From: Myxococcota bacterium
Lineage (GTDB): Bacteria > Myxococcota_A > UBA796 > CAJQPC01
Length of the DNA stretch: 64,000 nt
NCBI GenBank assembly: GCA_036012755.1
Contig: DASCPX010000016.1
Coordinates: 64,001 to 128,000, forward strand
Direction: 5' to 3'
Under the pieces are notes generated by a model. That model was not told the origin of the DNA, did not search any database, and saw only the letters and a program-made list of their open reading frames with translations. Below, in pieces: positions 1 to 64,000 of this stretch; positions within the stretch are counted from its first letter, which is position 1; every line of letters begins with the position of its first letter. A program made the translations under genes and the position numbers.

Positions 1-165
1 TTCGATGGCGAGCTCGTTGTAGGGATCCCACTCGTAGTTCGCCCAGATGAAGCGCAGGGAGCGCGGATCGGACCGATCTTCAAGTCGAAGAACCACCACG
101 CGCTCGTCCATCGCCTCGAGGAGTCGGAGCGTCGCGCTCGACGGAAGCTCACCAACGCAGGGCAC
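1..165 (-). CDS. N-terminal part of a probable PAS-domain sensor protein (runs off the window)
   Basis: Hand-translated open frame from GTG165 (or ATG111): ...LLEAMDERVVVLRLEDRSDPRSLRFIWANYEW..., resembling a PAS N-terminus; divergent from a response regulator. Confidence 0.45.
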   Translation of the reverse strand, partial: MPCVGELPSSATLRLLEAMDERVVVLRLEDRSDPRSLRFIWANYEWDPYNELAIE

Positions 166-183
166 CCGGCGACTCTGCCGCGG

Positions 184-213
184 TTGACATCGGAGGCCGT
201 CGTGGGCGACAAC
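184..213 (+). promoter_or_regulatory. Putative sigma70 promoter (leaderless) for the response regulator
   Basis: TTGACA (184-189), 18-nt spacer, weak -10 GACAAC (208-213), then 6 nt to ATG220; no SD. Confidence 0.45.
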
Positions 214-219
214 CGCCAC

Positions 220-1608
220 ATGGCACGGACACTGCGTCTCCTCCAAATCGAGGACAGCGCCGACGATGGCGCCCTCTCCGCACTCCAGTTTCGTCGGGGG
301 GGCTTCGAGGTCAAGCCTCGCCGCGTCCAGAGCCAGGAGCAGCTGGCCGAGGCGCTGAACGAGGAGTGGGACCTCGTCCTGTTGGACTGCCGCCTCCCGG
401 GCTTCTCCCCAGAGCGGGCGATGGAGCTGCTCCGCAAGCACGCAGAAGCGACTCCGGTCATCGCGCTCACCGGCGCAGTCGGCGAGGAGCGGGCCGCTCA
501 CCTCATGCGGCTGGGCTGTCGCGACCTGGTCCTCAAGGAGAAGATGGACCGCCTGGTTCCGGCAGCCGAGCGCGAGTTGACGCGGAAGGAGGAGATCCGG
601 GTCCTGCGCGAGGCCCACACCGAAGCCGCGGAGCATCTCGCCCGGTCGGTCAGCAACGACCTCGACAAGCTGCTTGCCCAGATCGAGACCAGCGCGGAGC
701 TCCTGGGTCGTCAGCCCCTTCAGCCGATGGCCAGGGCCGCCCTCGAGGAGATCCGTGACGCCGCCTTCCGCGGACGGGGACTCACGCGCATGCTGCGCCG
801 CTTTGGCCACGCGGGCGAGCACCAGTCCCTCTGCGCGCTCGATGTCGTCGTCCAGCGCGTCGTGCGCATGCTGGGCTCGGCCTTCGGCAACGCTGGCGTC
901 ACTCTCCACACGGATCTCCTGGAGGAACACTCCTGGGCCCAGATCACGGAGCAGGAGCTCTTCCGGGCGCTCCAGGCGCTCCTGGTCAACGCCCTCGACA
1001 TCTCCATCAGCGGCGAAGAGGTCCGCGTGGGTGTTCGCGGCCACACCGTGTTCATCCGCCACCCGGGCGAGCCCAAGGCTGGTGGGACCCGAGCCCTGGT
1101 TCGTGGCGAGGGCGGCTCGCTTGCGCAGTCGATCGTCGACGCCCGAGCGCTCGTGAACGCTCGCGGCGGCCACATCACCCTCGGCGCCCACGAGGGCCAC
1201 ACGCTGATCCAGCTCTCCCTGCCAGAGGCCTCGGAGCGACCGAAGGGACCGACCGTGCTCCTGGTCCAGGCGGAGCACGGCCTCCGGCGCGTCGTCGGCC
1301 GCTTCCTCCTCAAAGAGGGCTACACGCTGGTAGAAGCCGGGAACCTCGACGACGCCAAGGCCGTGTCCCCACCGCCCGACATCCTCGTCGCCGACGTCGA
1401 CCTGCGCGGCGAGAGCGGGCTCGAGCTCGCCATCACGCTGTCGGAGACCCTACCGGGCCTTCGCGTCTGCCTCTTCGCCAACCGTCCAGAGGAGCTCCGG
1501 CCCCAGATCGAGGGGCGAGCGTGGGCGCTCTTGGAGAAGCCGATCGCCCCCGAGCGACTCACCGGCGTGCTCCGCGTGCTCTGCGAGGGGGAGCTGCAGG
1601 TCGGGTAG
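220..1608 (+). CDS. Receiver - degenerate histidine kinase - receiver hybrid signalling protein
   Basis: N-terminal REC (IEDS, LVLLD, LTG, LKE); HisKA-like ARSVSNDL; N-box LLVNALD; C-terminal atypical REC. Confidence 0.8.
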   Translation: MARTLRLLQIEDSADDGALSALQFRRGGFEVKPRRVQSQEQLAEALNEEWDLVLLDCRLPGFSPERAMELLRKHAEATPVIALTGAVGEERAAHLMRLGCRDLVLKEKMDRLVPAAERELTRKEEIRVLREAHTEAAEHLARSVSNDLDKLLAQIETSAELLGRQPLQPMARAALEEIRDAAFRGRGLTRMLRRFGHAGEHQSLCALDVVVQRVVRMLGSAFGNAGVTLHTDLLEEHSWAQITEQELFRALQALLVNALDISISGEEVRVGVRGHTVFIRHPGEPKAGGTRALVRGEGGSLAQSIVDARALVNARGGHITLGAHEGHTLIQLSLPEASERPKGPTVLLVQAEHGLRRVVGRFLLKEGYTLVEAGNLDDAKAVSPPPDILVADVDLRGESGLELAITLSETLPGLRVCLFANRPEELRPQIEGRAWALLEKPIAPERLTGVLRVLCEGELQVG

Positions 1609-1626
1609 CGGTTATCGACGAAGGCC

Positions 1627-2442
1627 ATGAATGATGCCCTCGTCGTCAGCCTGCTCTCGGTCGTGCCGAAGGGCCTCGGCAGCAGGCTCCAAGGCGCCGC
1701 AGGACGCCTCGGCCTCACCCGCCACCTCATCGCCTGGTACGCGGACACCTACGGGGTGGACACGAGCGAGATGGTCGGCACGATCGACGACTACGCCTCG
1801 CTCCAGGACTTCTTCGTCCGGCCGCTGAAGGAGGGCGCGCGGCCGATCTGCCAGGACCCGGAGGCGCTGGTCTCGCCCAGCGACTCGAAGGCGACCTTCT
1901 TCGGCAAGGTGAAGGACGACGGCCGCCTCCCGGAAGCCGCAGGCGTCGACTTCAGCGTCACCGAGCTGGTGGGAGGTGACGAGCGCTACGCCGGAGGGCA
2001 GTTCGCCATCCTGTACCTGTCGCCGAAGGACTACCACCGCGTCCACCACCCCGCCGACGCGACGGTCGTCGGCTGGCGCTACAGTCCGGGTGCCTTCTGG
2101 CCGGTCTTCCCTGCTGCGGTGGAGCGCATAGAGGATCTCTTCGCCAACAACGAGCGCCTCACGATCTTCGTCGAGGGCGACTTCGGCCGCATCGCCGTGG
2201 TGCTCGTCGCTGCCTACGGGGTCGGGCGCATGACCACGACCCACGGCGACATCATCACCAACACCGACGGCGTGGCGCGCAGCGAACAGCGGAGCGACCC
2301 TGTCGTCCGGGGAGACGAGCTCGGTCGCTTCAACCTCGGCAGCACCGTGATCCTCGTCACAGAACCGGGCGCAGTGGAGTGGGAGCTCGAGGCTGGCCAG
2401 GACGTCCGCGTCGGTCAGCGCATCGCCCGGTTCATCGGTTAA
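1627..2442 (+). CDS. psd: Phosphatidylserine decarboxylase proenzyme
   Basis: FFVRPLK, YLSPKDYHRVH and GRFNLGSTVIL (LGST autocleavage) motifs. Confidence 0.93.
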   Translation: MNDALVVSLLSVVPKGLGSRLQGAAGRLGLTRHLIAWYADTYGVDTSEMVGTIDDYASLQDFFVRPLKEGARPICQDPEALVSPSDSKATFFGKVKDDGRLPEAAGVDFSVTELVGGDERYAGGQFAILYLSPKDYHRVHHPADATVVGWRYSPGAFWPVFPAAVERIEDLFANNERLTIFVEGDFGRIAVVLVAAYGVGRMTTTHGDIITNTDGVARSEQRSDPVVRGDELGRFNLGSTVILVTEPGAVEWELEAGQDVRVGQRIARFIG

Positions 2443-2462
2443 GCAACGGACCGGAGGCCCCC

Positions 2463-3005
2463 ATGATCGCACTCTTGTTCACCCTCGCCTGCTCTGGCGA
2501 GACGGAAGAGCCGGAGAGCTGCTGCTCCCTCGAGGACGTCGAGGAGATGTGCTCGGCGGGCCTGTCCGACGAGCTGATCCTGAGCACCATCGAGGTGGCA
2601 CCGGACAAGCTCGAGCTCAGCGCCAAGGATGTCATCACGCTGTCGGACGCCGGCTGCTCGGACGCGGTGATCAACACGCTCCGTGGCACCCCGGTCGAGG
2701 AGGTCGAGGAAGAGGACGCTCCGGGCTCGGCATCTGGTGACGACGACAAGCCGCCCTGGGTGAACATGTCCGTGACCGTCGGCTCCAGGTTCATGGACGT
2801 GCGCAACAACACGAACCAGACCCTGACGAACCTGAGGATCACGGTGAACGGCCAGTACACCTACAACCTCACCAAGCTCGGCCCCACGGACACGGACTCG
2901 ACCCCAAAGAGCAAGTACAAGAGCAGCACCGGCGGCAAGTTCGCCGGCTCGATGACCCGGGTCTACATCAGCTGCGACCAGGGCGTGTACAGCAAGAGCT
3001 ACTGA
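2463..3005 (+). CDS. Hypothetical lipoprotein
   Basis: GGAGG SD, ATG2463, MIALLFTLAC lipobox-like start, typical codon usage. Confidence 0.7.
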   Translation: MIALLFTLACSGETEEPESCCSLEDVEEMCSAGLSDELILSTIEVAPDKLELSAKDVITLSDAGCSDAVINTLRGTPVEEVEEEDAPGSASGDDDKPPWVNMSVTVGSRFMDVRNNTNQTLTNLRITVNGQYTYNLTKLGPTDTDSTPKSKYKSSTGGKFAGSMTRVYISCDQGVYSKSY

Positions 3006-3008
3006 ACC

Positions 3009-5339
3009 TCACAGGGCGACGCGCGTGAAGGCGTCGCCGCCCTCGTTCTCCCCCGCGGGCCGCCAGGACTCCGCGTGAGCCGAGCTCGGCAGCCACCGCC
3101 GCACTGCGGTCTTCAGCGCGCCCGTGCCGTGGCCGTGGAGGATCCACCCGACCGGCTCGTTGGCCAGGACCATGCGATCCAGGAAACGCTCGACGGCATC
3201 GAGAGCCTCGTCAGCCCGTAGCCCACGGAGATCGCAGGTGTTTCGCTCAGTCCGAAGATCCCCGGTGGTCGGCTCGCTCGATCGCACCGACGCCTTGTTC
3301 GCGGCCTTCTTCGGAGCGTCCAACAACACGAGATCGTTGAGCTTGACGCGAGTCCGCAGGCCGCCGATGTCCACCTCCGCGCGCCCCTTCTTGGAGGCGG
3401 TGAGCACACGACCGGTCTTGCCGAGGCTGCGGACACGCACCCGATCACCTGGGCTGACAGAGCCAGGAGAGTCAACGATGACAGGGACTTCGGGCTTCTG
3501 TGGAGCGATCCGTTCCTGCACTCGCCGGACCTCGGCGAGGTCTTGTCCGGCTCCCTGCAGCGTCGGGTTTCGCTGGAGCGTGGCGATGATCGCCTTCACC
3601 TCGTCCTCGGCCGCCCTCAAGCGGGACAGGGCGGCCGTGGCCTCCTTCTCCGCCAGCTGGTGGCTCTTGCCCTGGATCTGCTCCCAGCGCGCACGCAGCT
3701 GCTGCTCCCTTTGTCGCACGCTGGCCTCCAGCTCCAGCGCCCGCTCGGTCGCGAGCAGCGTCGTCACCCGGCGGGTCTCCAGCTCCTCCAGGAGACGCCC
3801 GACCTCGCGCTGGTTGTCATCCAGGTGGGCCTCCGCCGCGTCCACCACCGCCGGATCGAGGCCGAGACGGCGAGCGGTGGAGAAGGCGTGGGACAGCCCC
3901 ACCGCGTCCAGGCGCACCCGGTAGCTCGGCCTGTTGTCCTCGAGGTGGACCGCGGCGTTCCGGAAGCGCGGGTCTGCCTCTGCGAAGGCCTTCAGCTCCG
4001 TGTAGTGGGTGGTCACCGCGACCCGGGCTCCTCGATCGACGAGAACCTCCAGCACGGCCCGGGCCAGCGCCGAGCCCTGAGCCGGATCGGTGCCGACGGC
4101 GACCTCGTCCAGCAGCAGGAGCGCCCCGGGCCGGGCGCGGTCGAGGAGCTCGCGCAGGACCAGCACCTGCCCCGAGAAGGTAGACAGATCCCCCTCCACG
4201 CTCTGGAGGTCGCCGATGTCGGCGAGGACGTCCTCGAAGTGGTCGACCCGCGCCTCCGTGGCTGGGAGAGGGACCCCGGCTCTCGTGAGAAGCGCGAACG
4301 ATCCAAGGGTCTTGAGCGCGATCGTCTTGCCGCCGGTGTTGGGGCCGGAGAGCACCAGGCCCCGGGTCGTCTCGTCCAGGGCCAGGTCGTTGGGCACCAC
4401 CTCGACCTCTCGCAGCACGAGCACCGGGTGGCGGGCGCCGACGAGCCGGATGACACCGCCTCGGCCGACCTCTGGCAGCACCCCCTGCCAGTCGGCGCCG
4501 AGCTTCGCGCGGGCCTGGACGAGGTCGAGGCCGACAGCAGCCTCCAGAGAGGCCTCGACGGGCACCTGGTAGCGACCGAGGAGCGCTGAGAGGCCCCTGA
4601 GGATTCGGGCGATGCTGCGCTGGAGCTCTCCCTCGGCGAGCCGGAGCTTGTTGTTGAGCTCCACGACCGCGGCGGGCTCGACGAAGACGGTCTCCCCGGA
4701 GCCGCTGGTGTCGTGCACGATGCCGAGGCCCTTTCGCCGTGCTTCAGCCCGCACCGGGATGACGTAGCGGTCGCCTCGCTGGGTCACGAAGCGGTCCTGG
4801 AGGATGCCCTCCATGTCCTTGGCCTTCAGCAGGTCGGAGAGCGTCGTGCGGATCTGGCCGTGAAAGGACTGGATGCGCCGGCGGAGCTCGCCGAGCTCCG
4901 GGTAGCGCTGGTCGCTGAGCTGACCGCCTTCGTCGAAGGAGGCCACCAGCTCTTCGAGCATCAGGGCGTCGACGTCGATCGGGGCGCAGAGCCCCTGGAG
5001 CACGGGCAGGTCGCGCTCTTGAACCCAGCAGCGCAGGTGCTCCAGCGCTTGCAGGCAGCGACCCGCCCCGTGGAGCTCCTCCGGCTCGAGCACAGCGCCG
5101 GTGGCGGCCCGCTCGACGGCGCCGAGGATGTCGCTGATGGCCCCGATCGGCAAGCTCTCGCCTTGTTCCTCGAGGGCCTGGATCTCCGCGACTCCGGCAT
5201 AGGCCAACCGCACCCCGTCCCGGTCTCGAGCCAGGGGCAGGCCGGCGGCAGCCCCCCGCAACGTGCGGCAGCGCAGGCCCACCGCGGCGACGACCGCGGG
5301 CCAGTCGAGGGTGTCCAGTGTTCGGCGATCGAGGTCCAC
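3009..5339 (-). CDS. mutS2: MutS2 family protein with Smr domain
   Basis: GPNTGGKT Walker A, LSTFS, LLLLDE..GTDP, coiled coil, KOW, C-terminal Smr (DLRG...ILHGHGTGAL). Confidence 0.95.
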   Translation of the reverse strand: MDLDRRTLDTLDWPAVVAAVGLRCRTLRGAAAGLPLARDRDGVRLAYAGVAEIQALEEQGESLPIGAISDILGAVERAATGAVLEPEELHGAGRCLQALEHLRCWVQERDLPVLQGLCAPIDVDALMLEELVASFDEGGQLSDQRYPELGELRRRIQSFHGQIRTTLSDLLKAKDMEGILQDRFVTQRGDRYVIPVRAEARRKGLGIVHDTSGSGETVFVEPAAVVELNNKLRLAEGELQRSIARILRGLSALLGRYQVPVEASLEAAVGLDLVQARAKLGADWQGVLPEVGRGGVIRLVGARHPVLVLREVEVVPNDLALDETTRGLVLSGPNTGGKTIALKTLGSFALLTRAGVPLPATEARVDHFEDVLADIGDLQSVEGDLSTFSGQVLVLRELLDRARPGALLLLDEVAVGTDPAQGSALARAVLEVLVDRGARVAVTTHYTELKAFAEADPRFRNAAVHLEDNRPSYRVRLDAVGLSHAFSTARRLGLDPAVVDAAEAHLDDNQREVGRLLEELETRRVTTLLATERALELEASVRQREQQLRARWEQIQGKSHQLAEKEATAALSRLRAAEDEVKAIIATLQRNPTLQGAGQDLAEVRRVQERIAPQKPEVPVIVDSPGSVSPGDRVRVRSLGKTGRVLTASKKGRAEVDIGGLRTRVKLNDLVLLDAPKKAANKASVRSSEPTTGDLRTERNTCDLRGLRADEALDAVERFLDRMVLANEPVGWILHGHGTGALKTAVRRWLPSSAHAESWRPAGENEGGDAFTRVAL

Positions 5340-5385
5340 GGGGTCCCTCTATCAACACAGCACCGCGGGTCGGAAACCCCCGCGC

Positions 5386-6951
5386 TCAGTCCTCGATCTC
5401 GATGCCGGCGTTGAGCTCGAAGCCAGTGATGGTCTTGAGGGTCTCGGTCTCGGGGTCATAGAAGCTGATGCGACCGAGGGCGTGCTCCTGGCTGGCGAAG
5501 GCGTAGTTGGTGTCGGGCAGGGTGCCTACGAAGACCGGGTCGGACTTCAGCGCGACCTCGTCGATGAGCAGGCTCCGGTAGTCGAGCACCTCGAGGTAGG
5601 CCTCGCCCTCCATGATGAAGTAGCCCTTCTCGCCATCGTCGCTGTGAGCGAAGGCGATGGGCTCCTCGGGCAAGGAGTAGTCGTTGGCCCGGAAGCTCGA
5701 GAGCTCCACCATCGTCAGCCCATGGAGATCCTCGTAGGCGGGGTCCATGTCGTCGGCGTTGGCATCGTCGTGCAGGATCAGGGCCGTCTGGCCCGTGGGA
5801 TCGACGCCCACCGCAGCGACCGGCTTCGGCAGGGGATGCACGGAGAACTCGTCGGTCTGTTGGTCCCAGGAGGTGAAGCGGCTGACCCCGGTGGCCGTGC
5901 TGAAGAGCAGCGCGGGGCCGCCCTCGCCCGAGAACGCGATCGAGCCGAGGACCTCGCCATCGGGCATGGTCACGATCTCCGGCTGCGCGGTGGGATCGGC
6001 GAGGTCATAGAGCCAGAGCTCACCGGCCCCTCGGGCCACCGCCACGGCGAAGGCGCCGTCCGGCGTCAGGTCCAGGTCCGTAGGACCGGCGCCGACCACC
6101 AGCTCGCTGGCCCCGAAGTCGACGAGGTCGACGAGCACCAGCTTGGCGGCGTCCCGCTGGCGGAGCAGTGCGTAGCGGCCGTCGGAGTCCACCACGATCT
6201 CCTCGGTCTGGGGCGGGTCGATCTCGTCACCGATGGAGACGAGCTCGATGTCCAGCGGGTCTGCGCTCAGATCGACGATGCCGACCCAGGCATCCCCGAG
6301 CACCACGGCGGTCTGGGCGTCGCTGGTGAAGGCCACGTCGCGAGGCTGGAAGCCCAGGGCCATCGGCGTGTGCGCGCCGCTGGCGACGTGCACGAAGGAG
6401 GCCTCCTTGACCGAGTAGGCGCCGGAGCTGGAGCCCTCGTCCTCGACCCCCATGGCGTTGTAGCAGACCGCCCAGGCGCCATCCGGTGACAGCTCGAAGG
6501 TGTCCAGGTTCGGCCGCAGCTCGACCCGGGTCTCCAGGAGCGTGGCGCTCGGCAGGATCGACAGGTCGTCGGAGCCCCCGTTGTAGGTCAGCGCGTAGAG
6601 GTAGTCCGGGGTGGTCAAGACCTGCTCCGGCCCCTCGCCCACCGGCGCGGTGAGCACGTCCAACGCCGGCACGCCGATGCGCGTGACCGTGTCGCGGTCC
6701 GGGTTGGCCACGAAGACGAAGCTCGGGGCGGGGGCCGGGGCCATGGCGAAGAAGGTGTCCTCCTCCTCGCTCGGGAGGTGGTCCGTGTCGGAGTCCGAGT
6801 CGGTGTCGGCGTCGGAGTCGGCGTCGGAGTCGGCGTCGACGTCGTAGGCGGCCCCGTCCTCGGATTCGGCGCCGGTGTCGCTGGTGTGGAGCTCGCTCTT
6901 CGTGCAGGCCACGAGCGCACACAGCCCCAAGGCGATCGAGACCACCCGCAT
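5386..6951 (-). CDS. Lipoprotein with Asp-rich linker and YVTN-like beta-propeller
   Basis: MRVVSIALGLCALVAC lipobox; DADSDADSDADTDSDSD linker; VGxGP..LTPDG repeats. Confidence 0.8.
   Translation of the reverse strand: MRVVSIALGLCALVACTKSELHTSDTGAESEDGAAYDVDADSDADSDADTDSDSDTDHLPSEEEDTFFAMAPAPAPSFVFVANPDRDTVTRIGVPALDVLTAPVGEGPEQVLTTPDYLYALTYNGGSDDLSILPSATLLETRVELRPNLDTFELSPDGAWAVCYNAMGVEDEGSSSGAYSVKEASFVHVASGAHTPMALGFQPRDVAFTSDAQTAVVLGDAWVGIVDLSADPLDIELVSIGDEIDPPQTEEIVVDSDGRYALLRQRDAAKLVLVDLVDFGASELVVGAGPTDLDLTPDGAFAVAVARGAGELWLYDLADPTAQPEIVTMPDGEVLGSIAFSGEGGPALLFSTATGVSRFTSWDQQTDEFSVHPLPKPVAAVGVDPTGQTALILHDDANADDMDPAYEDLHGLTMVELSSFRANDYSLPEEPIAFAHSDDGEKGYFIMEGEAYLEVLDYRSLLIDEVALKSDPVFVGTLPDTNYAFASQEHALGRISFYDPETETLKTITGFELNAGIEIED
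6786..6842 (-). repeat. Tandem 6/12-bp repeats encoding a (D-A/S/T)n linker
   Basis: gtcgga/gtcggc/gtcggt units read directly. Confidence 0.8.
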
Positions 6952-7060
6952 CTCTCCTCCCATGTGGAACCTGATCGATCAACGTACCGACGATCTGCCC
7001 CTCTCGCTGGGAATCACGCCTCCGCGCCCGGAGGTTTCCCGGTCGGCTACCCTCGTGGCC

Positions 7061-7513
7061 ATGCGCAAGCTCGCAGTCGCCGTCGTGGCGATGATCGCAC
7101 TGGCCGCCGGCCTGATCCTCTTCACCGGGGACGTCGACGACGAAGAGGCCGTCCGGCGAGCCATCGAGCACGTCGCCCAGGGAGCCGAAGCGGGGGATCT
7201 CGGCGACACCCTCGAGACCCTCGCAGAGGACTACGAGGACAGCTCGGGCATGGACAAGGCTACGCTGCGCGCCATGCTGCTCCGCCAGTTCGCCCGAGGC
7301 CGCTCCCTGCACGTCGTCGTCGGCCCGATCGACGTGGAGCTCGGCGAACAGGACAGGGCTCACGCCAGCTTCGAGATCTGGCTCGCCGAGGGGGCCGACG
7401 GCCTCGGCCTGTGGCCCGAACAGAGCGACAGCCTGCACGTCGAGGTCGAGCTCGAGAAGCGAGACGGCGACTGGCTGCTGGTGGCCTCCGATCACGAGGA
7501 GATCTTCCAGTGA
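7061..7513 (+). CDS. Hypothetical exported/membrane-anchored protein, NTF2-like fold
   Basis: N-terminal hydrophobic segment, LAEDYED and C-terminal LEKRDGDWLL typical of NTF2/SnoaL-like folds. Confidence 0.65.
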   Translation: MRKLAVAVVAMIALAAGLILFTGDVDDEEAVRRAIEHVAQGAEAGDLGDTLETLAEDYEDSSGMDKATLRAMLLRQFARGRSLHVVVGPIDVELGEQDRAHASFEIWLAEGADGLGLWPEQSDSLHVEVELEKRDGDWLLVASDHEEIFQ

Positions 7514-7520
7514 GCGTGCA

Positions 7521-8888
7521 CTGCTGATCCTGGCCTGCACCCTGGCGTGGGCGGGCGAGGGCCTCGACGCGGTGAGCGCCGGGGATCTCGCCCGCTACGC
7601 GGGGGACCGACCGACCGCGAGGATGTACTACCGAGAGGCCATCGACAGCGGCGAGCCGGAGGCGGTGGCCATGGCCCACCTCCGCATGCTGCGCTTCTCG
7701 GGCAACCTCGGGCTGATGGTGCACGGGCCCAGGGCAGAGGTGCCGCTGTTCGAGGCTCCGGCGACTGCCTGGCTGACCCTGGCCTGGGCCGACTACCACC
7801 TGCTGGCGCCCCCCCAGGTCGGGGCGAGGCCCAGCGAGGCCATTCGCTTCGCCGAGGTCGCGCGCGGGGCCCTCCCCGGCCCCAGCATGGCCCGGCTGTA
7901 CCTGGCGACCGGCGACCGGCGCTGGCTGGAGGAGATGGAGGGTCGCGATGACCTCGACGGCCTCGGCCAGGCCCTGCTCGAGCACGACGGCGCCCCGGCT
8001 CCGGATCCAGGCACCTGGTTCCTCAGCCTGGGAGTCGCCGGGGCTCCGGGCGCCGGCTTCGGTGGCGGCGTCACGTGGATCCACCCGGACCTCCTGTTGC
8101 GCGGCTACCGCGTGTCCTTCGGGATCGCGGCCACCACGAAGGGCACCTACGGCACCGTCCTCTCCTTCCAGACCCCCGGCGAGGTCTACGGGACCACCAC
8201 GCTGGCGGCCTCGAACACGGTCCGGGACCTCTACGACGACGAGGGCGCCCGGAGCGTCTTCGGCCACGAGCACTTCTCCGCCTCCCAGGGGCTGGGTCTG
8301 CCTGTCGCAAGCCTGCGGCTGTCGGTGGGCCTGAAGGGACGCCTGGACCGGACCTCGCTGGATGAGGCCTGGCTGCGCGGGGTGGGACCCTGGAGCTCGC
8401 TGTCGATGAACCGGAGCACCGGCTGGGGAGGCGACCGGCGAGGCTACCGGCTGTCGGCCTCGGTCGACACCATGCAGTACGAGTACGAGCACCTCGCCTA
8501 CCGGCTGGATGCCCGCGGCTACCTCGGCGCCCTGCGCGGGGTCACGGCTGGTCGCCTGAGCTGGGCGCACGCGCCCGACCAGGAGACCCCCTTCTTCCTC
8601 CTGCCCACCGCCGGGGGGGCGGAGCTGCATCGCGGCGCCTGGGACAGCCGCTACCGGGCGAGGGCCATCGGGACGCTCGACGTGGAGCAGCGCTGGATGA
8701 TCATCGGCCCTCTCGAAGGGGTCGTCTTTGCTGACGCCGCCTGGGTGATCGACGACGGCTGGCATCCCGGCGCGGGGCTCGGGATCCGCCTCATCCTGCC
8801 GCCAGAGGAGCACAACGTGGTCCGCTTCGACGTGGCTGTTTCGGACTCGGCCTGGGGGATCTATACTGGCTGGGGCGAGACCTTCTGA
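7521..8888 (+). CDS. Omp85/BamA-TamA-like outer-membrane barrel with helical N-terminus (start uncertain)
   Basis: GGAELHRG, GVVFADA, GAGLGIRL, VRFDV, terminal GWGETF; in-frame signal-like LLILACTLAWA lies upstream of the first GTG (7572). Confidence 0.75.
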   Translation: MLILACTLAWAGEGLDAVSAGDLARYAGDRPTARMYYREAIDSGEPEAVAMAHLRMLRFSGNLGLMVHGPRAEVPLFEAPATAWLTLAWADYHLLAPPQVGARPSEAIRFAEVARGALPGPSMARLYLATGDRRWLEEMEGRDDLDGLGQALLEHDGAPAPDPGTWFLSLGVAGAPGAGFGGGVTWIHPDLLLRGYRVSFGIAATTKGTYGTVLSFQTPGEVYGTTTLAASNTVRDLYDDEGARSVFGHEHFSASQGLGLPVASLRLSVGLKGRLDRTSLDEAWLRGVGPWSSLSMNRSTGWGGDRRGYRLSASVDTMQYEYEHLAYRLDARGYLGALRGVTAGRLSWAHAPDQETPFFLLPTAGGAELHRGAWDSRYRARAIGTLDVEQRWMIIGPLEGVVFADAAWVIDDGWHPGAGLGIRLILPPEEHNVVRFDVAVSDSAWGIYTGWGETF

Positions 8889-8895
8889 GCGTCGA

Positions 8896-9603
8896 ATGTG
8901 GGTTCTACTACTCGAGTGCTTCCGAGGCGGAGGCGACATCGACAGCGCAGCGCCGCTCGACACGGGCGACACCGCGAACGAGAGCGGCTCCTACTGCGGC
9001 AGCTTCTGGAGGATCGACCAGCTCGGCACCCGCTGGGAGTACGACTTCGTGCCGGACGAGTGGATGGAGGGCTGGAACAAGCTCGAGGTCGTCCGCGAGG
9101 ACACCTACAACGGCGCGGTCGCCTGGGTGGTCTACAACGAGGGCAAGCGGGACACGGGCAGCGCCCGCCACCGCTGGACCAAGGAGCGCTGGTACGTCTG
9201 CGACAAGGAGGGCATCTGGCTCGTCTACGGCACGACCACCTGGACGACCCGGAGGGATGCCGGACGACGAGCCAGCGATCGCGAGGACTACGTCTACACC
9301 GACAACCTGGCCGAGCCAGCCTTCCTCTTCCCAGCGGCGGTCCACCTGGGCGACACCTGGGAGAGCACCGGCACCATCCACCACGTCGACGTCGACACCG
9401 GCGCCGAGATCAGCACGACCTCGCTCGAGGGCGTGCACGAGGTCGTCAGCGAGGCGAACAAGGTCGTACCCAACGGCACCTACGAGACCCTCGTCTTGGA
9501 GTCCAGGCTCCCCGGCTCGGCGGACGTGAGGACCTCGTGGCTGGTCCCGGGTGTCGGCCTCGTCGCTGACGACACCTGGCTACTGTCCTTCTTCTGGGAG
9601 TGA
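8896..9603 (+). CDS. Hypothetical exported protein
   Basis: 235 aa ORF, typical codon bias, C-terminal VPNGTYET...SWLVPGVGLV motif common in secreted beta-rich proteins. Confidence 0.7.
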   Translation: MWVLLLECFRGGGDIDSAAPLDTGDTANESGSYCGSFWRIDQLGTRWEYDFVPDEWMEGWNKLEVVREDTYNGAVAWVVYNEGKRDTGSARHRWTKERWYVCDKEGIWLVYGTTTWTTRRDAGRRASDREDYVYTDNLAEPAFLFPAAVHLGDTWESTGTIHHVDVDTGAEISTTSLEGVHEVVSEANKVVPNGTYETLVLESRLPGSADVRTSWLVPGVGLVADDTWLLSFFWE

Positions 9604-9616
9604 TACGACCGCTGTC

Positions 9617-10054
9617 GTGACCTGGGTCTGGAAGCACTTCTCGGAGCTGAGCGTCGACGAGCTCTACGCGCTCTTGCAGCTGCGGGCAGTGGTCTTCGTG
9701 GTCGAGCAGGACTGCGCGTACCTGGACCTCGACGGCGTCGACCCGCTCTGCGACCACCTGCTGGGCTACGACGAGGAGGGTCTCTGCGCCTCCGTACGCG
9801 TCGTGCCGCCGGGGCTGAGTCACCCGGAAGTCTCCATCGGCCGGGTCGTGACCGCTCCCCGGGTGCGAGGTACCGGCCTTGGGCGACCGCTGATGGAAGA
9901 GGCCCTGAGACATGTCGCCGCGAAGTGGCCGGGTCCGATCGCCATCGGCGCCCAGGCTCACCTCAGGCGCTACTACGAGTCCTTCGGCTTCGTGGTCTGC
10001 GACCCCGAGTACGACGAGGACGGCATCCCCCACCTCCCGATGCGCCGGGGCTAG
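9617..10054 (+). CDS. elaA: ElaA-family GNAT acetyltransferase
   Basis: LRAVVFVVEQDCAYLDLDG, IGRVVT, RGTGLG, AQAHL..YYESFGF, EDGIPH. Confidence 0.9.
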   Translation: MTWVWKHFSELSVDELYALLQLRAVVFVVEQDCAYLDLDGVDPLCDHLLGYDEEGLCASVRVVPPGLSHPEVSIGRVVTAPRVRGTGLGRPLMEEALRHVAAKWPGPIAIGAQAHLRRYYESFGFVVCDPEYDEDGIPHLPMRRG

Positions 10055-10701
10055 GGGCAGGCGCCCCCTGGCAGGAGCCCGGCCTCGCCTTGCTCGATCC
10101 ACCAGGTCCCCGGCTGGGAGTACTCCCCCGCGTAGGGATCGAAGGTCACGCCGTCGTGCTCCACCTGCAGGTGGAGGTGAGGCGTCGAGCTGTGACCGCT
10201 GGAGCCGACCAGCGCCAGCTCCTGGCCACAGCTCACCTCCTCGCCGACGACGACGAGCAAGCTGTCCTTCTTGAGGTGCCAGTAGCGGGTGCGATTGCCC
10301 CCTTCGTGCTCGAGGATCACGTGGTTCGCGACGCCGCTGTGGCCATCACAGTCCACCTCCCCGCCGAGGTCGCCGTGGCAGCGGTCGTAGTGGCCGTCCT
10401 CGACCGACACGACCACGCCGTCCGCCGCCGCGATCACCAGCGTCGAGCCCGCGTCCATCGTGTCGAAGCCGCCCTCGAGCAGGTAGTCCGAGCCCTCGTG
10501 CTCGTCGTAGCAGGCGGGGAAGTGGCGCCCGTCGTAGGCCGTGCAGATCAGCTGCTCGGCGCCCTCGTAGACCGCTGGATCGTGGTCCACGCCGACGGTC
10601 TCGCTGATCAGCTCCGGCTCGGCCAGGGGCAAGGCCAGCTGAAGCGCGGCCCGGGGCACGCCCGAGTCCAGCGGAGGCGTCGTGCAGGCCAACCAGAACA
10701 T
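10051..10701 (-). CDS. M23 family metallopeptidase, lipoprotein
   Basis: HEGSD (HxxxD), YWHL, GSSGHSSTPHLHLQV (HxH); MFWLAC start. Confidence 0.88.
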   Translation of the reverse strand: MFWLACTTPPLDSGVPRAALQLALPLAEPELISETVGVDHDPAVYEGAEQLICTAYDGRHFPACYDEHEGSDYLLEGGFDTMDAGSTLVIAAADGVVVSVEDGHYDRCHGDLGGEVDCDGHSGVANHVILEHEGGNRTRYWHLKKDSLLVVVGEEVSCGQELALVGSSGHSSTPHLHLQVEHDGVTFDPYAGEYSQPGTWWIEQGEAGLLPGGACP

Positions 10702-10708
10702 CGCCCCC

Positions 10709-11545
10709 ATGCTACGTGGAGGCGTGCTCTGGCTGCTCGGGTTCGTCTCCGTCTACCCGCCGCCGAAGGTCGATCCCGGCGCCGTCGAGCTGCCGCTGGT
10801 CGAGCACCCGGAGGATCGGCGCCGCCTCTACGTCGAGTGGGAGGGGCGCATCTGGTTCCTCGACACCGGCTACGCCTCGACGACCTGTGACACGGACTTC
10901 GTCGACGAGCTGGGGTTGCGACGCCGCAAGACCCTGTCCTGGTCCAAGGGCTCCGGAGGGCTCGTGCGCCTGGAGGCGACCCGGCTGCCGGCCTTCGAGC
11001 TCGGCGAGGCCCACATCGGCGAGCTGCGCTGCGCGGTCCGGGACCTCGGCTCGACCTCTTCGATCCCGGACGACGTCGCCGGCGTGCTCGGCATGAACCT
11101 GCTCGGTCGCTTCGTCTTGGAGGTCGACCTCGTAGACGAGGTCATCCGCCTCCACGACCCCTCCACCTGGACCGAGGAGGGCATGGAGCTGCGCAGGGAC
11201 TTCGGCTCCTGGCGGCTGAAGGCACCGGTCACGACCGCCGAGGACACGCGCTGGGCGCTCCTGGACACCGGCGCCACCGGCACCTGGCTCGAGGCAGCCA
11301 AGATGGACCTGGAGCTCCGGGGCTCGGACGTCATCCCGGTCACCGGCACCGGGGGGACCACGGTCATGGAGGTCCGCTACTACCGGGCAGAGGGGCTGGG
11401 CATCGGCGGACTGCCCGCCGAGGGGCTCGTCGTCGTCCGCGAGCGAGACCGCGGCAAGGAGCTCGTCGGCATGGACATGCTCTCCAGCTACGAGGGCTTC
11501 TGGATCGACGTCCGCGAGGCCGAGCTGGGTCTCAGTCCTCGCTGA
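10709..11545 (+). CDS. Retropepsin-like aspartic protease, two domains (start 10709 or 10724)
   Basis: FLDTGY and LLDTGA motifs, GVLGMNLL, LVGMDML. Confidence 0.85.
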   Translation: MLRGGVLWLLGFVSVYPPPKVDPGAVELPLVEHPEDRRRLYVEWEGRIWFLDTGYASTTCDTDFVDELGLRRRKTLSWSKGSGGLVRLEATRLPAFELGEAHIGELRCAVRDLGSTSSIPDDVAGVLGMNLLGRFVLEVDLVDEVIRLHDPSTWTEEGMELRRDFGSWRLKAPVTTAEDTRWALLDTGATGTWLEAAKMDLELRGSDVIPVTGTGGTTVMEVRYYRAEGLGIGGLPAEGLVVVRERDRGKELVGMDMLSSYEGFWIDVREAELGLSPR

Positions 11546-11927
11546 GGAGGAGCTCGATGGTCTGCTGGTCGGCGTCCGGGAACTCGTAGTCCCTGAAGTC
11601 CTCTGGCTTCACCCAGACCACCTGCTGGACGTGCTTGGCGAAGGGCTCCAGGCCCGCCAGCTCTGCGTGGTAGACGCGCAGGTCCAGGTTGTAGCGCTCG
11701 TACTCGTGGGTCACCTGGAGCGACAGCCCACCGATCCGCACGCTGGCGCCGATCTTCTCCATCAGCTCTCGCTGGAGGGCCTCTTCGTCCGACTCGCCGG
11801 GCTCGACCTTGCCCCCGGGGAACTCCCAGAGCCCGCCGAGCACCGCCTCTTCGCGGCGCTGGGTCAACAGGTACAGGCCTCCCCGTTCGATCTGGCAGGC
11901 CACGACGCGGACACAGGGCTTGGACAC
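11532..11927 (-). CDS. MutT/NudG-like Nudix hydrolase
   Basis: WEFPGGKVEPGESDEEALQRELMEKIG Nudix box. Confidence 0.9.
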   Translation of the reverse strand: MSKPCVRVVACQIERGGLYLLTQRREEAVLGGLWEFPGGKVEPGESDEEALQRELMEKIGASVRIGGLSLQVTHEYERYNLDLRVYHAELAGLEPFAKHVQQVVWVKPEDFRDYEFPDADQQTIELLLSED

Positions 11928-11970
11928 GGCGCCGGGGTATAGCACAGGCCGGTTCTGTTGAGGATGACCA

Positions 11971-14334
11971 ATGCTGCTCCTGCTGCTCAGCTGTACGATG
12001 ATGACCCTCATGACCCAGGGGCGCAGCCTCCCCGAGCTGGACGGCCGTCTCGAGGCTCCTGGGCTCGCCGGAGACGCCCGGATCATCCGTGACGAGCGCG
12101 GCATCCCCCACATACGCGCGAACAGCGAGGCGGACGCTGCCTTCGCCGTCGGCTACGCCCACGCCCAGGACCGCCTCTTCCAGATGGACCTCGCCCGCCG
12201 CCTGGCCTACGGAGAGATGTCCGAGCTCCTCGGCGCCGACATGGTGGAGCTGGACATCTTCATGAGGAGCCTCGGCCTCAGGGAGCACGCCACCGGATCA
12301 CTCAAGTCGCTGGACCCGGACGCCCGCTTCGTGCTCGCGGCCTACGCCGCCGGTGTCAACGCCGGACGTGACGCGGCGAAGGTCCCCCCCATCGAGCATC
12401 GCCTCCTCAAGGAGCGCAGGGTGGCCGAGTGGACGCCGATCGACTCGATGGCGATCGCCTACCTCAACTCCTGGTGGCTCTCCCGGAACCCGGAAGAGGA
12501 ACTCTTCGCCTGGCTCCACCGCAAGGAGCTCTCTCGAGAAGACCTCGACGCGCTCTTCCGCTTGCAGCCCGAGACCCCGAAGGCCGACCCATACTGGGAG
12601 GGCCTGCGAAAGGTCCGGGCAGGGGACTTCACGGAGCCCTTCGACACCTTCCTCGAGATGATGACCGGCTACGGCGTGCCCGCCGCGTCGAACAACTGGG
12701 CCGTCTCCGGCGAGCGCAGCGCGGACGGCATGCCCATCCTCGCCAACGACCCGCACCTGTCGCGCTCGGTGCCCGCGACCTGGTACATCCTCGACGCAAA
12801 GGGTGGCGCCTGGCACGCTGCGGGCGGCACGGTGCCGGGCCTGCCCTGGGTGGTCGTCGGTCACAACGAGACCATGGCCTGGGGCGCCACGAACACGATG
12901 GCCGACTACGTCGACTTCGTCGTCCTCGAGCGCGAGGGCCAGATGGAGTACTACCTGGCGGGAGAGAAGAAGCGGCTCCACGAAGAGACCGTCGAGATCG
13001 TCGTGAAGGACGAGGAGCTCCCTCGCACGGCCACCGTCTACCTCACAGATGTCGGCCCGGTCGTCACCGAGCTCGCCGGCACGCACATCCTGGCGATGCG
13101 CTGGAGCGCGCTGCAGAGCGTCGACCTCTCTCCCCAGTTCATCCGCAGCCTCAACCTCGCCCCGAGCGTCGCCGCAGCCCGCGAGATCGACCACACGGCC
13201 TCGTCGACCTCGTTGAACCTGGTCCTCGCGGACGACCAGGGCGACATCGGCTGGCAGGTCACCGGGCTCGTGCCCAAGCGCATGGCCCACACCGGGCGCC
13301 TGCCATACCCGGGCAGCTCCGAGCACCACGGCTGGGAGGGCTTCTGGGATGAGCTCCCGGGCGAGCTCAACCCGGAGCGAGGCTACGTCGCCACCGCCAA
13401 CGACTACCCCTCGGAGTACCTCCCGCTGGAGTCCGAGGAGACCGACGCGACAGAGGACGACGAGGGGGACCCGCGGCAGCTCGCCACACCCGACGAGGTG
13501 AGCAGCAGCTACATCCTGCCCTGGCGGATCGACCGCATCCGCGAGCTGCTCGAGGCCACCGAAAAGCACACGGTCCAGACCTTCCAGTCCCTGCAGATGG
13601 ACAAGCGCGACAACCACGCCGCCGCCCTGGTCCCGGAGCTCCTCGGCGACATCGACACCAAGACGGAGGGCGGGGCCTGGGTCCAGGAGCAGCTGTTGGC
13701 CTGGGACTTCGTGGCGATGCCGCGGGGCTCGGAGGAGCTGCTGTGGGCCGAGTTCAACAAGCAGCTCGTGCGCTACGCCCTGGAGGACACCCTGTCTCCA
13801 GAGGGCATCGAGGACTACATGTGGGCCGCCACGGTCGGGGGCTCCGTGATCGAGGTCGAGGGAGGCCTGGCCCACTTCGTCGAGGACACGGACATGGCCC
13901 GCCGCGCGGCGCTGTTGGAGACCCACAAGGCGCTCACCGCGAGGCTCGGCGAGAGCACCTCGAACTGGCGCTGGGAGAACGTGCACCCGCTGCACTTCGA
14001 TCACCCCTTCCAGGCCTCTGGCGCGCCCTCGACCTTCAGCGCCGGCACCGTGGACGACCACGGCTCCTCTCCCGCGGCGGTCAACCCGGGGGGCTACTCC
14101 TGGTCCAAGGAGAGCTACGAGACGACCTGGATCGCCAGCATGCGCCTGGTCGTGCCGCTCTCCGACGTCGGGCAGGCGATGGTCGTCCTCCCTCCAGGCC
14201 AGTCCGGACAGCCCGGCAGCGACCACTACCAGGACCAGCTGCGCTTCTGGAAGAAGGGGGAGCTGTTGCCCCTGTGGTTCCATGACGCCGACGTCGAGCG
14301 TGAAGCCGCACACACCCTGGAGCTGACGCCATGA
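11971..14334 (+). CDS. Penicillin acylase family Ntn-hydrolase
   Basis: RDERGIPHI, GYAHAQDRLFQMD, catalytic SNNWAVSG, LANDPHL, PPGQSG..S.HY.DQ. Confidence 0.93.
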   Translation: MLLLLLSCTMMTLMTQGRSLPELDGRLEAPGLAGDARIIRDERGIPHIRANSEADAAFAVGYAHAQDRLFQMDLARRLAYGEMSELLGADMVELDIFMRSLGLREHATGSLKSLDPDARFVLAAYAAGVNAGRDAAKVPPIEHRLLKERRVAEWTPIDSMAIAYLNSWWLSRNPEEELFAWLHRKELSREDLDALFRLQPETPKADPYWEGLRKVRAGDFTEPFDTFLEMMTGYGVPAASNNWAVSGERSADGMPILANDPHLSRSVPATWYILDAKGGAWHAAGGTVPGLPWVVVGHNETMAWGATNTMADYVDFVVLEREGQMEYYLAGEKKRLHEETVEIVVKDEELPRTATVYLTDVGPVVTELAGTHILAMRWSALQSVDLSPQFIRSLNLAPSVAAAREIDHTASSTSLNLVLADDQGDIGWQVTGLVPKRMAHTGRLPYPGSSEHHGWEGFWDELPGELNPERGYVATANDYPSEYLPLESEETDATEDDEGDPRQLATPDEVSSSYILPWRIDRIRELLEATEKHTVQTFQSLQMDKRDNHAAALVPELLGDIDTKTEGGAWVQEQLLAWDFVAMPRGSEELLWAEFNKQLVRYALEDTLSPEGIEDYMWAATVGGSVIEVEGGLAHFVEDTDMARRAALLETHKALTARLGESTSNWRWENVHPLHFDHPFQASGAPSTFSAGTVDDHGSSPAAVNPGGYSWSKESYETTWIASMRLVVPLSDVGQAMVVLPPGQSGQPGSDHYQDQLRFWKKGELLPLWFHDADVEREAAHTLELTP

Positions 14335-14705
14335 GCGAGGAGCTGAAGACCCGGCACGGCTGCCTGACCGCCTACCTGATCATCATGATGGTCATGAACT
14401 CGGCGATGTCCCTGGCCTACCTGGCGGCAGGGGACTTCTTCCTGGAGTTCATGCCCGGGGCCCCTGGCTGGTCGATGCCCGTGCTGGCGGTGATGGGAGG
14501 GATCAACCTCGCCTGCGCCATCGCCCTGTGGAGCTGGAAGAAGTGGGGCTTCTACGGCTTCTGCGGCTCGGCGGCGATCACCCTGGTCATCAACCTCTCC
14601 ATCGGCATCGACCCCGGCCAGTCCATCGCCGGGCTCGCCGGCGTCATCGTGCTGTACTTCGTGCTCCAGACCGGCGAGCCGAAGGCCTGGACGCTCCTCG
14701 AGTAG
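14331..14705 (+). CDS. Small four-TM membrane protein
   Basis: RHGCLT start, hydrophobic helices, WKKWGFY motif; ATGA overlap with upstream gene. Confidence 0.75.
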   Translation: MSEELKTRHGCLTAYLIIMMVMNSAMSLAYLAAGDFFLEFMPGAPGWSMPVLAVMGGINLACAIALWSWKKWGFYGFCGSAAITLVINLSIGIDPGQSIAGLAGVIVLYFVLQTGEPKAWTLLE

Positions 14706-15167
14706 TCAGGAAAACAGGCTCCGCTGGCGGGCCTCGAACTCCAGCAGCCAGCGCTTCACGGCCAGGCCCCCGGCGTAGCCCGTCAGCTGTCCCTTGCTGC
14801 CGATCACCCTGTGACATGGCACCACCAGCCAGATGGGGTTGTGGCCATTTGCCGAGCCCACCGCCCGCGCCACGCTGCCGAGCTCGGCGGCCAGGGCGCC
14901 GTAGGAGGAGGTGGTCCCGTAGGGGATCTCCAGCAGGCGATCCCACACCCGCCTCTGGAAGTCCGTCCCCGCCGGCGCCAGCTTCAGGTCGAAGACCCGT
15001 CGCTGTCGACCGAAGTACTGGCCGAGCTGCTGTCTGGCCTCCGGGTAGGCCTCAGCCTCGATCACCCAGGCGGGATCTGGCTCTCCGAGGGTCAACACCG
15101 CGATGGCGTCGCCATCACCCGCTACATACGCGGTCCCCACCGGGGTCTCCAGACGGCAAGCGATCAC
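14706..15167 (-). CDS. ogt: Methylated-DNA-protein-cysteine S-methyltransferase
   Basis: GTDFQRRVW, IPYG, ARAVG, VPCHRVIG, GYAGG. Confidence 0.95.
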   Translation of the reverse strand: MIACRLETPVGTAYVAGDGDAIAVLTLGEPDPAWVIEAEAYPEARQQLGQYFGRQRRVFDLKLAPAGTDFQRRVWDRLLEIPYGTTSSYGALAAELGSVARAVGSANGHNPIWLVVPCHRVIGSKGQLTGYAGGLAVKRWLLEFEARQRSLFS

Positions 15168-15703
15168 CTGAGCTCATCCAACATCTCGGCGACCCCGAGC
15201 TCCTCCGCCCAGACCTCGAGGTACTCCCAGTCGAGTTCGGAGGCTTCCAACACTCCAGCTATGTCCCGTTGCTGACGCTCAGAGGGACTGCGTCTGCTCC
15301 AGAGCAGCTTGGACAACACCGAGTCCTCCGCCGACTGGACCCACACCTCCAGCCCAGCTGTCCGCACCACGACGCGCCTCCGAAAAGCCGTCGCCGCGTA
15401 GCTGCTGGGTTTCTGGACGATCAGATCGACCTTCCACATCGTCTTCTGGTCGATGAGGTTGAACTGGCGCCGCTCGCGCAGGGCCCGCCGAGCGGTCTCG
15501 GCGTCGAAGTACCAGTCCTCCTCTCTCAGCTCACCGAGCAAGCGCTCCAGTGCGTCGGCGTCGGCCTCGATCACCAGATCGACGTCGAGCGTGGTTCGCG
15601 ACCGGCCGTGAACCGAGCTCGCGACCGACCCAACGACCATGTAGGCCAGCCTCGCCCGGTCGAGCTCCTCGACGACCCGACCGAGGGAGACGAAGACGCT
15701 CAC
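15164..15703 (-). CDS. Nucleotidyltransferase, putative MenT1-like toxin
   Basis: VVGSVA...RTTLDVD (G-S..DxD), KVDL, SAED..LSKL, RQQRD; GTGA overlap with upstream small gene. Confidence 0.8.
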   Translation of the reverse strand: MSVFVSLGRVVEELDRARLAYMVVGSVASSVHGRSRTTLDVDLVIEADADALERLLGELREEDWYFDAETARRALRERRQFNLIDQKTMWKVDLIVQKPSSYAATAFRRRVVVRTAGLEVWVQSAEDSVLSKLLWSRRSPSERQQRDIAGVLEASELDWEYLEVWAEELGVAEMLDELR

Positions 15704-15930
15704 GGCGCGACGCGACTGGCAAGCTCGTCGCCGAGCACCAGGCGAGCGAGCTCCTGCCGGATCTGCTCCTCCGTCCACTCGGGGTGTCGGTGGACGATGC
15801 CGTCCCGCGTGAGCTGCCGGGCGTCGTCACACATCTGCAGCGTCAGTCGAAGCCGCTCCGACGGACCCGCCCGACGCAGCAGTGCCACCTGGACGGCCCA
15901 GGCCTCTTCAGAGGTGTCGCGCGGTCTCAC
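15700..15930 (-). CDS. Small helical protein, putative MenA1-like antitoxin
   Basis: 76 aa, ERLRLTLQM...RHPEWTEEQI, translationally coupled to the NTase. Confidence 0.7.
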   Translation of the reverse strand: MRPRDTSEEAWAVQVALLRRAGPSERLRLTLQMCDDARQLTRDGIVHRHPEWTEEQIRQELARLVLGDELASRVAP

Positions 15931-15939
15931 GTCTTCAAC

Positions 15940-17283
15940 CTACTGCACCCAGACGGTCTTGACGTTCACGAACTCCCGAATGCCCTCGACCCCCAGCTCG
16001 CGGCCGTAGCCGCTCTTCTTCACGCCGCCAAAGGGGAAGCGAGGGTCGCTGCCCGGGATGCGGTTCAGGAAGACACCGCCGACCTCGAGGCGCCTGGCCA
16101 GGCCGAGCGCGGAGGGGACATCAGCGGTCCAGATGCTCGCTGTGAGGCCGTAGGCCGAGGCGTTGGACAAGGCGAGGGCCTGCTCGAGATCCGAGAACGC
16201 CGTGACGGCGGCGACGGGGCCGAAGGTCTCCTCGTCGAAGACCCGCATGCCCTCTCGCACATCGACGAGCACGGTGGGGGCGTAGACGAGCCGCTGTCGG
16301 CTTCCACCGCAGAGCAGGCGAGCGCCGGCGGCGACGCTGTCCTCGACCTGCGCCCCGAGGGTCTCGACGAGGTCCTCGCGGGCCAGGGGACCCAGGCGGC
16401 AGCTGGCTGAGCTCGGGTCCCCGACCTCCAGCGCCTCGAAGGCGGCCACCAGGCGCTGGCCGAAGTCCGAGGCGACGCGAGACTCGACGAGGAAGCGCTT
16501 CGCGGCGCAGCAGCTCTGGCCGTTGTTCTGGATGCGCGCGGCGACCGCGCCGGCGACCGCTGCGTCGAGGTCCGCGTCGGCGAACACGATGAAGGGGTCG
16601 CTGCCGCCGAGCTCCAGGACACACTTCTTCAGGGCCGCCCCGGCGACCGAGGCCACCGCCGAGCCCGCCCGCTCGCTGCCGGTGACGGTCACGGCCGCGA
16701 CCCGCGGATCCCGGATGAGCGCGGGGACCTCGTCCACATCCACGATGACGAGGGACATCGCGCCCTCTGGAAAGCCGGCCTCCAGAGCGAGCGATTCCAG
16801 GGCTTTGGCGCAGCCGAGGGTGTTCGGCGCGTGCTTGATGAGCATCGTGTTCCCGGCCATCCAGGCCGGAGCGCCGAAGCGCAGCACCTGCCAGTAGGGG
16901 AAGTTCCAGGGCATCACAGCCAGCACGACCCCCAGGGGATCGAAGCGGACGTGGGCCTCTGGCGCCCCCGTCGGAGCTGGGGCCAGCAGCTCTTCCGCCC
17001 GCTGAGCGTAGTAGCGGCAGACCGTCGCGCACTTGTTGACCTCGCCGATAGCCTCTGAGATCGGCTTCCCCATCTCTGCGGTGGCGAGCGCTCCAAGGGC
17101 CTCGGCCCGCTCCTCGAGCAGCTCGCCGAGGCGTAGCAGCGGCGCCCCGCGCGCCGCAATCGACCGGCCCTGGTTGGCTGTCTGCGACTTGGCACAGAGC
17201 TGCAACCGACGCTCTACTTCTCCCGCGCTGTGCGCGGCGTGCCGGGCTAGGACCTCTCCGGTCCAGGGGTTCACGCTGCGCAT
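15940..17283 (-). CDS. NAD(P)-dependent succinate-semialdehyde dehydrogenase (aldehyde dehydrogenase family)
   Basis: MPWNFP, TGSERAG, LELGGSDP, GQSC, EETFGP, PFGGVKKSGYGRE. Confidence 0.92.
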   Translation of the reverse strand: MRSVNPWTGEVLARHAAHSAGEVERRLQLCAKSQTANQGRSIAARGAPLLRLGELLEERAEALGALATAEMGKPISEAIGEVNKCATVCRYYAQRAEELLAPAPTGAPEAHVRFDPLGVVLAVMPWNFPYWQVLRFGAPAWMAGNTMLIKHAPNTLGCAKALESLALEAGFPEGAMSLVIVDVDEVPALIRDPRVAAVTVTGSERAGSAVASVAGAALKKCVLELGGSDPFIVFADADLDAAVAGAVAARIQNNGQSCCAAKRFLVESRVASDFGQRLVAAFEALEVGDPSSASCRLGPLAREDLVETLGAQVEDSVAAGARLLCGGSRQRLVYAPTVLVDVREGMRVFDEETFGPVAAVTAFSDLEQALALSNASAYGLTASIWTADVPSALGLARRLEVGGVFLNRIPGSDPRFPFGGVKKSGYGRELGVEGIREFVNVKTVWVQ

Positions 17284-17337
17284 GGGACACCCGCGTCGAT
17301 CTGCGCGTTATCGTTCAAGTAGATCAAGGAGAGCCTC

Positions 17338-17913
17338 ATGATCCGCTCCTTCCTCAAGAAGGGACTCGGCAGGATTCTGGGCGGCCGCTCGAGCGCCCCG
17401 CCGCAGCCCAAGCCCTACCCCTTCAAGTACGAGGGCGCCAAGAAGCCCGCCAAGAAGGCAGCCCCCCCGCCGGCGGAGGTGAAGCCGCCACAGCCAGAAC
17501 CGGTGGAGGCCGCGCCCGAGACGCCAGAGGAGATCGAACTCCTCTCCGTCGGAGAGCTGCGCAAGCGCCTCGCGGCCAAGGGCATCAAGCCCCGCTCGAA
17601 GGCCCGCAAGCCGGAGCTCCTCGACATGCTCGCCGCAGCCAGCGGCGGCGGAAACGGGGACGAGGACGCGGCGACGCCTCCAGGGCTGGACCGGGACGCG
17701 GTCCAGGAGCTCCTCGACGACATGGTTCGCCCGGCCCTGCAGGCCGACGGCGGCGACATCCTGCTCGTCGAGGTCGTCGGCACGGACGTCCACGTGCGCC
17801 TCGTCGGCGCCTGCACGACCTGCCCCTCCTCCGTCATGACCATGAAGATGGGCGTCGAGGCCCTCTTCAGAGAGGAGTTCCCGGGCTTCGGAGAGCTCGT
17901 CCAGGTGAACTGA
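17338..17913 (+). CDS. NfuA/NifU-C Fe-S carrier domain protein with extra N-terminal domains
   Basis: VRPALQADGGDI...GACTTCPSS..TMK; AAGGAG SD. Confidence 0.85.
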   Translation: MIRSFLKKGLGRILGGRSSAPPQPKPYPFKYEGAKKPAKKAAPPPAEVKPPQPEPVEAAPETPEEIELLSVGELRKRLAAKGIKPRSKARKPELLDMLAAASGGGNGDEDAATPPGLDRDAVQELLDDMVRPALQADGGDILLVEVVGTDVHVRLVGACTTCPSSVMTMKMGVEALFREEFPGFGELVQVN

Positions 17914-17998
17914 GCGTCGACCGGTCGCGGCAGCACCTTCCAACCTACCGTGACATCGGGTTCCGACGCGATCTGGCCAGAACGGACGTCCAGCCTGC

Positions 17999-19622
17999 TC
18001 AGCGCGCGCCGCCGTGGAACAGGAAAGCGGCCCCTTCCCCGTGCTGCTCGTCGTCGAGGGTGGTGTCTGTGAAGGGGGCGCCGATCAGCAGGTCGCCGAA
18101 GCCGTCGCCGTTGTTGTCCCCGATGCCGGCGACGGAGGCCCCGAAGGCGGAGCCCAGGTGCTGGCAGGCGTAGGTGTCCTCTTCGCAGTGCTCGAAGGCC
18201 GGGTGCGCCCCGGTGAGCCAGCCCTCCGCGTCGTCGGGGGTCAGCGTGCCGGAGAGCGGACCGAAGAACAGCCAGGCGATGCCTCGCTCGTCGTCGTAGG
18301 CGGGCTCGCCCGCGACGTCGAAGCTCGGACCGGTGGCCCATGAGGGGGTTGGCGCCCACTCCAGCTCGACCTTGGCCAGGGTGTCCTCGAGATCCTCCGA
18401 CTCGAGGCGGGCATCTATGACGCGTAGCTCGTCGGGTATGGCAACATCGTAGCTCACCAAGAGCATCGTGAGCTCGGGAAGGCCATCACTGTCGTAGTCG
18501 GAGTCGACTTGGACGGGTGGGTAGTTCCTGGAATCGTAGAAGAGGACGGCAAGGTCCTTGGGCCAAACCTCCTGACCGACAGCAGTCCTGTCAGCCTCTG
18601 ACGGCGCAATTGGGGCAAGTGGTCCCTTGAACAGGCGGGCCCCAGGCCCGTAGAGTTCCGCGTAGTCGGCGCTCGGGACGTATTGAGCAACACAGAGGAG
18701 ATCCAAGAACCCATCCGCGTCTACATCGGACAGAACGAAGTCCCCGCCAAACCTATCCTCTACGGAACCAAGCCATAAATCAGAGTGCGTCTCCTCTTCG
18801 AACTCGACATCTGCGGCGAAAGGCCCGTAGAACAGCGCAACATAGCCGTAATGGTCCCAGTCCCCTCCATAGCCTGCAACCATCAGGTCCCACTCCCCAT
18901 CGAGATCCACATCTCCGACCACCGCCCCCCCCCCCGAACTTCCCATCGCCGGATGTCTTCCCGATCGCCATGCCCGCTCCAAAGCCGTCTTCGGCAGAGT
19001 GGTTCCCCTCGAAGTGCGTGACGAGGTGGACTGCCCCTCGAGACCAACCCTGGTGACTGTCGGCGTTTCCGACGGCCAGCATCCCCTCCGCCCAGGACAG
19101 TGACAGGTAGCCGGGATGCTCGAAGGCGTATGCTGCATCAGCGAGTGCAGCCGTCCCCGCTAGGGGCCCGACGAACAGGTGATAGTCATCGTTCCGGTCG
19201 TCCCCGCGCACGATGAAGTCCTCCGCCCCGTCTCCATCCAGATCGGACACACCGTAGACCTCGATCCCGGTCCACGGGCTCAGCGCCGACTGACCCATCG
19301 TGTACGCGCCCCAGATCTCGGCCGCCGGCTCTCGCGAGACGATCCCCCCGAAGTACTGGCAGTCCGTGTCGGCCTCGCCGTTGCAATCGTTGTCGATGCC
19401 GTCGTCACACAGCTCCGGCAGGGTCGGGGCCCGATCCGGGTCCTCGTCGTCACAGTCTTCTGAATACGGACTCCCGTCTCCGTCCACGTCGACCAGGTCA
19501 GAGCCGTCACAGTCCTGGTCGACGCCGTCGTAGGGGACCTCCTCGGCCTCCGGGTTGATCGAGGCCTCGCCGTCGTCACAGTCCGTGGCGTCCGCGACGT
19601 GGCCCTCGGGGGCTTCGCACCC
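17999..19622 (-). pseudogene. MopE-like Cys/Asp repeat plus FG-GAP repeat surface protein, 5'-truncated and frameshifted at a G11 tract
   Basis: DCDD...YDGVDQDCDG, ELCDDGIDNDCNG in one frame; GDVDLDG, FGASVAGIGDNNGDGFGDLLIGAP in the other; frames join at C11 (18925-18935); no credible start. Confidence 0.75.
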
Positions 19623-19628
19623 GCCCCG

Positions 19629-21500
19629 GTGCTGCTGCTGTGCGCCTGGCCCGCCCAGGCCGGGGTCAACGCCCAGGCGCTCCAGACCCGCGACGGAGGC
19701 GACTGGATCGCCCTGCGAGAGGCCGAGGCCGGGCCTCCATGGACCGCGGCGCTGGCATACGGCACCCACTACAGCAGGGATCTCGTCGTCTTCATCGATG
19801 CCGACGGCGAGCAGATCCTGCTGGGCCAGGTCTGGACCACCGAGCTCGGCGTGTCCGTGATGTTCGGCGAGCACCTCCGCGTCGGGGCCGCCTTGCCGCG
19901 CCACACCTGGATCGTCTGGAGGGGCGAGCTCTCCGACGAGAAGCGCCTCGGGGACGTGGGCCTCTGGACGACCATCCCCCTGAAGCGGCCATCACAAGAG
20001 AGCCCCCTGGCCCTGGCGTGGACGGTCTCGACCGACTTCGCCACCGGCCCCTCGCACCTCTACCTGGGCGACCCGGGGGGCTCCGTGATGGGTCACCTCG
20101 CGGCCGAGCGGAGCCTCTACGGCCCGCTGTCGATGGCAGCGAACGCCGGGCTCGAGCTCCGCTCCGACACAGAGCTCCCCGGCACCACCTGGGGGAACCG
20201 CTTCGAGTACGGGGTGGGCCTGGCCTCGCACATCGCGGGGCCCTTCCACGTCAACACGGAGCTCTTCGGCTCCACCCCCTTTCGTGGCGAGAGCACCGCC
20301 GCGAACTACCCGGTCGAGGTCCTCGCCGCGGCCCGCTTCGACCTCCCGGCCGACTTCGTGCTCTCGGTCGGAGGTGGCACGGGCCTCACCCGCGGCCTCG
20401 GCAGCCCCAGCGTGCGCGGCTTCGCGATGCTGGACCATCGCCCCCGGCAGCGCCCGGACAGCGACGGCGACGGCCTCGACGACCTTCGTGACCTCTGCCC
20501 GAATGACCCAGAGGACTTCGACGACTGGCAGGACAAGGACGGCTGCCCCGAAGAGGACAACGACGAAGACGGCCTCGTCGATCGAGAGGACAGCTGCCCG
20601 AACGACCCAGAGGTCGAAAACGGCTACCGCGACCTCGACGGCTGCCCGGACCGCCTCGTCACCGTGCGCCTGCGCGTGGTCTCACCGGCGCCAGAGCTGG
20701 AGCAGGCCACCATCAACCTCGGCGAGTTCGCCCCCAGCGGCCTGCTCCCCGGTGAGTGGTTCACCGTCGAGCTGCCGCCGACGACCTTCTCGATGCGGGT
20801 CACAGGAGAGGGGCACCTCCCCTACGAGGGCCTCTTGGAGGTCCCGGACGAGGAGCTCTACGAGCTGGAGATCCCGCTCTCACCCATCCTCTTCGGCGAT
20901 CTGAGCCTGCGCCTGGAGGACCCCTCCGGAGAGCCCCTGGCCGGCTGGCTCCGTGGCATCGAGCAGGGCCTGTTGCCCGTCCCAGCCGAGGGCGCCACCC
21001 TGCGGCTGCAGACCGGTCCCCACGAGCTCCTGCTCGTCGCCCCGAGCCACACGCCGGCGCGGCTCACGGTGGAGGTGGAGCCGGAGAACCCGTGGACCGA
21101 GGTCGTCGTGCTCCAGCCCTCCGGGGTGGCGCTGGAGGACAACCGGATCGTGCTCGACGGCCTCATCGAGTTCGAGCTGGACTCGAGCGTGCTGTTGCCC
21201 GAGTCCGACAGCCTGCTCGACGAGGTCGCGGCGCTGTTGCTGTCCCACCCCGACATCGAGCTCCTTCGGGTCGAAGGCCACGCGGACGAGTCGGGGGACT
21301 CCCGCTACAACCTGGAGCTCTCCCAGGCACGCGCGGAGGCAGTCGTCGCCTACCTCGTCGAGGCAGGAGTGGACGCGGAGCACCTCCAGGCCCTCGGCAC
21401 TGGAGAGGCAGAGCCCCTGTCCGAGGAGTCAAGGTCTCGTCGGGTTTCCTTCACCGTGCTCGTCTGGGACGACGAAGCCGGCCGACCGGAGCTACCGTGA
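19629..21500 (+). CDS. OmpA-family protein: beta-barrel-like N-terminus, thrombospondin type-3 repeats, OmpA C-terminal domain (TraB-like architecture)
   Basis: GTGLTRGLGSP; DSDGDGLDD..DLCP..PED.D..QD.DGCP repeats; VEGHAD...YNLELSQARA. Confidence 0.85.
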   Translation: MLLLCAWPAQAGVNAQALQTRDGGDWIALREAEAGPPWTAALAYGTHYSRDLVVFIDADGEQILLGQVWTTELGVSVMFGEHLRVGAALPRHTWIVWRGELSDEKRLGDVGLWTTIPLKRPSQESPLALAWTVSTDFATGPSHLYLGDPGGSVMGHLAAERSLYGPLSMAANAGLELRSDTELPGTTWGNRFEYGVGLASHIAGPFHVNTELFGSTPFRGESTAANYPVEVLAAARFDLPADFVLSVGGGTGLTRGLGSPSVRGFAMLDHRPRQRPDSDGDGLDDLRDLCPNDPEDFDDWQDKDGCPEEDNDEDGLVDREDSCPNDPEVENGYRDLDGCPDRLVTVRLRVVSPAPELEQATINLGEFAPSGLLPGEWFTVELPPTTFSMRVTGEGHLPYEGLLEVPDEELYELEIPLSPILFGDLSLRLEDPSGEPLAGWLRGIEQGLLPVPAEGATLRLQTGPHELLLVAPSHTPARLTVEVEPENPWTEVVVLQPSGVALEDNRIVLDGLIEFELDSSVLLPESDSLLDEVAALLLSHPDIELLRVEGHADESGDSRYNLELSQARAEAVVAYLVEAGVDAEHLQALGTGEAEPLSEESRSRRVSFTVLVWDDEAGRPELP

Positions 21501-21507
21501 GAGCCCG

Positions 21508-22434
21508 ATGCTCCTGTTGATCGCCTGCACCAAGACCCCGGAGCCTGGCGACAGCTCCGCCGATCTGCCCGATCCGGTGGGCGATCCCGACACCGTCGAG
21601 CTCCTCGGCATGTGTCCCCTGGCCGATCACCTCGGGGGCTTCATCGTCGAGGTCGCTCCCGACACCTCCATCGTCGACGGCCGCGTCCGGGACGGGGTCG
21701 TGCCGATCACCGTACTCACAGAGGTGACGAGGCTCGACGAGTGCGCTCTGTTGCGCCGGGAGAACCCCTACTGCGACCCGGACTGCGAGATCGACGAGGC
21801 CTGCGACCTCGACGAGACCTGCATCCCCTACCCCTCTGACGTGGACCTGGGCACGGTCACCCTCGCTGGCCTCGAAGAAGACCTGCGCATGGAGCCGGTC
21901 ACCCCCGGCTTCCGCTACTTCGACACCTCCCTGTCCCACCCGGCCCTGGCCGGCGGAGAGCTCCTGGAGCTCCACGCCTACGGGGCGCTGGACGAGGTGG
22001 TGCTCCACGGGGTCGGCCCGACACCCCTGGTGGCCGAGCTGGAAGAAGACCTCGTCGTCGTCGAAGGCAGCGCCCTGAGCTTGTCCTGGGAGGGGGACCC
22101 TGGGGGCCGCAGCAGCCTGGCGCTCCAGCTGTCGATCGACCAGCACGGCTCCTCGCCCCTGCGCATCGTCTGCGAGCTGGAGGACGACGGCGCCGGAGAG
22201 GTCCCCGTCGAGCTCGTCGAGGCGCTGCTCGGCGGAGGCGTGACCGGCTACCCCAACGCCACCCTCACCCGCCACACGGCGGACCTCGCAGAGATCGACG
22301 GCGGCTGCGTGGACCTCGAGGTCTCGAGCCCCCTGCCGGTGGGCGTGCGGGTCGAGGGCTACATCCCCTGCACCGACGAGGACGACTGTCCGCCCACCAT
22401 GGACTGCAACACGGAGATCGAGCTTTGTCAGTGA
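21508..22434 (+). CDS. Cys-rich hypothetical lipoprotein
   Basis: MLLLIAC start; CDPDC..DEAC..DETC and C-terminal CTDEDDCP...C motifs. Confidence 0.75.
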   Translation: MLLLIACTKTPEPGDSSADLPDPVGDPDTVELLGMCPLADHLGGFIVEVAPDTSIVDGRVRDGVVPITVLTEVTRLDECALLRRENPYCDPDCEIDEACDLDETCIPYPSDVDLGTVTLAGLEEDLRMEPVTPGFRYFDTSLSHPALAGGELLELHAYGALDEVVLHGVGPTPLVAELEEDLVVVEGSALSLSWEGDPGGRSSLALQLSIDQHGSSPLRIVCELEDDGAGEVPVELVEALLGGGVTGYPNATLTRHTADLAEIDGGCVDLEVSSPLPVGVRVEGYIPCTDEDDCPPTMDCNTEIELCQ

Positions 22435-23846
22435 TCCTCTGGCTCGCCTGCACAGGCAACACCGTGCCCGGAGTCGGCGACTCCAGCGAGAGCGCGCTAC
22501 CCGACAGCGGCGACAGCGGTGACTCGGCGGAGCCCATCGATGTCTGCGAGTCCCTCCCCGAAGGCCCCTACGACGAGCGCCAGCTCAGCGGCTTCACCAA
22601 CTCAGAGGACTTCGCCTTCGGCAACGACGGCCGCATGTACTCGGTGAACTGGAACGGCCACCTCGTCTGGCACACCTACGACGGCGACAGCGACACGGTG
22701 CTCCCCCGCCTCGGCGAGGCCGCCGGCATGGAGATGATGGCTGACGGCTCGCTGGTCATAGCCAACGTCTCCGACGGCACGGTCATCCGGGTGGACACAG
22801 AGGACGGGAGCTCCGAGACCCTGATGTCCGGCATCCCCTACCCCAACGGCATCACCATCGACCAGGACGGCGTGGTCTACGTGAGCGAGCACACCCGCGG
22901 GAACGTGCGGCGCTACGACCCGGAGACCGGCGAGTCCGAGCTCATCGCGCGCGGGCTCTACAACCCCAACGGCATGGCCTTCTCTCCCGACTGGCAGACC
23001 CTCTACGTCAACAGCTTCGGGGGCGGCACGGTCCACGCGATCCGACGTGACGGCGAGGGCTTCGCCGAGCCCGAGCTCTTCGGCTCCGTCCTCGAACAGA
23101 ACAGCGAGGTCTGCGAGGACCGCGACGACGGCGAGGTCTGCGTGGAGGACTACCTCATCGGCGCCTGCGAGGCCGGCCTGTGCGCCACGGAGAGCGACAC
23201 CGACGCCTGCGACGCGCTGGCCGAGGGAGACCCCTGCGTCACCACCCGCGCAGGGGAGTCCTTCGAGTCCATCTGCACCACCACCACAGAGGGCAGCCTC
23301 ACCTGTCCCCAGGTGGACGAGGCCCACCTCGCGGGCTGCATGGGCAAGTCCGTCGACGAGAGCTGCAAGGTCACCGACGGCGGCAACGGCTACTGCTACG
23401 AGACCGGGGACGACGTGCTGTCCTGCCTCGACTACGACGAGTGGGAGCACGACGCCATCGAGGCCTGCCAGGGCCAGTCCTCCGGCGAGCCCTGCCAGGT
23501 CTTCACCCAGGGCTACCCCTACGAAGGAGAGTGCGTCGACTACGGCGTCAACTACTGCCTCGGCGAGGGCTACGGCTCCGGGGGCCTCGACGGCCTCGAC
23601 GTCGACGAGTGCGGAAACGTCTATGTCACCGAGTACATCAAGGGCATCGTGTGGCGCATGGACAGCGAGACCGGCGAAGCCGAGAACATCCTGGAGCTGG
23701 ACTCGAGCTGGATCCCCAACCTCCACTGGGGCAGCGGCGTGGGAGGATGGGAAGAGGACATCCTCTACGTCATGGATCGCGACACAAATGGCATCTACGC
23801 AGTCGAGATCGGCTTGAAGGGCCGCCCCACCGCGGTGCGCCCATGA
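22431..23846 (+). CDS. SMP-30/gluconolactonase-family beta-propeller lipoprotein with Cys-rich insertion
   Basis: SEDF, PNG (twice), FSPD..TLYV, DGLDVDECGNVY; MILWLAC start. Confidence 0.82.
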   Translation: MILWLACTGNTVPGVGDSSESALPDSGDSGDSAEPIDVCESLPEGPYDERQLSGFTNSEDFAFGNDGRMYSVNWNGHLVWHTYDGDSDTVLPRLGEAAGMEMMADGSLVIANVSDGTVIRVDTEDGSSETLMSGIPYPNGITIDQDGVVYVSEHTRGNVRRYDPETGESELIARGLYNPNGMAFSPDWQTLYVNSFGGGTVHAIRRDGEGFAEPELFGSVLEQNSEVCEDRDDGEVCVEDYLIGACEAGLCATESDTDACDALAEGDPCVTTRAGESFESICTTTTEGSLTCPQVDEAHLAGCMGKSVDESCKVTDGGNGYCYETGDDVLSCLDYDEWEHDAIEACQGQSSGEPCQVFTQGYPYEGECVDYGVNYCLGEGYGSGGLDGLDVDECGNVYVTEYIKGIVWRMDSETGEAENILELDSSWIPNLHWGSGVGGWEEDILYVMDRDTNGIYAVEIGLKGRPTAVRP

Positions 23847-25789
23847 TCCTCTGGGCGCTGGTGTCCTGCAACGGCGAGATGCCGGACGAGGGCTGGGAGT
23901 GCATCCACAGCGGTGACGAGCGCCCGGCGTTCCTTCAGCAGCTGGGCTGCGAGGCGGACTTCGACGCCCTCGCCGCCGCCCCGCTCGACGCCTCGATCCC
24001 GGGAGCCCGGAGCACCAAGACCGTCGTCGATCGGGCAGACGACGACTCGCTCTACTTCCAGGACTCGGAGCGCTACCAGATCCACTGGGAGTTCGCCTTC
24101 GAGCACCTCTCCGGGGACGGGCTGCCCATCGTCGACGAGCTCGGGGCCTTCAACGAGACCGAGTACACCTCGCCAGAGCGCCGCTTCGTGCTCGGAGCCC
24201 TGACCATCTACGAGGAGCCGAACGTGTGGGCGTGGGAGGTCAGCCCCTACGACACGGCCACGGCGGACATGATCACGCTGGCCTACCGCAAGATCCGCGA
24301 CAACAGCTGGATCGGAGAGGAGCTCTACTTCCACCCGACCAGCGAGAGCGTCGCAGAGGTGGCAGAGGACCTGCCCTCCGACGTGAAGGTCATCACCACC
24401 GAAGAGCTCTTCGCGGGCATCACCTACCAGCCCCTGAACCTCGGCACCTCGATGGGCAAGTTGCGCTTCTACGAGGACCCGGAGGAGGAGATCCCGAACT
24501 TCCGCGAGATCGTCGTGCTGCCCGCGGTCCCCAACGACATGCCCGTGGTGATGGGCATCGTCACCGACGCCTTCCAGACACCGCTTGCCCACATCAACGT
24601 CCTGTCCCAGAACCGCGGCACGCCCAACATGGCGCTCATCGGCGCCTGGCAGCACCCGGAGCTCCGCGCGCTGGAGGACCTCTGGGTCGAGCTCACGGTC
24701 GAGGCCCACGACTGGTCCGTCCGCGAGGTCACCCAGGAAGAGGCCGACGCCTGGTGGGAGGGCTTCCGTCCGGAGCCCCTCGACGTGACGTCGATGGACC
24801 TCTCGATCCAGGAGATCCTGCCCATCGAAGAGGTGGTGGACCTGGAGCTGGGCCTCGTGCCAGCGCTGGACGCCGCCGTGCCGGCCTTCGGGGGAAAGGC
24901 GAGCCACTTCGCGGTGATGTCCCACTCCCCAGATGCCATCCCGATGCCGACAGCCTCTGCGATGCCGGTCTACTTCTACGACCGCTTCATGGAGGAAAAT
25001 GGCTTCTGGGACGAGGTCGACGAGATGATGGCGGATCCCGACTTCACCGGGGACGCCCTGACCCGGGACGGACGCCTGCGACGCCTGCGCAGCGACATGC
25101 GCCGGGCCCCGATCGACGAGGAGTTCCTCGCCGAGCTCGAGGCCTACGTGAGGGAGAACCACTCCGGCCACCGGGTGCGCTTCCGGTCCTCGACCAACGC
25201 AGAGGACGTCTCTGGCTTCAACGGCGCCGGCCTCTACACCTCCCAGAGCGGTGATCCCGACGACCCGGAGCGCCCCATCGAGGACGCCCTGCGAGAGGTC
25301 TGGGCGAGCTGCTGGTCCTTCCGCGCCTACGAAGAGCGCAGCTACTACGGCATCGACCACACGGACATCGGCATGGCCGTGTTGATGCACCGCAGCTTCC
25401 CCTCAGAGGACGCCAACGGGGTCGCGATCACCGCCAACATCTTCGACACCTCCGGGCTCGAGCCCGCTTTCTACGTGAACGTGCAGTACGGGGACAACTC
25501 GGTCGTGCTGCCGGACGAGGGCGTCACGACCGACCGCTACCTCCACTACTTCGACAACGTCGGCCAGCCGGTGGTCTACCTGGGTCACAGCAACCTGGTG
25601 CCGGACGGAGAGAACGTGCTGACCGAGACCCAGATCAAGGAGCTGAGCTTCGGCCTCGACGCGATCCACGACGTCTTCTACGACGCCTACGGGCACGAAT
25701 CCTTCTACGGAATGGACGTGGAGTTCAAGTTCGACCAGGGCGATCTGTACATCAAGCAGGCGCGGCCCTACCCGGGGCGTGGCGAGTGA
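23843..25789 (+). CDS. Lipoprotein with PEP-synthase/PPDK nucleotide-binding (ATP-grasp) domain
   Basis: FGGKA, RFRSSTNAED..GFNGAGLYTS, VWAS, MAVL, DVEFKF..LYIKQARP; MILWALVSC start. Confidence 0.85.
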   Translation: MILWALVSCNGEMPDEGWECIHSGDERPAFLQQLGCEADFDALAAAPLDASIPGARSTKTVVDRADDDSLYFQDSERYQIHWEFAFEHLSGDGLPIVDELGAFNETEYTSPERRFVLGALTIYEEPNVWAWEVSPYDTATADMITLAYRKIRDNSWIGEELYFHPTSESVAEVAEDLPSDVKVITTEELFAGITYQPLNLGTSMGKLRFYEDPEEEIPNFREIVVLPAVPNDMPVVMGIVTDAFQTPLAHINVLSQNRGTPNMALIGAWQHPELRALEDLWVELTVEAHDWSVREVTQEEADAWWEGFRPEPLDVTSMDLSIQEILPIEEVVDLELGLVPALDAAVPAFGGKASHFAVMSHSPDAIPMPTASAMPVYFYDRFMEENGFWDEVDEMMADPDFTGDALTRDGRLRRLRSDMRRAPIDEEFLAELEAYVRENHSGHRVRFRSSTNAEDVSGFNGAGLYTSQSGDPDDPERPIEDALREVWASCWSFRAYEERSYYGIDHTDIGMAVLMHRSFPSEDANGVAITANIFDTSGLEPAFYVNVQYGDNSVVLPDEGVTTDRYLHYFDNVGQPVVYLGHSNLVPDGENVLTETQIKELSFGLDAIHDVFYDAYGHESFYGMDVEFKFDQGDLYIKQARPYPGRGE

Positions 25790-26277
25790 TCTGGCTGCTG
25801 GCGTGCAACGGGGTTCCAGACGACACGGACTCCCAGGAAAGTGATCCACAGGTTGTGGACAGCTCTGTGGACCCGCCGTTTTTGGCCGATCACCTCGTGA
25901 TCAACGAGCTCGTCTCCCTGGGGACCGGGGGAGACTGGGTGGAGTTGTTCAACCCGACCAGCGAGGAGATCGATCTCTCGACCTGGGAGATCACAGACGA
26001 CGCAGAGAACGACGTGTTGGCCTGGCGCCTGCCAGAGGACATCTCCATCGCAGCGGGGGGCTACTTCCTCATCTGGTGCGACAACGGCGCGGACGGACTC
26101 CACACGGACTTCCAGCTCTCCCAGGGCGAACACATCACGATCTATTCCGAGCTGGGCCTGCGCGTAGACGAGGTAGAGGTCCCCTCGCTCATCGTCGACC
26201 AGGCAGCTGCGCGCATCCCAGACGGCTGGAGCACCTGGGAGGCCCAGGACCCCACCCCCGAAGCCAGCAACGAGTAG
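25786..26277 (+). CDS. Lamin-tail-domain lipoprotein
   Basis: LVINEL...DWVELFNP...DLS.W.ITD, ARIPDG, PTP...N; MIWLLAC start. Confidence 0.85.
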   Translation: MIWLLACNGVPDDTDSQESDPQVVDSSVDPPFLADHLVINELVSLGTGGDWVELFNPTSEEIDLSTWEITDDAENDVLAWRLPEDISIAAGGYFLIWCDNGADGLHTDFQLSQGEHITIYSELGLRVDEVEVPSLIVDQAAARIPDGWSTWEAQDPTPEASNE

Positions 26278-26282
26278 CCATC

Positions 26283-26735
26283 TTGGAACCAAACAACGCC
26301 CTCGTCCTGGGTGGCGCCCTCGGAGCCCTGGTCGGCTGCGGCGTCTGCGCCGCCATCGCCATCCCGAACTTCGTCCAAATGCAATACCGAGCCAAGCGCG
26401 CGGAGGTGCCGGCGAACATCGCCGGGCTCATGACCGCCGAGTTGGCCTTCGACGCCGCCTTCGACGAGTGGGTCTTTTGCCCCGAGCCCTTCCCCAGGCC
26501 GATCGAGGCCCTTGGCCGCGACGCGGTCGAGTGGCCCGCAGGGTCCTGCTATGACGAGCTCGGCTGGGCGCCTGACGGACAGGTCCGGGGCACCTACTGG
26601 GTCGAGGAGAGACAGGAGGACTGGGGCTTCGTGGTCCACGGCATGATCGACCTCGACCGAGACGGCGTCCCAGCCCACTACACGGCTACGAAGTCGATGA
26701 ACGCCACGATGCTGACGCCCACGGACGTCTATTGA
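26283..26735 (+). CDS. Type IV pilin-like protein (no prepilin cleavage site)
   Basis: AAIAIPNFVQMQYRAKRAE..N, LGWAPDG.VRG.Y, DLDRDG. Confidence 0.7.
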   Translation: MEPNNALVLGGALGALVGCGVCAAIAIPNFVQMQYRAKRAEVPANIAGLMTAELAFDAAFDEWVFCPEPFPRPIEALGRDAVEWPAGSCYDELGWAPDGQVRGTYWVEERQEDWGFVVHGMIDLDRDGVPAHYTATKSMNATMLTPTDVY

Positions 26736-27081
26736 CCGGCCTCGCGGTGGACCTGCAGGTCTGGCTCGACGGCAAGATCGACTGAGCGGCCGGAACTGTG
26801 ACAGGCTCTCGGCCATGTCTTGGAAGACCCTCGCCATCCTCTCCGCCGGCCCGGCCGCAGGCTCGCTGATCCACAACCTCCTGCCCGTCTCCGACGCCAA
26901 CGCGATGACCGCCGATGGCCAGTGCTGGGTAGAGACCCGAAACGACGCTAAGAAGTTCGAAGACGGCGTCAACGTGAAGGTCGGCGAGGGCTTCAAGAAC
27001 ATCGAGTACCAGTACACCGTCTACCAGGTCAACGGGCAGGTCTTGCAAGCGAGGAGGATGAATCAACGTCGTTGGTTCACC

Positions 27082-27660
27082 TCAGAACTGGTAGAGCGCT
27101 TCCAGCCCGAACTGTGTACCCCAGAACAACACCTCGGTGAAGTCGTCCTCGTAGAAGGGCGCCAGCAGCATCGCTCTTGCGCTGGCACGCACGCCGATGA
27201 CCTCCTTCTTCACCTGGAGGTCGACCCCCCCGACGAAGGCGCTGTCGACCTCGAGGAGGCGCTCGTGGTTCGGGGTGAAGTTGGGGGTGAGATCCGCGCT
27301 CCACGCCACAGAGGGCCCGGCCCGCAACAGCACGTCCCAGCTCAGGCTCTTCGGCTGCTTGTGGGGAATCCGGAAGCCCGGCAGCACGTAGATGCCGTGC
27401 CGGAGCCGGAAGTACTCGCTGGGCGAGAGGTCCTTCTCCAGGGCGTGCTCGTCGGTGAGCAGCGCCGGAGAGAAGAAGGCGCCGAGGTCGACATAGATCG
27501 AGCGCGTCATGCGGGAGTCGAAGCCCAGCATGAAGCCGGAGCTGCGGGGGCCCTTCACCATGGAGTAGCCGGCGTGGATCTTCACCTCGGGGTCCAGGGC
27601 CGGACGAGCGGCGTCTGCCGGGGCGACCAGGAAACCGACGATGAACAACAAGAGCGACAT
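27082..27660 (-). CDS. Hypothetical outer-membrane beta-barrel protein
   Basis: GGAGGGAG SD, signal peptide, alternating beta-strands, C-terminal YQF. Confidence 0.7.
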   Translation of the reverse strand: MSLLLFIVGFLVAPADAARPALDPEVKIHAGYSMVKGPRSSGFMLGFDSRMTRSIYVDLGAFFSPALLTDEHALEKDLSPSEYFRLRHGIYVLPGFRIPHKQPKSLSWDVLLRAGPSVAWSADLTPNFTPNHERLLEVDSAFVGGVDLQVKKEVIGVRASARAMLLAPFYEDDFTEVLFWGTQFGLEALYQF

Positions 27661-27714
27661 GCTCTCCCTCCGGGCGACTTTGTGGGCTTGGGGTGGGCGT
27701 GAGCCCTGGCAGAG

Positions 27715-28854
27715 TTAGCCCTCGAAGAGGTGGCCGGCCACCGCGAGGAGCCCGTGAAGATCGTGGACCTCGTGCTCCAGCCGCGGGACCTCGACGAGCA
27801 CGCCGCCGGCGATCGGGCTGACCCGGCTGATCAGCTCGCCCTCCGTGCCCGCCTGCTGCCGTAGCCTCCCGTGAGCCGCCCCCAGGCGAGCGACCAGGCT
27901 CGCTGCCGTGCGTGGCTCGAGGTCGCTCGCGAGCTCCCGCGCGGCCTCGCCGAGCAGCACCCCCGCCTCGAGCGCCCCAGCGGCGCTGACGTGGACCTGG
28001 TTCACGATGAGCCCTCCGCGCGGGTAGTCGTGCTTCCTCAGCTCCTCGGCGAAGAAGCCGGCCACCTCGACGCTGGGCTCCGTCGGAGCGCAGACCGTGA
28101 GGAAGCGCGTGTCGTTGCTGCGGAACAGATCCAGGACGCGCTCGTGACGTTCCCGAAAGCCATCGACCATGTCCTTGAAGAGCTGCAGGAACTCTGCGAG
28201 ATCACCCAGGAATTCACTGCCGAAGACATAGCCGAGCAATCGCCAGACGATGGCTCCGGTGCCATGCACGACGCTCGAGAGCAACCCCGTGCTGGGGGGC
28301 AGCAGGAACCAGTCGATGACCTGCCGGTCCATGAAGCGCGAGAGCCGGCCCGGGGCCTCGAAGAAGTCCAGCGCGTTCTTCACCGGGGGCGTGTCCAGCA
28401 CGACGAGGTCATAGTTGCCGCTTACCACCACGTCGTGGAGCTTCTCCGCCGCCATGTACTCCTGGCTGCCGGCGAAGGTGTCGCTCATCGTCTGGTAGAT
28501 GGGGTTCGCCAGGATGCGCCTGGCGGTGGCCTCGTCGGGGGCGGTGCTGCGAATGAGCTGGTCGAAGGTGGTGCGCGTGTCGAGCATCATCGCGTACAGC
28601 TCGCCGCCCTCAGAGAAGTCCAACTCACTGAGATCGATGCGCTTCTCAGCGTTTCCGAACTCCGACAGACCCAAGCTGTTGGCCAGCCGCCGCGCCGGGT
28701 CGATCGTCAGGACCAGGACCTTGCGGCCCTGCTTCGCCCCCCAGAGCGCGATGGTCGCTGCGACTGTCGTCTTGCCCACACCCCCGCTGCCCACACAGAC
28801 GATGAGAGTGCGTTCACCAACGACGGTGTCGAGGGTCTGGCGGGCTCCGTTCAC
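27715..28854 (-). CDS. ArsA/GET3-family ATPase
   Basis: GSGGVGKTT, TIDPARRLA, GSQEYMA, DLVVLDTPP. Confidence 0.9.
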   Translation of the reverse strand: MNGARQTLDTVVGERTLIVCVGSGGVGKTTVAATIALWGAKQGRKVLVLTIDPARRLANSLGLSEFGNAEKRIDLSELDFSEGGELYAMMLDTRTTFDQLIRSTAPDEATARRILANPIYQTMSDTFAGSQEYMAAEKLHDVVVSGNYDLVVLDTPPVKNALDFFEAPGRLSRFMDRQVIDWFLLPPSTGLLSSVVHGTGAIVWRLLGYVFGSEFLGDLAEFLQLFKDMVDGFRERHERVLDLFRSNDTRFLTVCAPTEPSVEVAGFFAEELRKHDYPRGGLIVNQVHVSAAGALEAGVLLGEAARELASDLEPRTAASLVARLGAAHGRLRQQAGTEGELISRVSPIAGGVLVEVPRLEHEVHDLHGLLAVAGHLFEG

Positions 28855-29792
28855 CGGGACAGCCCCCGGTTCGAGGTCCGCGCCAGCGCCGCGGCGAGGT
28901 TGGTCACGAGCTTGGCGGCCCCGTTCTCCTGTGACAGCCGGGGCACGTCGATCACGCGAACGCCGACCTCCTCCTCCAGGCGACCCATGGTCCGCCCGGT
29001 GGCCTCCTCGAGGGCAGCCTCCCAGCGTCCTGCGAGGAGCAGCTCTCCCTCGTCACCCTCGTCGTAGCGAGTGGACAGCCGCTCCAGCAGGACCCGCTCG
29101 TCGGACGACAGGGAAGGGCGCGAGGCGCGGTTGAGCACCACCAAGGGCACGCTGAGCTCCGGGACGTGCTTACCCAGGGTGTTGAAGGTCTCGACGGTCT
29201 CGTTGACCACCATCTCCTCGGGCAGCGCCACCAGCACGAGGTGGGTGTCCGGACGCTTCAACATCGCCAGCGACTCGGTGCTGCGCACGTGCAGCGGGCC
29301 GACCCGAAACAGCGACAGGGTGCGGCTCGGCGAGCGCATCAGCGCCGCGGCGTGACCGGAAGCGGGCAGGTCGACGATGAGGAGGTCGTAGTCCTCGCGC
29401 AGCCAGACGAGCTTCGAGAGGGTGACGACCTCTCGGTTGCCAGGGGTGGCGTCGAGGAAGAGCCGAACCAGCCGGTTCGCCAGGATCATGTCGACGATGC
29501 GAGTGCTCGGTACCACCCGCTCGATCCACTCGTGCATCGCCTCGTACCAGGTGACGTTGCAGATCGACAGGTTCGCAGCGACCTGCACCGGCCGGTACCC
29601 GACCTCTGCCCCGAAGAGCGGAGCCAGCGCCGAGCGCTGCGCGTCCGCCTCGACGATGAGGACCTTGCGTCCCTGGGCAGCGGCCAGGCGCCCCAGGGCA
29701 GCGGAGACCGAGGTCTTGCCGACACCGCCCTTGCCCGTGACGAGCACGACCCGTCCGAAGACGAGGTCGGCGATGTCGAAGCCGTTCACCAT
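28851..29792 (-). CDS. ArsA/GET3-family ATPase (partner subunit)
   Basis: TGKGGVGKTS, ATPG..E, IVDLPASGH, LPEEM.V.ET. Confidence 0.88.
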   Translation of the reverse strand: MVNGFDIADLVFGRVVLVTGKGGVGKTSVSAALGRLAAAQGRKVLIVEADAQRSALAPLFGAEVGYRPVQVAANLSICNVTWYEAMHEWIERVVPSTRIVDMILANRLVRLFLDATPGNREVVTLSKLVWLREDYDLLIVDLPASGHAAALMRSPSRTLSLFRVGPLHVRSTESLAMLKRPDTHLVLVALPEEMVVNETVETFNTLGKHVPELSVPLVVLNRASRPSLSSDERVLLERLSTRYDEGDEGELLLAGRWEAALEEATGRTMGRLEEEVGVRVIDVPRLSQENGAAKLVTNLAAALARTSNRGLSR

Positions 29793-30778
29793 CGCAGCAG
29801 GGTGGCTCCCCAGGTCATGCCGGCGCCGAGGGCGGCCAGACAGACGAGGTCCCCGTCCCTGACGCGCCCCTGCTGGACCGCCTCGTGCAGGGCGATCGGA
29901 ATGCTCGCGGCGGTGGTGTTGCCATAGCGCTGGATGTTGTGGAACACCCGCGCGGGATCGAGCTCCATCCGCCTGCAGACGGCCTCGTTGATCCGCAGGT
30001 TGGCCTGGTGGGGGACCAGCAGATCGAGCTCGTCGAGGCGCACCTCGTGGGTCTCCAGCAGGGAGAGGATGACCTCGGGCAAGAGCCGCACGGCCATCTT
30101 GAAGACCGCGCGCCCCTCCATGTGCGGGAAGTGCAGTCCCTCGCTGAGCATCTCGTGGGTGAGCCGTGGGTTCCGTCGGCTCGCTGGGGCCTCCAGCTTC
30201 AGGATCTCCACGTAGGCGCCGTCCGCGTGCAGCTCGTGTCCCAGGATGCGGCGATCGCCGTCTGTGGGGCCGACGACGGCGGCTCCGGCCCCGTCGCCGA
30301 AGATGACGGTCACGTCCCGGCCTCGGTCGCTCATCTCGAGACCGCTGGAGTGCACCTCCGAGCCGACGACGAGCACGTGCCGGGCGAGGCCCGAGCGTAT
30401 GTGGGCGTCGGCGATCTGCAGACCGTAGAGGAAGCCCGTGCACTGGGTCCGGATGTCCAGCGCCGGGACGCCGTTGAGACCCAGCCGGTCCTGCAACAAG
30501 CAGCCCGAGCCTGGGAAGAAGACGTCCGGAGAGAGCGTGGCGAAGATGATGAGGTCGACCTCTGAGCACGGCAGGCCAGCCTCGGCCAGGGCCTCCTCCA
30601 CCGCGGGCACGGCGAGCTCGGCCGGGCCGACATCGCCCTCGACCCAGCGGCGCTCGACGATGCCCGTGCGTTTCTGGATCCACTCGTCGGTGGTCGACAG
30701 GAACACAGCGAGATCGTCGTTGGTGACGACCCGATCGGGCACGTGGTGCCCCAAACCCAGGATCCGAGAGCCCAGCAT
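29786..30778 (-). CDS. fabH: 3-oxoacyl-ACP synthase III
   Basis: QCTGF, FGDGAGA, PHQANLRI, GNTTAASIP catalytic triad motifs. Confidence 0.93.
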   Translation of the reverse strand: MLGSRILGLGHHVPDRVVTNDDLAVFLSTTDEWIQKRTGIVERRWVEGDVGPAELAVPAVEEALAEAGLPCSEVDLIIFATLSPDVFFPGSGCLLQDRLGLNGVPALDIRTQCTGFLYGLQIADAHIRSGLARHVLVVGSEVHSSGLEMSDRGRDVTVIFGDGAGAAVVGPTDGDRRILGHELHADGAYVEILKLEAPASRRNPRLTHEMLSEGLHFPHMEGRAVFKMAVRLLPEVILSLLETHEVRLDELDLLVPHQANLRINEAVCRRMELDPARVFHNIQRYGNTTAASIPIALHEAVQQGRVRDGDLVCLAALGAGMTWGATLLRW

Positions 30779-30799
30779 GGGCTAATTCTCTCCGGCGTG

Positions 30800-30975
30800 A
30801 GTTCCGACGCAGCCGGGGCTGCGACGGGGTGAACGACGGCACGCGCAGCGGGCCGCCGGGGGGAGGGCCGTAGGCCCGGGGGGCAGGGCCCCCCTGAAAG
30901 GAAACGAGTGCCCCAGCGCCGCGCCGCGGCGCGCGCCGGCGGCGCAGGTGGAAGGCGCATCGCGACTTCTGCCGA
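30800..30975. repeat. GC-rich multi-hairpin intergenic element (REP-like or structured leader)
   Basis: gcagcc-gg-ggctgc, gggcc-gta-ggccc and gggggc-agg-gccccc palindromes between gyrB and fabH. Confidence 0.4.
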
Positions 30976-30981
30976 GGGGCA

Positions 30982-33414
<2,433 letters not shown>

Positions 33415-33435
33415 TCACGAAAAGTCACCTGTTCC

Positions 33436-34527
33436 CTAACAGGTGACAGTGCCCTCCTCCACCTCGTACGCGCGGACCTCGACAGTTGTTCCAGCGCGCA
33501 CCACGTCTGGCTCCGTGGTCGTCACGAAGCACTGCAGATCCAACTCTTCGAGGAGCTGAACCAGGCGTCCGGTGCGGAGGCGATCCAGCTCGCTCGAGAG
33601 ATCGTCGAGCAAGAACAGCGGGCGAGCTCCACGGGCCCTGGCAGCCAGCAGCTCGGCGAGCTTCAGCGCGAGCACCAGGCTGCGGGTCTGCCCTTGGCTG
33701 GCGAAGGCGCGCGCCGGCTTGTCGTCGAGGCACAGCTCGAGGTCATCCCGCTGGGGCCCGACGAGGTTGGCGCCCCTCTCGATGGAGCTCGCCCTCGTGC
33801 GCTCGAGGGCAGCGAGGTAGGCACCGGCGAGCTCCTCGTGGCCATCGACCTCTGGGAGGCAGCTGCGGTAGGACATGGTGGCCTCTCCGCGGCCGGAGAT
33901 GCGCGCGTGCAGCTCGGTGAAAGGCCCGGCGAGCTCAGAGAGCAGGCGGCGACGGCGTGCCACGAGGCGAGCACCAGCGGCGGCGAGCTGCGTGTCGAAG
34001 ACGGCGAGCTGATCTCGATCGACCGGGAATCGCCGAAGCAGGGCCGCGCGCTGATCCAGCAGGCGCTTGTGGATCTGGGCGATCTCGAGGAAGGTCGCCG
34101 AGGCCGTGAAGGCAGCCCGATCGACGAAGGCGCGCCGGAGCTCCGGAGCCCCACGGACCAGCGCGACATCCTCTGGAGCGAAGAGGACTGCCCTGATGCC
34201 CTCGAAGTACTCGCGGAGCTTGCTCGGGGGCTTGCCGTCGATGAAGCCACGCTTGGAGCTCGGCTGGACCTCGAGCACCAGCTCACGGACGAGGTGGCCG
34301 TCGTCGATGCGACCGCGCACCCAGGCGCGACCGCAGCCGAAGCGGATGAGCTCGCGGTTTCGGCGGGTACGAAAGCTCTTCAAGGTCGCCAGGGCGTAGA
34401 CGGCCTCGAGCAGGTTGGTCTTGCCCTGGGCGTTGGCGCCATGGAGAACGACGAAGCTCGCGTCGCAGTCCAGCTCGGCGGTGGCGATGTTGCGCCAGTC
34501 CGCCAGCTGGAGCGACGAGAGCCTCAA
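33436..34527 (-). CDS. recF: DNA replication/repair protein RecF
   Basis: GANAQGKTNLLEA, RRAFVD, GPQRDD, SQGQ, LLDDLSSELD. Confidence 0.97.
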   Translation of the reverse strand: MRLSSLQLADWRNIATAELDCDASFVVLHGANAQGKTNLLEAVYALATLKSFRTRRNRELIRFGCGRAWVRGRIDDGHLVRELVLEVQPSSKRGFIDGKPPSKLREYFEGIRAVLFAPEDVALVRGAPELRRAFVDRAAFTASATFLEIAQIHKRLLDQRAALLRRFPVDRDQLAVFDTQLAAAGARLVARRRRLLSELAGPFTELHARISGRGEATMSYRSCLPEVDGHEELAGAYLAALERTRASSIERGANLVGPQRDDLELCLDDKPARAFASQGQTRSLVLALKLAELLAARARGARPLFLLDDLSSELDRLRTGRLVQLLEELDLQCFVTTTEPDVVRAGTTVEVRAYEVEEGTVTC

Positions 34528-35645
34528 TCCAGACGCATCGGCATGACGATGAGCAGGGAGTCGTCGCTTTCCGGCTGGCGGATCAGCGCCGGAGAGAGGG
34601 CGTCGCCGAGCTCGATGATGACGCGATCGCCCTCGACGGCCTGCAGCACTTCCTGGAAGTACCGGATGTTGAAGCCGATGTCGACGGCGTCGCCCTCCAT
34701 CTCGATGGGGATCTGCTCGCGGGCCTCGCCGAGGTCGCTGTGGCTCGCAGTGACCGTGACCGCCCCGTCGCCGAAAGCGAAGCGCACCGGACGACCGCGG
34801 TCCTGGGCGAGCACCGCGACCCGCTTCAAGGCAGCGTTCAAGGCGTCCTTGTGGGCGAAGGCCCGACGCTGGTAGCTGGTCGGCACGACCTGGCGGTAGT
34901 CCGGAAACTCCCCGTCGATCAGGCGGAAGTAGAAGCGAGCGCTGGAGGTGGTCACCAGGGCAGCGCTCTCGCCGAAGGAGATCTCCACCAGCTCCTCGTC
35001 GTTGCCGCAGAGCTTCTTCATCTCACCCAGCGCCTTGCGAGGGACCAGCATGCGCTCCGGCATGCCGAACTCGCCCTCGAAGGAGCACTGGGCAAAGGAC
35101 AGTCGGTGGCCGTCGGTCGCGACCAGGCGCAACAGGCGGTCTCCGTCGTTGCCGTCGACGACCTCGAGATGGCCGCCGTTGATGCCCCAGCGGTTGTCGT
35201 CCTGGCAGACCACGAAGCCCACCTGCTCGATGAGCCAGCGCAGCGTACCGCCCTGGATCTTGATGGAGGAGCGTCCGTCGAAGTCCGGCAGCGCGGGGAA
35301 GTCGGCGGCCGGAAGGCCCACCACCTTGTACCAGGCCGAGCCGCTGGTCACCTGCAGGCGCATCTGCGCCCCGAGCTCGAGGTGCGCGGTGTCGTCCGGA
35401 AGGACCTTTGCGATCTGGAACAGCGACTGGGCGTCGACAGTGACCTCGCCCGGCGCCACGACGTTGGCGGGGAAGTCTCCGATGAAGGCCAGCTCGGTGT
35501 CGGTGGCCGTGAGGCGCAAGCGATCCTCTGCAGCCTCCAGCAGTACGTGCGAGAGGATGGGGTTCGGGGTGTTGCGCCGCTCGACGATTCCCTGCACCCG
35601 GCCGAGGCCCGAGAGGAAGGCGTTGCGATCGATGTACAGCTCCAT
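34524..35645 (-). CDS. dnaN: DNA polymerase III beta clamp
   Basis: ATDTE, VATDGHRL, RLIDGEFPDY, IGFN..Y, VMPMR; position after dnaA. Confidence 0.97.
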   Translation of the reverse strand: MELYIDRNAFLSGLGRVQGIVERRNTPNPILSHVLLEAAEDRLRLTATDTELAFIGDFPANVVAPGEVTVDAQSLFQIAKVLPDDTAHLELGAQMRLQVTSGSAWYKVVGLPAADFPALPDFDGRSSIKIQGGTLRWLIEQVGFVVCQDDNRWGINGGHLEVVDGNDGDRLLRLVATDGHRLSFAQCSFEGEFGMPERMLVPRKALGEMKKLCGNDEELVEISFGESAALVTTSSARFYFRLIDGEFPDYRQVVPTSYQRRAFAHKDALNAALKRVAVLAQDRGRPVRFAFGDGAVTVTASHSDLGEAREQIPIEMEGDAVDIGFNIRYFQEVLQAVEGDRVIIELGDALSPALIRQPESDDSLLIVMPMRLD

Positions 35646-35918
35646 GGTGGGCTGGCTCCGCTGCGAAGAAGAAGAAGAGAAGTAGATCTAGTGATCGATC
35701 ATCATCATCATGATCGAGCTCTGTGGATGCTGGGGATAACCTCACAAAGACCCGAGATCATGGCCAAGTCGAAGGGGGCAACAGTGGCGTGATCCAGTGG
35801 ACGAGCTTGTTGGTGGATCGTGGACTTCCACGTCGTGCGCCGTGAGCGCCTGGTTGTCCCCATTCGTCCACAAGCTGTGCCCAACGCTGTTCCACGATCG
35901 ATCACAGGCTTGTCCTCA
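35646..35918. other. oriC: Chromosomal replication origin oriC
   Basis: dnaA-dnaN intergenic; DnaA-box-like 9-mers (minus strand TTATCCCCA 35731-35739 and GCATCCACA 35722-35730; plus strand TTGTCCCCA 35854, TCGTCCACA 35864, TTGTCCTCA 35910); trinucleotide repeats at 35665-35715. Confidence 0.85.
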
Positions 35919-37241
35919 GGTCCCGAGGTTCCGCTCGAGAGCCTCGACGTGGTTGCGAATGTCCGGATCCTTCTCGACCAGCTTCGCGACCTTCTTGCAG
36001 GCATGCTGGACGGTCGAGTGGTCCCTCCCGCCGAAGGAACGACCCAGGTCGGGGAAGGACAGCCCGGTGTGCTTCCGCGCCAGGTACATGGCGATCTGGC
36101 GCGGCCGGACGATGCCCTTGAGCTTGCGTCTCCCGACGAGGTCCGCGACCTTGATGTTGAAGAAGCGGGCGACCGCCTTCTTGATGTGGTCGGGGGTCAG
36201 GACCTGGGGATCCTCGGCCAAGAGGTTGCCGAGGTTGCGCCGGGTGAACTCCAGCGACAGCGGCTCGTCGTAGAAGCGCTCCAGCGCCGCCAGGCGGTTC
36301 AAGGCGCCCTCGAGCTCGCGCACGTTTCCCTGGACGCGCGAGCTGATCCAGAGAGCGACCTCGTCGTCGAGCTCGAGGCCGACCTCTTCGGCCTTGGAGT
36401 GGAGGATGGCGATCATGGTCTCGACATCCGGTGGCTGGATGTCTGCGAGCAGACCGCCCTCGAAGCGGGTCCGCAGCCGCGGCGCGAGCTTGTCGATGTC
36501 TCGTGGGAGCACATCGGCGGTGAGAATGATCTGCTTGCCTGCGTTCTTCAGGGCCTCGAAGGTGTGGAAGAACTCCTCCTGAGAGCGGTCCCGGCCCGAG
36601 AGGAACTGGATGTCGTCGATGATGACCACGTCGGCCTGCTGGCGGTACCGCTCCCGGAACTCCTCCATGCGCTTGAAGCGGAGACCGCCGATCATGTCGT
36701 TCACGAAGTCTTCTGCGGTCGTGTAGATGACGCCGACGTTGGGGTCTCGCTCCTGCATGCGGTTGCCGATGGCCTGGACCAGGTGGGTCTTGCCGGTGCC
36801 CGTGTGGCCGAAGACGAACAGCGGGTTGTAGTTCTGGCCGGGGAAGTCCGCGACGGCGAGGGCGGCGGCGTTGGCGAACTTGTTGCACGTCCCGACGACA
36901 TAGCTCTCGAAGGTCTTGTCCACGTTGAGGCTGTGGGAGCGCCGAGGCCGGGCCTCGCTTCGAGGTGTCGGGTCCCCAGGGTCCAGGGCGCCAGCCGCCT
37001 CGTTCTCCACGCTGAACTCGACCCGGATCGGATGCCCGACGGCCTTGGCGAGCTCCTCCAGGAAGACCTGCTGGTAGTTGTCCCGGACCCAGTCCGAGTA
37101 GTAGCGGTTCGGCACCTCGAGAGAGACCAGATCCCCCCTCAGGGTGAGCATGCGGATGGGCTTGATCCAGATCTCGTAGTTCTGGACGCCGATGCGCTCT
37201 TCAATGCGCTGCTGCACATCCTTCCAGATCGCTGTCGACAA
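35916..37241 (-). CDS. dnaA: Chromosomal replication initiator DnaA
   Basis: YNPLF.FG.TGTGKTHL, IDDIQF, QEEFFHTF, GNVRELEGAL, RQIAMYL, GGRDHSTV; TTG start with GGGAG SD. Confidence 0.98.
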   Translation of the reverse strand: MSTAIWKDVQQRIEERIGVQNYEIWIKPIRMLTLRGDLVSLEVPNRYYSDWVRDNYQQVFLEELAKAVGHPIRVEFSVENEAAGALDPGDPTPRSEARPRRSHSLNVDKTFESYVVGTCNKFANAAALAVADFPGQNYNPLFVFGHTGTGKTHLVQAIGNRMQERDPNVGVIYTTAEDFVNDMIGGLRFKRMEEFRERYRQQADVVIIDDIQFLSGRDRSQEEFFHTFEALKNAGKQIILTADVLPRDIDKLAPRLRTRFEGGLLADIQPPDVETMIAILHSKAEEVGLELDDEVALWISSRVQGNVRELEGALNRLAALERFYDEPLSLEFTRRNLGNLLAEDPQVLTPDHIKKAVARFFNIKVADLVGRRKLKGIVRPRQIAMYLARKHTGLSFPDLGRSFGGRDHSTVQHACKKVAKLVEKDPDIRNHVEALERNLGT

Positions 37242-37315
37242 CGCACCACTCCCAAACGAGCAACGCTCTCGCGGCGCCGCCGACCAACAACCCGCCATTG
37301 ATGGCGGAGCTACGG

Positions 37316-37344
37316 ATGCTATCGGAGAGCGCTCGGGAGCACAA
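37316..37344 (-). promoter_or_regulatory. Putative sigma70 promoter of dnaA
   Basis: Minus strand TTGTGC-17 nt-TAGCAT. Confidence 0.5.
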
Positions 37345-37429
37345 GGCGATCGCCGACAATGGAGAAGTCCGCGATCTTTCCTCGCTATTCCAGCATCTTG
37401 GCGGGGCGTGAGGGGATCGTCCGATCGAT

Positions 37430-37458
37430 TTGCGACAAGCTCGCTGAGGCGATAGACA
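37430..37458 (+). promoter_or_regulatory. Putative sigma70 promoter of the rpmH operon
   Basis: TTGCGA-17 nt-TAGACA upstream of rpmH. Confidence 0.45.
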
Positions 37459-37492
37459 GGCGGGCTGTCACTTCTTCGATTCGAGGCTTCCA

Positions 37493-37648
37493 ATGAAGCG
37501 CACGTACCAGCCCAGCAACATCAAGCGGAAGCGCTCCCACGGCTTCCGCGCTCGCATGTCCACCCCGGGCGGTCGCAAGATCATCGCGCGTCGTCGCGCA
37601 AAGGGCCGCAAGCTGCTCGTTCCCACCGTCCGCACCAAGCGCAGCTGA
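37493..37648 (+). CDS. rpmH: 50S ribosomal protein L34
   Basis: Hand-translated [40 protein letters not shown] (51 aa; absent from the ORF track). Confidence 0.98.
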
Positions 37649-38016
37649 AGCCCGGTGAGTCCTCCGCTGGCTTCGGCTTCCCGAAGTCCGCACGCCTCCT
37701 TCTTTCCCATGACTTCCGCCGTGTACAGGGAAGGGGACGGCGAATCCGCACCCGCCATCTGCTGGTGCTCTACACGCCGGGCCGACGCGAGGAGTCTCGT
37801 TGGGGGCTGGTAGTCAGCAAGAAGGTAGGAAAAGCCGTGACCCGCAACCAGGTGAAGCGTTGGCTTCGCGAGTCCATCCGCCACCGGCGGAGGGAGCTTG
37901 TCGGTGCCTGGGATCTGGCTGTGATCGCCTCGCCTCGAGCGGCGGACTCCACCTTTTCTGTCCTGGACGAAGAGATCGCAGAGGTCGTGAAGACCCTGTC
38001 CCAGAGGGCGGGATGA
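37645..38016 (+). CDS. rnpA: RNase P protein component (non-canonical start)
   Basis: FPKSARL...[30 protein letters not shown]; only CTG37645 is in frame close upstream of the conserved N-terminus. Confidence 0.92.
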
Positions 38017-38249
38017 GTCGGTTGTTGACCGAACTCCTCGTCCTTCCGATCCGCGCCTGGCAGCTGTTGGTCTCCAGCTGGATGCCGCCTGTCTGTCGCT
38101 TCGAGCCCAGCTGCAGTCGCTACGGCATCGAAGCCCTCCGCGTTCACGGCCCCCTGCGAGGCCTCTGGCTCGGTGGCCGCCGCATCCTCCGCTGCAATCC
38201 CTTCTGCGAGGGTGGCTTCGACCCCGTCCCGCCCATCGAGCTGGACTGA
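38013..38249 (+). CDS. yidD: Membrane protein insertion efficiency factor YidD
   Basis: CRFEPSCSRYG, RILRCNPF..GG.DPVP. Confidence 0.95.
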   Translation: MSRLLTELLVLPIRAWQLLVSSWMPPVCRFEPSCSRYGIEALRVHGPLRGLWLGGRRILRCNPFCEGGFDPVPPIELD

Positions 38250-39955
38250 TGGCCATCAACCGCAAGAAGGACAAGGGCCAGGAGCAGCGCACCATCTTCG
38301 CGATGCTGCTGTGCATGGGGCTGTTCTTCGGGTGGTCCTACTTCTTCGGTCCGGAGCCTCCTCCTCCTGCGGAGATCCCGGCGGAGGTCCCGGCGGAGGT
38401 CCCGGCAGCGAACGGGACGGCGACGGTCGAGGCACCGGTCGCGGCGCCCGTCGTCGAGATCCCGGAGCGCCAGGTCGACTTCGTCACGGACGAGGTCAGC
38501 GCCAAGCTCTCGTCCCACGGCGGCAGCCTGCGCAGCATCCTCCTGCCGAACCACGAGGCGGCCTACGAGCCTACCCCCATCTGGGTCTGGGTCTGGGACA
38601 AGATCACCGGCGACGCAGACGATTCCTGGTCCGCATATGGGGACGACCCCGGCACCGAGGAGGTGGTCCACCCCGACGGGATCCTCCTGGCTGCGGGCTC
38701 CGGCTCTGGCTTCGCCGAGTCCGACTACCTGCTGTCCGAGACCAAGGAAGGCTGGACCGCCACCGCGACGACCTCTCAGGGCGTCCGGGTGACCAAGACC
38801 TGGCGCTACACGGACGACCCGAACGTCCTCGAGGCCAGCGTCGAGTTCGTGAACGACAGCGGCGTGCGCTTCGAGGGCCCCCTCTGGATCGGCAGCTGGG
38901 ATCGCTTCTCCGGCGGCGACGGCATGATGGCCCGCTACACGAACTTCGGCCGCCCCTTCAGCCTCGTCGACGGAGACTTCGAGCAGCTGGACTCGCTGGA
39001 GGACATCGACGAGGACGGCGCTGAGCACTTCGAGGGCGAGGTCGGCTGGCTCGGTCTCGGCGACCGCTACTTCCTCGCCGTGCTCGTCCCGGACCGGACC
39101 GACTGGGGTTCCTTCCGCTTCGACAAGGGCGTGGACTCGGGCACCTACGGGGCCTTCGTCGTCAACGACGGCGTCGTTCTGGAGCCCGGCGCCGGGGAGC
39201 GTCTCGATTTCCAGGTCTACCTCGGTCCGAGGGACCTGGTGACCCTGGACGATCTCGGCCACGACCTCGATCTGGCTGTCGACTTCGGCTTCTTCGGCTT
39301 CTTCGCCAAGATCCTGCTCTGGCTGCTGCACCTCGTCTACGGGGTCCTGGGCAGCTGGGGCTTCTCGATCATCGTGCTGACCCTGCTGATGAAGGCCGCC
39401 TTCTGGCCCCTGACCCGGAAGTCCTTCGAGTCCGGCCAGAAGATGAAGGCCCTGCAGCCGCAGATCGAGGAGCTCAAGAAGAAGTACGGCGACGACGCCC
39501 AGCGAATGGGCCAGGAGCAGATGAAGCTCTTCAAGGACAACGGGGTCAACCCGATGTCCGGCTGCCTCCCCATGCTGCTCCAGATGCCCGTCTGGATCGC
39601 CCTGTACTCCGCCCTGCTCTACAGCGCCGACCTCTACCACGCCGAGTTCTTCTACCTGAAGGACCTCTCGGTGATGGACCCCTACGCGGTCCTTCCGCTG
39701 ATCGTCGGCGTCATGATGCTCCTCCAGCAGAAGCTCACCCCGATGAGCCCCAGCATGGATCCGATGCAGCAGAAGATGATGCGGCTGATGCCCTTCATGT
39801 TCGTGGCCATCTATTTCATCTTTCCGGCGGGCCTCGCGTTGTACGCGACGGTCAACACCAGCCTGTCCATCCTCCAGATGTGGCTGATCCGCCGAAAGCT
39901 CGCCAACACCGACAACAACCACACGGGGCCGAAAAAGGCGCTTGCAGCCAAGTAG
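38249..39955 (+). CDS. yidC: Membrane protein insertase YidC
   Basis: WGFSII.LT, MKALQP, NPMSGCLPMLLQMPVW, DLS..DPY, PAGL.LY. Confidence 0.97.
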   Translation: MAINRKKDKGQEQRTIFAMLLCMGLFFGWSYFFGPEPPPPAEIPAEVPAEVPAANGTATVEAPVAAPVVEIPERQVDFVTDEVSAKLSSHGGSLRSILLPNHEAAYEPTPIWVWVWDKITGDADDSWSAYGDDPGTEEVVHPDGILLAAGSGSGFAESDYLLSETKEGWTATATTSQGVRVTKTWRYTDDPNVLEASVEFVNDSGVRFEGPLWIGSWDRFSGGDGMMARYTNFGRPFSLVDGDFEQLDSLEDIDEDGAEHFEGEVGWLGLGDRYFLAVLVPDRTDWGSFRFDKGVDSGTYGAFVVNDGVVLEPGAGERLDFQVYLGPRDLVTLDDLGHDLDLAVDFGFFGFFAKILLWLLHLVYGVLGSWGFSIIVLTLLMKAAFWPLTRKSFESGQKMKALQPQIEELKKKYGDDAQRMGQEQMKLFKDNGVNPMSGCLPMLLQMPVWIALYSALLYSADLYHAEFFYLKDLSVMDPYAVLPLIVGVMMLLQQKLTPMSPSMDPMQQKMMRLMPFMFVAIYFIFPAGLALYATVNTSLSILQMWLIRRKLANTDNNHTGPKKALAAK

Positions 39956-39970
39956 GACCAAGGACAGAAC

Positions 39971-40951
39971 ATGAGTTTGAACGAAGCCGCGCCCGAGGGC
40001 GCAACCACCATCTCCGCCGAGGGCGAGGACATCAAGACGGCCCTGGCCGCAGCTGCCACCGAGCTCGGCGTCGACGCCGGGGGCCTCCGCTACGAGGTCG
40101 ACAAGAGCTGGTTCCGCAACGAGAACGGTTCCGTCGTTCCACGCGACACCGTGAAGGTCATCGTCTGGCAGCGCGACGCCTCCGAGGTCGCGGTCATCGG
40201 CGACACGAGCAAGTGGATGACCGAGCTCTTGAAGCACCTCGAGATCGACGGGCAGGTCAACGTCGCCCTGGCCGACGCCGCCGTCGCCGTTCGCATCCGT
40301 TGCGACAAGGCGGGCCGGCTCGTCGGGCGACGCGGCCGCACCCTGCAGGCTGTCGAGCATCTGCTCGCCCAGTCCGTCGGCGCGGACCACCCGGACGCGA
40401 GGTTCCGCATCGACGTCGCAGACACCCGCAAGCGAGAGGACCGTGACGAGCGCGGCGGCCGCCGAGATCGTGGTGAGCGCCGGGACCGCGGTGACCGCGG
40501 TGAGCGCCGAGATCGTGGTGACCGCGGTGAGCGCCGGGATCGCGGTGACCGCCGGGATCGCGGTGAGCGCCGGGATCGCGGTGAGCGCCGGGATCGCGGT
40601 GACCGCGGTGACCGTCGGGACAAGCAGGACGACGCCCGCAACCAGCGTCGGCTCGAGGACCTCGCCAAGAAGATCGCCAAGCGCGTCGCGAAGTCCGGCG
40701 AGTCCGAGGTCGTCCGCAAGGAGCTCAACAGCTTCGACCGCCGGATCGTGCACGTGACCATCGCCGAGGTCGATGGCGTCGGGACCCGGAGCATCGGCGA
40801 CGGTAACCACAAGCAGATCGAGATCTACCCCCTGAACGAGTTCACCGACGACGACACCTCGACCGACGAGGTCACGGACGTCGAGGAAAGCGTCGAGGAA
40901 AGCGTCGAGGAAAGCGTCGAGGCATCCGAGGGGACCGAAGCGTCCGCGTGA
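39971..40951 (+). CDS. jag: Jag/KhpB RNA-binding protein (Jag-N, KH, R3H)
   Basis: LVGRRGRTLQA (KH), NSFDRRIVH (R3H); position between yidC and mnmE. Confidence 0.9.
   Translation: MSLNEAAPEGATTISAEGEDIKTALAAAATELGVDAGGLRYEVDKSWFRNENGSVVPRDTVKVIVWQRDASEVAVIGDTSKWMTELLKHLEIDGQVNVALADAAVAVRIRCDKAGRLVGRRGRTLQAVEHLLAQSVGADHPDARFRIDVADTRKREDRDERGGRRDRGERRDRGDRGERRDRGDRGERRDRGDRRDRGERRDRGERRDRGDRGDRRDKQDDARNQRRLEDLAKKIAKRVAKSGESEVVRKELNSFDRRIVHVTIAEVDGVGTRSIGDGNHKQIEIYPLNEFTDDDTSTDEVTDVEESVEESVEESVEASEGTEASA
40438..40622 (+). repeat. Intragenic tandem repeat encoding (RDRGE/DR)n
   Basis: Repeated cgccgggatcgcggtgag/gaccgcggt units. Confidence 0.9.
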
Positions 40952-40967
40952 ACGGGCTGGAGAGCTC

Positions 40968-42275
40968 GTGAGAATCGTCGCCTGCGCGACCCCATGGGGG
41001 CGCGCGGCGATCGCCGTCGTGCGCCTCAGCGGCGAAGACATCGATGTCCTCGCCAGGCGCTTCGTGCGCCCGGGCGGCGGCTGGCCCCCACCTCGGCGGG
41101 CCCGGCTCGCCGAGCTCTTCGACGCGGACGGGGTCTTCGACGAGGGCCTGCTCACGTGGATGCCAGGGCCTCACAGCTACACGGGCGAGGACTGCCTCGA
41201 GCTGAGCTGTCACGGCAACCCGCTGTCGGTGGAGCGCCTGTTGGCCGCGGCGGTCTCCGCGGGCGCGCGCATCGCCGAGCCGGGGGAGTTCACCCGGCGG
41301 GCCTTCTTGAACGGTCGGCTCGATCTCACCCGCGCAGAGGCCGTGCTCCAGGCCATCGAGGCCCGCTCGGCCCGGGGGCTAGAGGTCGCGCGAGCGGGGC
41401 AGCTCGGAGAGATCCTGGCCTTGTCCGAGTCGCTCCGGCAGGGTCTCGTGGATGCCCTCGCCGAGCTCGAGGCCAGGATCGACCACCCGGCAGAGGACCT
41501 CGTCTACGAGCAGGACGCCGTGCTTCGGGCTCGACTCGCGTCGATCGGGGATCGCGCGCGCGCCGCTGCCGCCACCTTTCGCGCCGGAGTCGTCCTGGTC
41601 GAGGGCGCGACAGTGGCCCTGGTGGGGCCGGTCAATGGGGGCAAGTCCTCGCTGTTCAACGCCCTGGGTGGCTCGACGCGAGCGCTGGTCAGTCCGACGC
41701 CGGGCACCACCCGGGACGTCATCGAGCGCCCCGTCATCCTCTGCGGCGTCGCGGTCACGCTGCTCGACACCGCCGGCCAGCGCCCGGCCAGGGGTCTCGA
41801 GGCAGAGGGCATCGCGCTGGGCCGGGCCCTGGTGGAGCACGCTGATCTCTTCGTCGTCGTCGTTCCTGCTCACGAGCCCGAGGCGGCCGCGGAGGTGCTC
41901 CGTTGGTCCGAAGGGCGCCACCGCCTCATCGTTCACAACCACGCGGATCGGGCGCCGGTGCTCGAGGGGCTCTCCACCGTCGCTTCCGAGGGCCTGGGGG
42001 TCGACGCCCTCGGCGAGGCCATCGCGCACTGTCTCCTCGGTGAGGAGCCCGGTGGCGCCGGGGTCGTCATCGCTTCGCAGCGTCAGCGGGATCGCTTGTT
42101 GGAGGTCAGCGAGGCAGTCGAGCGCTGCCTGGCCGCGATGGCCTCTGATGCGGGGGAAGCCATCGCCGCCCAGGAATTGTATGGTGCCTTGGAGCGGCTC
42201 GACGCGCTGACTGGCCGTGACGGCCGCGAGGCGGTGCTGGAGGCCCTCTTCTCCCGCTTCTGCATCGGAAAGTAG
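40968..42275 (+). CDS. mnmE: tRNA modification GTPase MnmE
   Basis: ATP.G.AAIAVVRLSG, SYTGED, PGEFTRRAFLNG, GGKSSLFN, PGTTRD, DTAG, FCIGK. Confidence 0.96.
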   Translation: MRIVACATPWGRAAIAVVRLSGEDIDVLARRFVRPGGGWPPPRRARLAELFDADGVFDEGLLTWMPGPHSYTGEDCLELSCHGNPLSVERLLAAAVSAGARIAEPGEFTRRAFLNGRLDLTRAEAVLQAIEARSARGLEVARAGQLGEILALSESLRQGLVDALAELEARIDHPAEDLVYEQDAVLRARLASIGDRARAAAATFRAGVVLVEGATVALVGPVNGGKSSLFNALGGSTRALVSPTPGTTRDVIERPVILCGVAVTLLDTAGQRPARGLEAEGIALGRALVEHADLFVVVVPAHEPEAAAEVLRWSEGRHRLIVHNHADRAPVLEGLSTVASEGLGVDALGEAIAHCLLGEEPGGAGVVIASQRQRDRLLEVSEAVERCLAAMASDAGEAIAAQELYGALERLDALTGRDGREAVLEALFSRFCIGK

Positions 42276-42285
42276 GATCTCCAGC

Positions 42286-43218
42286 ATGCGCACGCTCTTC
42301 GTGATGGACCCGCTCGATCGGATCGACATCGCCGGCGACTCGACCTACGTGCTGATGCTCGAGAGCGTCCGTCGCGGCTTTCCGATCGCGATGTGCACGG
42401 TGGACACCCTCAGCGTGCGGGACAACCAGCCGTGGGCGGTGACGACGCCGGTGCACGTCACCGACGCGCCCCCGTACTTCCACCCTGGGGAAGCTCGGGG
42501 GGAGCCGCTGTCGGCCTACGACTGCGTGTGGATGCGCAAGGACCCGCCCTTCGACATGGACTACGTCTTCGCGACCTACCTGCTCGACCTCGCGGACTGC
42601 CTCGTCCTGAACGACCCGCGCACCATCAAGCTCGCCCAGGAGAAGCTCTACGCGCTCCAGTGGCCGGAGCTGTGCCCGCCGACCTTGGTCACCAACCGCC
42701 TGGCGGACGTGAGGGCCTTCGCCGCCGAGCATGACCGGGTCGTGCTGAAGCCCTGGGACGGCAACGGCGGTCGCGGCATCGTGATCACCCAGGAGGGTGA
42801 CCGGAACCTGGGCGCGCTCGTGGAGCTGTTGACGGACGAGGGCGGGAGCTACTGCATCGCCCAGCGCTACCTGCCCGCGATCGAGACAGGGGGGGACAAG
42901 CGCATCTTGCTCGTCGAGGGCGAGCTCCGCGGGTGGTTCGCGCGCATCCCGGGCAAGGACGATCACCGTGGGAACATGCACGTCGGAGCGAGTGTCATCA
43001 GCTACGAGCTGCCAGCACGGGACCGGGAGATCTGCGAGGCGCTGGCGCCCCGCCTGAAGGCCGAGGGCCTCGTCTTCGTAGGGATCGATGTGATCGGCGA
43101 ACACCTGACCGAGATCAACGTGACCAGCCCTACTGGCTTGCGAGAGGTGCAGGCTCTGCAGGGCCGTGATCTCGGAGCCGAGCTCATCGACGCGGCTCTG
43201 TCCCGGAGGTCGACGTGA
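42286..43218 (+). CDS. gshB: Glutathione synthetase
   Basis: FVMDP, MRKDPPFD..Y, EKL, GDKRI, RGN, GIDVIG..LTEINVTSPTG. Confidence 0.95.
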   Translation: MRTLFVMDPLDRIDIAGDSTYVLMLESVRRGFPIAMCTVDTLSVRDNQPWAVTTPVHVTDAPPYFHPGEARGEPLSAYDCVWMRKDPPFDMDYVFATYLLDLADCLVLNDPRTIKLAQEKLYALQWPELCPPTLVTNRLADVRAFAAEHDRVVLKPWDGNGGRGIVITQEGDRNLGALVELLTDEGGSYCIAQRYLPAIETGGDKRILLVEGELRGWFARIPGKDDHRGNMHVGASVISYELPARDREICEALAPRLKAEGLVFVGIDVIGEHLTEINVTSPTGLREVQALQGRDLGAELIDAALSRRST

Positions 43219-44426
43219 TCCTGCTGTTTGCCACCCTGGCCCTCGCCGACGACGAGCCAGCGGTCGAAGCGAGCGAGACGATCACCGGCGACGCCGAGCG
43301 CCCGGAGCTCGGAGAGGTCGAGGAGCGTGCCTCTGAGGTCGACCTGGTGGAGGCCGAGGGCGAGTGGAACGCCCGAGTGGTCTACGGGGCGCGAGCCCTG
43401 TCGCTCGAAGAGGACTTCGTCGGGCAGGTTCAGCGAGGCTGCGAGCTCATCTTCGAGCGGCAGTACGGGACCGCGAAGAAGCACTGGAAGCAGATGGGCA
43501 AGGACTGGCCAGACCGCGGCATCGAGCACGCCGGGCACGTGTTGGTCTACCAGGCGCTGATGATGGAGAACTTCGACTTCGCCTGGGAGAAGTCCTACAA
43601 GAAGTCCAACGACGCAGCCATGGCCGAGCTCGAGCTGGCGATCGACGAGCCGGGCCGTGAAGGCTGGGACCACTTCCTCGCGGCGGCGATGCTGGGGGTG
43701 GAGGCGATCCACCTCATGCGCAAGGAGGACTACCTCCCCGCCATCTGGCGAGGCCTCGAGGCGGTCGAGCACGTCGACGTCGTGCGCCAGGTGGCACCGG
43801 ACTTCAAGGACGTGCTGCTCGGCGATGGCCTCTACAAGTACTGGCGGTCGGTGGTCACCATGTCCTACAAGGCGCTCCCGGACTTCGGCGACGAGCGCGC
43901 CGACGGCATCGCCGACATGGTGCAGGCGGAGAAGGAGGCCGTCTTCCTCGGGCCAGGCGCGACCCTGGCGCTGGCCTTCACCTGGATCGAGGAGCGCAAG
44001 ATGGACAAGGCGCTGTCCTCGACCTTGAAGAACCACCGAGCCTACCCGGACAACGTGGTCAACAACCTCGTGCTGTCCCGGGTCTACCTCTTCCAGAAGC
44101 GGTACAAGGACTCCAAGAAGATCCTCGACGAGGTGGTGGCCGATGCCCCCGAGAACGAGCGGGTCCACTACTACCTGGCGACGGTGAACCAGAAGCTGAA
44201 GGACTACTCGGCGGCCGAGGAGGAGATCGACCTCTACCTCAGCTTCGACTTGCTGCCCTACTACGAGGCCCAGGCCTATCACCGCAAGGGCGAGCTCTAC
44301 TTCCGCCGAAAGGACTACGCGACCGCGGAGGCGTGGTTCAAGAAGGCCGTGAAGACCGACGGCTACAAGCCCGCCAAGAGGCGCCTCGAGAAGCTCAAGA
44401 AGATGAGGAAGGACGGCGAGTACTGA
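43215..44426 (+). CDS. Exported TPR-repeat protein
   Basis: Short signal MILLFATLALA; C-terminal TPR-like helices. Confidence 0.75.
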   Translation: MILLFATLALADDEPAVEASETITGDAERPELGEVEERASEVDLVEAEGEWNARVVYGARALSLEEDFVGQVQRGCELIFERQYGTAKKHWKQMGKDWPDRGIEHAGHVLVYQALMMENFDFAWEKSYKKSNDAAMAELELAIDEPGREGWDHFLAAAMLGVEAIHLMRKEDYLPAIWRGLEAVEHVDVVRQVAPDFKDVLLGDGLYKYWRSVVTMSYKALPDFGDERADGIADMVQAEKEAVFLGPGATLALAFTWIEERKMDKALSSTLKNHRAYPDNVVNNLVLSRVYLFQKRYKDSKKILDEVVADAPENERVHYYLATVNQKLKDYSAAEEEIDLYLSFDLLPYYEAQAYHRKGELYFRRKDYATAEAWFKKAVKTDGYKPAKRRLEKLKKMRKDGEY

Positions 44427-44443
44427 CGTCGCCCAGAGTATTT

Positions 44444-44477
44444 CGGGGGCCGACTCCCTCTCGAGAGCCGACCCCCG
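44444..44477 (-). terminator. Strong hairpin between convergent genes (terminator or structured RNA)
   Basis: Minus strand CGGGGGUCGGCUCUC-GAGA-GGGAGUCGGCCCCCG: 15 bp with 3 G-U pairs and a GNRA loop. Confidence 0.55.
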
Positions 44478-44569
44478 GGTGGGGTCTCCGCTGCGGGCCC
44501 AGGCACAGGGACATCGCTGCGGGGAGGGGGGCGGCCGTCACCCCGCGCCTCCAATTCGAAGTGGGAAGA

Positions 44570-45409
44570 TCAGTCTGGGATGAACAGCTCCATTCCGACC
44601 TGAAGTGCGTTGGAGCCGTGGAGGAGGTCCTCGTTGGCGTCGCGGATCTGCTCCCAGCGGTTGCTGGTTCCGTAGACCTTCTGCGACACGACGCTGAGGT
44701 TGTCTCCCTTGGACACGACGTAGATGCGGGGAACTGCGGGCTCGACGGCGACCGGGGCCTCTGCTGGCTCGGGGGCTACCTCTACGACCGGTGCGATCAC
44801 CTCGGCGGGCGGCTCTTCTGCGGTGGAGACCTCGGCCGGGTCGTCCCCCACGAGCACGCTGCCGAGCAGCGCCAGGATGCAGACGACACCGACCACGGAG
44901 GTCGCGCTCATCCACAGGCGCGCCTTGTCGGTCAGCTCGCGAACGCTGCGCTCGAGGCGGGTGTTCTCCGCCCGGAGTCGGCGGGCCTCGTCGCGCAGGG
45001 TGTGGAGCTCGCCGCGGGTAGCGGCCATGACCTTGTCGTCGCGGGACGACCGGGAGCTCGCGTCCCTGGAAGCCGCGACGGACTCGCGCAGGCCAGGAGG
45101 CAGGCGCACGCCGCAAGCGCTGGTCGCGTCCAGCTGGGCGATGGCGTCCTGCCAGCGCTTCTGGGCTACGAACACCTTGGCGAGGAGCAGGTGCGCCTGG
45201 CCGTCGTGGGGGTCGAGACACAGCAGCATGCGCAGGCGGTCCCGGGCCTTGTTGAGCTGGCCACCGCGGGCGAGCTCCACAGCTTCGTCGAAGAGGTCGG
45301 CGGTCGCATCGACCCCGCGATCTTCGAGGACTTCTGCGATTCTGCGAGCACCTCCGGCACCGTGGCCGCGGGGGTCCTCGTCGAAGGGGATCGGATCGGG
45401 TGCTGGCAT
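44570..45409 (-). CDS. Bitopic TPR - coiled coil - TM - LysM protein
   Basis: TPR (AHLLLAKV), TM segment, LysM YVVSKGDNLS.VSQKVYG...W..I..AN...L.VG..L.IP. Confidence 0.85.
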   Translation of the reverse strand: MPAPDPIPFDEDPRGHGAGGARRIAEVLEDRGVDATADLFDEAVELARGGQLNKARDRLRMLLCLDPHDGQAHLLLAKVFVAQKRWQDAIAQLDATSACGVRLPPGLRESVAASRDASSRSSRDDKVMAATRGELHTLRDEARRLRAENTRLERSVRELTDKARLWMSATSVVGVVCILALLGSVLVGDDPAEVSTAEEPPAEVIAPVVEVAPEPAEAPVAVEPAVPRIYVVSKGDNLSVVSQKVYGTSNRWEQIRDANEDLLHGSNALQVGMELFIPD

Positions 45410-45542
45410 CTGGGGCGGGGGTGGGCTGGCTAGGAGGGAGGGGGATGCCGGCCCGGGAGGAGATCGAAGAGGACCACGTAAGTGTCGACTCGTCAAGACT
45501 TTTTCTGCGAGCGATCCTTGGAGGTGTCAGATAGACGCGGCC

Positions 45543-47015
45543 ATGGCGCGAGATCGCAAACCGCCTCGATCCGGTCGGCACCCGCCCCACCGGCGCCGAG
45601 AGGACAGCCTCGTCGTGACGCCGAGCTTCTGGAGCCCGCGCGGCGAAGCCGTGTGTCCGGGACAGCGCAAGCCGCTCCTGGTCTGGCAGGGAATCCCCGG
45701 GGACCAGTGTCGGGTCCAGGTCCGCGCTCGCGGCAGCCAGCAGGTCTACACGCACTGGTGCGAGTCTCGCGTCCCGGATCCGCGTCGAGTGGAGCCGGTC
45801 TGCGACCGCTTCCACCCCTGCGGCGGGTGTCCGCTGATGCACGTTGTCCCAGAGGCGCAGCAGGACGCCCGGGTCTGGCTCGTCGCGGCGGCGCTGGAGC
45901 GCGCTGGAATCGGTGACGTCGAGGTGTCCCCGATCAAGCGCAGCCCAGACGGCGAGCTCGGCTTCCGCCACGTCCTGAAGCTCCTCGCCGGACGCTCGGA
46001 TCGCGGGAATCCCCAGCTCGGTGCCCCGGGCCGCTTCACGCGCCGCGTCGTGCCCATCCCCGAGTGCCACGTCGTGCACCCGGACCTGCGCCGCCTGACC
46101 AAGTCCGCCGCCCACCACATGATCGACCTGGACGTGTGGCCCTTCGACGGAGAGCGAGGGCTGCTCCGCTACGTGCAAGCCCGCCGTTCGCGCAAGACCG
46201 GCGAGCTCCTGGTGACGATCGTCGCCCGGTACGAAGCCCGGGTGCTGTCGACCTACGCAGAGGCCATCGCCCATGCCGTCGACAACGTCATCGGCGTGCA
46301 CCTGCACATCAACGAGCGCCAGGACAACGCCATCTTCGAGCGCGACGAGGAGGGCGAGATCCCGACCCGGTGTCTGCTCGGCGAGGGTTTCCTCCTCGAG
46401 TCCCTCGTCGGCGTCGACTACCACGTGGGTCCAGCGGACTTCTTCCAGACCAACCCGAGCGTCGCCGAGGTCCTCTACCGGGACGTCATCGAGGCCGCCT
46501 CCTTCGGTGGGGACGCAGACGGGATCCCCGTGGTCGACCTCTACAGTGGGGTCGGCGGCTTCGCCCTCGCCCTCGCCCCGGAGACCGGCTGGGCCCTGGG
46601 GGTCGAGGCCAACGCCAGCGCCGTCCGTCGGGCTCGCGAGGCAGCCCGCAACGGGCGCGTGCCCGCGGAGTTCGTCCGAGGGCTCGTCGCTGACGTGCTG
46701 CCCGATCTGAGAAAGCGCCTCGAAGATCGGCGGCCGGTCGTCGTCGTCGATCCGGCGCGCCGTGGTCTCGAAGCAGAGGTCGCCGAGGGCATCCTCTCGC
46801 TCCACCCGCGCCGGGTCGTCTACGTCAGCTGTTCCCCGCGCAGCCTCGCCGCGGACCTCGCCGACTTCATGGAGAGGGGGTGGACCGTGTCCACCCTCCA
46901 GCCCTACGACATGTTCCCCCAGACCGCGCACGTGGAGCTCATGGCCGTGCTCGATCCGCCGGACGCCGAGCTGGCCCCCGCCAAGCGGGCTCCCCGCCGG
47001 CGGATCGTCCGCTGA
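45543..47015 (+). CDS. rlmD: 23S rRNA m5U methyltransferase (RlmD/TrmA family)
   Basis: C..F..CGGC Fe-S motif, FFQTN, DLYSGVG, VDP.R.GL, YVSC, DMFPQTAHVE. Confidence 0.92.
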   Translation: MARDRKPPRSGRHPPHRRREDSLVVTPSFWSPRGEAVCPGQRKPLLVWQGIPGDQCRVQVRARGSQQVYTHWCESRVPDPRRVEPVCDRFHPCGGCPLMHVVPEAQQDARVWLVAAALERAGIGDVEVSPIKRSPDGELGFRHVLKLLAGRSDRGNPQLGAPGRFTRRVVPIPECHVVHPDLRRLTKSAAHHMIDLDVWPFDGERGLLRYVQARRSRKTGELLVTIVARYEARVLSTYAEAIAHAVDNVIGVHLHINERQDNAIFERDEEGEIPTRCLLGEGFLLESLVGVDYHVGPADFFQTNPSVAEVLYRDVIEAASFGGDADGIPVVDLYSGVGGFALALAPETGWALGVEANASAVRRAREAARNGRVPAEFVRGLVADVLPDLRKRLEDRRPVVVVDPARRGLEAEVAEGILSLHPRRVVYVSCSPRSLAADLADFMERGWTVSTLQPYDMFPQTAHVELMAVLDPPDAELAPAKRAPRRRIVR

Positions 47016-47028
47016 TACGCTGCCGGGC

Positions 47029-48537
47029 ATGCTCGGACTGCTCCTCTGCCTGATGAACCCGGCGCTCGCGGAAGATCTGCGCGAGCCGACCCGCGTCTTC
47101 GTCTCCGAGTTCCAGGCCTCCAGCAAGGAAGCCGAGAGCCTGGCGGTGCTGCTGTCGGGCTTCCTCTCTTCCCAGCTGGGGGACCACCCGGATCTCGTCA
47201 GCATCCCCGCGAGCGCCGCCCCCGACTTCGGCGAGTACAGCGCCCGGGTCTACCTCCTGTCCTGCCCTCCCGGCGAGTACCTCGGCTGCGCCTTCGTCGT
47301 CGGCGACCGGGTCGAGGCGCGCTACGCCATCGCCGGCACCGTCGCGACCACGACCAGCGGCAGTGTCGTCCACGTCACCATCATCGACGTCTGGAACTCC
47401 CGCGAGGCCCTGGCCTTCGACGCGGAGCTCGGGCTCGGGGACGACCAGGCCTTCGCAGAGGGCGTCGCCCAGATCCTCGTCGCCGTGATCGAAGGGCGCG
47501 AGGGGCGTCACGACGACATTCGTGAGTTCGACGACCCGGAGCTGGAGGCCCAGGCCCGCGCCGACGCCGAGCTGGCCTCTCGCCAGCTGGCTGCCCTCGC
47601 CGCCGAGATCGGCGACGTCACCACGCTGACCTCTCGTGGTGGTGGTGCCATCGATCGCCCCGAGTACACCCTCGGGGACCTCGAGCTGGAAAGTCGCACG
47701 GACGCCCGGCCAGCCTGGGAGATGCTCGGCATGACCCCGGGCGAGTACATCAAGTACAAGAACTCGGGCCTGACCGTGCTCCAGTGGCGGGATCTCGCGG
47801 CGGGCCGCCGGCACCAGGTCGTCGTGCGCATGGGCGGCCTGGTCTCCCTCGGACCGTGGTCGTCGACCTACGAGGGCTGGTACGCCCAGGACAGCACCAC
47901 CGGCGAGGTCATGGAGGCCAAGGCCTGGCAGGCCCGGTCGGCCAGCTCCGGATCCGGCGGTACGGCCTGGGTGGGCTTCGGCGTGCACCCGCTGCTCGAG
48001 GTGGACCTCGGCCTGGGCGCCGTCTCCGGCCGCTACTACATGCACATCCAGCAGGAGATCGTCGGAGATGAGCCCATCGTGCGCGACGGCGTCGACTTCG
48101 GCGCTCCCAACTTCCTCGTCGGCGCTCGGGTGATCGGAGCTCCCCTGCCGACGCACACGCTGCGTCCCCAGCTCGGCATCGGGGCGCTGTACGTCATCGG
48201 CGAGGGCAACGAGAGGAACCAGATTCCGGCTTCTGCCACGACCCTGCCGAGCTTCGCGGGAAACCACCTCCTGCTCATACAGGTGCTCCCCGGGGCCGAG
48301 GTCAGCTTGTCCGACACGCTCGATCTGTACCTGGTCGTGCCGCTGTCGGCTGTCATCGCCGGCCAACCGCAGAGGACCTGGAGCGGCGAAGCGAAGACCC
48401 CGGGCGCCCTCCAGACCTACCAGGACCCCGCGGCCGCTCCGATCTTCAGCGCCGGGGCCGAAGCCGGCTTCGCGGTTCGGCTCGGTGGCGGTCCGAAGCC
48501 TATGCCCAGGTTCGACGACCTGGACGAGCCCGAATGA
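47029..48537 (+). CDS. Hypothetical exported protein (alpha/beta N-domain plus probable beta-barrel)
   Basis: Signal MLGLLLCLMNPALA; amphipathic strands in the C-terminal half. Confidence 0.65.
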   Translation: MLGLLLCLMNPALAEDLREPTRVFVSEFQASSKEAESLAVLLSGFLSSQLGDHPDLVSIPASAAPDFGEYSARVYLLSCPPGEYLGCAFVVGDRVEARYAIAGTVATTTSGSVVHVTIIDVWNSREALAFDAELGLGDDQAFAEGVAQILVAVIEGREGRHDDIREFDDPELEAQARADAELASRQLAALAAEIGDVTTLTSRGGGAIDRPEYTLGDLELESRTDARPAWEMLGMTPGEYIKYKNSGLTVLQWRDLAAGRRHQVVVRMGGLVSLGPWSSTYEGWYAQDSTTGEVMEAKAWQARSASSGSGGTAWVGFGVHPLLEVDLGLGAVSGRYYMHIQQEIVGDEPIVRDGVDFGAPNFLVGARVIGAPLPTHTLRPQLGIGALYVIGEGNERNQIPASATTLPSFAGNHLLLIQVLPGAEVSLSDTLDLYLVVPLSAVIAGQPQRTWSGEAKTPGALQTYQDPAAAPIFSAGAEAGFAVRLGGGPKPMPRFDDLDEPE

Positions 48538-49541
48538 ACCGTCGCACGGCTCTGAAAGGGGGCGCGGCCGCCGTCGCCCTGGTCGCGCTCGGGCTCGGAG
48601 GGGCCATCCACTTCAGCCGCAACAAGGGCAGCACGAAGTCGGACATGATCTCTGGCCGCTGGGATCTCGTCGGCGAGGGGCACTGGCTCCTGCCCGGGCT
48701 GCGCGACGCCCAGATGTTCGTGCCCGACCGCCCCCACTCCAAGGCCGAGGCGATGGACGCCGCGCTGAGGGCGAAGATCAAGCGGCTCCGGCGCTTCTCG
48801 GTCAACAGCAACGACTGGCGCATGCGGGGGCTGCGCGAGTGCACGGACGCGCCGGCAGAGGGTGTCTTCCGCATCGCCTGCCTGGGCGACTCGGTGACCT
48901 TCGGTTGGGGGGTCGAGGACCACGAGGCCTGGCCTGCCCTGGTGGAGCAGCGCCTGCGCGATCGCGGCGTGAACGCAGAGGTGCTCAACGTCGGCGTTCC
49001 TGCTCAGCGCGTCGAGGCGATGTGTGCCTGGATCCGCAGCGCGGGCCCGCGGCTCGGTCTGCACGGGGTGGTCATCGCAGAGCGCGTCGAGGGCCAGCGC
49101 CCCGAGCAGTACGCCAAGCTCGTCAGAGACGCGCTGCTCTACATCGCCCCGGCGAAGGCGATGCTGGCGCTCCCCCCCATCTCCCGCTTCGATGCACGCG
49201 GGCGCGAGAGCTACCGCGTCGAGCACCGGCGTCTGCAAGAGAGCATGGGTCGAACCCCGGTGGTCGAGCTGACGGACAGGCTCTGGGCCGCCCAGACCGA
49301 GACCGGCGTCGATCTGAGGGTCGAGGGCGACAGCTTCGTCGTCTTCCGGCGCGACACCGGAGAGGTCCTGCTCGAGGCCCGCCACCAGGGGCCGGACCTG
49401 CCAGCGTCCATCTACGCGCTCTTCGACGAAGACGACTCCGTGAAGGAGCCGCTGTTCTTCGACGAGGGTCACCCGGACGCCGAGGGCTTCCATGTCTTCG
49501 CAGATGGCGTCGTCGAGACCATGGACTCGTGGTTCTCCTGA
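48534..49541 (+). CDS. SGNH/GDSL hydrolase with Tat-like signal
   Basis: MNRRTALK; CLGDSVTFG, EVLNVGV, DEGHP. Confidence 0.85.
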   Translation: MNRRTALKGGAAAVALVALGLGGAIHFSRNKGSTKSDMISGRWDLVGEGHWLLPGLRDAQMFVPDRPHSKAEAMDAALRAKIKRLRRFSVNSNDWRMRGLRECTDAPAEGVFRIACLGDSVTFGWGVEDHEAWPALVEQRLRDRGVNAEVLNVGVPAQRVEAMCAWIRSAGPRLGLHGVVIAERVEGQRPEQYAKLVRDALLYIAPAKAMLALPPISRFDARGRESYRVEHRRLQESMGRTPVVELTDRLWAAQTETGVDLRVEGDSFVVFRRDTGEVLLEARHQGPDLPASIYALFDEDDSVKEPLFFDEGHPDAEGFHVFADGVVETMDSWFS

Positions 49542-50236
49542 TCGCAGCGGGCACGGCCACCCTCGGCGACGGTCGCGCACCCGACAGCCCCACCCGAGAG
49601 GTCGAGCTCGAGGCCTACCGGATCGACCAGACGGAGGTCAGCATCGCCGCCTTCGAGGCCTGGGTCGAAGAGGGCTACGCGACGCGGGCTCACTGGAGCG
49701 ACGCGGGCTGGGAATGGGCCCAGGCCCATCCGCAGGGGGCTGGGCCCGAGCTCCGAGCTGGCGACCGGAGCGGCGAGCACCCCGTGGTTGCCGTCACCTT
49801 CTGGGAGGCCGAGGCCTTCTGTGCGGCCGGAAGCGGTCGGCTCCCCACCGAGGCCGAGTGGGAGCACGCCGCCTGCGCGCACGGCTCTCGCTACGCCTGG
49901 GGTGACTCGGTGGAGGCCGCCGCCGTCTGGTACGCCGGCGACAAGTACGGCCACGTCGCCAGCATCGCGACGGCACCGGTCTCAGAGCAGGACCCGACGC
50001 TCGCGAGCCCGGCGGGGCTCTTGCACACAGCTGGCAACGTGTGGGAGTGGACCGCGTCCAGCTACCACCGGGATCCGAGCTTCGAGCAACAGACCCCTTG
50101 GCGCGTCGTGCGCGGGGGGAGCTTCGCGAACCTGCCCAGCTACTGCACCTGCACCCACCGGGAACCTCGTGTTCCGGAGGACGCGATGATGACGACGGGC
50201 TTCCGCTGCGCCTACGCGGCGGACCAGGCTGGCTAG
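49529..50236 (+). CDS. FGE-sulfatase (SUMF1/EgtB/PvdO) domain protein
   Basis: HPVVAVT, RLPTEAEWE, GNVWEW, RGGSF, GFRC. Confidence 0.88.
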   Translation: MVLLIAAGTATLGDGRAPDSPTREVELEAYRIDQTEVSIAAFEAWVEEGYATRAHWSDAGWEWAQAHPQGAGPELRAGDRSGEHPVVAVTFWEAEAFCAAGSGRLPTEAEWEHAACAHGSRYAWGDSVEAAAVWYAGDKYGHVASIATAPVSEQDPTLASPAGLLHTAGNVWEWTASSYHRDPSFEQQTPWRVVRGGSFANLPSYCTCTHREPRVPEDAMMTTGFRCAYAADQAG

Positions 50237-50445
50237 TTGAGATCCTCGGGGGCGCCGAAGATCGCAGGGAAGAGCTCCTGCAGCAGTCGATCGGGCACGT
50301 CCTTTTCCGGGATCAGGACCTCGTCGAGGGTTCCGGCGAGGTAGCGCTCGCGCAGGTCGTCGACGTAGGCGCTGCGATCGTCAGAAGCAGGAACGGCCGG
50401 GCGCTGGGAGGCGCTCGGTTCGATGAGACGGAGGTTGCGGTTCAT
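50233..50445 (-). CDS. Small protein, FlgM-like anti-sigma28 candidate
   Basis: DRSAYVDDLRERYLAGTL...DRLL resembles the FlgM C-terminal R..V..L+..I..G.Y; directly downstream of sigma28. Confidence 0.55.
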   Translation of the reverse strand: MNRNLRLIEPSASQRPAVPASDDRSAYVDDLRERYLAGTLDEVLIPEKDVPDRLLQELFPAIFGAPEDLN

Positions 50446-50495
50446 CAGGAGACCCTCGACACAGCCTCCGAGGGACCATCCTCGACCGCTGTTTC

Positions 50496-51230
50496 CTAAT
50501 GAACGGTCCGGGCCAGGCGGAACTTGAGTCTTTTGATCCCGGCGCTGCGAAGCTGGCAGGCGCGGGACTCGGTGACACCGAGGACCTGGCCGATCTCCTT
50601 GAGGGTCAACTCGTGGAGGTAGTAGAGCGCGACGGCTGTGCGCTCCTTCTTGGGGAGGTTGTGCACCGCCTGGATGACCTGGGCCTTGAGCTCGTCCTTG
50701 CTCCAGGTGCTGAGGAAGTCCTCGTCGTTGCTCTCGACCCGGTCGACCAGCGGGGTGTGGTTCTCGTCGTCGATCGGGGCGTCGAGGCTGACCAGCTTGC
50801 GGATGCGGGCGTCACCGGTGAGGTTCTCGTAGGCCTTCATGCTCAGCTCGAGTTCCTTCGCCATCTCCTCACGCGTCGGGGCCCGGTCCAGCGCCCGAAG
50901 GAGCTTGCCGCGCGCGGCCTCGATGCGGTTGACCTTGCGGCGGACGCTGCGCGGGACCCAGTCGGCCTCGCGGAGGGCGTCGACGATGGCGCCGCGGATG
51001 CGAATCTCGGCGTAGGCCTTGAAGGGCACGTTGCGGCTGGGGTCGAAGCGATCGACCGCGTCGATGAGACCGAGCGCGCCGACGTTGACCAGCTCGTCGA
51101 GGTCCACGCTGGCGGGGAAGCGACGGATCATGCGGGAAGCGATGGTCCGAACCAGCGGGTAGTGCGCGAGGATGAGCTCTTCGCGGTTTGTCGAGGAAGT
51201 CGGGGTCGAAAGCGCGGTGGCTGCGGGCAT
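50496..51230 (-). CDS. RNA polymerase sigma factor, FliA/WhiG (sigma28) family
   Basis: GLIDAVDRFDPSR, YAEIRIRGAIVDALR.ADWVPRSVR, LTLKEIG.VLGVTESR. Confidence 0.95.
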   Translation of the reverse strand: MPAATALSTPTSSTNREELILAHYPLVRTIASRMIRRFPASVDLDELVNVGALGLIDAVDRFDPSRNVPFKAYAEIRIRGAIVDALREADWVPRSVRRKVNRIEAARGKLLRALDRAPTREEMAKELELSMKAYENLTGDARIRKLVSLDAPIDDENHTPLVDRVESNDEDFLSTWSKDELKAQVIQAVHNLPKKERTAVALYYLHELTLKEIGQVLGVTESRACQLRSAGIKRLKFRLARTVH

Positions 51231-51264
51231 GGTCTCTCCGAACCGGGGTCTCGCCGGAGGACAA

Positions 51265-51280
51265 AGCAAGGCCTGTGCCA
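51265..51280 (-). promoter_or_regulatory. Sigma54 (-24/-12) promoter of the sigma28 gene
   Basis: Minus strand TGGCAC-AGGCC-TTGCT, exact consensus, 35 nt above ATG51230. Confidence 0.8.
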
Positions 51281-51433
51281 GATCGTTCACAACGGAATTT
51301 CAGCTACTTGAGCCGGAATACCAGGGGATACGATTCTATACAGTGAATAGGAATGCACCCCCCTGATGCGGATCCCAGGCCTATCCACCCCCCTTCGTTC
51401 CAGGGATCGGAATCTCGGCGGTGAAGCGTTAGG

Positions 51434-53833
51434 GTGCGCCCCGTGAGTGGCAGCCCCCGGACCGTCTTCGGCCACCTCGCGGCCTTCGTGCTGCGGCACA
51501 ACCGAGCCGTGGCGATCGTCGTGGCGCTGCTCACCATCGCGAGCCTCGGCGTCGCCAGCACGCTCGAGGTCGACTCGAACCTGCTGTCGCTGATGCCGGA
51601 CGACGAGCCAGCGATCGCGGCGCTGCAAGAGCTCGAGGAGAAGGAGGGCGGCGTCAACCTGGTGAGCGTGGCCGTCACCGGGGAGCCAGAGGACACCGGT
51701 CCCTTCATGGCCGAGCTGGCGCAGACGCTCTCCGGGAGCGAGCTCGTCGACTACGCGCTCTACGACGTGGACGACGAGCTGGCCTGGCGCCTCGGCGTCA
51801 TCAACATGGAGATCGGGGCCCTCGAGGAGATCCGCGACCGCCTCAAGGGCGCCCTCGCGCTCGGCCCGGCCATCCAGAACCCCTTCATCGCGGGCCGGCT
51901 GTTGGACCTCGGCCCCCTCACCGAGCAGCTGAGCCAGGCGGACGCCCGCCGTGGAGTGATGTCCGCTGGCGCGGCGGGGGACGATGGACCAGCGGACATC
52001 GAGCGGCTCATCATCCGGCCGGCCGGTGCGGCTCGAGACCTCCCCTTCGCGCGCGCGCTGATGGCGGAGATCTACGGGACCATCGAGGCCATGGACCCAG
52101 AGGCTCGCGGCGTCGTCGTCGAGTGGGTCGGCGGCGCCTACCGCTCGAACGTCGAGGACTACGAAGGCATCCGAGCGGACATGCGGTGGACCGCCGCGGC
52201 CGCCTTCCTGCTCGTGCTGACGCTGCTGGCCTTCGCCCTGCGCGACGTGCGCGCGCTCTTCCTGCTGTTCCTCCCGCTGCTCGTGGGCACCGCCTGGTCC
52301 TTCGGCTTCGCTGGCCTGACCCTCGGGGTCCTCAACACCTTCACGGCGGTCTTCGGCGCCGTCCTCGTTGGCATGGGCATCGACTTCGCGATCCACCTCT
52401 ATACGCGCTACCGCGAGGAGCGGATGTCGGCTCCGGACCTGGAGGCGGCGCTGATCCGGGCTTGGGACGCGGCCGGCCCCCCCTGCACGGCGGCAGCGGT
52501 GACCTCTGCGGGTGGCTTCTGCGCGCTCTTGTTCGCCGACTTCCAGGGCTTCTCCCAGATGGGGCTCTTGTTGGCCTTCGGCGTCATGGCCTGTCTGGTG
52601 TCCGTGCTCGTCTTGATGCCGATCCTCGTGAAGTGGCGGGAAAAGGACTTCCGGCCCTGGCACCGCCGCGAGCTGCAGCTGCGCACGAAGCGGCCACCGA
52701 CCTATCGCCTGGCGCCGGTCGCCTTCCTGCTCTTGAGCCTCGTGACGGTGGTCGCGGTGTTCCTGCTCGGTCGGATCCAGTTCGAGTACGACCTGTCCGA
52801 GCTGCGCCGAGACGGCAGCTCCTATGCCGAGCTCACCGAGCTGGAGCGTGAGCTGACCCGCCTGTCGCTGGCCCCCACCGTCGCCAGCTACCCCGACGCC
52901 GACAGCCTCCTGCAGGCCCACGTCGCGATCGGCGAGTCCATCGATGACGGCTCCCTGTTGACCGTCGACCGCCGCGTCTCCCTCCACTCGGTCATCCCCA
53001 GCGATCAGGACGTCAAGCTCGGCGTCGTCGCTGAGATCAAGGAGTTCAGCGGGCACGAGAACTACGAGCTGTTGCCCGAGTCGATCCGGAACAACCTCGG
53101 GGTGCTCCAGACCGTGCCGCTGCAACCCGTGACCACCGCCGACCTCCCGCGAGGCCTGCAGCACGTCACCGGCGCCTCCTCTGGCGAGCACCGCCTGCTG
53201 CTCTTCCCCGGGGGCAACGTCTACGACCTCCGCTTCGTCGAGCAGATGAAGGCCGAGCTCGAAGCCCTGATGCCGAATGTGTCCCTGGCGGGCGAGTTCC
53301 TCGGGCTCGGCGCCCTGGCCTCCGTCATCAAGCGAGACGCGCCCATCGTGGGCATCGGAGCGCTGGTGCTGGTGATGATCGGCACCCTCCTGGATCTCCG
53401 CAAGCCCTCGCGTGCCTTCGGTGCCATGGCGCTGCTCCTCGCCGGGATGGTCTGGGCCGGCGCCGCCGTGGGCCTCGCGCGCGTGAAGCTGTCCATAGTG
53501 AACATCGTGGGCATTCCCATCCTCCTCGGCATCGGCGTGGACGTGGTCATCCACCTCTTGCATCGCCTCGAGGAGGAGGGCCCCGGTCGCGTGCTGAAGG
53601 CCCTGTCGACGACCGGATGGGCCTCTGGCCTGTCCGCGGCCACCACCGTCCTGTCCTTCGCCTCGCTCGCCCTGGCTACCAACCGCGGCATCCAGAGCCT
53701 CGGCATGCTCGTCCTGGTCGGCCTCACCACGGTCACCATCGCGGCATTCCTCTTCGTGCCCACCGGCTGGATGACCGTGTGGAAGATCGCTGGCGACGCC
53801 CCCGCTGATCCACCTCGCGACAGAGAGCGGTAG
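51434..53833 (+). CDS. MMPL/RND family lipid transporter (HpnN-like)
   Basis: Two RND halves: GMGIDFAIHL..RY.EE and GIGVDVVIHL. Confidence 0.88.
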   Translation: MRPVSGSPRTVFGHLAAFVLRHNRAVAIVVALLTIASLGVASTLEVDSNLLSLMPDDEPAIAALQELEEKEGGVNLVSVAVTGEPEDTGPFMAELAQTLSGSELVDYALYDVDDELAWRLGVINMEIGALEEIRDRLKGALALGPAIQNPFIAGRLLDLGPLTEQLSQADARRGVMSAGAAGDDGPADIERLIIRPAGAARDLPFARALMAEIYGTIEAMDPEARGVVVEWVGGAYRSNVEDYEGIRADMRWTAAAAFLLVLTLLAFALRDVRALFLLFLPLLVGTAWSFGFAGLTLGVLNTFTAVFGAVLVGMGIDFAIHLYTRYREERMSAPDLEAALIRAWDAAGPPCTAAAVTSAGGFCALLFADFQGFSQMGLLLAFGVMACLVSVLVLMPILVKWREKDFRPWHRRELQLRTKRPPTYRLAPVAFLLLSLVTVVAVFLLGRIQFEYDLSELRRDGSSYAELTELERELTRLSLAPTVASYPDADSLLQAHVAIGESIDDGSLLTVDRRVSLHSVIPSDQDVKLGVVAEIKEFSGHENYELLPESIRNNLGVLQTVPLQPVTTADLPRGLQHVTGASSGEHRLLLFPGGNVYDLRFVEQMKAELEALMPNVSLAGEFLGLGALASVIKRDAPIVGIGALVLVMIGTLLDLRKPSRAFGAMALLLAGMVWAGAAVGLARVKLSIVNIVGIPILLGIGVDVVIHLLHRLEEEGPGRVLKALSTTGWASGLSAATTVLSFASLALATNRGIQSLGMLVLVGLTTVTIAAFLFVPTGWMTVWKIAGDAPADPPRDRER

Positions 53834-53842
53834 GCTCGATTC

Positions 53843-54589
53843 GTGATTCGGGCCGATCCCCGCAACCTCCGCGCGCAGGAGCTCTTGAAGAGCCTCGACG
53901 GGCGCTTGCCGCCGCTACCAGAGGACCTCGTCCTCGTCCTGGGCGGCGACGGCCACATGCTCGCGGTCATCCACGCCCTCGGTGTAGGCAAGACCTACCT
54001 CGGCTTGAACTGCGGGCGGATCGGCTTCCTGCTCAACGACCCCCCGGAGCTCGAGGTGCTGCTCGAGGTGCTCGGCCAGCGCCGGTGGATGACCCGCGAG
54101 GTCTCCCGGCTCAAGCTCGAGGGACACACGGTCGAGGGGAAGAAGGTCTTCGACCGGGCGCTGAACGACATCTACCTCGAGCGCATGACAGGCCAGACGG
54201 CCCACCTCGAGCTCAGCGTCGACGGCAAGCTCCTCGTCAAGCGCATGGTCTGTGACGGCGTCATCGTCTCCACGGCCCTGGGCTCGACCGCCTACGCGCT
54301 GGCCGCGGGCGGCGCCGCGTGCCACTTCGGCCTGCGATGCATCCAGCTCACCCCCATCGCCCCGCACAAGCCTCGCCTGCCCAGCATCGTGCTGCCGGAC
54401 GACGCCGTCATCGAGGTGGGCGTCCGCTACCCGGACCTGCGGCCGGTCCGTGCGGTCAGCGACGGTCGCGATCACAACGACATCAGCTCGGTGCGCATCT
54501 CGAAGACCCGCGGCCGCGTGCGCCTGGCCTTTCTCGAGGGGCACCACCCGACCACGGCGCTCGTGCGGAAGCTGGTGGAGGTAGGCTGA
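53843..54589 (+). CDS. nadK: NAD kinase
   Basis: LGGDG, G.N.GRIGFL, ALND, DGVIVST..GSTAYALAAGG. Confidence 0.9.
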   Translation: MIRADPRNLRAQELLKSLDGRLPPLPEDLVLVLGGDGHMLAVIHALGVGKTYLGLNCGRIGFLLNDPPELEVLLEVLGQRRWMTREVSRLKLEGHTVEGKKVFDRALNDIYLERMTGQTAHLELSVDGKLLVKRMVCDGVIVSTALGSTAYALAAGGAACHFGLRCIQLTPIAPHKPRLPSIVLPDDAVIEVGVRYPDLRPVRAVSDGRDHNDISSVRISKTRGRVRLAFLEGHHPTTALVRKLVEVG

Positions 54590-54593
54590 GCAG

Positions 54594-55223
54594 ATGAGAC
54601 TCCGCGCCACGCTGTTGTTGTTCGCTGCGCTCTGTATCGGCTGCTCGATCTTCTAGGGCACCCCGGACTCCGGCTTCGTGGAGTCGGTCCCCGACTCGGG
54701 CGACAGCAGCACCGGCGACCTCTTCGTGCACTGCGGCTCCCTCACGATCGAGCCTGGCGCCGTGGTCCGTGTGGAGGAGGGCGCCGGCTTCGTCATCGGG
54801 GCCGACGACTACGAGGCCAGCCTGCTGGCCGAGGGCACAGTGGACAGCCCGATCCGCTTCCACAACGGCAAGACGCTGTCCTTCGGCAAGAACGGCGCCG
54901 CCGGCCTCGTCGCCCAGGGCACGGAGGCCGCGCCGATCACCTTCACCTCCCAGGAGTCGAACGCCGCGGGCGCCTGGGACGGCGTCATCTTCTACGGCAA
55001 CGTCGAGGACGAGCAGGTCATCCTCGAGCACGTGGTCGTCGAGAACGGAGGCGCTGGCGCCCTGGACGGAGCCCTGCACTTCAAGGACGCCGGAGGCTCG
55101 CTCGACAACGTCGAGATCACCAACTCGGAGACCTGGGGTCTCTACATCGAGGGGGACAGCAGCCCCACGCTGGGTGAGATCACCGGCGAGGGCAACGCCG
55201 AGGGGCTGATCTACCAGGAGTAG
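54594..55223 (+). pseudogene. Beta-helix-like lipoprotein interrupted by an in-frame TAG
   Basis: MRLRATLLLFAALCIGCSIF*GTPDSG...; TAG at 54654-54656 in frame with TIEPG...AEGT..SPI.F / AQGTEAAPITFTS. Confidence 0.7.
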
Positions 55224-55236
55224 GTAGACTCCCCGC

Positions 55237-56085
55237 GTGAAGCTGCTCCGCGCGCACGGGCTAGGCAACGACTACCTGGTCCTCTGGTCCGAGGGCCCGG
55301 TCGAGGCCCCCTCGCGCGAGTTCGTCCGTGCCCTGTGCGACCGCCACACCGGTGTCGGCTCCGACGGGCTGGTGGTGCAAGCCGAGCGCGGAGGAGGCGA
55401 CTACGGGCTCCGCATCTTCAACCCCGACGGCAGCGAGGCCGAGAAGTCCGGAAACGGCATCCGCATCTTCGCCCGCTACCTGCACGTCCACCACGGCGCC
55501 CCGCCCGCCTTCACGCTGTCGACCCTCGGCGGTCTCGTGCCATGCCACGTCAGCGGCGACGATGTCACGGCGGACATGGGCACCGCCTCGTTTCGGCCGG
55601 CGGACATCCCCTGCCTCCTGGAGGTCGACGAGGCCATCGAGCAGCCCCTGGCCAGCGCCGGAGAGAACTTCGTCTTCACGGGGGTCGGGATCGGAAACCC
55701 ACACTGCGTCATCTTCCGCGAAGAGGCGCTGCTCGACGCCACCCGCTGGCGACGCTGGGGGCCGCTCTTGGAGGCCCACCCGCTGTTTCCGAACCGCACC
55801 AACGTCCAGTTCGCGAGGGTCCGCGGTCCCCGAAAGGTCGAGATCCGGATCTGGGAGCGAGGCGCTGGGGCGACCTCTGCCAGCGGCTCCTCCAGCTGTG
55901 CGGTGGCGGCTGCCGCCGTGCGGACCGGGCGCTGCGAGCCTGGCTTCGTCGCCGTCCACATGCCCGGAGGCGTCCTCGACGTCATCGTCGGCGAGGACCT
56001 CAGCCTGCGCCTGCGGGGACCGGTAGAGGAGATAGGCCTCTTCGAGCTGTCCGAGGCCTGGCTCTCCGCTCGTCAGGGCACGTAG
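55237..56085 (+). CDS. dapF: Diaminopimelate epimerase family protein (Ser/Ser active site)
   Basis: HGLGNDY, GVGSDG, NPDGS.AE.SGNG, GNPHC, FPNRTNVQF, WERGAG.T.ASG, MPGG. Confidence 0.88.
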   Translation: MKLLRAHGLGNDYLVLWSEGPVEAPSREFVRALCDRHTGVGSDGLVVQAERGGGDYGLRIFNPDGSEAEKSGNGIRIFARYLHVHHGAPPAFTLSTLGGLVPCHVSGDDVTADMGTASFRPADIPCLLEVDEAIEQPLASAGENFVFTGVGIGNPHCVIFREEALLDATRWRRWGPLLEAHPLFPNRTNVQFARVRGPRKVEIRIWERGAGATSASGSSSCAVAAAAVRTGRCEPGFVAVHMPGGVLDVIVGEDLSLRLRGPVEEIGLFELSEAWLSARQGT

Positions 56086-56546
56086 GTCAGGGGCCCGATC
56101 CGCTGCAGGAGGAAGTAGCTCGGGGTGGGCACACCGAAGAGGTCCGATCGGCCGAGGAGCCAGGTGAGCCCTCGCTCCTCCAAGGCCACCAGCGGATCGA
56201 CCATCGCGCCGTAGACGAGCTCCAGGCGGCCCTGTCCCTCGCGCACCCTGTAGTGGCCGAAGGTCAGGGGGAGCTCGCGCTTCATGATCGGCCGGACCTC
56301 GCCACGGAGCCCTGTCTGCTCCAGGCGCACGTTCCAGCCACGCAGCTCGGCTCCGTCGCGATGGAAGGTCTTCTCGAAGGTCTTCCAGAACAGGCGGTCG
56401 AAGAGCGCGGGCAGGCCCAGGGAGATGCCCCGATAGCGGCTGTCGTCCAGCTCACACGGGTCGATGGCGTGGCCCCCATCGAGCGCCTCGCGGAGCTCGC
56501 GGCCGCCCATGGCCAGGAAGCTCTCGATCACGGTGGGTGTCAGCAT
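56073..56546 (-). CDS. Hypothetical protein
   Basis: 157 aa ORF, YRGISLGLP, WKTFEKTF, GWNVRLEQ. Confidence 0.6.
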   Translation of the reverse strand: MLTPTVIESFLAMGGRELREALDGGHAIDPCELDDSRYRGISLGLPALFDRLFWKTFEKTFHRDGAELRGWNVRLEQTGLRGEVRPIMKRELPLTFGHYRVREGQGRLELVYGAMVDPLVALEERGLTWLLGRSDLFGVPTPSYFLLQRIGPLTYVP

Positions 56547-56559
56547 TGGTAAGACCAAT
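56545..56559. promoter_or_regulatory. FadR-subfamily GntR (PdhR/LldR-type) operator
   Basis: Perfect palindrome ATTGGT-AAG-ACCAAT in the divergent promoter region. Confidence 0.65.
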
Positions 56560-56659
56560 AGGCTGATTGCGCGCGAGGAGCAAGCGGGTGAGTTGACGGC
56601 GTGCCCCGGGCTCGCAAGGATCCCGCCACCAATCGCCTAGGCCCCTGGAGGCTGCCCCC

Positions 56660-58066
56660 ATGCGGCTCATGCTCGTGCGCGCGCCCGCCAAGCACACAGT
56701 CGAGAGCGAGGTCCCGGACGCGGTCTCGGCCGAGAACCAGAGCTACCCGCCCCTGGCGCTGTTGTCCCTGGCGACGCACATCGCCCACAACACTGCTCAC
56801 GAGGTCTGCATCCTCGACGCCCAGCTGGAGAACCTCGACTACGAAGAGGTGCAGGCGCGCATGGCCGAGTGGAAGCCCGACGTCGTCGGGGTCACGGTCT
56901 ACACGGTCGGTCTCGTCGACTGTCATCGCACGGTCGAGGTCGCCCGCAGGGTCTCCAGCGTGAAGCACGTCGTGCTCGGCGGTCCACACATCAACGACTT
57001 CCCGATGGAGTCGGTCGGCCTCGCCGGCGTGGACGCGGTCGTCAAGGGAGAGGGACAGCGACCGCTGGAGCTGTTGCTCGACTGCTGGGCCAGCGGCGGG
57101 ATCGCGAAGGGCATCCCCGGCGTGGTCGCCCATCCAGAGGACGAGGTGCCGGAGTCGGACACCTACTTCTCGAACGACCTGGACGACTACCCGGTCCTCG
57201 ACCTCGAGCTCATCGAGTTCGAGAAGTACTACGACGTCATGGGTCAGGGCGGCGTGTTCACGACGCTGATCACCTCTCGCGGATGCCCCTACCGCTGCAC
57301 CTTCTGCAACACCCCGAGGCATCGCTACCGCGTGATGACCCCCGGGCGGGTCTGCGACGAGCTCGAGAGCGCGCTGGCGAAGGGCATCTCAGAGGTCTAC
57401 TTCGTCGACGACACCTTCAACATCACGAACAAGCGGGTCTCGGAGCTCTGCGACGAGATCATCCGCCGGGGGCTCGACTTCGTCTGGACGGTGCGCTTCC
57501 GCGTGAAGGGCATGAACCGCGAGCTGCTCACCAAGATGAAGGCAGCGGGCTGCCAGCGCATCCAGTTCGGCGTCGAGCAGGGCACAGAGGAGGGGCTGTT
57601 GGTCCTGCGAAAGGACGTCACGGTCGCCGAGATCCACAACGCCTTCTCGCTGTGTCGCGAGGTCGGCATCAACACCGTCGCCTACTTCATGATCGGCACC
57701 CCCGTCGAGCGCCGGCGCGAAGACGTGATGCAGACAATCCAGTACGCGATCGACCTCGACCCCGACTTCGTGATGTTCAACATCCTCACGCCCTTTCCGG
57801 GCACGCGGATCTTCGACCAGGGCATGGAGTCCGGGGTGCTGGACATCGAGCCCTGGAAGTCCTTCATGGCCAACCCGGACGAGGGCTTCAAGGCCCAGGT
57901 CTGGGAGGAGCACTTCACCGGGGCCGAGCTCCGCGAGATGCTCGACACCGCCTACAAGCGCTTCTACTGGCGGCCCAAGTTCGTGGTGCGCAACCTCACG
58001 CAGATCAGGAACCCGCTCGACTTCATGCGCAAGGCCAAGGCGGGGGTCCGGCTGCTGACCGGTTGA
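56660..58066 (+). CDS. Cobalamin-binding radical SAM protein
   Basis: PPLALL, VVLGGPH, GEG (B12 domain); SRGCPYRCTFC; FVDDTF; GGAGG SD. Confidence 0.92.
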   Translation: MRLMLVRAPAKHTVESEVPDAVSAENQSYPPLALLSLATHIAHNTAHEVCILDAQLENLDYEEVQARMAEWKPDVVGVTVYTVGLVDCHRTVEVARRVSSVKHVVLGGPHINDFPMESVGLAGVDAVVKGEGQRPLELLLDCWASGGIAKGIPGVVAHPEDEVPESDTYFSNDLDDYPVLDLELIEFEKYYDVMGQGGVFTTLITSRGCPYRCTFCNTPRHRYRVMTPGRVCDELESALAKGISEVYFVDDTFNITNKRVSELCDEIIRRGLDFVWTVRFRVKGMNRELLTKMKAAGCQRIQFGVEQGTEEGLLVLRKDVTVAEIHNAFSLCREVGINTVAYFMIGTPVERRREDVMQTIQYAIDLDPDFVMFNILTPFPGTRIFDQGMESGVLDIEPWKSFMANPDEGFKAQVWEEHFTGAELREMLDTAYKRFYWRPKFVVRNLTQIRNPLDFMRKAKAGVRLLTG

Positions 58067-58088
58067 GACCGCGGAGTAGGCTCCGGGG

Positions 58089-59861
58089 GTGAAGCGCATC
58101 CTCCTCGCGACCGCGGCCTTCGTCAGCCTCCTGCCTTGCCTGCAGCCTTCGGTGGCGGTCTACGTCGACAACGCGCCGCATCTCGTCGAGGTCGCGGCGA
58201 TGGCGGACGCCTGGCCGGCTGTGGTGTCGTGGACCGATCGGGCCAACTCGGGCATGGTCGTCGGCCAGCTCAACGCTCCGCTGGCCTGGTGGCCGCTGGC
58301 GGGTGCGGTCCGGGCGGGCCTCCCGCTGGTGCCCCTGTACGTGGCCTGCGTCTTTCTCTCCAACCTGGTCTTCGCCTTCGGGGCCTACAGGTTGGGGAGG
58401 CGCCTCGTCGGCGAGGACGCTGGCTGGCTCGCCGCGGTGCTGCTGACGACCAGCGCCTTCGACCTCTACGGCATCGCAGGGGCCGCCGGGGGCATGTGGC
58501 CTTTCCGCCTGTCATGCGGGCTGTTGATGTACGGCATCGGCGCCCGCTGGCGCTCCGGGCTGTGGCTCGCGGCGGTGATGCTGCTCCACACCTTCACGGC
58601 GGTCGCGGCGGTGCTGGTGACCCTGGTCCTGGCGGCGCGAGAACCCAGGCGCCTGCTGCACCTCGGGCTGGCGCTGCTGCTCTCGGCCCTGTGGTGGGGA
58701 CCGCTGTTGGATCCCTCCCTGCGCGGGTTTTCGGGCTTCTGGGAGATGGGCCCGCTGGACACGCTGTTGGTCATGTTCTTCCCCGCCGAGGTGTTGCCCT
58801 GGCGGCTCCTCGGCGAGGTCTCTCCGGTGGGCGGTGCTCCCGGCCTGGCCTTCCTCGTCGTGGCCGGGCTCGGTGCCGCCATGGCCCTGTTCCGTCGGCG
58901 CCTGGAGGACCGCGTCCTGGCCCTGCAACTCGGGGGGGTCGTCGCGGTGTTCGTGGTCGGTGGGGCCGTGCTCTACCCGCTCTTCGAGTTTTCGCTGTTG
59001 GGCCCGAACCCCTGGCGCCACTACCTCTGGGTGCGCGTGGCCCTGGCGCTGGCGGCGGGGGTGGGGCTCTCGGTCCTTCCCCTGCGGGCTCAGGGTCTGC
59101 TCGTGGTCGGGCTGGCCATCCTCGCGGCCTGGGCTGGGGGCCGCGAGCTCCAGATGAGCCCGGGGCTGCTCGACGACCTGGAGGCGACCTGGGAGCTGGC
59201 GCCAGATGGTCGCGTCTACCACGAAGACAGCCTCTTCAAGCCCGGCGCCCCCACGGACCTGACCCGAGGACACGCCGGGGCCCTGCTCGGCACCACGCGC
59301 GAGGTCCTCGGCAGCTGGTACACCGTGTCTTCGGTCCCGACGGTCGGTCCCAGCGCCAGCGAGGCCGGCGCCATCTTGGGCCAGGTCGCCCAACAGCTCG
59401 ATCTGCAGCAGCTCCACCGCAGCCTGCGCACCTACGGGGCGAGCTCGCTGATCTCTGTCTCGGGGTTGCAGCTCTCTGAAGGCGGCTACTTCGAGGACCT
59501 CGGCGGCCACGGCCCCTTCCGCGCCTGGCGGGTGGTCGGCGAGGACCAGCCGATCCTCGGCAGTCGAGACGGGGAGGTCAGCCTGGTCTCGACCCGGCCC
59601 ACCGAGGTCGTGGCGCGGGTACCGGAGGGTCCCTTCCGCCTGCGCAAGAGCTGGCATCCCTGGTGGAGCGCCACCCTGGACGGGGAGCCCGTCGAGCTGA
59701 AAGCTGGCCTCTCGGGTCTCGTCGAGGCCACCGCGCCGAGGGCCGGACAGCTCGTGATCTCCTGGTCGAACTCGGGCGCTGTCTGGGCCTGGGTGAGCCT
59801 CCTGGGGCTGGTCCTGGCGGGAGCCCTGGAGTGGCCTCGTCGGCGCAGCAGTCCGTCCTGA
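58089..59861 (+). CDS. Polytopic membrane protein, GT-C/YfhO-like
   Basis: DNAPH in the first loop, many TM helices, C-terminal SWHPWWSATLDG typical of YfhO-like tails. Confidence 0.65.
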   Translation: MKRILLATAAFVSLLPCLQPSVAVYVDNAPHLVEVAAMADAWPAVVSWTDRANSGMVVGQLNAPLAWWPLAGAVRAGLPLVPLYVACVFLSNLVFAFGAYRLGRRLVGEDAGWLAAVLLTTSAFDLYGIAGAAGGMWPFRLSCGLLMYGIGARWRSGLWLAAVMLLHTFTAVAAVLVTLVLAAREPRRLLHLGLALLLSALWWGPLLDPSLRGFSGFWEMGPLDTLLVMFFPAEVLPWRLLGEVSPVGGAPGLAFLVVAGLGAAMALFRRRLEDRVLALQLGGVVAVFVVGGAVLYPLFEFSLLGPNPWRHYLWVRVALALAAGVGLSVLPLRAQGLLVVGLAILAAWAGGRELQMSPGLLDDLEATWELAPDGRVYHEDSLFKPGAPTDLTRGHAGALLGTTREVLGSWYTVSSVPTVGPSASEAGAILGQVAQQLDLQQLHRSLRTYGASSLISVSGLQLSEGGYFEDLGGHGPFRAWRVVGEDQPILGSRDGEVSLVSTRPTEVVARVPEGPFRLRKSWHPWWSATLDGEPVELKAGLSGLVEATAPRAGQLVISWSNSGAVWAWVSLLGLVLAGALEWPRRRSSPS

Positions 59862-59985
59862 CGTGGGCATGACATGTTCGCCTGGCCTGCGTCGCAAGCG
59901 ATCGGAATCGCGCACGTTCTGCGCTCCGCCGTCTTAGATACCCTTGGATGCCTCCGCTGGGGGTTCTCTGCCTGGGAGCTGGAAG

Positions 59986-61584
59986 TTGGCCGAACACGAG
60001 AACGCACCGCACCTGTCCGCGGACAACCCGCCCCAGGGTGCCAATGGGCGCTTCCACGTGGCCCTGATCACCATCTACAGCGTCGAGAACGCAGGCATCC
60101 GCTACATCTCCGCGGCGCTGCAGCGCATCGGGGTGGAGACCACGATCATCTTCCTGCGGGACTGGGTGAACAACCGCCTGGAGATGCCCTCCGAGAAGGA
60201 GTTCTCCATCCTCATGGACACGCTCCATGACAAGAAGCCCGACCTCATCGGGATCGGCTTCATGTCCTCGCTGTTGCCCATGGCCAAGGAGCTGACCAGG
60301 CGTCTGGAGCGGGTCTTCCCCTCGACCCCACAGATCTGGGGAGGCATCCACCCCACCAGCGTGCCCGAGCAGTGCATCGAGTACGTCGACTACCTCTGCC
60401 TGGGCGAAGGCGAGGTCGCCATCTGTGACCTCGTGCGCGCCATGTCCGACGGCGAGCCCACCGACGACATCCCCAACATCTGGAAGCGGGACGCCGACGG
60501 CACGGTGCACGAGAACAAGCCGCGCCCGCTCATCCAGGACCTCGACTGGCTGCCCTACCCGGACACCGCCGACGAGAACAAGGTCTACATCGAGAAGGGC
60601 AAGGTCTCCATCGAGGAGCCCTGGAAGCGCGGGGCCGAGTACCGCATCTACTTCTCGCGTGGCTGTCCCTACAACTGCAGCTACTGCTACGTCAGCATCC
60701 TGCGCGACGTCTACGACGAGAAGGGACGCAAGTTCTACCGGGCGCGATCCGTCGAGCACATCCTCGGCGAGCTCGAGCACATGCAGAGGACCTTCCCGAA
60801 GATCGCCCGGATCAAGGTCGACGACGACACCAGCTTCGCCTTCGGGCAGGACTGGATGGACGAGTTCCTCGAGAAGTACCCCGGTCGCATCGGTGTGCCC
60901 TTCGAGTGCCTGCTCATCCCCCCGATGCTGCGCAAGGACATGCTCTACAAGCTCAAGGACGCAGGGCTCATCCGCGTCCAGACGGGCATCGAGAGCGGCT
61001 CGAGCAAGGAGTCCAAGGAGCTCCACAACCGCTCCCCGGGCAACCAGGCGATCATGAACTTCGCGGAGTTCAACAAGGATCTCCAGATGGACATCGTCTA
61101 CGACATCATCGTGGACAACCCCCACGCGACAGAGGAGATGAAGCTCGAGACCGCCGAGTTCCTGCTCGAGCTGCCGCTGCCCTACAGCATCTTCTTCTAC
61201 AGCCTCAACTACTTCCCGGGCACCGCCCTCACCAAGCAGGGGCTGGCCGACGGCACGTTGGATCCCAACCTCGTCGAGGGCAACAACAACAAGGCCTGGT
61301 ACCAGTTCCGCGTGTCGATGGACTGGCCTCGCAGCGACGAAGACAGGTTCTACCTGGCGATCTTCTGCCTCGCGTCGAAGTCCTTCGTGCCGCGCAGCTT
61401 CATCCGCCGGCTCATCGACAACCGCGAGCACTGGAAGCAGAACGTCGAGCCGGTCTTCTACCTGGCCTGGGCCGCGAACTACGTGCGCATGTTCAAGGTG
61501 GCCTTCGACTACTTCAAGCGCGGCGAGCTGACCTGGTTCAAGGTCCGGCAGTACGGCGACATCCGCAAGCTGATCAGCCAGTAG
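59986..61584 (+). CDS. Cobalamin-binding radical SAM protein
   Basis: IWGGIHPT..PE, GEGE, DLD.LPYPD, SRGCPYNCSYC, DDD, GIESG. Confidence 0.92.
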   Translation: MAEHENAPHLSADNPPQGANGRFHVALITIYSVENAGIRYISAALQRIGVETTIIFLRDWVNNRLEMPSEKEFSILMDTLHDKKPDLIGIGFMSSLLPMAKELTRRLERVFPSTPQIWGGIHPTSVPEQCIEYVDYLCLGEGEVAICDLVRAMSDGEPTDDIPNIWKRDADGTVHENKPRPLIQDLDWLPYPDTADENKVYIEKGKVSIEEPWKRGAEYRIYFSRGCPYNCSYCYVSILRDVYDEKGRKFYRARSVEHILGELEHMQRTFPKIARIKVDDDTSFAFGQDWMDEFLEKYPGRIGVPFECLLIPPMLRKDMLYKLKDAGLIRVQTGIESGSSKESKELHNRSPGNQAIMNFAEFNKDLQMDIVYDIIVDNPHATEEMKLETAEFLLELPLPYSIFFYSLNYFPGTALTKQGLADGTLDPNLVEGNNNKAWYQFRVSMDWPRSDEDRFYLAIFCLASKSFVPRSFIRRLIDNREHWKQNVEPVFYLAWAANYVRMFKVAFDYFKRGELTWFKVRQYGDIRKLISQ

Positions 61585-61586
61585 CC

Positions 61587-61817
61587 ATGGGACTCCGAGA
61601 CCTCGCCCGCAGAGTGAAGAACGCAGTGAAGGACCGGGTCCGCGACACGGGCATGCCCTCGAGCCCCCCGGATCCGCGCACGCCCCCCAAGGTGGACCCC
61701 AAGCCTCCGGCCCCGGCAGAGCCGAAGGGCACGGACGGCGGCACGGACGAGCCCTGGTACTTGCAGGGCGACATCGACGCCTACGGCTGGGAGAACACCG
61801 ACGCCGCCGACGATTGA
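61587..61817 (+). CDS. Small hypothetical protein (76 aa)
   Basis: ATG 2 nt after the rSAM stop; MGLRDLARRVKNAVK - Pro-rich - EPWYLQGDIDAYGWENTD. Confidence 0.6.
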   Translation: MGLRDLARRVKNAVKDRVRDTGMPSSPPDPRTPPKVDPKPPAPAEPKGTDGGTDEPWYLQGDIDAYGWENTDAADD

Positions 61818-61852
61818 GGCTCTCTCTCTCGGTTCGACTTGGAGGTCCCTGA

Positions 61853-62752
61853 GTGGACCGGTTGATCTGGCGACTCGAGGCTCGTCCCTTGGACTTCGAG
61901 AAGATCGTGCGCAAGGACGGCTACCTCGAGCTCTCCGGGCCCCTGGGATGCTGCTCGGTCTTCGTTCCGAGTGGAGCCTTCGACACCGGCATGCCGGTTC
62001 GGCTCCGGGTGCTGGGCTCTCCGCTCAGCACGCTCACGTACACGCTGTCCGACGCTGGCATGTTCCACGGCGTGAAGGCGTGGCTCGGCCCCTCGGACGT
62101 CGAGGTCGGCGAGGCACGCTTCGATGGGAGGTTCGAGCTCCACGGTCCAGACGCCGACGGCCTGGTGGCGTTGTTCGGTCCCGCTGGGCGCGAGGCGGCC
62201 TGTGAGCTGGGCGCCGGTGTAGACCTTCGCGCGGATCACACCCTGCTCGATGCCCGCTGGATCGTGACGGACGCCGGCTACGCGGTGGACCACATCCAGG
62301 CCTTCCTGGCCTTTCGAGCGGCGCTGTCCGTCGAACGCTGGCCCGAACTCCAAAGCCTGGGGTTCGAGCGCGAAGGCCTCGGACAGTGGACCCGCGGCCC
62401 GCTCCAGGTCGCGATCCTAGGACGACCACCTCGACTGGTGCTCGAACTCGCCGGCACCTTCCCCCTCCTCTGCGCGGGCCGTGACGCTCTGCCACCGGCC
62501 GCGGCCTTCGAGACCCACAACCCCGTCGTCGACCAGCTGGTCCGCGTGGGCGGCAATCCCGACACCGTCCGCCCCCTGCTCGCGGACGAGGACTTCCTCG
62601 CGGCGCTGCTCGAGCTGGTTCACGGCCACCCGGGCTCGTCTCTGACTCCAGCCAGGATCCGCCTGGTCGTTCCGGGCGTGCCCGATGAGGCCCCGACTGA
62701 TCTTCTCGAGCGCATCGAAGACTTCGCGCGCCGTCTGCGGGCGGGGTCCTGA
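61853..62752 (+). CDS. Hypothetical protein
   Basis: GGAGG SD, 299 aa, D.EVG...FD.RF motif partly repeated. Confidence 0.65.
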   Translation: MDRLIWRLEARPLDFEKIVRKDGYLELSGPLGCCSVFVPSGAFDTGMPVRLRVLGSPLSTLTYTLSDAGMFHGVKAWLGPSDVEVGEARFDGRFELHGPDADGLVALFGPAGREAACELGAGVDLRADHTLLDARWIVTDAGYAVDHIQAFLAFRAALSVERWPELQSLGFEREGLGQWTRGPLQVAILGRPPRLVLELAGTFPLLCAGRDALPPAAAFETHNPVVDQLVRVGGNPDTVRPLLADEDFLAALLELVHGHPGSSLTPARIRLVVPGVPDEAPTDLLERIEDFARRLRAGS

Positions 62753-62768
62753 GGAGTACCCTCTCCCC

Positions 62769-64000
62769 ATGTTGCTGGTCCTCCTGAGCTGCACCAGAGA
62801 GGCTGGCGAGCTCCAGCGCTGCAGCATCGACGCCCCTGAGTCGACGACGCTGCGGGTGGACGGCACGGAGCTCATCGACGAGCACGACCGGGTCGTCCAG
62901 CTCCGGGGGGTCAACGCCGGTGGACGCAGCAAGTTCGCGCCCTACGCGCCCTTCGAGTTCGAGGACTACGACGAGGAGCTCGGCCCCTACCTCGACCGGG
63001 CCGCCAGCTGGGGTATCGACGTCTTGCGCGTGCCCTTTTCGTGGGAAGCCGTCGAGCCAGCCCAGGGCGTGATCGACGAGGCCTTCCTGTCCCGCTACGA
63101 CGCCCTGCTCGACGGCGCCTGGGACCGCGGAATGTGGACCATCGTCGACTTCCACCAGGACATCTACGCAGAGGTCTTCTGCGGAGACGGCTTCCCCGCG
63201 TGGACCGTGGACACCGATCGGGAGCCCCACCACGACTGCTCGGACTGGGGCTCGAGCTACTTCCTCGACGACGACGTGCAGGCCGCGTTCACCGACTTCT
63301 GGGCCGACGAAAACGGGACCCAGGAGGCCTACGGCGCGATGTGGGAGGCCATGGCCGCCCGACACGCGGATCGTCCCGGGGTGCTCGGCTACGAGCTGAT
63401 CAACGAGCCCCACGAGGGGGAGGCCTCCGACTGGGACACAGAGGTCCTGCCGGCCTTCTACAGCGAACACGCGGCCCGGCTGCAGGCCATCGACGACGAC
63501 GCCATCGTGTTCTTCGACGTCGGCGGCCTCGACGGCATCTCGGTGAGCACCGACCTGGAGCTGCCCGAGGGGGACAACCTCGTCTTCGCCCCCCACTACT
63601 ACAACCCCCAGGTCTACCTGGGCGGCTCGCTGGAGATCGACGTGCCCGCCGAGATCGCTGGCTGGCACGACCAGGGGGTCGACTGGGACGTGCCGGTGCT
63701 GGTCGGCGAGTTCGGCGTGCAGCCCTCTCGCGAGGGCGCCGCGGAGTACGTGGCCCGGCACTTCCAGGCCTTCGACGAGCTCGACCTGCACGGCACGGTC
63801 TGGGAATACAGCACGGCGGAGGAGCTCTGGAACGAAGAGGACTTCTCCCTGGTCGAGGCCGACGGCACCGAGCGTGAGACCGTCGTGAGCGTGATGCGGC
63901 CCTATGCCAAGGCGCTGGCCGGAGAGCTGGTCGAGCAGTCCTGGTCCGGGGGGACGTTCACGCTTCGATACACCGCGGAGCCAGGCGGCATCAGCGAGAT
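62769..64000 (+). CDS. GH5 endoglycoceramidase-like glycoside hydrolase, lipoprotein (runs off the window)
   Basis: Hand-translated MLLVLLSC..., LRGVN, WEAVEP, DFHQD...GDGFPAW, GYELINEP, FAPHYY, VGEFG, RPYA. Confidence 0.88.
   Translation, partial: MLLVLLSCTREAGELQRCSIDAPESTTLRVDGTELIDEHDRVVQLRGVNAGGRSKFAPYAPFEFEDYDEELGPYLDRAASWGIDVLRVPFSWEAVEPAQGVIDEAFLSRYDALLDGAWDRGMWTIVDFHQDIYAEVFCGDGFPAWTVDTDREPHHDCSDWGSSYFLDDDVQAAFTDFWADENGTQEAYGAMWEAMAARHADRPGVLGYELINEPHEGEASDWDTEVLPAFYSEHAARLQAIDDDAIVFFDVGGLDGISVSTDLELPEGDNLVFAPHYYNPQVYLGGSLEIDVPAEIAGWHDQGVDWDVPVLVGEFGVQPSREGAAEYVARHFQAFDELDLHGTVWEYSTAEELWNEEDFSLVEADGTERETVVSVMRPYAKALAGELVEQSWSGGTFTLRYTAEPGGISE

Follow-up and report, generated by a model that had tools for sequence, protein, structure and literature searches.

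The bacterium that this DNA comes from probably exports most of its envelope proteins with true minimal Sec signals that no longer have a basic n-region and keep only the rear half of the h-region. Judged from sequence comparisons, a short lipoprotein signal would consist of Met, four to six strongly hydrophobic residues and a standard lipobox with Cys at 7-10; a short SPase I signal would likewise have Met and four to six strongly hydrophobic residues, followed by A-x-A, about 9-14 aa in all. Uncharged leaders of five to eleven residues begin about one gene in seven (~14% of the proteome). Heavy use of such signals is confined to one order of uncultured Myxococcota, probably UBA796-like. Relatives were sampled at 17-100 kb, which makes their short fractions noisy, and two samples that were too small (G212 and G007) were set aside.

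Short signals in the window and the genome

All nine lipoprotein-like N-termini listed in the initial annotation are present in the window, by which we mean the whole 64-kb stretch of DNA analyzed (Table 1). The one listed as doubtful, at 8896, has Glu at -1, the sole such case among 576 signals. Its same-genus orthologue, (GTG)WILFMNC, is also short and carries Asn at -1, and a stop precedes it by three codons; another homologue in the family begins with a basic signal of canonical type. 8896 is therefore probably a degenerate member of the short class; the short-type orthologue leaves an assembly error unsupported. A T/P/D/S/E-rich linker and a normally extracytoplasmic domain had been described as the usual sequel to the Cys. 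Exceptions are 11971, which has no acidic linker, and 23843, where PPDK_N is not normally extracytoplasmic. The start at 19629 is ambiguous, since the start caller preferred GTG 19599, likewise uncharged. The window also holds a tandem pair of ArsA/Get3-like ATPases.

Table 1. Signals and associated features in the window
Feature	Position	Strand	Protein or remark
Short SPase II-type signal MIALLFTLA-C (Cys10)	2463..2492	+	180-aa protein 2463-3005, no Pfam match
Canonical basic lipoprotein-type signal MRVVSIALGLCALVA-C (Cys16)	6904..6951	-	Internal control inside the window
Degenerate (probable) short signal MWVLLLE-C (Cys8, Glu at -1)	8896..8919	+	235-aa protein 8896-9603
Short signal MFWLA-C (Cys6; Cys9 from ATG 10710)	10684..10701	-	M23 peptidase 10051-10701
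TAGCAT, -10-like hexamer	10709..10714	-	Begins 13 nt before 10701 start, leaderless-type spacing
In-frame TGA capping 11971 signal	11965..11967	+	Seen in the sequence
Short signal MLLLLLS-C (Cys8)	11971..11994	+	Penicillin-amidase-family protein 11971-14334
Possible short SPase I signal (GTG)LLLCAWPAQA	19629..19661	+	OmpA-domain protein
Short signal MLLLIA-C (Cys7)	21508..21528	+	Gene 21508-22434, first of four coupled lipoprotein-type genes
Short signal (GTG)ILWLA-C (Cys7)	22431..22451	+	SGL/beta-propeller protein 22431-23846; GTGA overlap
Short signal MILWALVS-C (Cys9)	23843..23869	+	PPDK_N-domain protein 23843-25789; ATGA overlap
Short signal (GTG)IWLLA-C (Cys7)	25786..25806	+	Lamin-tail-domain protein 25786-26277; GTGA overlap, no earlier in-frame start
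yidC	38249..39955	+	Intact export machinery; also served as lineage marker
Short SPase I-type signal (GTG)ILLFATLALA (about 11 aa)	43215..43247	+	TPR protein; predicted cleavage site
Short uncharged SPase I-type signal MLGLLLCLMNPALA (14 aa)	47029..47070	+	Predicted cleavage site
Short signal MLLVLLS-C (Cys8)	62769..62792	+	GH5 glycoside hydrolase, 452 aa, extends beyond window end

The recurrence noticed in the window is genome-wide. With a second, signal-blind start caller, 790 of the 5487 called genes begin with Met, uncharged hydrophobic residues and a lipobox Cys at residue 6-12 (mode 8), and 12 of these 790 contain K/R. Internal Met controls under the same caller gave 10 short-type cases in 4047, despite a looser limit of Cys <=13. 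A first count had placed a short start in the N-terminal zone of 871/5819 genes, compared with 16/4930 gene-interior zones and 56/28741 shadow ORFs. The frequency of short starts is far above chance. Gene calls, start calls and the SPase I rule came from simple purpose-written scripts, not Prodigal or SignalP.

Canonical signals coexist in the same genome (Cys 16-22, 76/83 basic) and are outnumbered by the short class about 9:1. The Cys positions of the two classes form separate peaks, and a trough at Cys 13-15 lies between them. Basic residues are excluded from short signals: under a relaxed rule, K/R occurs in 10/677 signals with Cys at 6-10 versus 62/71 with Cys at 16-22, against a background of 16.5% for residue 2 by itself and 36% for residues 2-4. 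The best 6-residue hydropathy sum is 17.5 in the short class and 17.6 in the canonical class, but in nearly all short signals no more than 4-7 residues are strongly hydrophobic. In lipoproteins, the net charge that follows the Cys is -3.2 for short and -3.0 for canonical signals (p=0.65), so a more acidic flank does not compensate; for SPase I signals the indication of such an effect is weak (p=0.012). The Tat twin-arginine motif is absent from short signals, which have no Arg, and 20 other genes match a Tat-like motif.

The same holds for SPase I-type signals, of which the initial annotation had listed two short examples in the window. Rule-based calls of short uncharged SPase I-type signals (<=15 aa) number 377, versus 58/4047 in controls, and by the same kind of rule A-x-A ends 152 of 325 non-lipobox hydrophobic starts, with a peak at residue 11. 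BamA has a signal of 13-17 aa without K/R in G000, G202, G242, G014, G387 and G252, and in G242 a stop lies directly before the ATG. Short signals are also found on SurA, CpoB and OmpA-domain proteins. The leaders could instead be uncleaved or unlipidated hydrophobic tags on proteins that are cytoplasmic or merely membrane-associated, as the normally cytoplasmic PPDK_N domain at 23843 might suggest. Yet the -1 residue, which was not selected for, is A/G/S in 544/576 signals (94%), short signals are homologous to canonical lipoboxes (see below), and their cargo includes the proteins just named, among which BamA counts for export because it must be exported. We regard such tags as quite improbable. 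Leu at -3, likewise not selected for, occurs in 363/576; the -2 residue is mostly Leu (366/576), a mild departure from [LVI][ASTVI][GAS]C.

Start sites and homologues

The short starts appear to be real, because Shine-Dalgarno sequences, leaderless -10 boxes and stop overlaps peak there and in-frame stops cap the signal length. Among 870 genes, TAnnnT lies at offsets 12 and 13 of the short start in 97 and 41 genes (0-12 at other offsets), Shine-Dalgarno sequences at offsets 8-12 in 68-139 genes (about 4-21 elsewhere), and the upstream gene's stop overlaps at +4 in 148. It is the TAnnnT peak at offsets 12-13 that leads us to read TAGCAT, upstream of the 10701 start, as a -10-like hexamer. In-frame stops fall within three codons upstream of 144/790 short starts, and 190/790 are without a clear Shine-Dalgarno sequence, -10 box or overlap.

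For several starts in the window, the initial annotation had held that upstream extension was impossible. This stands for 11971 and 25786, which together with 8896 are the only sites that have no earlier in-frame start, but not for 22431 and 23843. ATGA/GTGA coupling, which had been offered as a block, is not a hard one: TTG 22425 lies two codons above 22431, and initiation there, or at ATG 10710 three codons above 10701, would put the Cys at 9, still short. The frames of 2463, 21508 and 23843 remain open upstream beneath the preceding gene, that of 2463 as far as GTG 2379 beneath psd; GGAGG lies 6-10 nt upstream of the 2463 start.

An argument can be made that short signals are an artefact of start calling, and that ordinary signals begin at true starts upstream, through rare start codons, read-through or frameshift. 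An upstream ATG/GTG/TTG could indeed place the Cys beyond 12 in 400/868 genes, and a few individual short calls are such internal starts. However, upstream stops limit the Cys to <=12 in 123/868 genes for any start codon, and in 468/868 when only ATG/GTG/TTG are allowed; three start signals, each independent of the others, are most frequent at the short start; and independent database gene calls choose the same starts. This account is already largely refuted, and we give it almost no weight.

Homologues with normal-length signals had been expected to count against the short signals. Such homologues exist, yet they favor the short reading, because the lipobox Cys is the same and the DNA upstream of the short starts does not encode the residues that are missing. 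In the 11971 family, 49/62 top homologues satisfy the lipobox rule, whether short or canonical; in the 23843 family, 91/119 homologues satisfy it. As called in the database, homologues keep the Cys, with K/R in 1/45 when it lies at 7-10 and in 74/78 at 14-21. Within the genome, 15/91 canonical lipoproteins have a full-length short-signal paralogue, and orthologues switch freely between the classes. In two window families and 15 paralogue pairs, the short-signal Cys is homologous to the lipobox Cys of canonical relatives. Together with the lipobox and the start sites, these comparisons support the original proposal of a minimal signal for export and lipidation in this lineage, one that carries no charge.

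Export machinery and routes to the membrane

The genome encodes secA, secY/E/G, secD/F, yajC, yidC, ffh, ftsY, lepB, lolA, a lolC-like gene and lnt, along with five lgt and two lspA paralogues. The pair of catalytic Asp is present in both LspA, and all five Lgt keep the equivalents of E. coli R143, R239 and G154. Expansion of lgt is rejected as the adaptation, since 22 genomes of the order have 3-5 copies each and 12 genomes outside it have 2-7. For lspA the numbers are 1-2 among 13 genomes of the order and 1-3 among 5 others. By eye, no order-specific change was evident in LspA (3/30 loci unrecovered). LspA cleaves Abz-LALAGC*SS, with its five-residue leader, in vitro (PMC6952399, in part). 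Copy numbers, intact catalytic residues and this tolerance of an ordinary LspA argue against the suggestion of an adapted Lgt or LspA. Ffh has K58R and E336K as its only order-specific changes (23 versus 7 sequences, leaving out G018, which has stops inside the match, and G007, which has no match), with no obvious link to the trait. SecG yielded no diagnostic column (23 versus 8 sequences). Nor was an order-specific change seen at the prlD sites of SecA or in its signal groove (23 order versus 9 outside sequences). Deformylase has not been lost, as two def and one fmt are present. Overall, no clear adaptation to short signals is apparent in Lgt, LspA, SecA or Ffh.

Hikita and Mizushima are said to have worked on n-region charge and h-region length in export. 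Export in E. coli depends on both (PMC9360617, in part), which counts against an ordinary Sec system being enough here. Under the minimal-signal reading, the precursor would be brought to SecYEG either by SecA together with mature-domain signals or by SRP. Targeting signals are present in mature domains themselves (PMC5412566, in part), and SRP binding can leave fMet on (PMC5454389, in part). A 7-residue leader could not cross the whole bilayer as a helix and so would not stay at the cytoplasmic side in the way that loop insertion requires. From the charge exclusion and this geometry, we infer that the leader is buried in the channel or carried through N-terminus first, which would be why charge is not tolerated. 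It could then tether the chain at the outer leaflet, where ordinary Lgt, LspA and Lnt (or LepB) would act on the lipobox or A-x-A, all they may need.

Alternatively, a dedicated non-Sec or accessory route, with a targeting factor, YidC or an Lgt paralogue as receptor, could serve the short class and leave Sec to the canonical one. The discrete classes with their trough, the five Lgt and two LspA paralogues and the tandem ArsA/Get3-like ATPases would fit such a division. But the cargo includes BamA (810 aa) and SurA, orthologues change class freely, the trait does not follow the number of Lgt or LspA copies, and neither the unchanged SecA groove nor the two Ffh substitutions point to a separate path. 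We consider such a route unlikely.

A further possibility, one we rate as fairly unlikely, is that short signals need a naturally relaxed, prl-like translocon of the order and that signals then eroded repeatedly. This would add to minimal Sec signals as the best explanation and does not replace it. In SecY TM5, I187A/S and F192T, together with T168S/A, E110Q, G123X and SecE I107/L111, would loosen the pore ring. I187 is A/S in 26/26 order sequences and I/M in 9/9 outside (E. coli included); a by-eye tally gave A/S in 19/19 matched order genomes and 0/103 outside, with 29/151 lacking a match. I187 belongs to the isoleucine ring (PMC2171872, in part), and E. coli SecY with pore-ring substitutions is often super-active (PMC13537251, in part). 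Order-diagnostic SecE changes flank the prlG1 site L108, and in a quick SecY tree the heavy users of short signals are spread over several distinct subclades, a pattern that a single permissive change would lead one to expect. The other five pore-ring residues are largely intact in the order. Smith et al. 2005 reportedly tested SecY ring residues including I187.

Nevertheless, a single origin makes the association a correlation only, and many order members carry the change yet use few short signals. A/S at 187 occurs in 20/147 distant SecY representatives, and I187S cannot be sufficient given five other-phylum genomes that have the I187S pattern and 0 short-signal matches. For one of the other-phylum genomes, G458, the match was confirmed as SecY with I187S and F192 kept, and 0/5 lipobox proteins in 220 kb were short. 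I187, F192, T168, E110 and G123 are absent from the prl allele table (PMC3804617 Table S1), and the catalogued prl positions in SecY, SecE, SecG and SecA (L645 of SecA left out) hold no order-specific allele. In E. coli with a normal signal, F192S gave only +0.28 log2 and I187M +0.47, in a library without I187A/S. The data do not support an unusual degree of change in SecY overall: 8/250 columns (3.2%) are order-diagnostic, inside the 0-6.7% range of housekeeping controls, several of which were skipped for too few sequences. On these alignments, I187A/S marks the whole order but does not suffice alone. More speculatively still, the whole order may have evolved a prl-like SecYE (pore-ring I187A/S, repacked TM3-TM5 and SecE TM3) that opens a second, charge-free, N-terminus-first Sec entry, used by several subclades for up to ~90% of lipoproteins and for many SPase I substrates, including BamA. 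The interpretation offered in the initial annotation is thus partly supported; of its adapted Sec, SecY I187A/S is a lead at most, and SecA gives no clear sign of adaptation.

Significance and comparison with known systems

A tripartite signal whose n-region is basic is regarded as almost universal, and this lineage, with a natural exception on the scale of a genome, seems to export and lipid-anchor proteins by a rule outside standard models and predictors. Searches of the literature other than subscription journals and bioRxiv supplements returned no description of the trait. A single cell carries both short signals, in the hundreds, and about ninety canonical ones, with class-switching paralogue and orthologue pairs; this provides an internal control and makes it testable what least a signal must provide and whether loop insertion is obligatory. 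Short signals, SecY 187/192 and SecE 107/111 could serve as reagents in E. coli genetics or cell-free Sec. Rules that require a basic n-region or minimum length would miss about 14% of the proteome as lipoproteins, so that the envelope of a poorly known group would be misread. Secretion engineering, too, could make use of such very short signals and of a translocon that tolerates them.

Among known systems, Sec/SPase II signals of the E. coli Lpp type share the lipobox L-L-[AGS]-C, the Leu-rich core and the disordered tether after the Cys; the Lgt/LspA/Lnt/Lol machinery is complete in the genome, and homology to canonical lipoproteins is direct. Unlike them, the short signals have 5-11 residues versus "about twenty amino acids" (PMC6952399, in part), lack a basic n-region (K/R in 12/790) versus a positively charged one (PMC9360617, in part) and form the majority class, about 9:1. 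The SPase I type, carried by BamA, SurA and OmpA-domain proteins, resembles its Sec counterpart in that A-x-A follows a hydrophobic core and the mature protein begins with polar or acidic residues, but it is about 9-14 residues long and uncharged, versus 20-30 with a basic n-region (PMC5427057, in part). E. coli prl translocons (prlA/secY, prlG/secE, prlH/secG, prlD/secA) export proteins with defective or missing signals (PMC3804617, in part). The SecY of the order is like them in its large-to-small change at a pore-ring residue, whereas prl mutations are laboratory alleles at other positions and I187S is found elsewhere without short signals. Finally, N-out (type III-like) insertion offers a parallel in which the N-terminus would cross or be buried and charge would be disfavored, and SRP can preserve fMet (PMC5454389, in part); here, however, the segment is far below the length of a transmembrane helix, and a large C-terminal domain must cross too.

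Scale and start sites of the short signals

Our results reveal that short signals, in which an initial Met and uncharged hydrophobic residues lead to a lipobox Cys at residue 6-12, are real, genome-wide, lineage-restricted and surprising. The nine short N-termini claimed by the initial annotation were all present in the window as described, and the genome-wide count it had called for extended them to the rest of the genome under study (G000; 6.73 Mb, 68% GC, 96% complete), of which the window is a part. The best YidC relatives with informative names include Myxococcota bacterium, Deltaproteobacteria UBA2957 and UBA796 (39-41% identity), whereas the four highest-scoring ones (41-50%) bear an 'uncultured Enterobacterales' label that is presumably wrong; the lineage is thus probably UBA796-like Myxococcota. 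Specifically, our purpose-written codon-model gene caller placed a short start (3-9 uncharged residues, then [ASG]C) in 871 of 5819 genes. The same rule picked out 16 among 4930 interior zones and 56 among 28741 shadow ORFs. With a second caller, which chose starts blind to signal, the class held 790 of 5487 genes. Among the 949 lipobox proteins of the second caller, two classes were separated by a trough at Cys positions 13-15: a short class (Cys 6-12; 790 genes, 12 with K/R) and a canonical class (Cys 16-22; 83 genes, 76 with K/R). Short uncharged signals of the SPase I type, which end in A-x-A, numbered 377 with the same caller. Internal-Met controls (n = 4047) yielded 10 short lipobox and 58 short SPase I-type matches. 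Furthermore, the -1 residue was A, G or S in 544 of 576 short signals, even though its identity was not selected for.

We regard it as nearly certain that the short starts are correctly placed. An upstream in-frame stop forces the Cys to residue 12 or earlier for any start codon in 123 of 868 short-signal genes, and in 468 of 868 if starts are limited to ATG, GTG and TTG; a stop lies at most three codons upstream in 144 of 790. Three kinds of start signal peak at the short start: Shine-Dalgarno motifs at offsets 8-12, TAnnnT boxes with the spacing of leaderless transcripts (97 genes at offset 12, 41 at offset 13), and four-base stop/start overlaps (148 genes). At least one of the three accompanies 600 of 790 short-signal genes versus 3063 of 4697 others. 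The suggestion that several window genes cannot be extended upstream held for 11971 and 25786 (genes are named by window start coordinate) and failed for 22431 and 23843; only 11971, 25786 and 8896 lack an earlier in-frame start. The other short starts in the window are backed by a Shine-Dalgarno motif, a -10 box, an overlap or a near upstream gene, or the alternative start is still short. Across G000, a TAnnnT box with leaderless spacing lies ahead of 19% of short-signal lipoprotein genes (151 of 790) and 9% of the others (412 of 4697; Fisher p ~3e-16). New starts inside an old h-region may often come with a new promoter.

Homologues, cargo and distribution

Homologues with normal-length signals, which the initial annotation had named as evidence that would count against it, do exist for the families of 23843 and 11971, and they retain the same lipobox Cys. 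This Cys is kept in the 91 of 119 examined homologues of 23843 and the 49 of 62 top-clade homologues of 11971 that pass the lipobox rule, partly behind short uncharged leaders and partly behind normal basic ones (e.g., MRTAILLSFALSGC versus MLLLLLSC). The 57 more distant amidases mostly have an N-terminal anchor instead, with a lipobox in 2. Since a lipobox is likewise present in 91 of the 119 homologues, 23843 appears to belong to a family whose members are exported although their fold is usually cytoplasmic. Full-length short-signal paralogues occur in G000 for 15 of 91 canonical lipoproteins.

Short signals are also found on BamA, SurA, CpoB and BamD of G000, and canonical ones on TolB and Skp. 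BamA must be exported; short signals must therefore work. Among 29 BamA loci surveyed, 16 had readable signals and 13 were not reliably readable. Six genomes have a signal of 13-17 residues that lacks K/R, and in one of them (G242) a stop directly precedes the ATG. The signal of another genome (G297) has 19 residues and likewise lacks K/R, and nine genomes have basic signals of 18-29 residues. Unlike E. coli BamD, the BamD homologue of G000 has no lipobox Cys. The lipobox is unusual (A-A-T-C and A-S-K-C) in the best two Pal-like proteins.

Across genomes, a survey pattern of ATG, five codons for hydrophobic residues, then Ala and Cys (tallied by eye) matched 42 times in G000. Of 60 genomes in its order, 22 had at least five matches, compared with at most four in each of 341 genomes outside; reversed-pattern controls gave 0-2 matches. 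Use within the order is patchy, with 56-90 matches in one genus of the family and 0-2 in many other genomes, while another family had 3-41 in 12 of 12 genomes. Direct samples bear this out. For five high-use genomes the short fraction of lipobox proteins was 5/7, 8/9, 15/23, 8/15 and 4/11; for other genomes it was 2/9, 3/7, 4/17, 1/5, 1/5, 1/4, 1/4, 1/6 and 0/3, and for class-level outgroups 1/2 and 0/3. High users occupy separate subclades in a quick SecY tree.

Features of the window and of G000 outside it
Feature	Location	Strand	Remark
PPDK_N (PEP/pyruvate-binding) domain protein	window 23843-25789		lipoprotein-type precursor
Tandem ArsA/Get3-like ATPases (PF02374)	window 27715-28854, 28851-29789	-	beside gyrB
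Replication-origin cluster gyrB-recF-dnaN-dnaA, and yidC	window 30982-39955		
Two B12-binding radical SAM genes	window 56660-58066, 59986-61584		flank an uncharacterised gene
BamD homologue (L113)	G000:C149:39842-40825	-	short SPase I-type signal
Pal-like protein	G000:C70:95675-96215	-	basic normal-length signal
Pal-like protein	G000:C211:28791-29517	+	basic normal-length signal
Operon L001-L005	G000:C59:99964-102645		two lspA, two lgt
secA (L107)	G000:C23		

Export machinery and mode of entry

The export and lipoprotein machinery of G000 is complete (secA, secY/E/G, secD/F, yajC, yidC, ffh, ftsY, lepB, lolA, five lgt, two lspA, lnt), and the window itself holds yidC alongside dnaA, dnaN, recF and gyrB. 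An adapted Sec, Lgt or LspA had been proposed. For Lgt and LspA this is not supported: LspA is reported to cleave Abz-LALAGC*SS in vitro (PMC6952399), and both enzymes have copy numbers ordinary for the phylum and keep their catalytic residues, so the processing enzymes need no adaptation. Nor did SecA, Ffh or SecG show any change in the order comparable to that in SecY, which is itself only a candidate. Besides the two lgt of operon L001-L005, two Lgt paralogues of G000 carry HDHPG instead of GCCxG. The C-terminal metal-binding motif of SecA has Cys at the position of E. coli His897 order-wide, together with E431Q. ArsA/Get3-like proteins, two of which are encoded in the window, can handle hydrophobic segments.

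The puzzle is one of targeting and channel opening, not processing. Short signals exclude basic residues, as opposed to merely lacking them, and this is the clearest mechanistic clue. K/R occurs in 10 of 677 G000 signals with Cys 6-10, in which one to four leading positions are free under the rule, against a background of 16.5% of other genes at residue 2 alone. Signals that do carry K/R mostly have it 13-16 residues ahead of the Cys. A seven-residue leader as a helix spans ~10 A, compared with ~30 A for the hydrocarbon core. Such a leader is too short to stay at the cytoplasmic face while the Cys reaches Lgt or LspA, and we therefore infer that it would be buried or carried across N-terminus first. 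Targeting could proceed via mature-domain signals and SecA (as described in PMC5412566) or, alternatively, via SRP, which reportedly can preserve the formyl group (PMC5454389) and hence a neutral N-terminus. Judging from sequence, export and lipidation of the short-signal proteins are very likely.

It is possible, if improbable, that the I187A/S change in SecY, at a pore-ring residue (PMC2171872), enabled short signals, and this is a testable lead. All 26 sequences of the order have Ala or Ser at position 187, and all 9 from outside have Ile or Met; a phylum-wide sequence pattern gave Ala or Ser in 19 of 19 matched genomes of the order versus 0 of 103 outside (by eye; 29 of 151 unmatched). F192T, T168S/A, E110Q and G123X accompany the change, and in SecE positions 107 and 111, adjoining the prlG1 site, are likewise order-diagnostic. 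However, the change has one origin and is also carried by low-use members, Ala or Ser occurs in 20 of 147 distant SecY, and no short-signal match was obtained in five I187S-carrying genomes from another phylum. The SecY positions are absent from the suppressor (prl) alleles catalogued in Table S1 of PMC3804617, E. coli F192S and I187M are described as raising activity just slightly when the signal is normal (PMC13537251), and the order-diagnostic rate of SecY (3.2%) falls inside the housekeeping-control range (0-6.7%). The SecY-type I187S pattern with F192 kept occurred in 6 of 251 genomes of that other phylum (including L345, a locus of G458), and the five genomes without a short-signal match are the ones tested among these six.

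Relation to known signals

Our literature searches, in sources other than subscription journals, found no description of short uncharged signals, and a term search of a secretome survey covering Myxococcota (PMC11495043) found neither short signals nor lipoproteins discussed. A basic n-region and length are given as defining features of Sec/SPase signals (PMC9360617, PMC6952399, PMC5427057). Short signals appear to work in the same way as Sec/SPase II and Sec/SPase I signals, yet they have neither the basic n-region nor the usual length. By these sequence features, they are a new variant of Sec signals and not canonical members.
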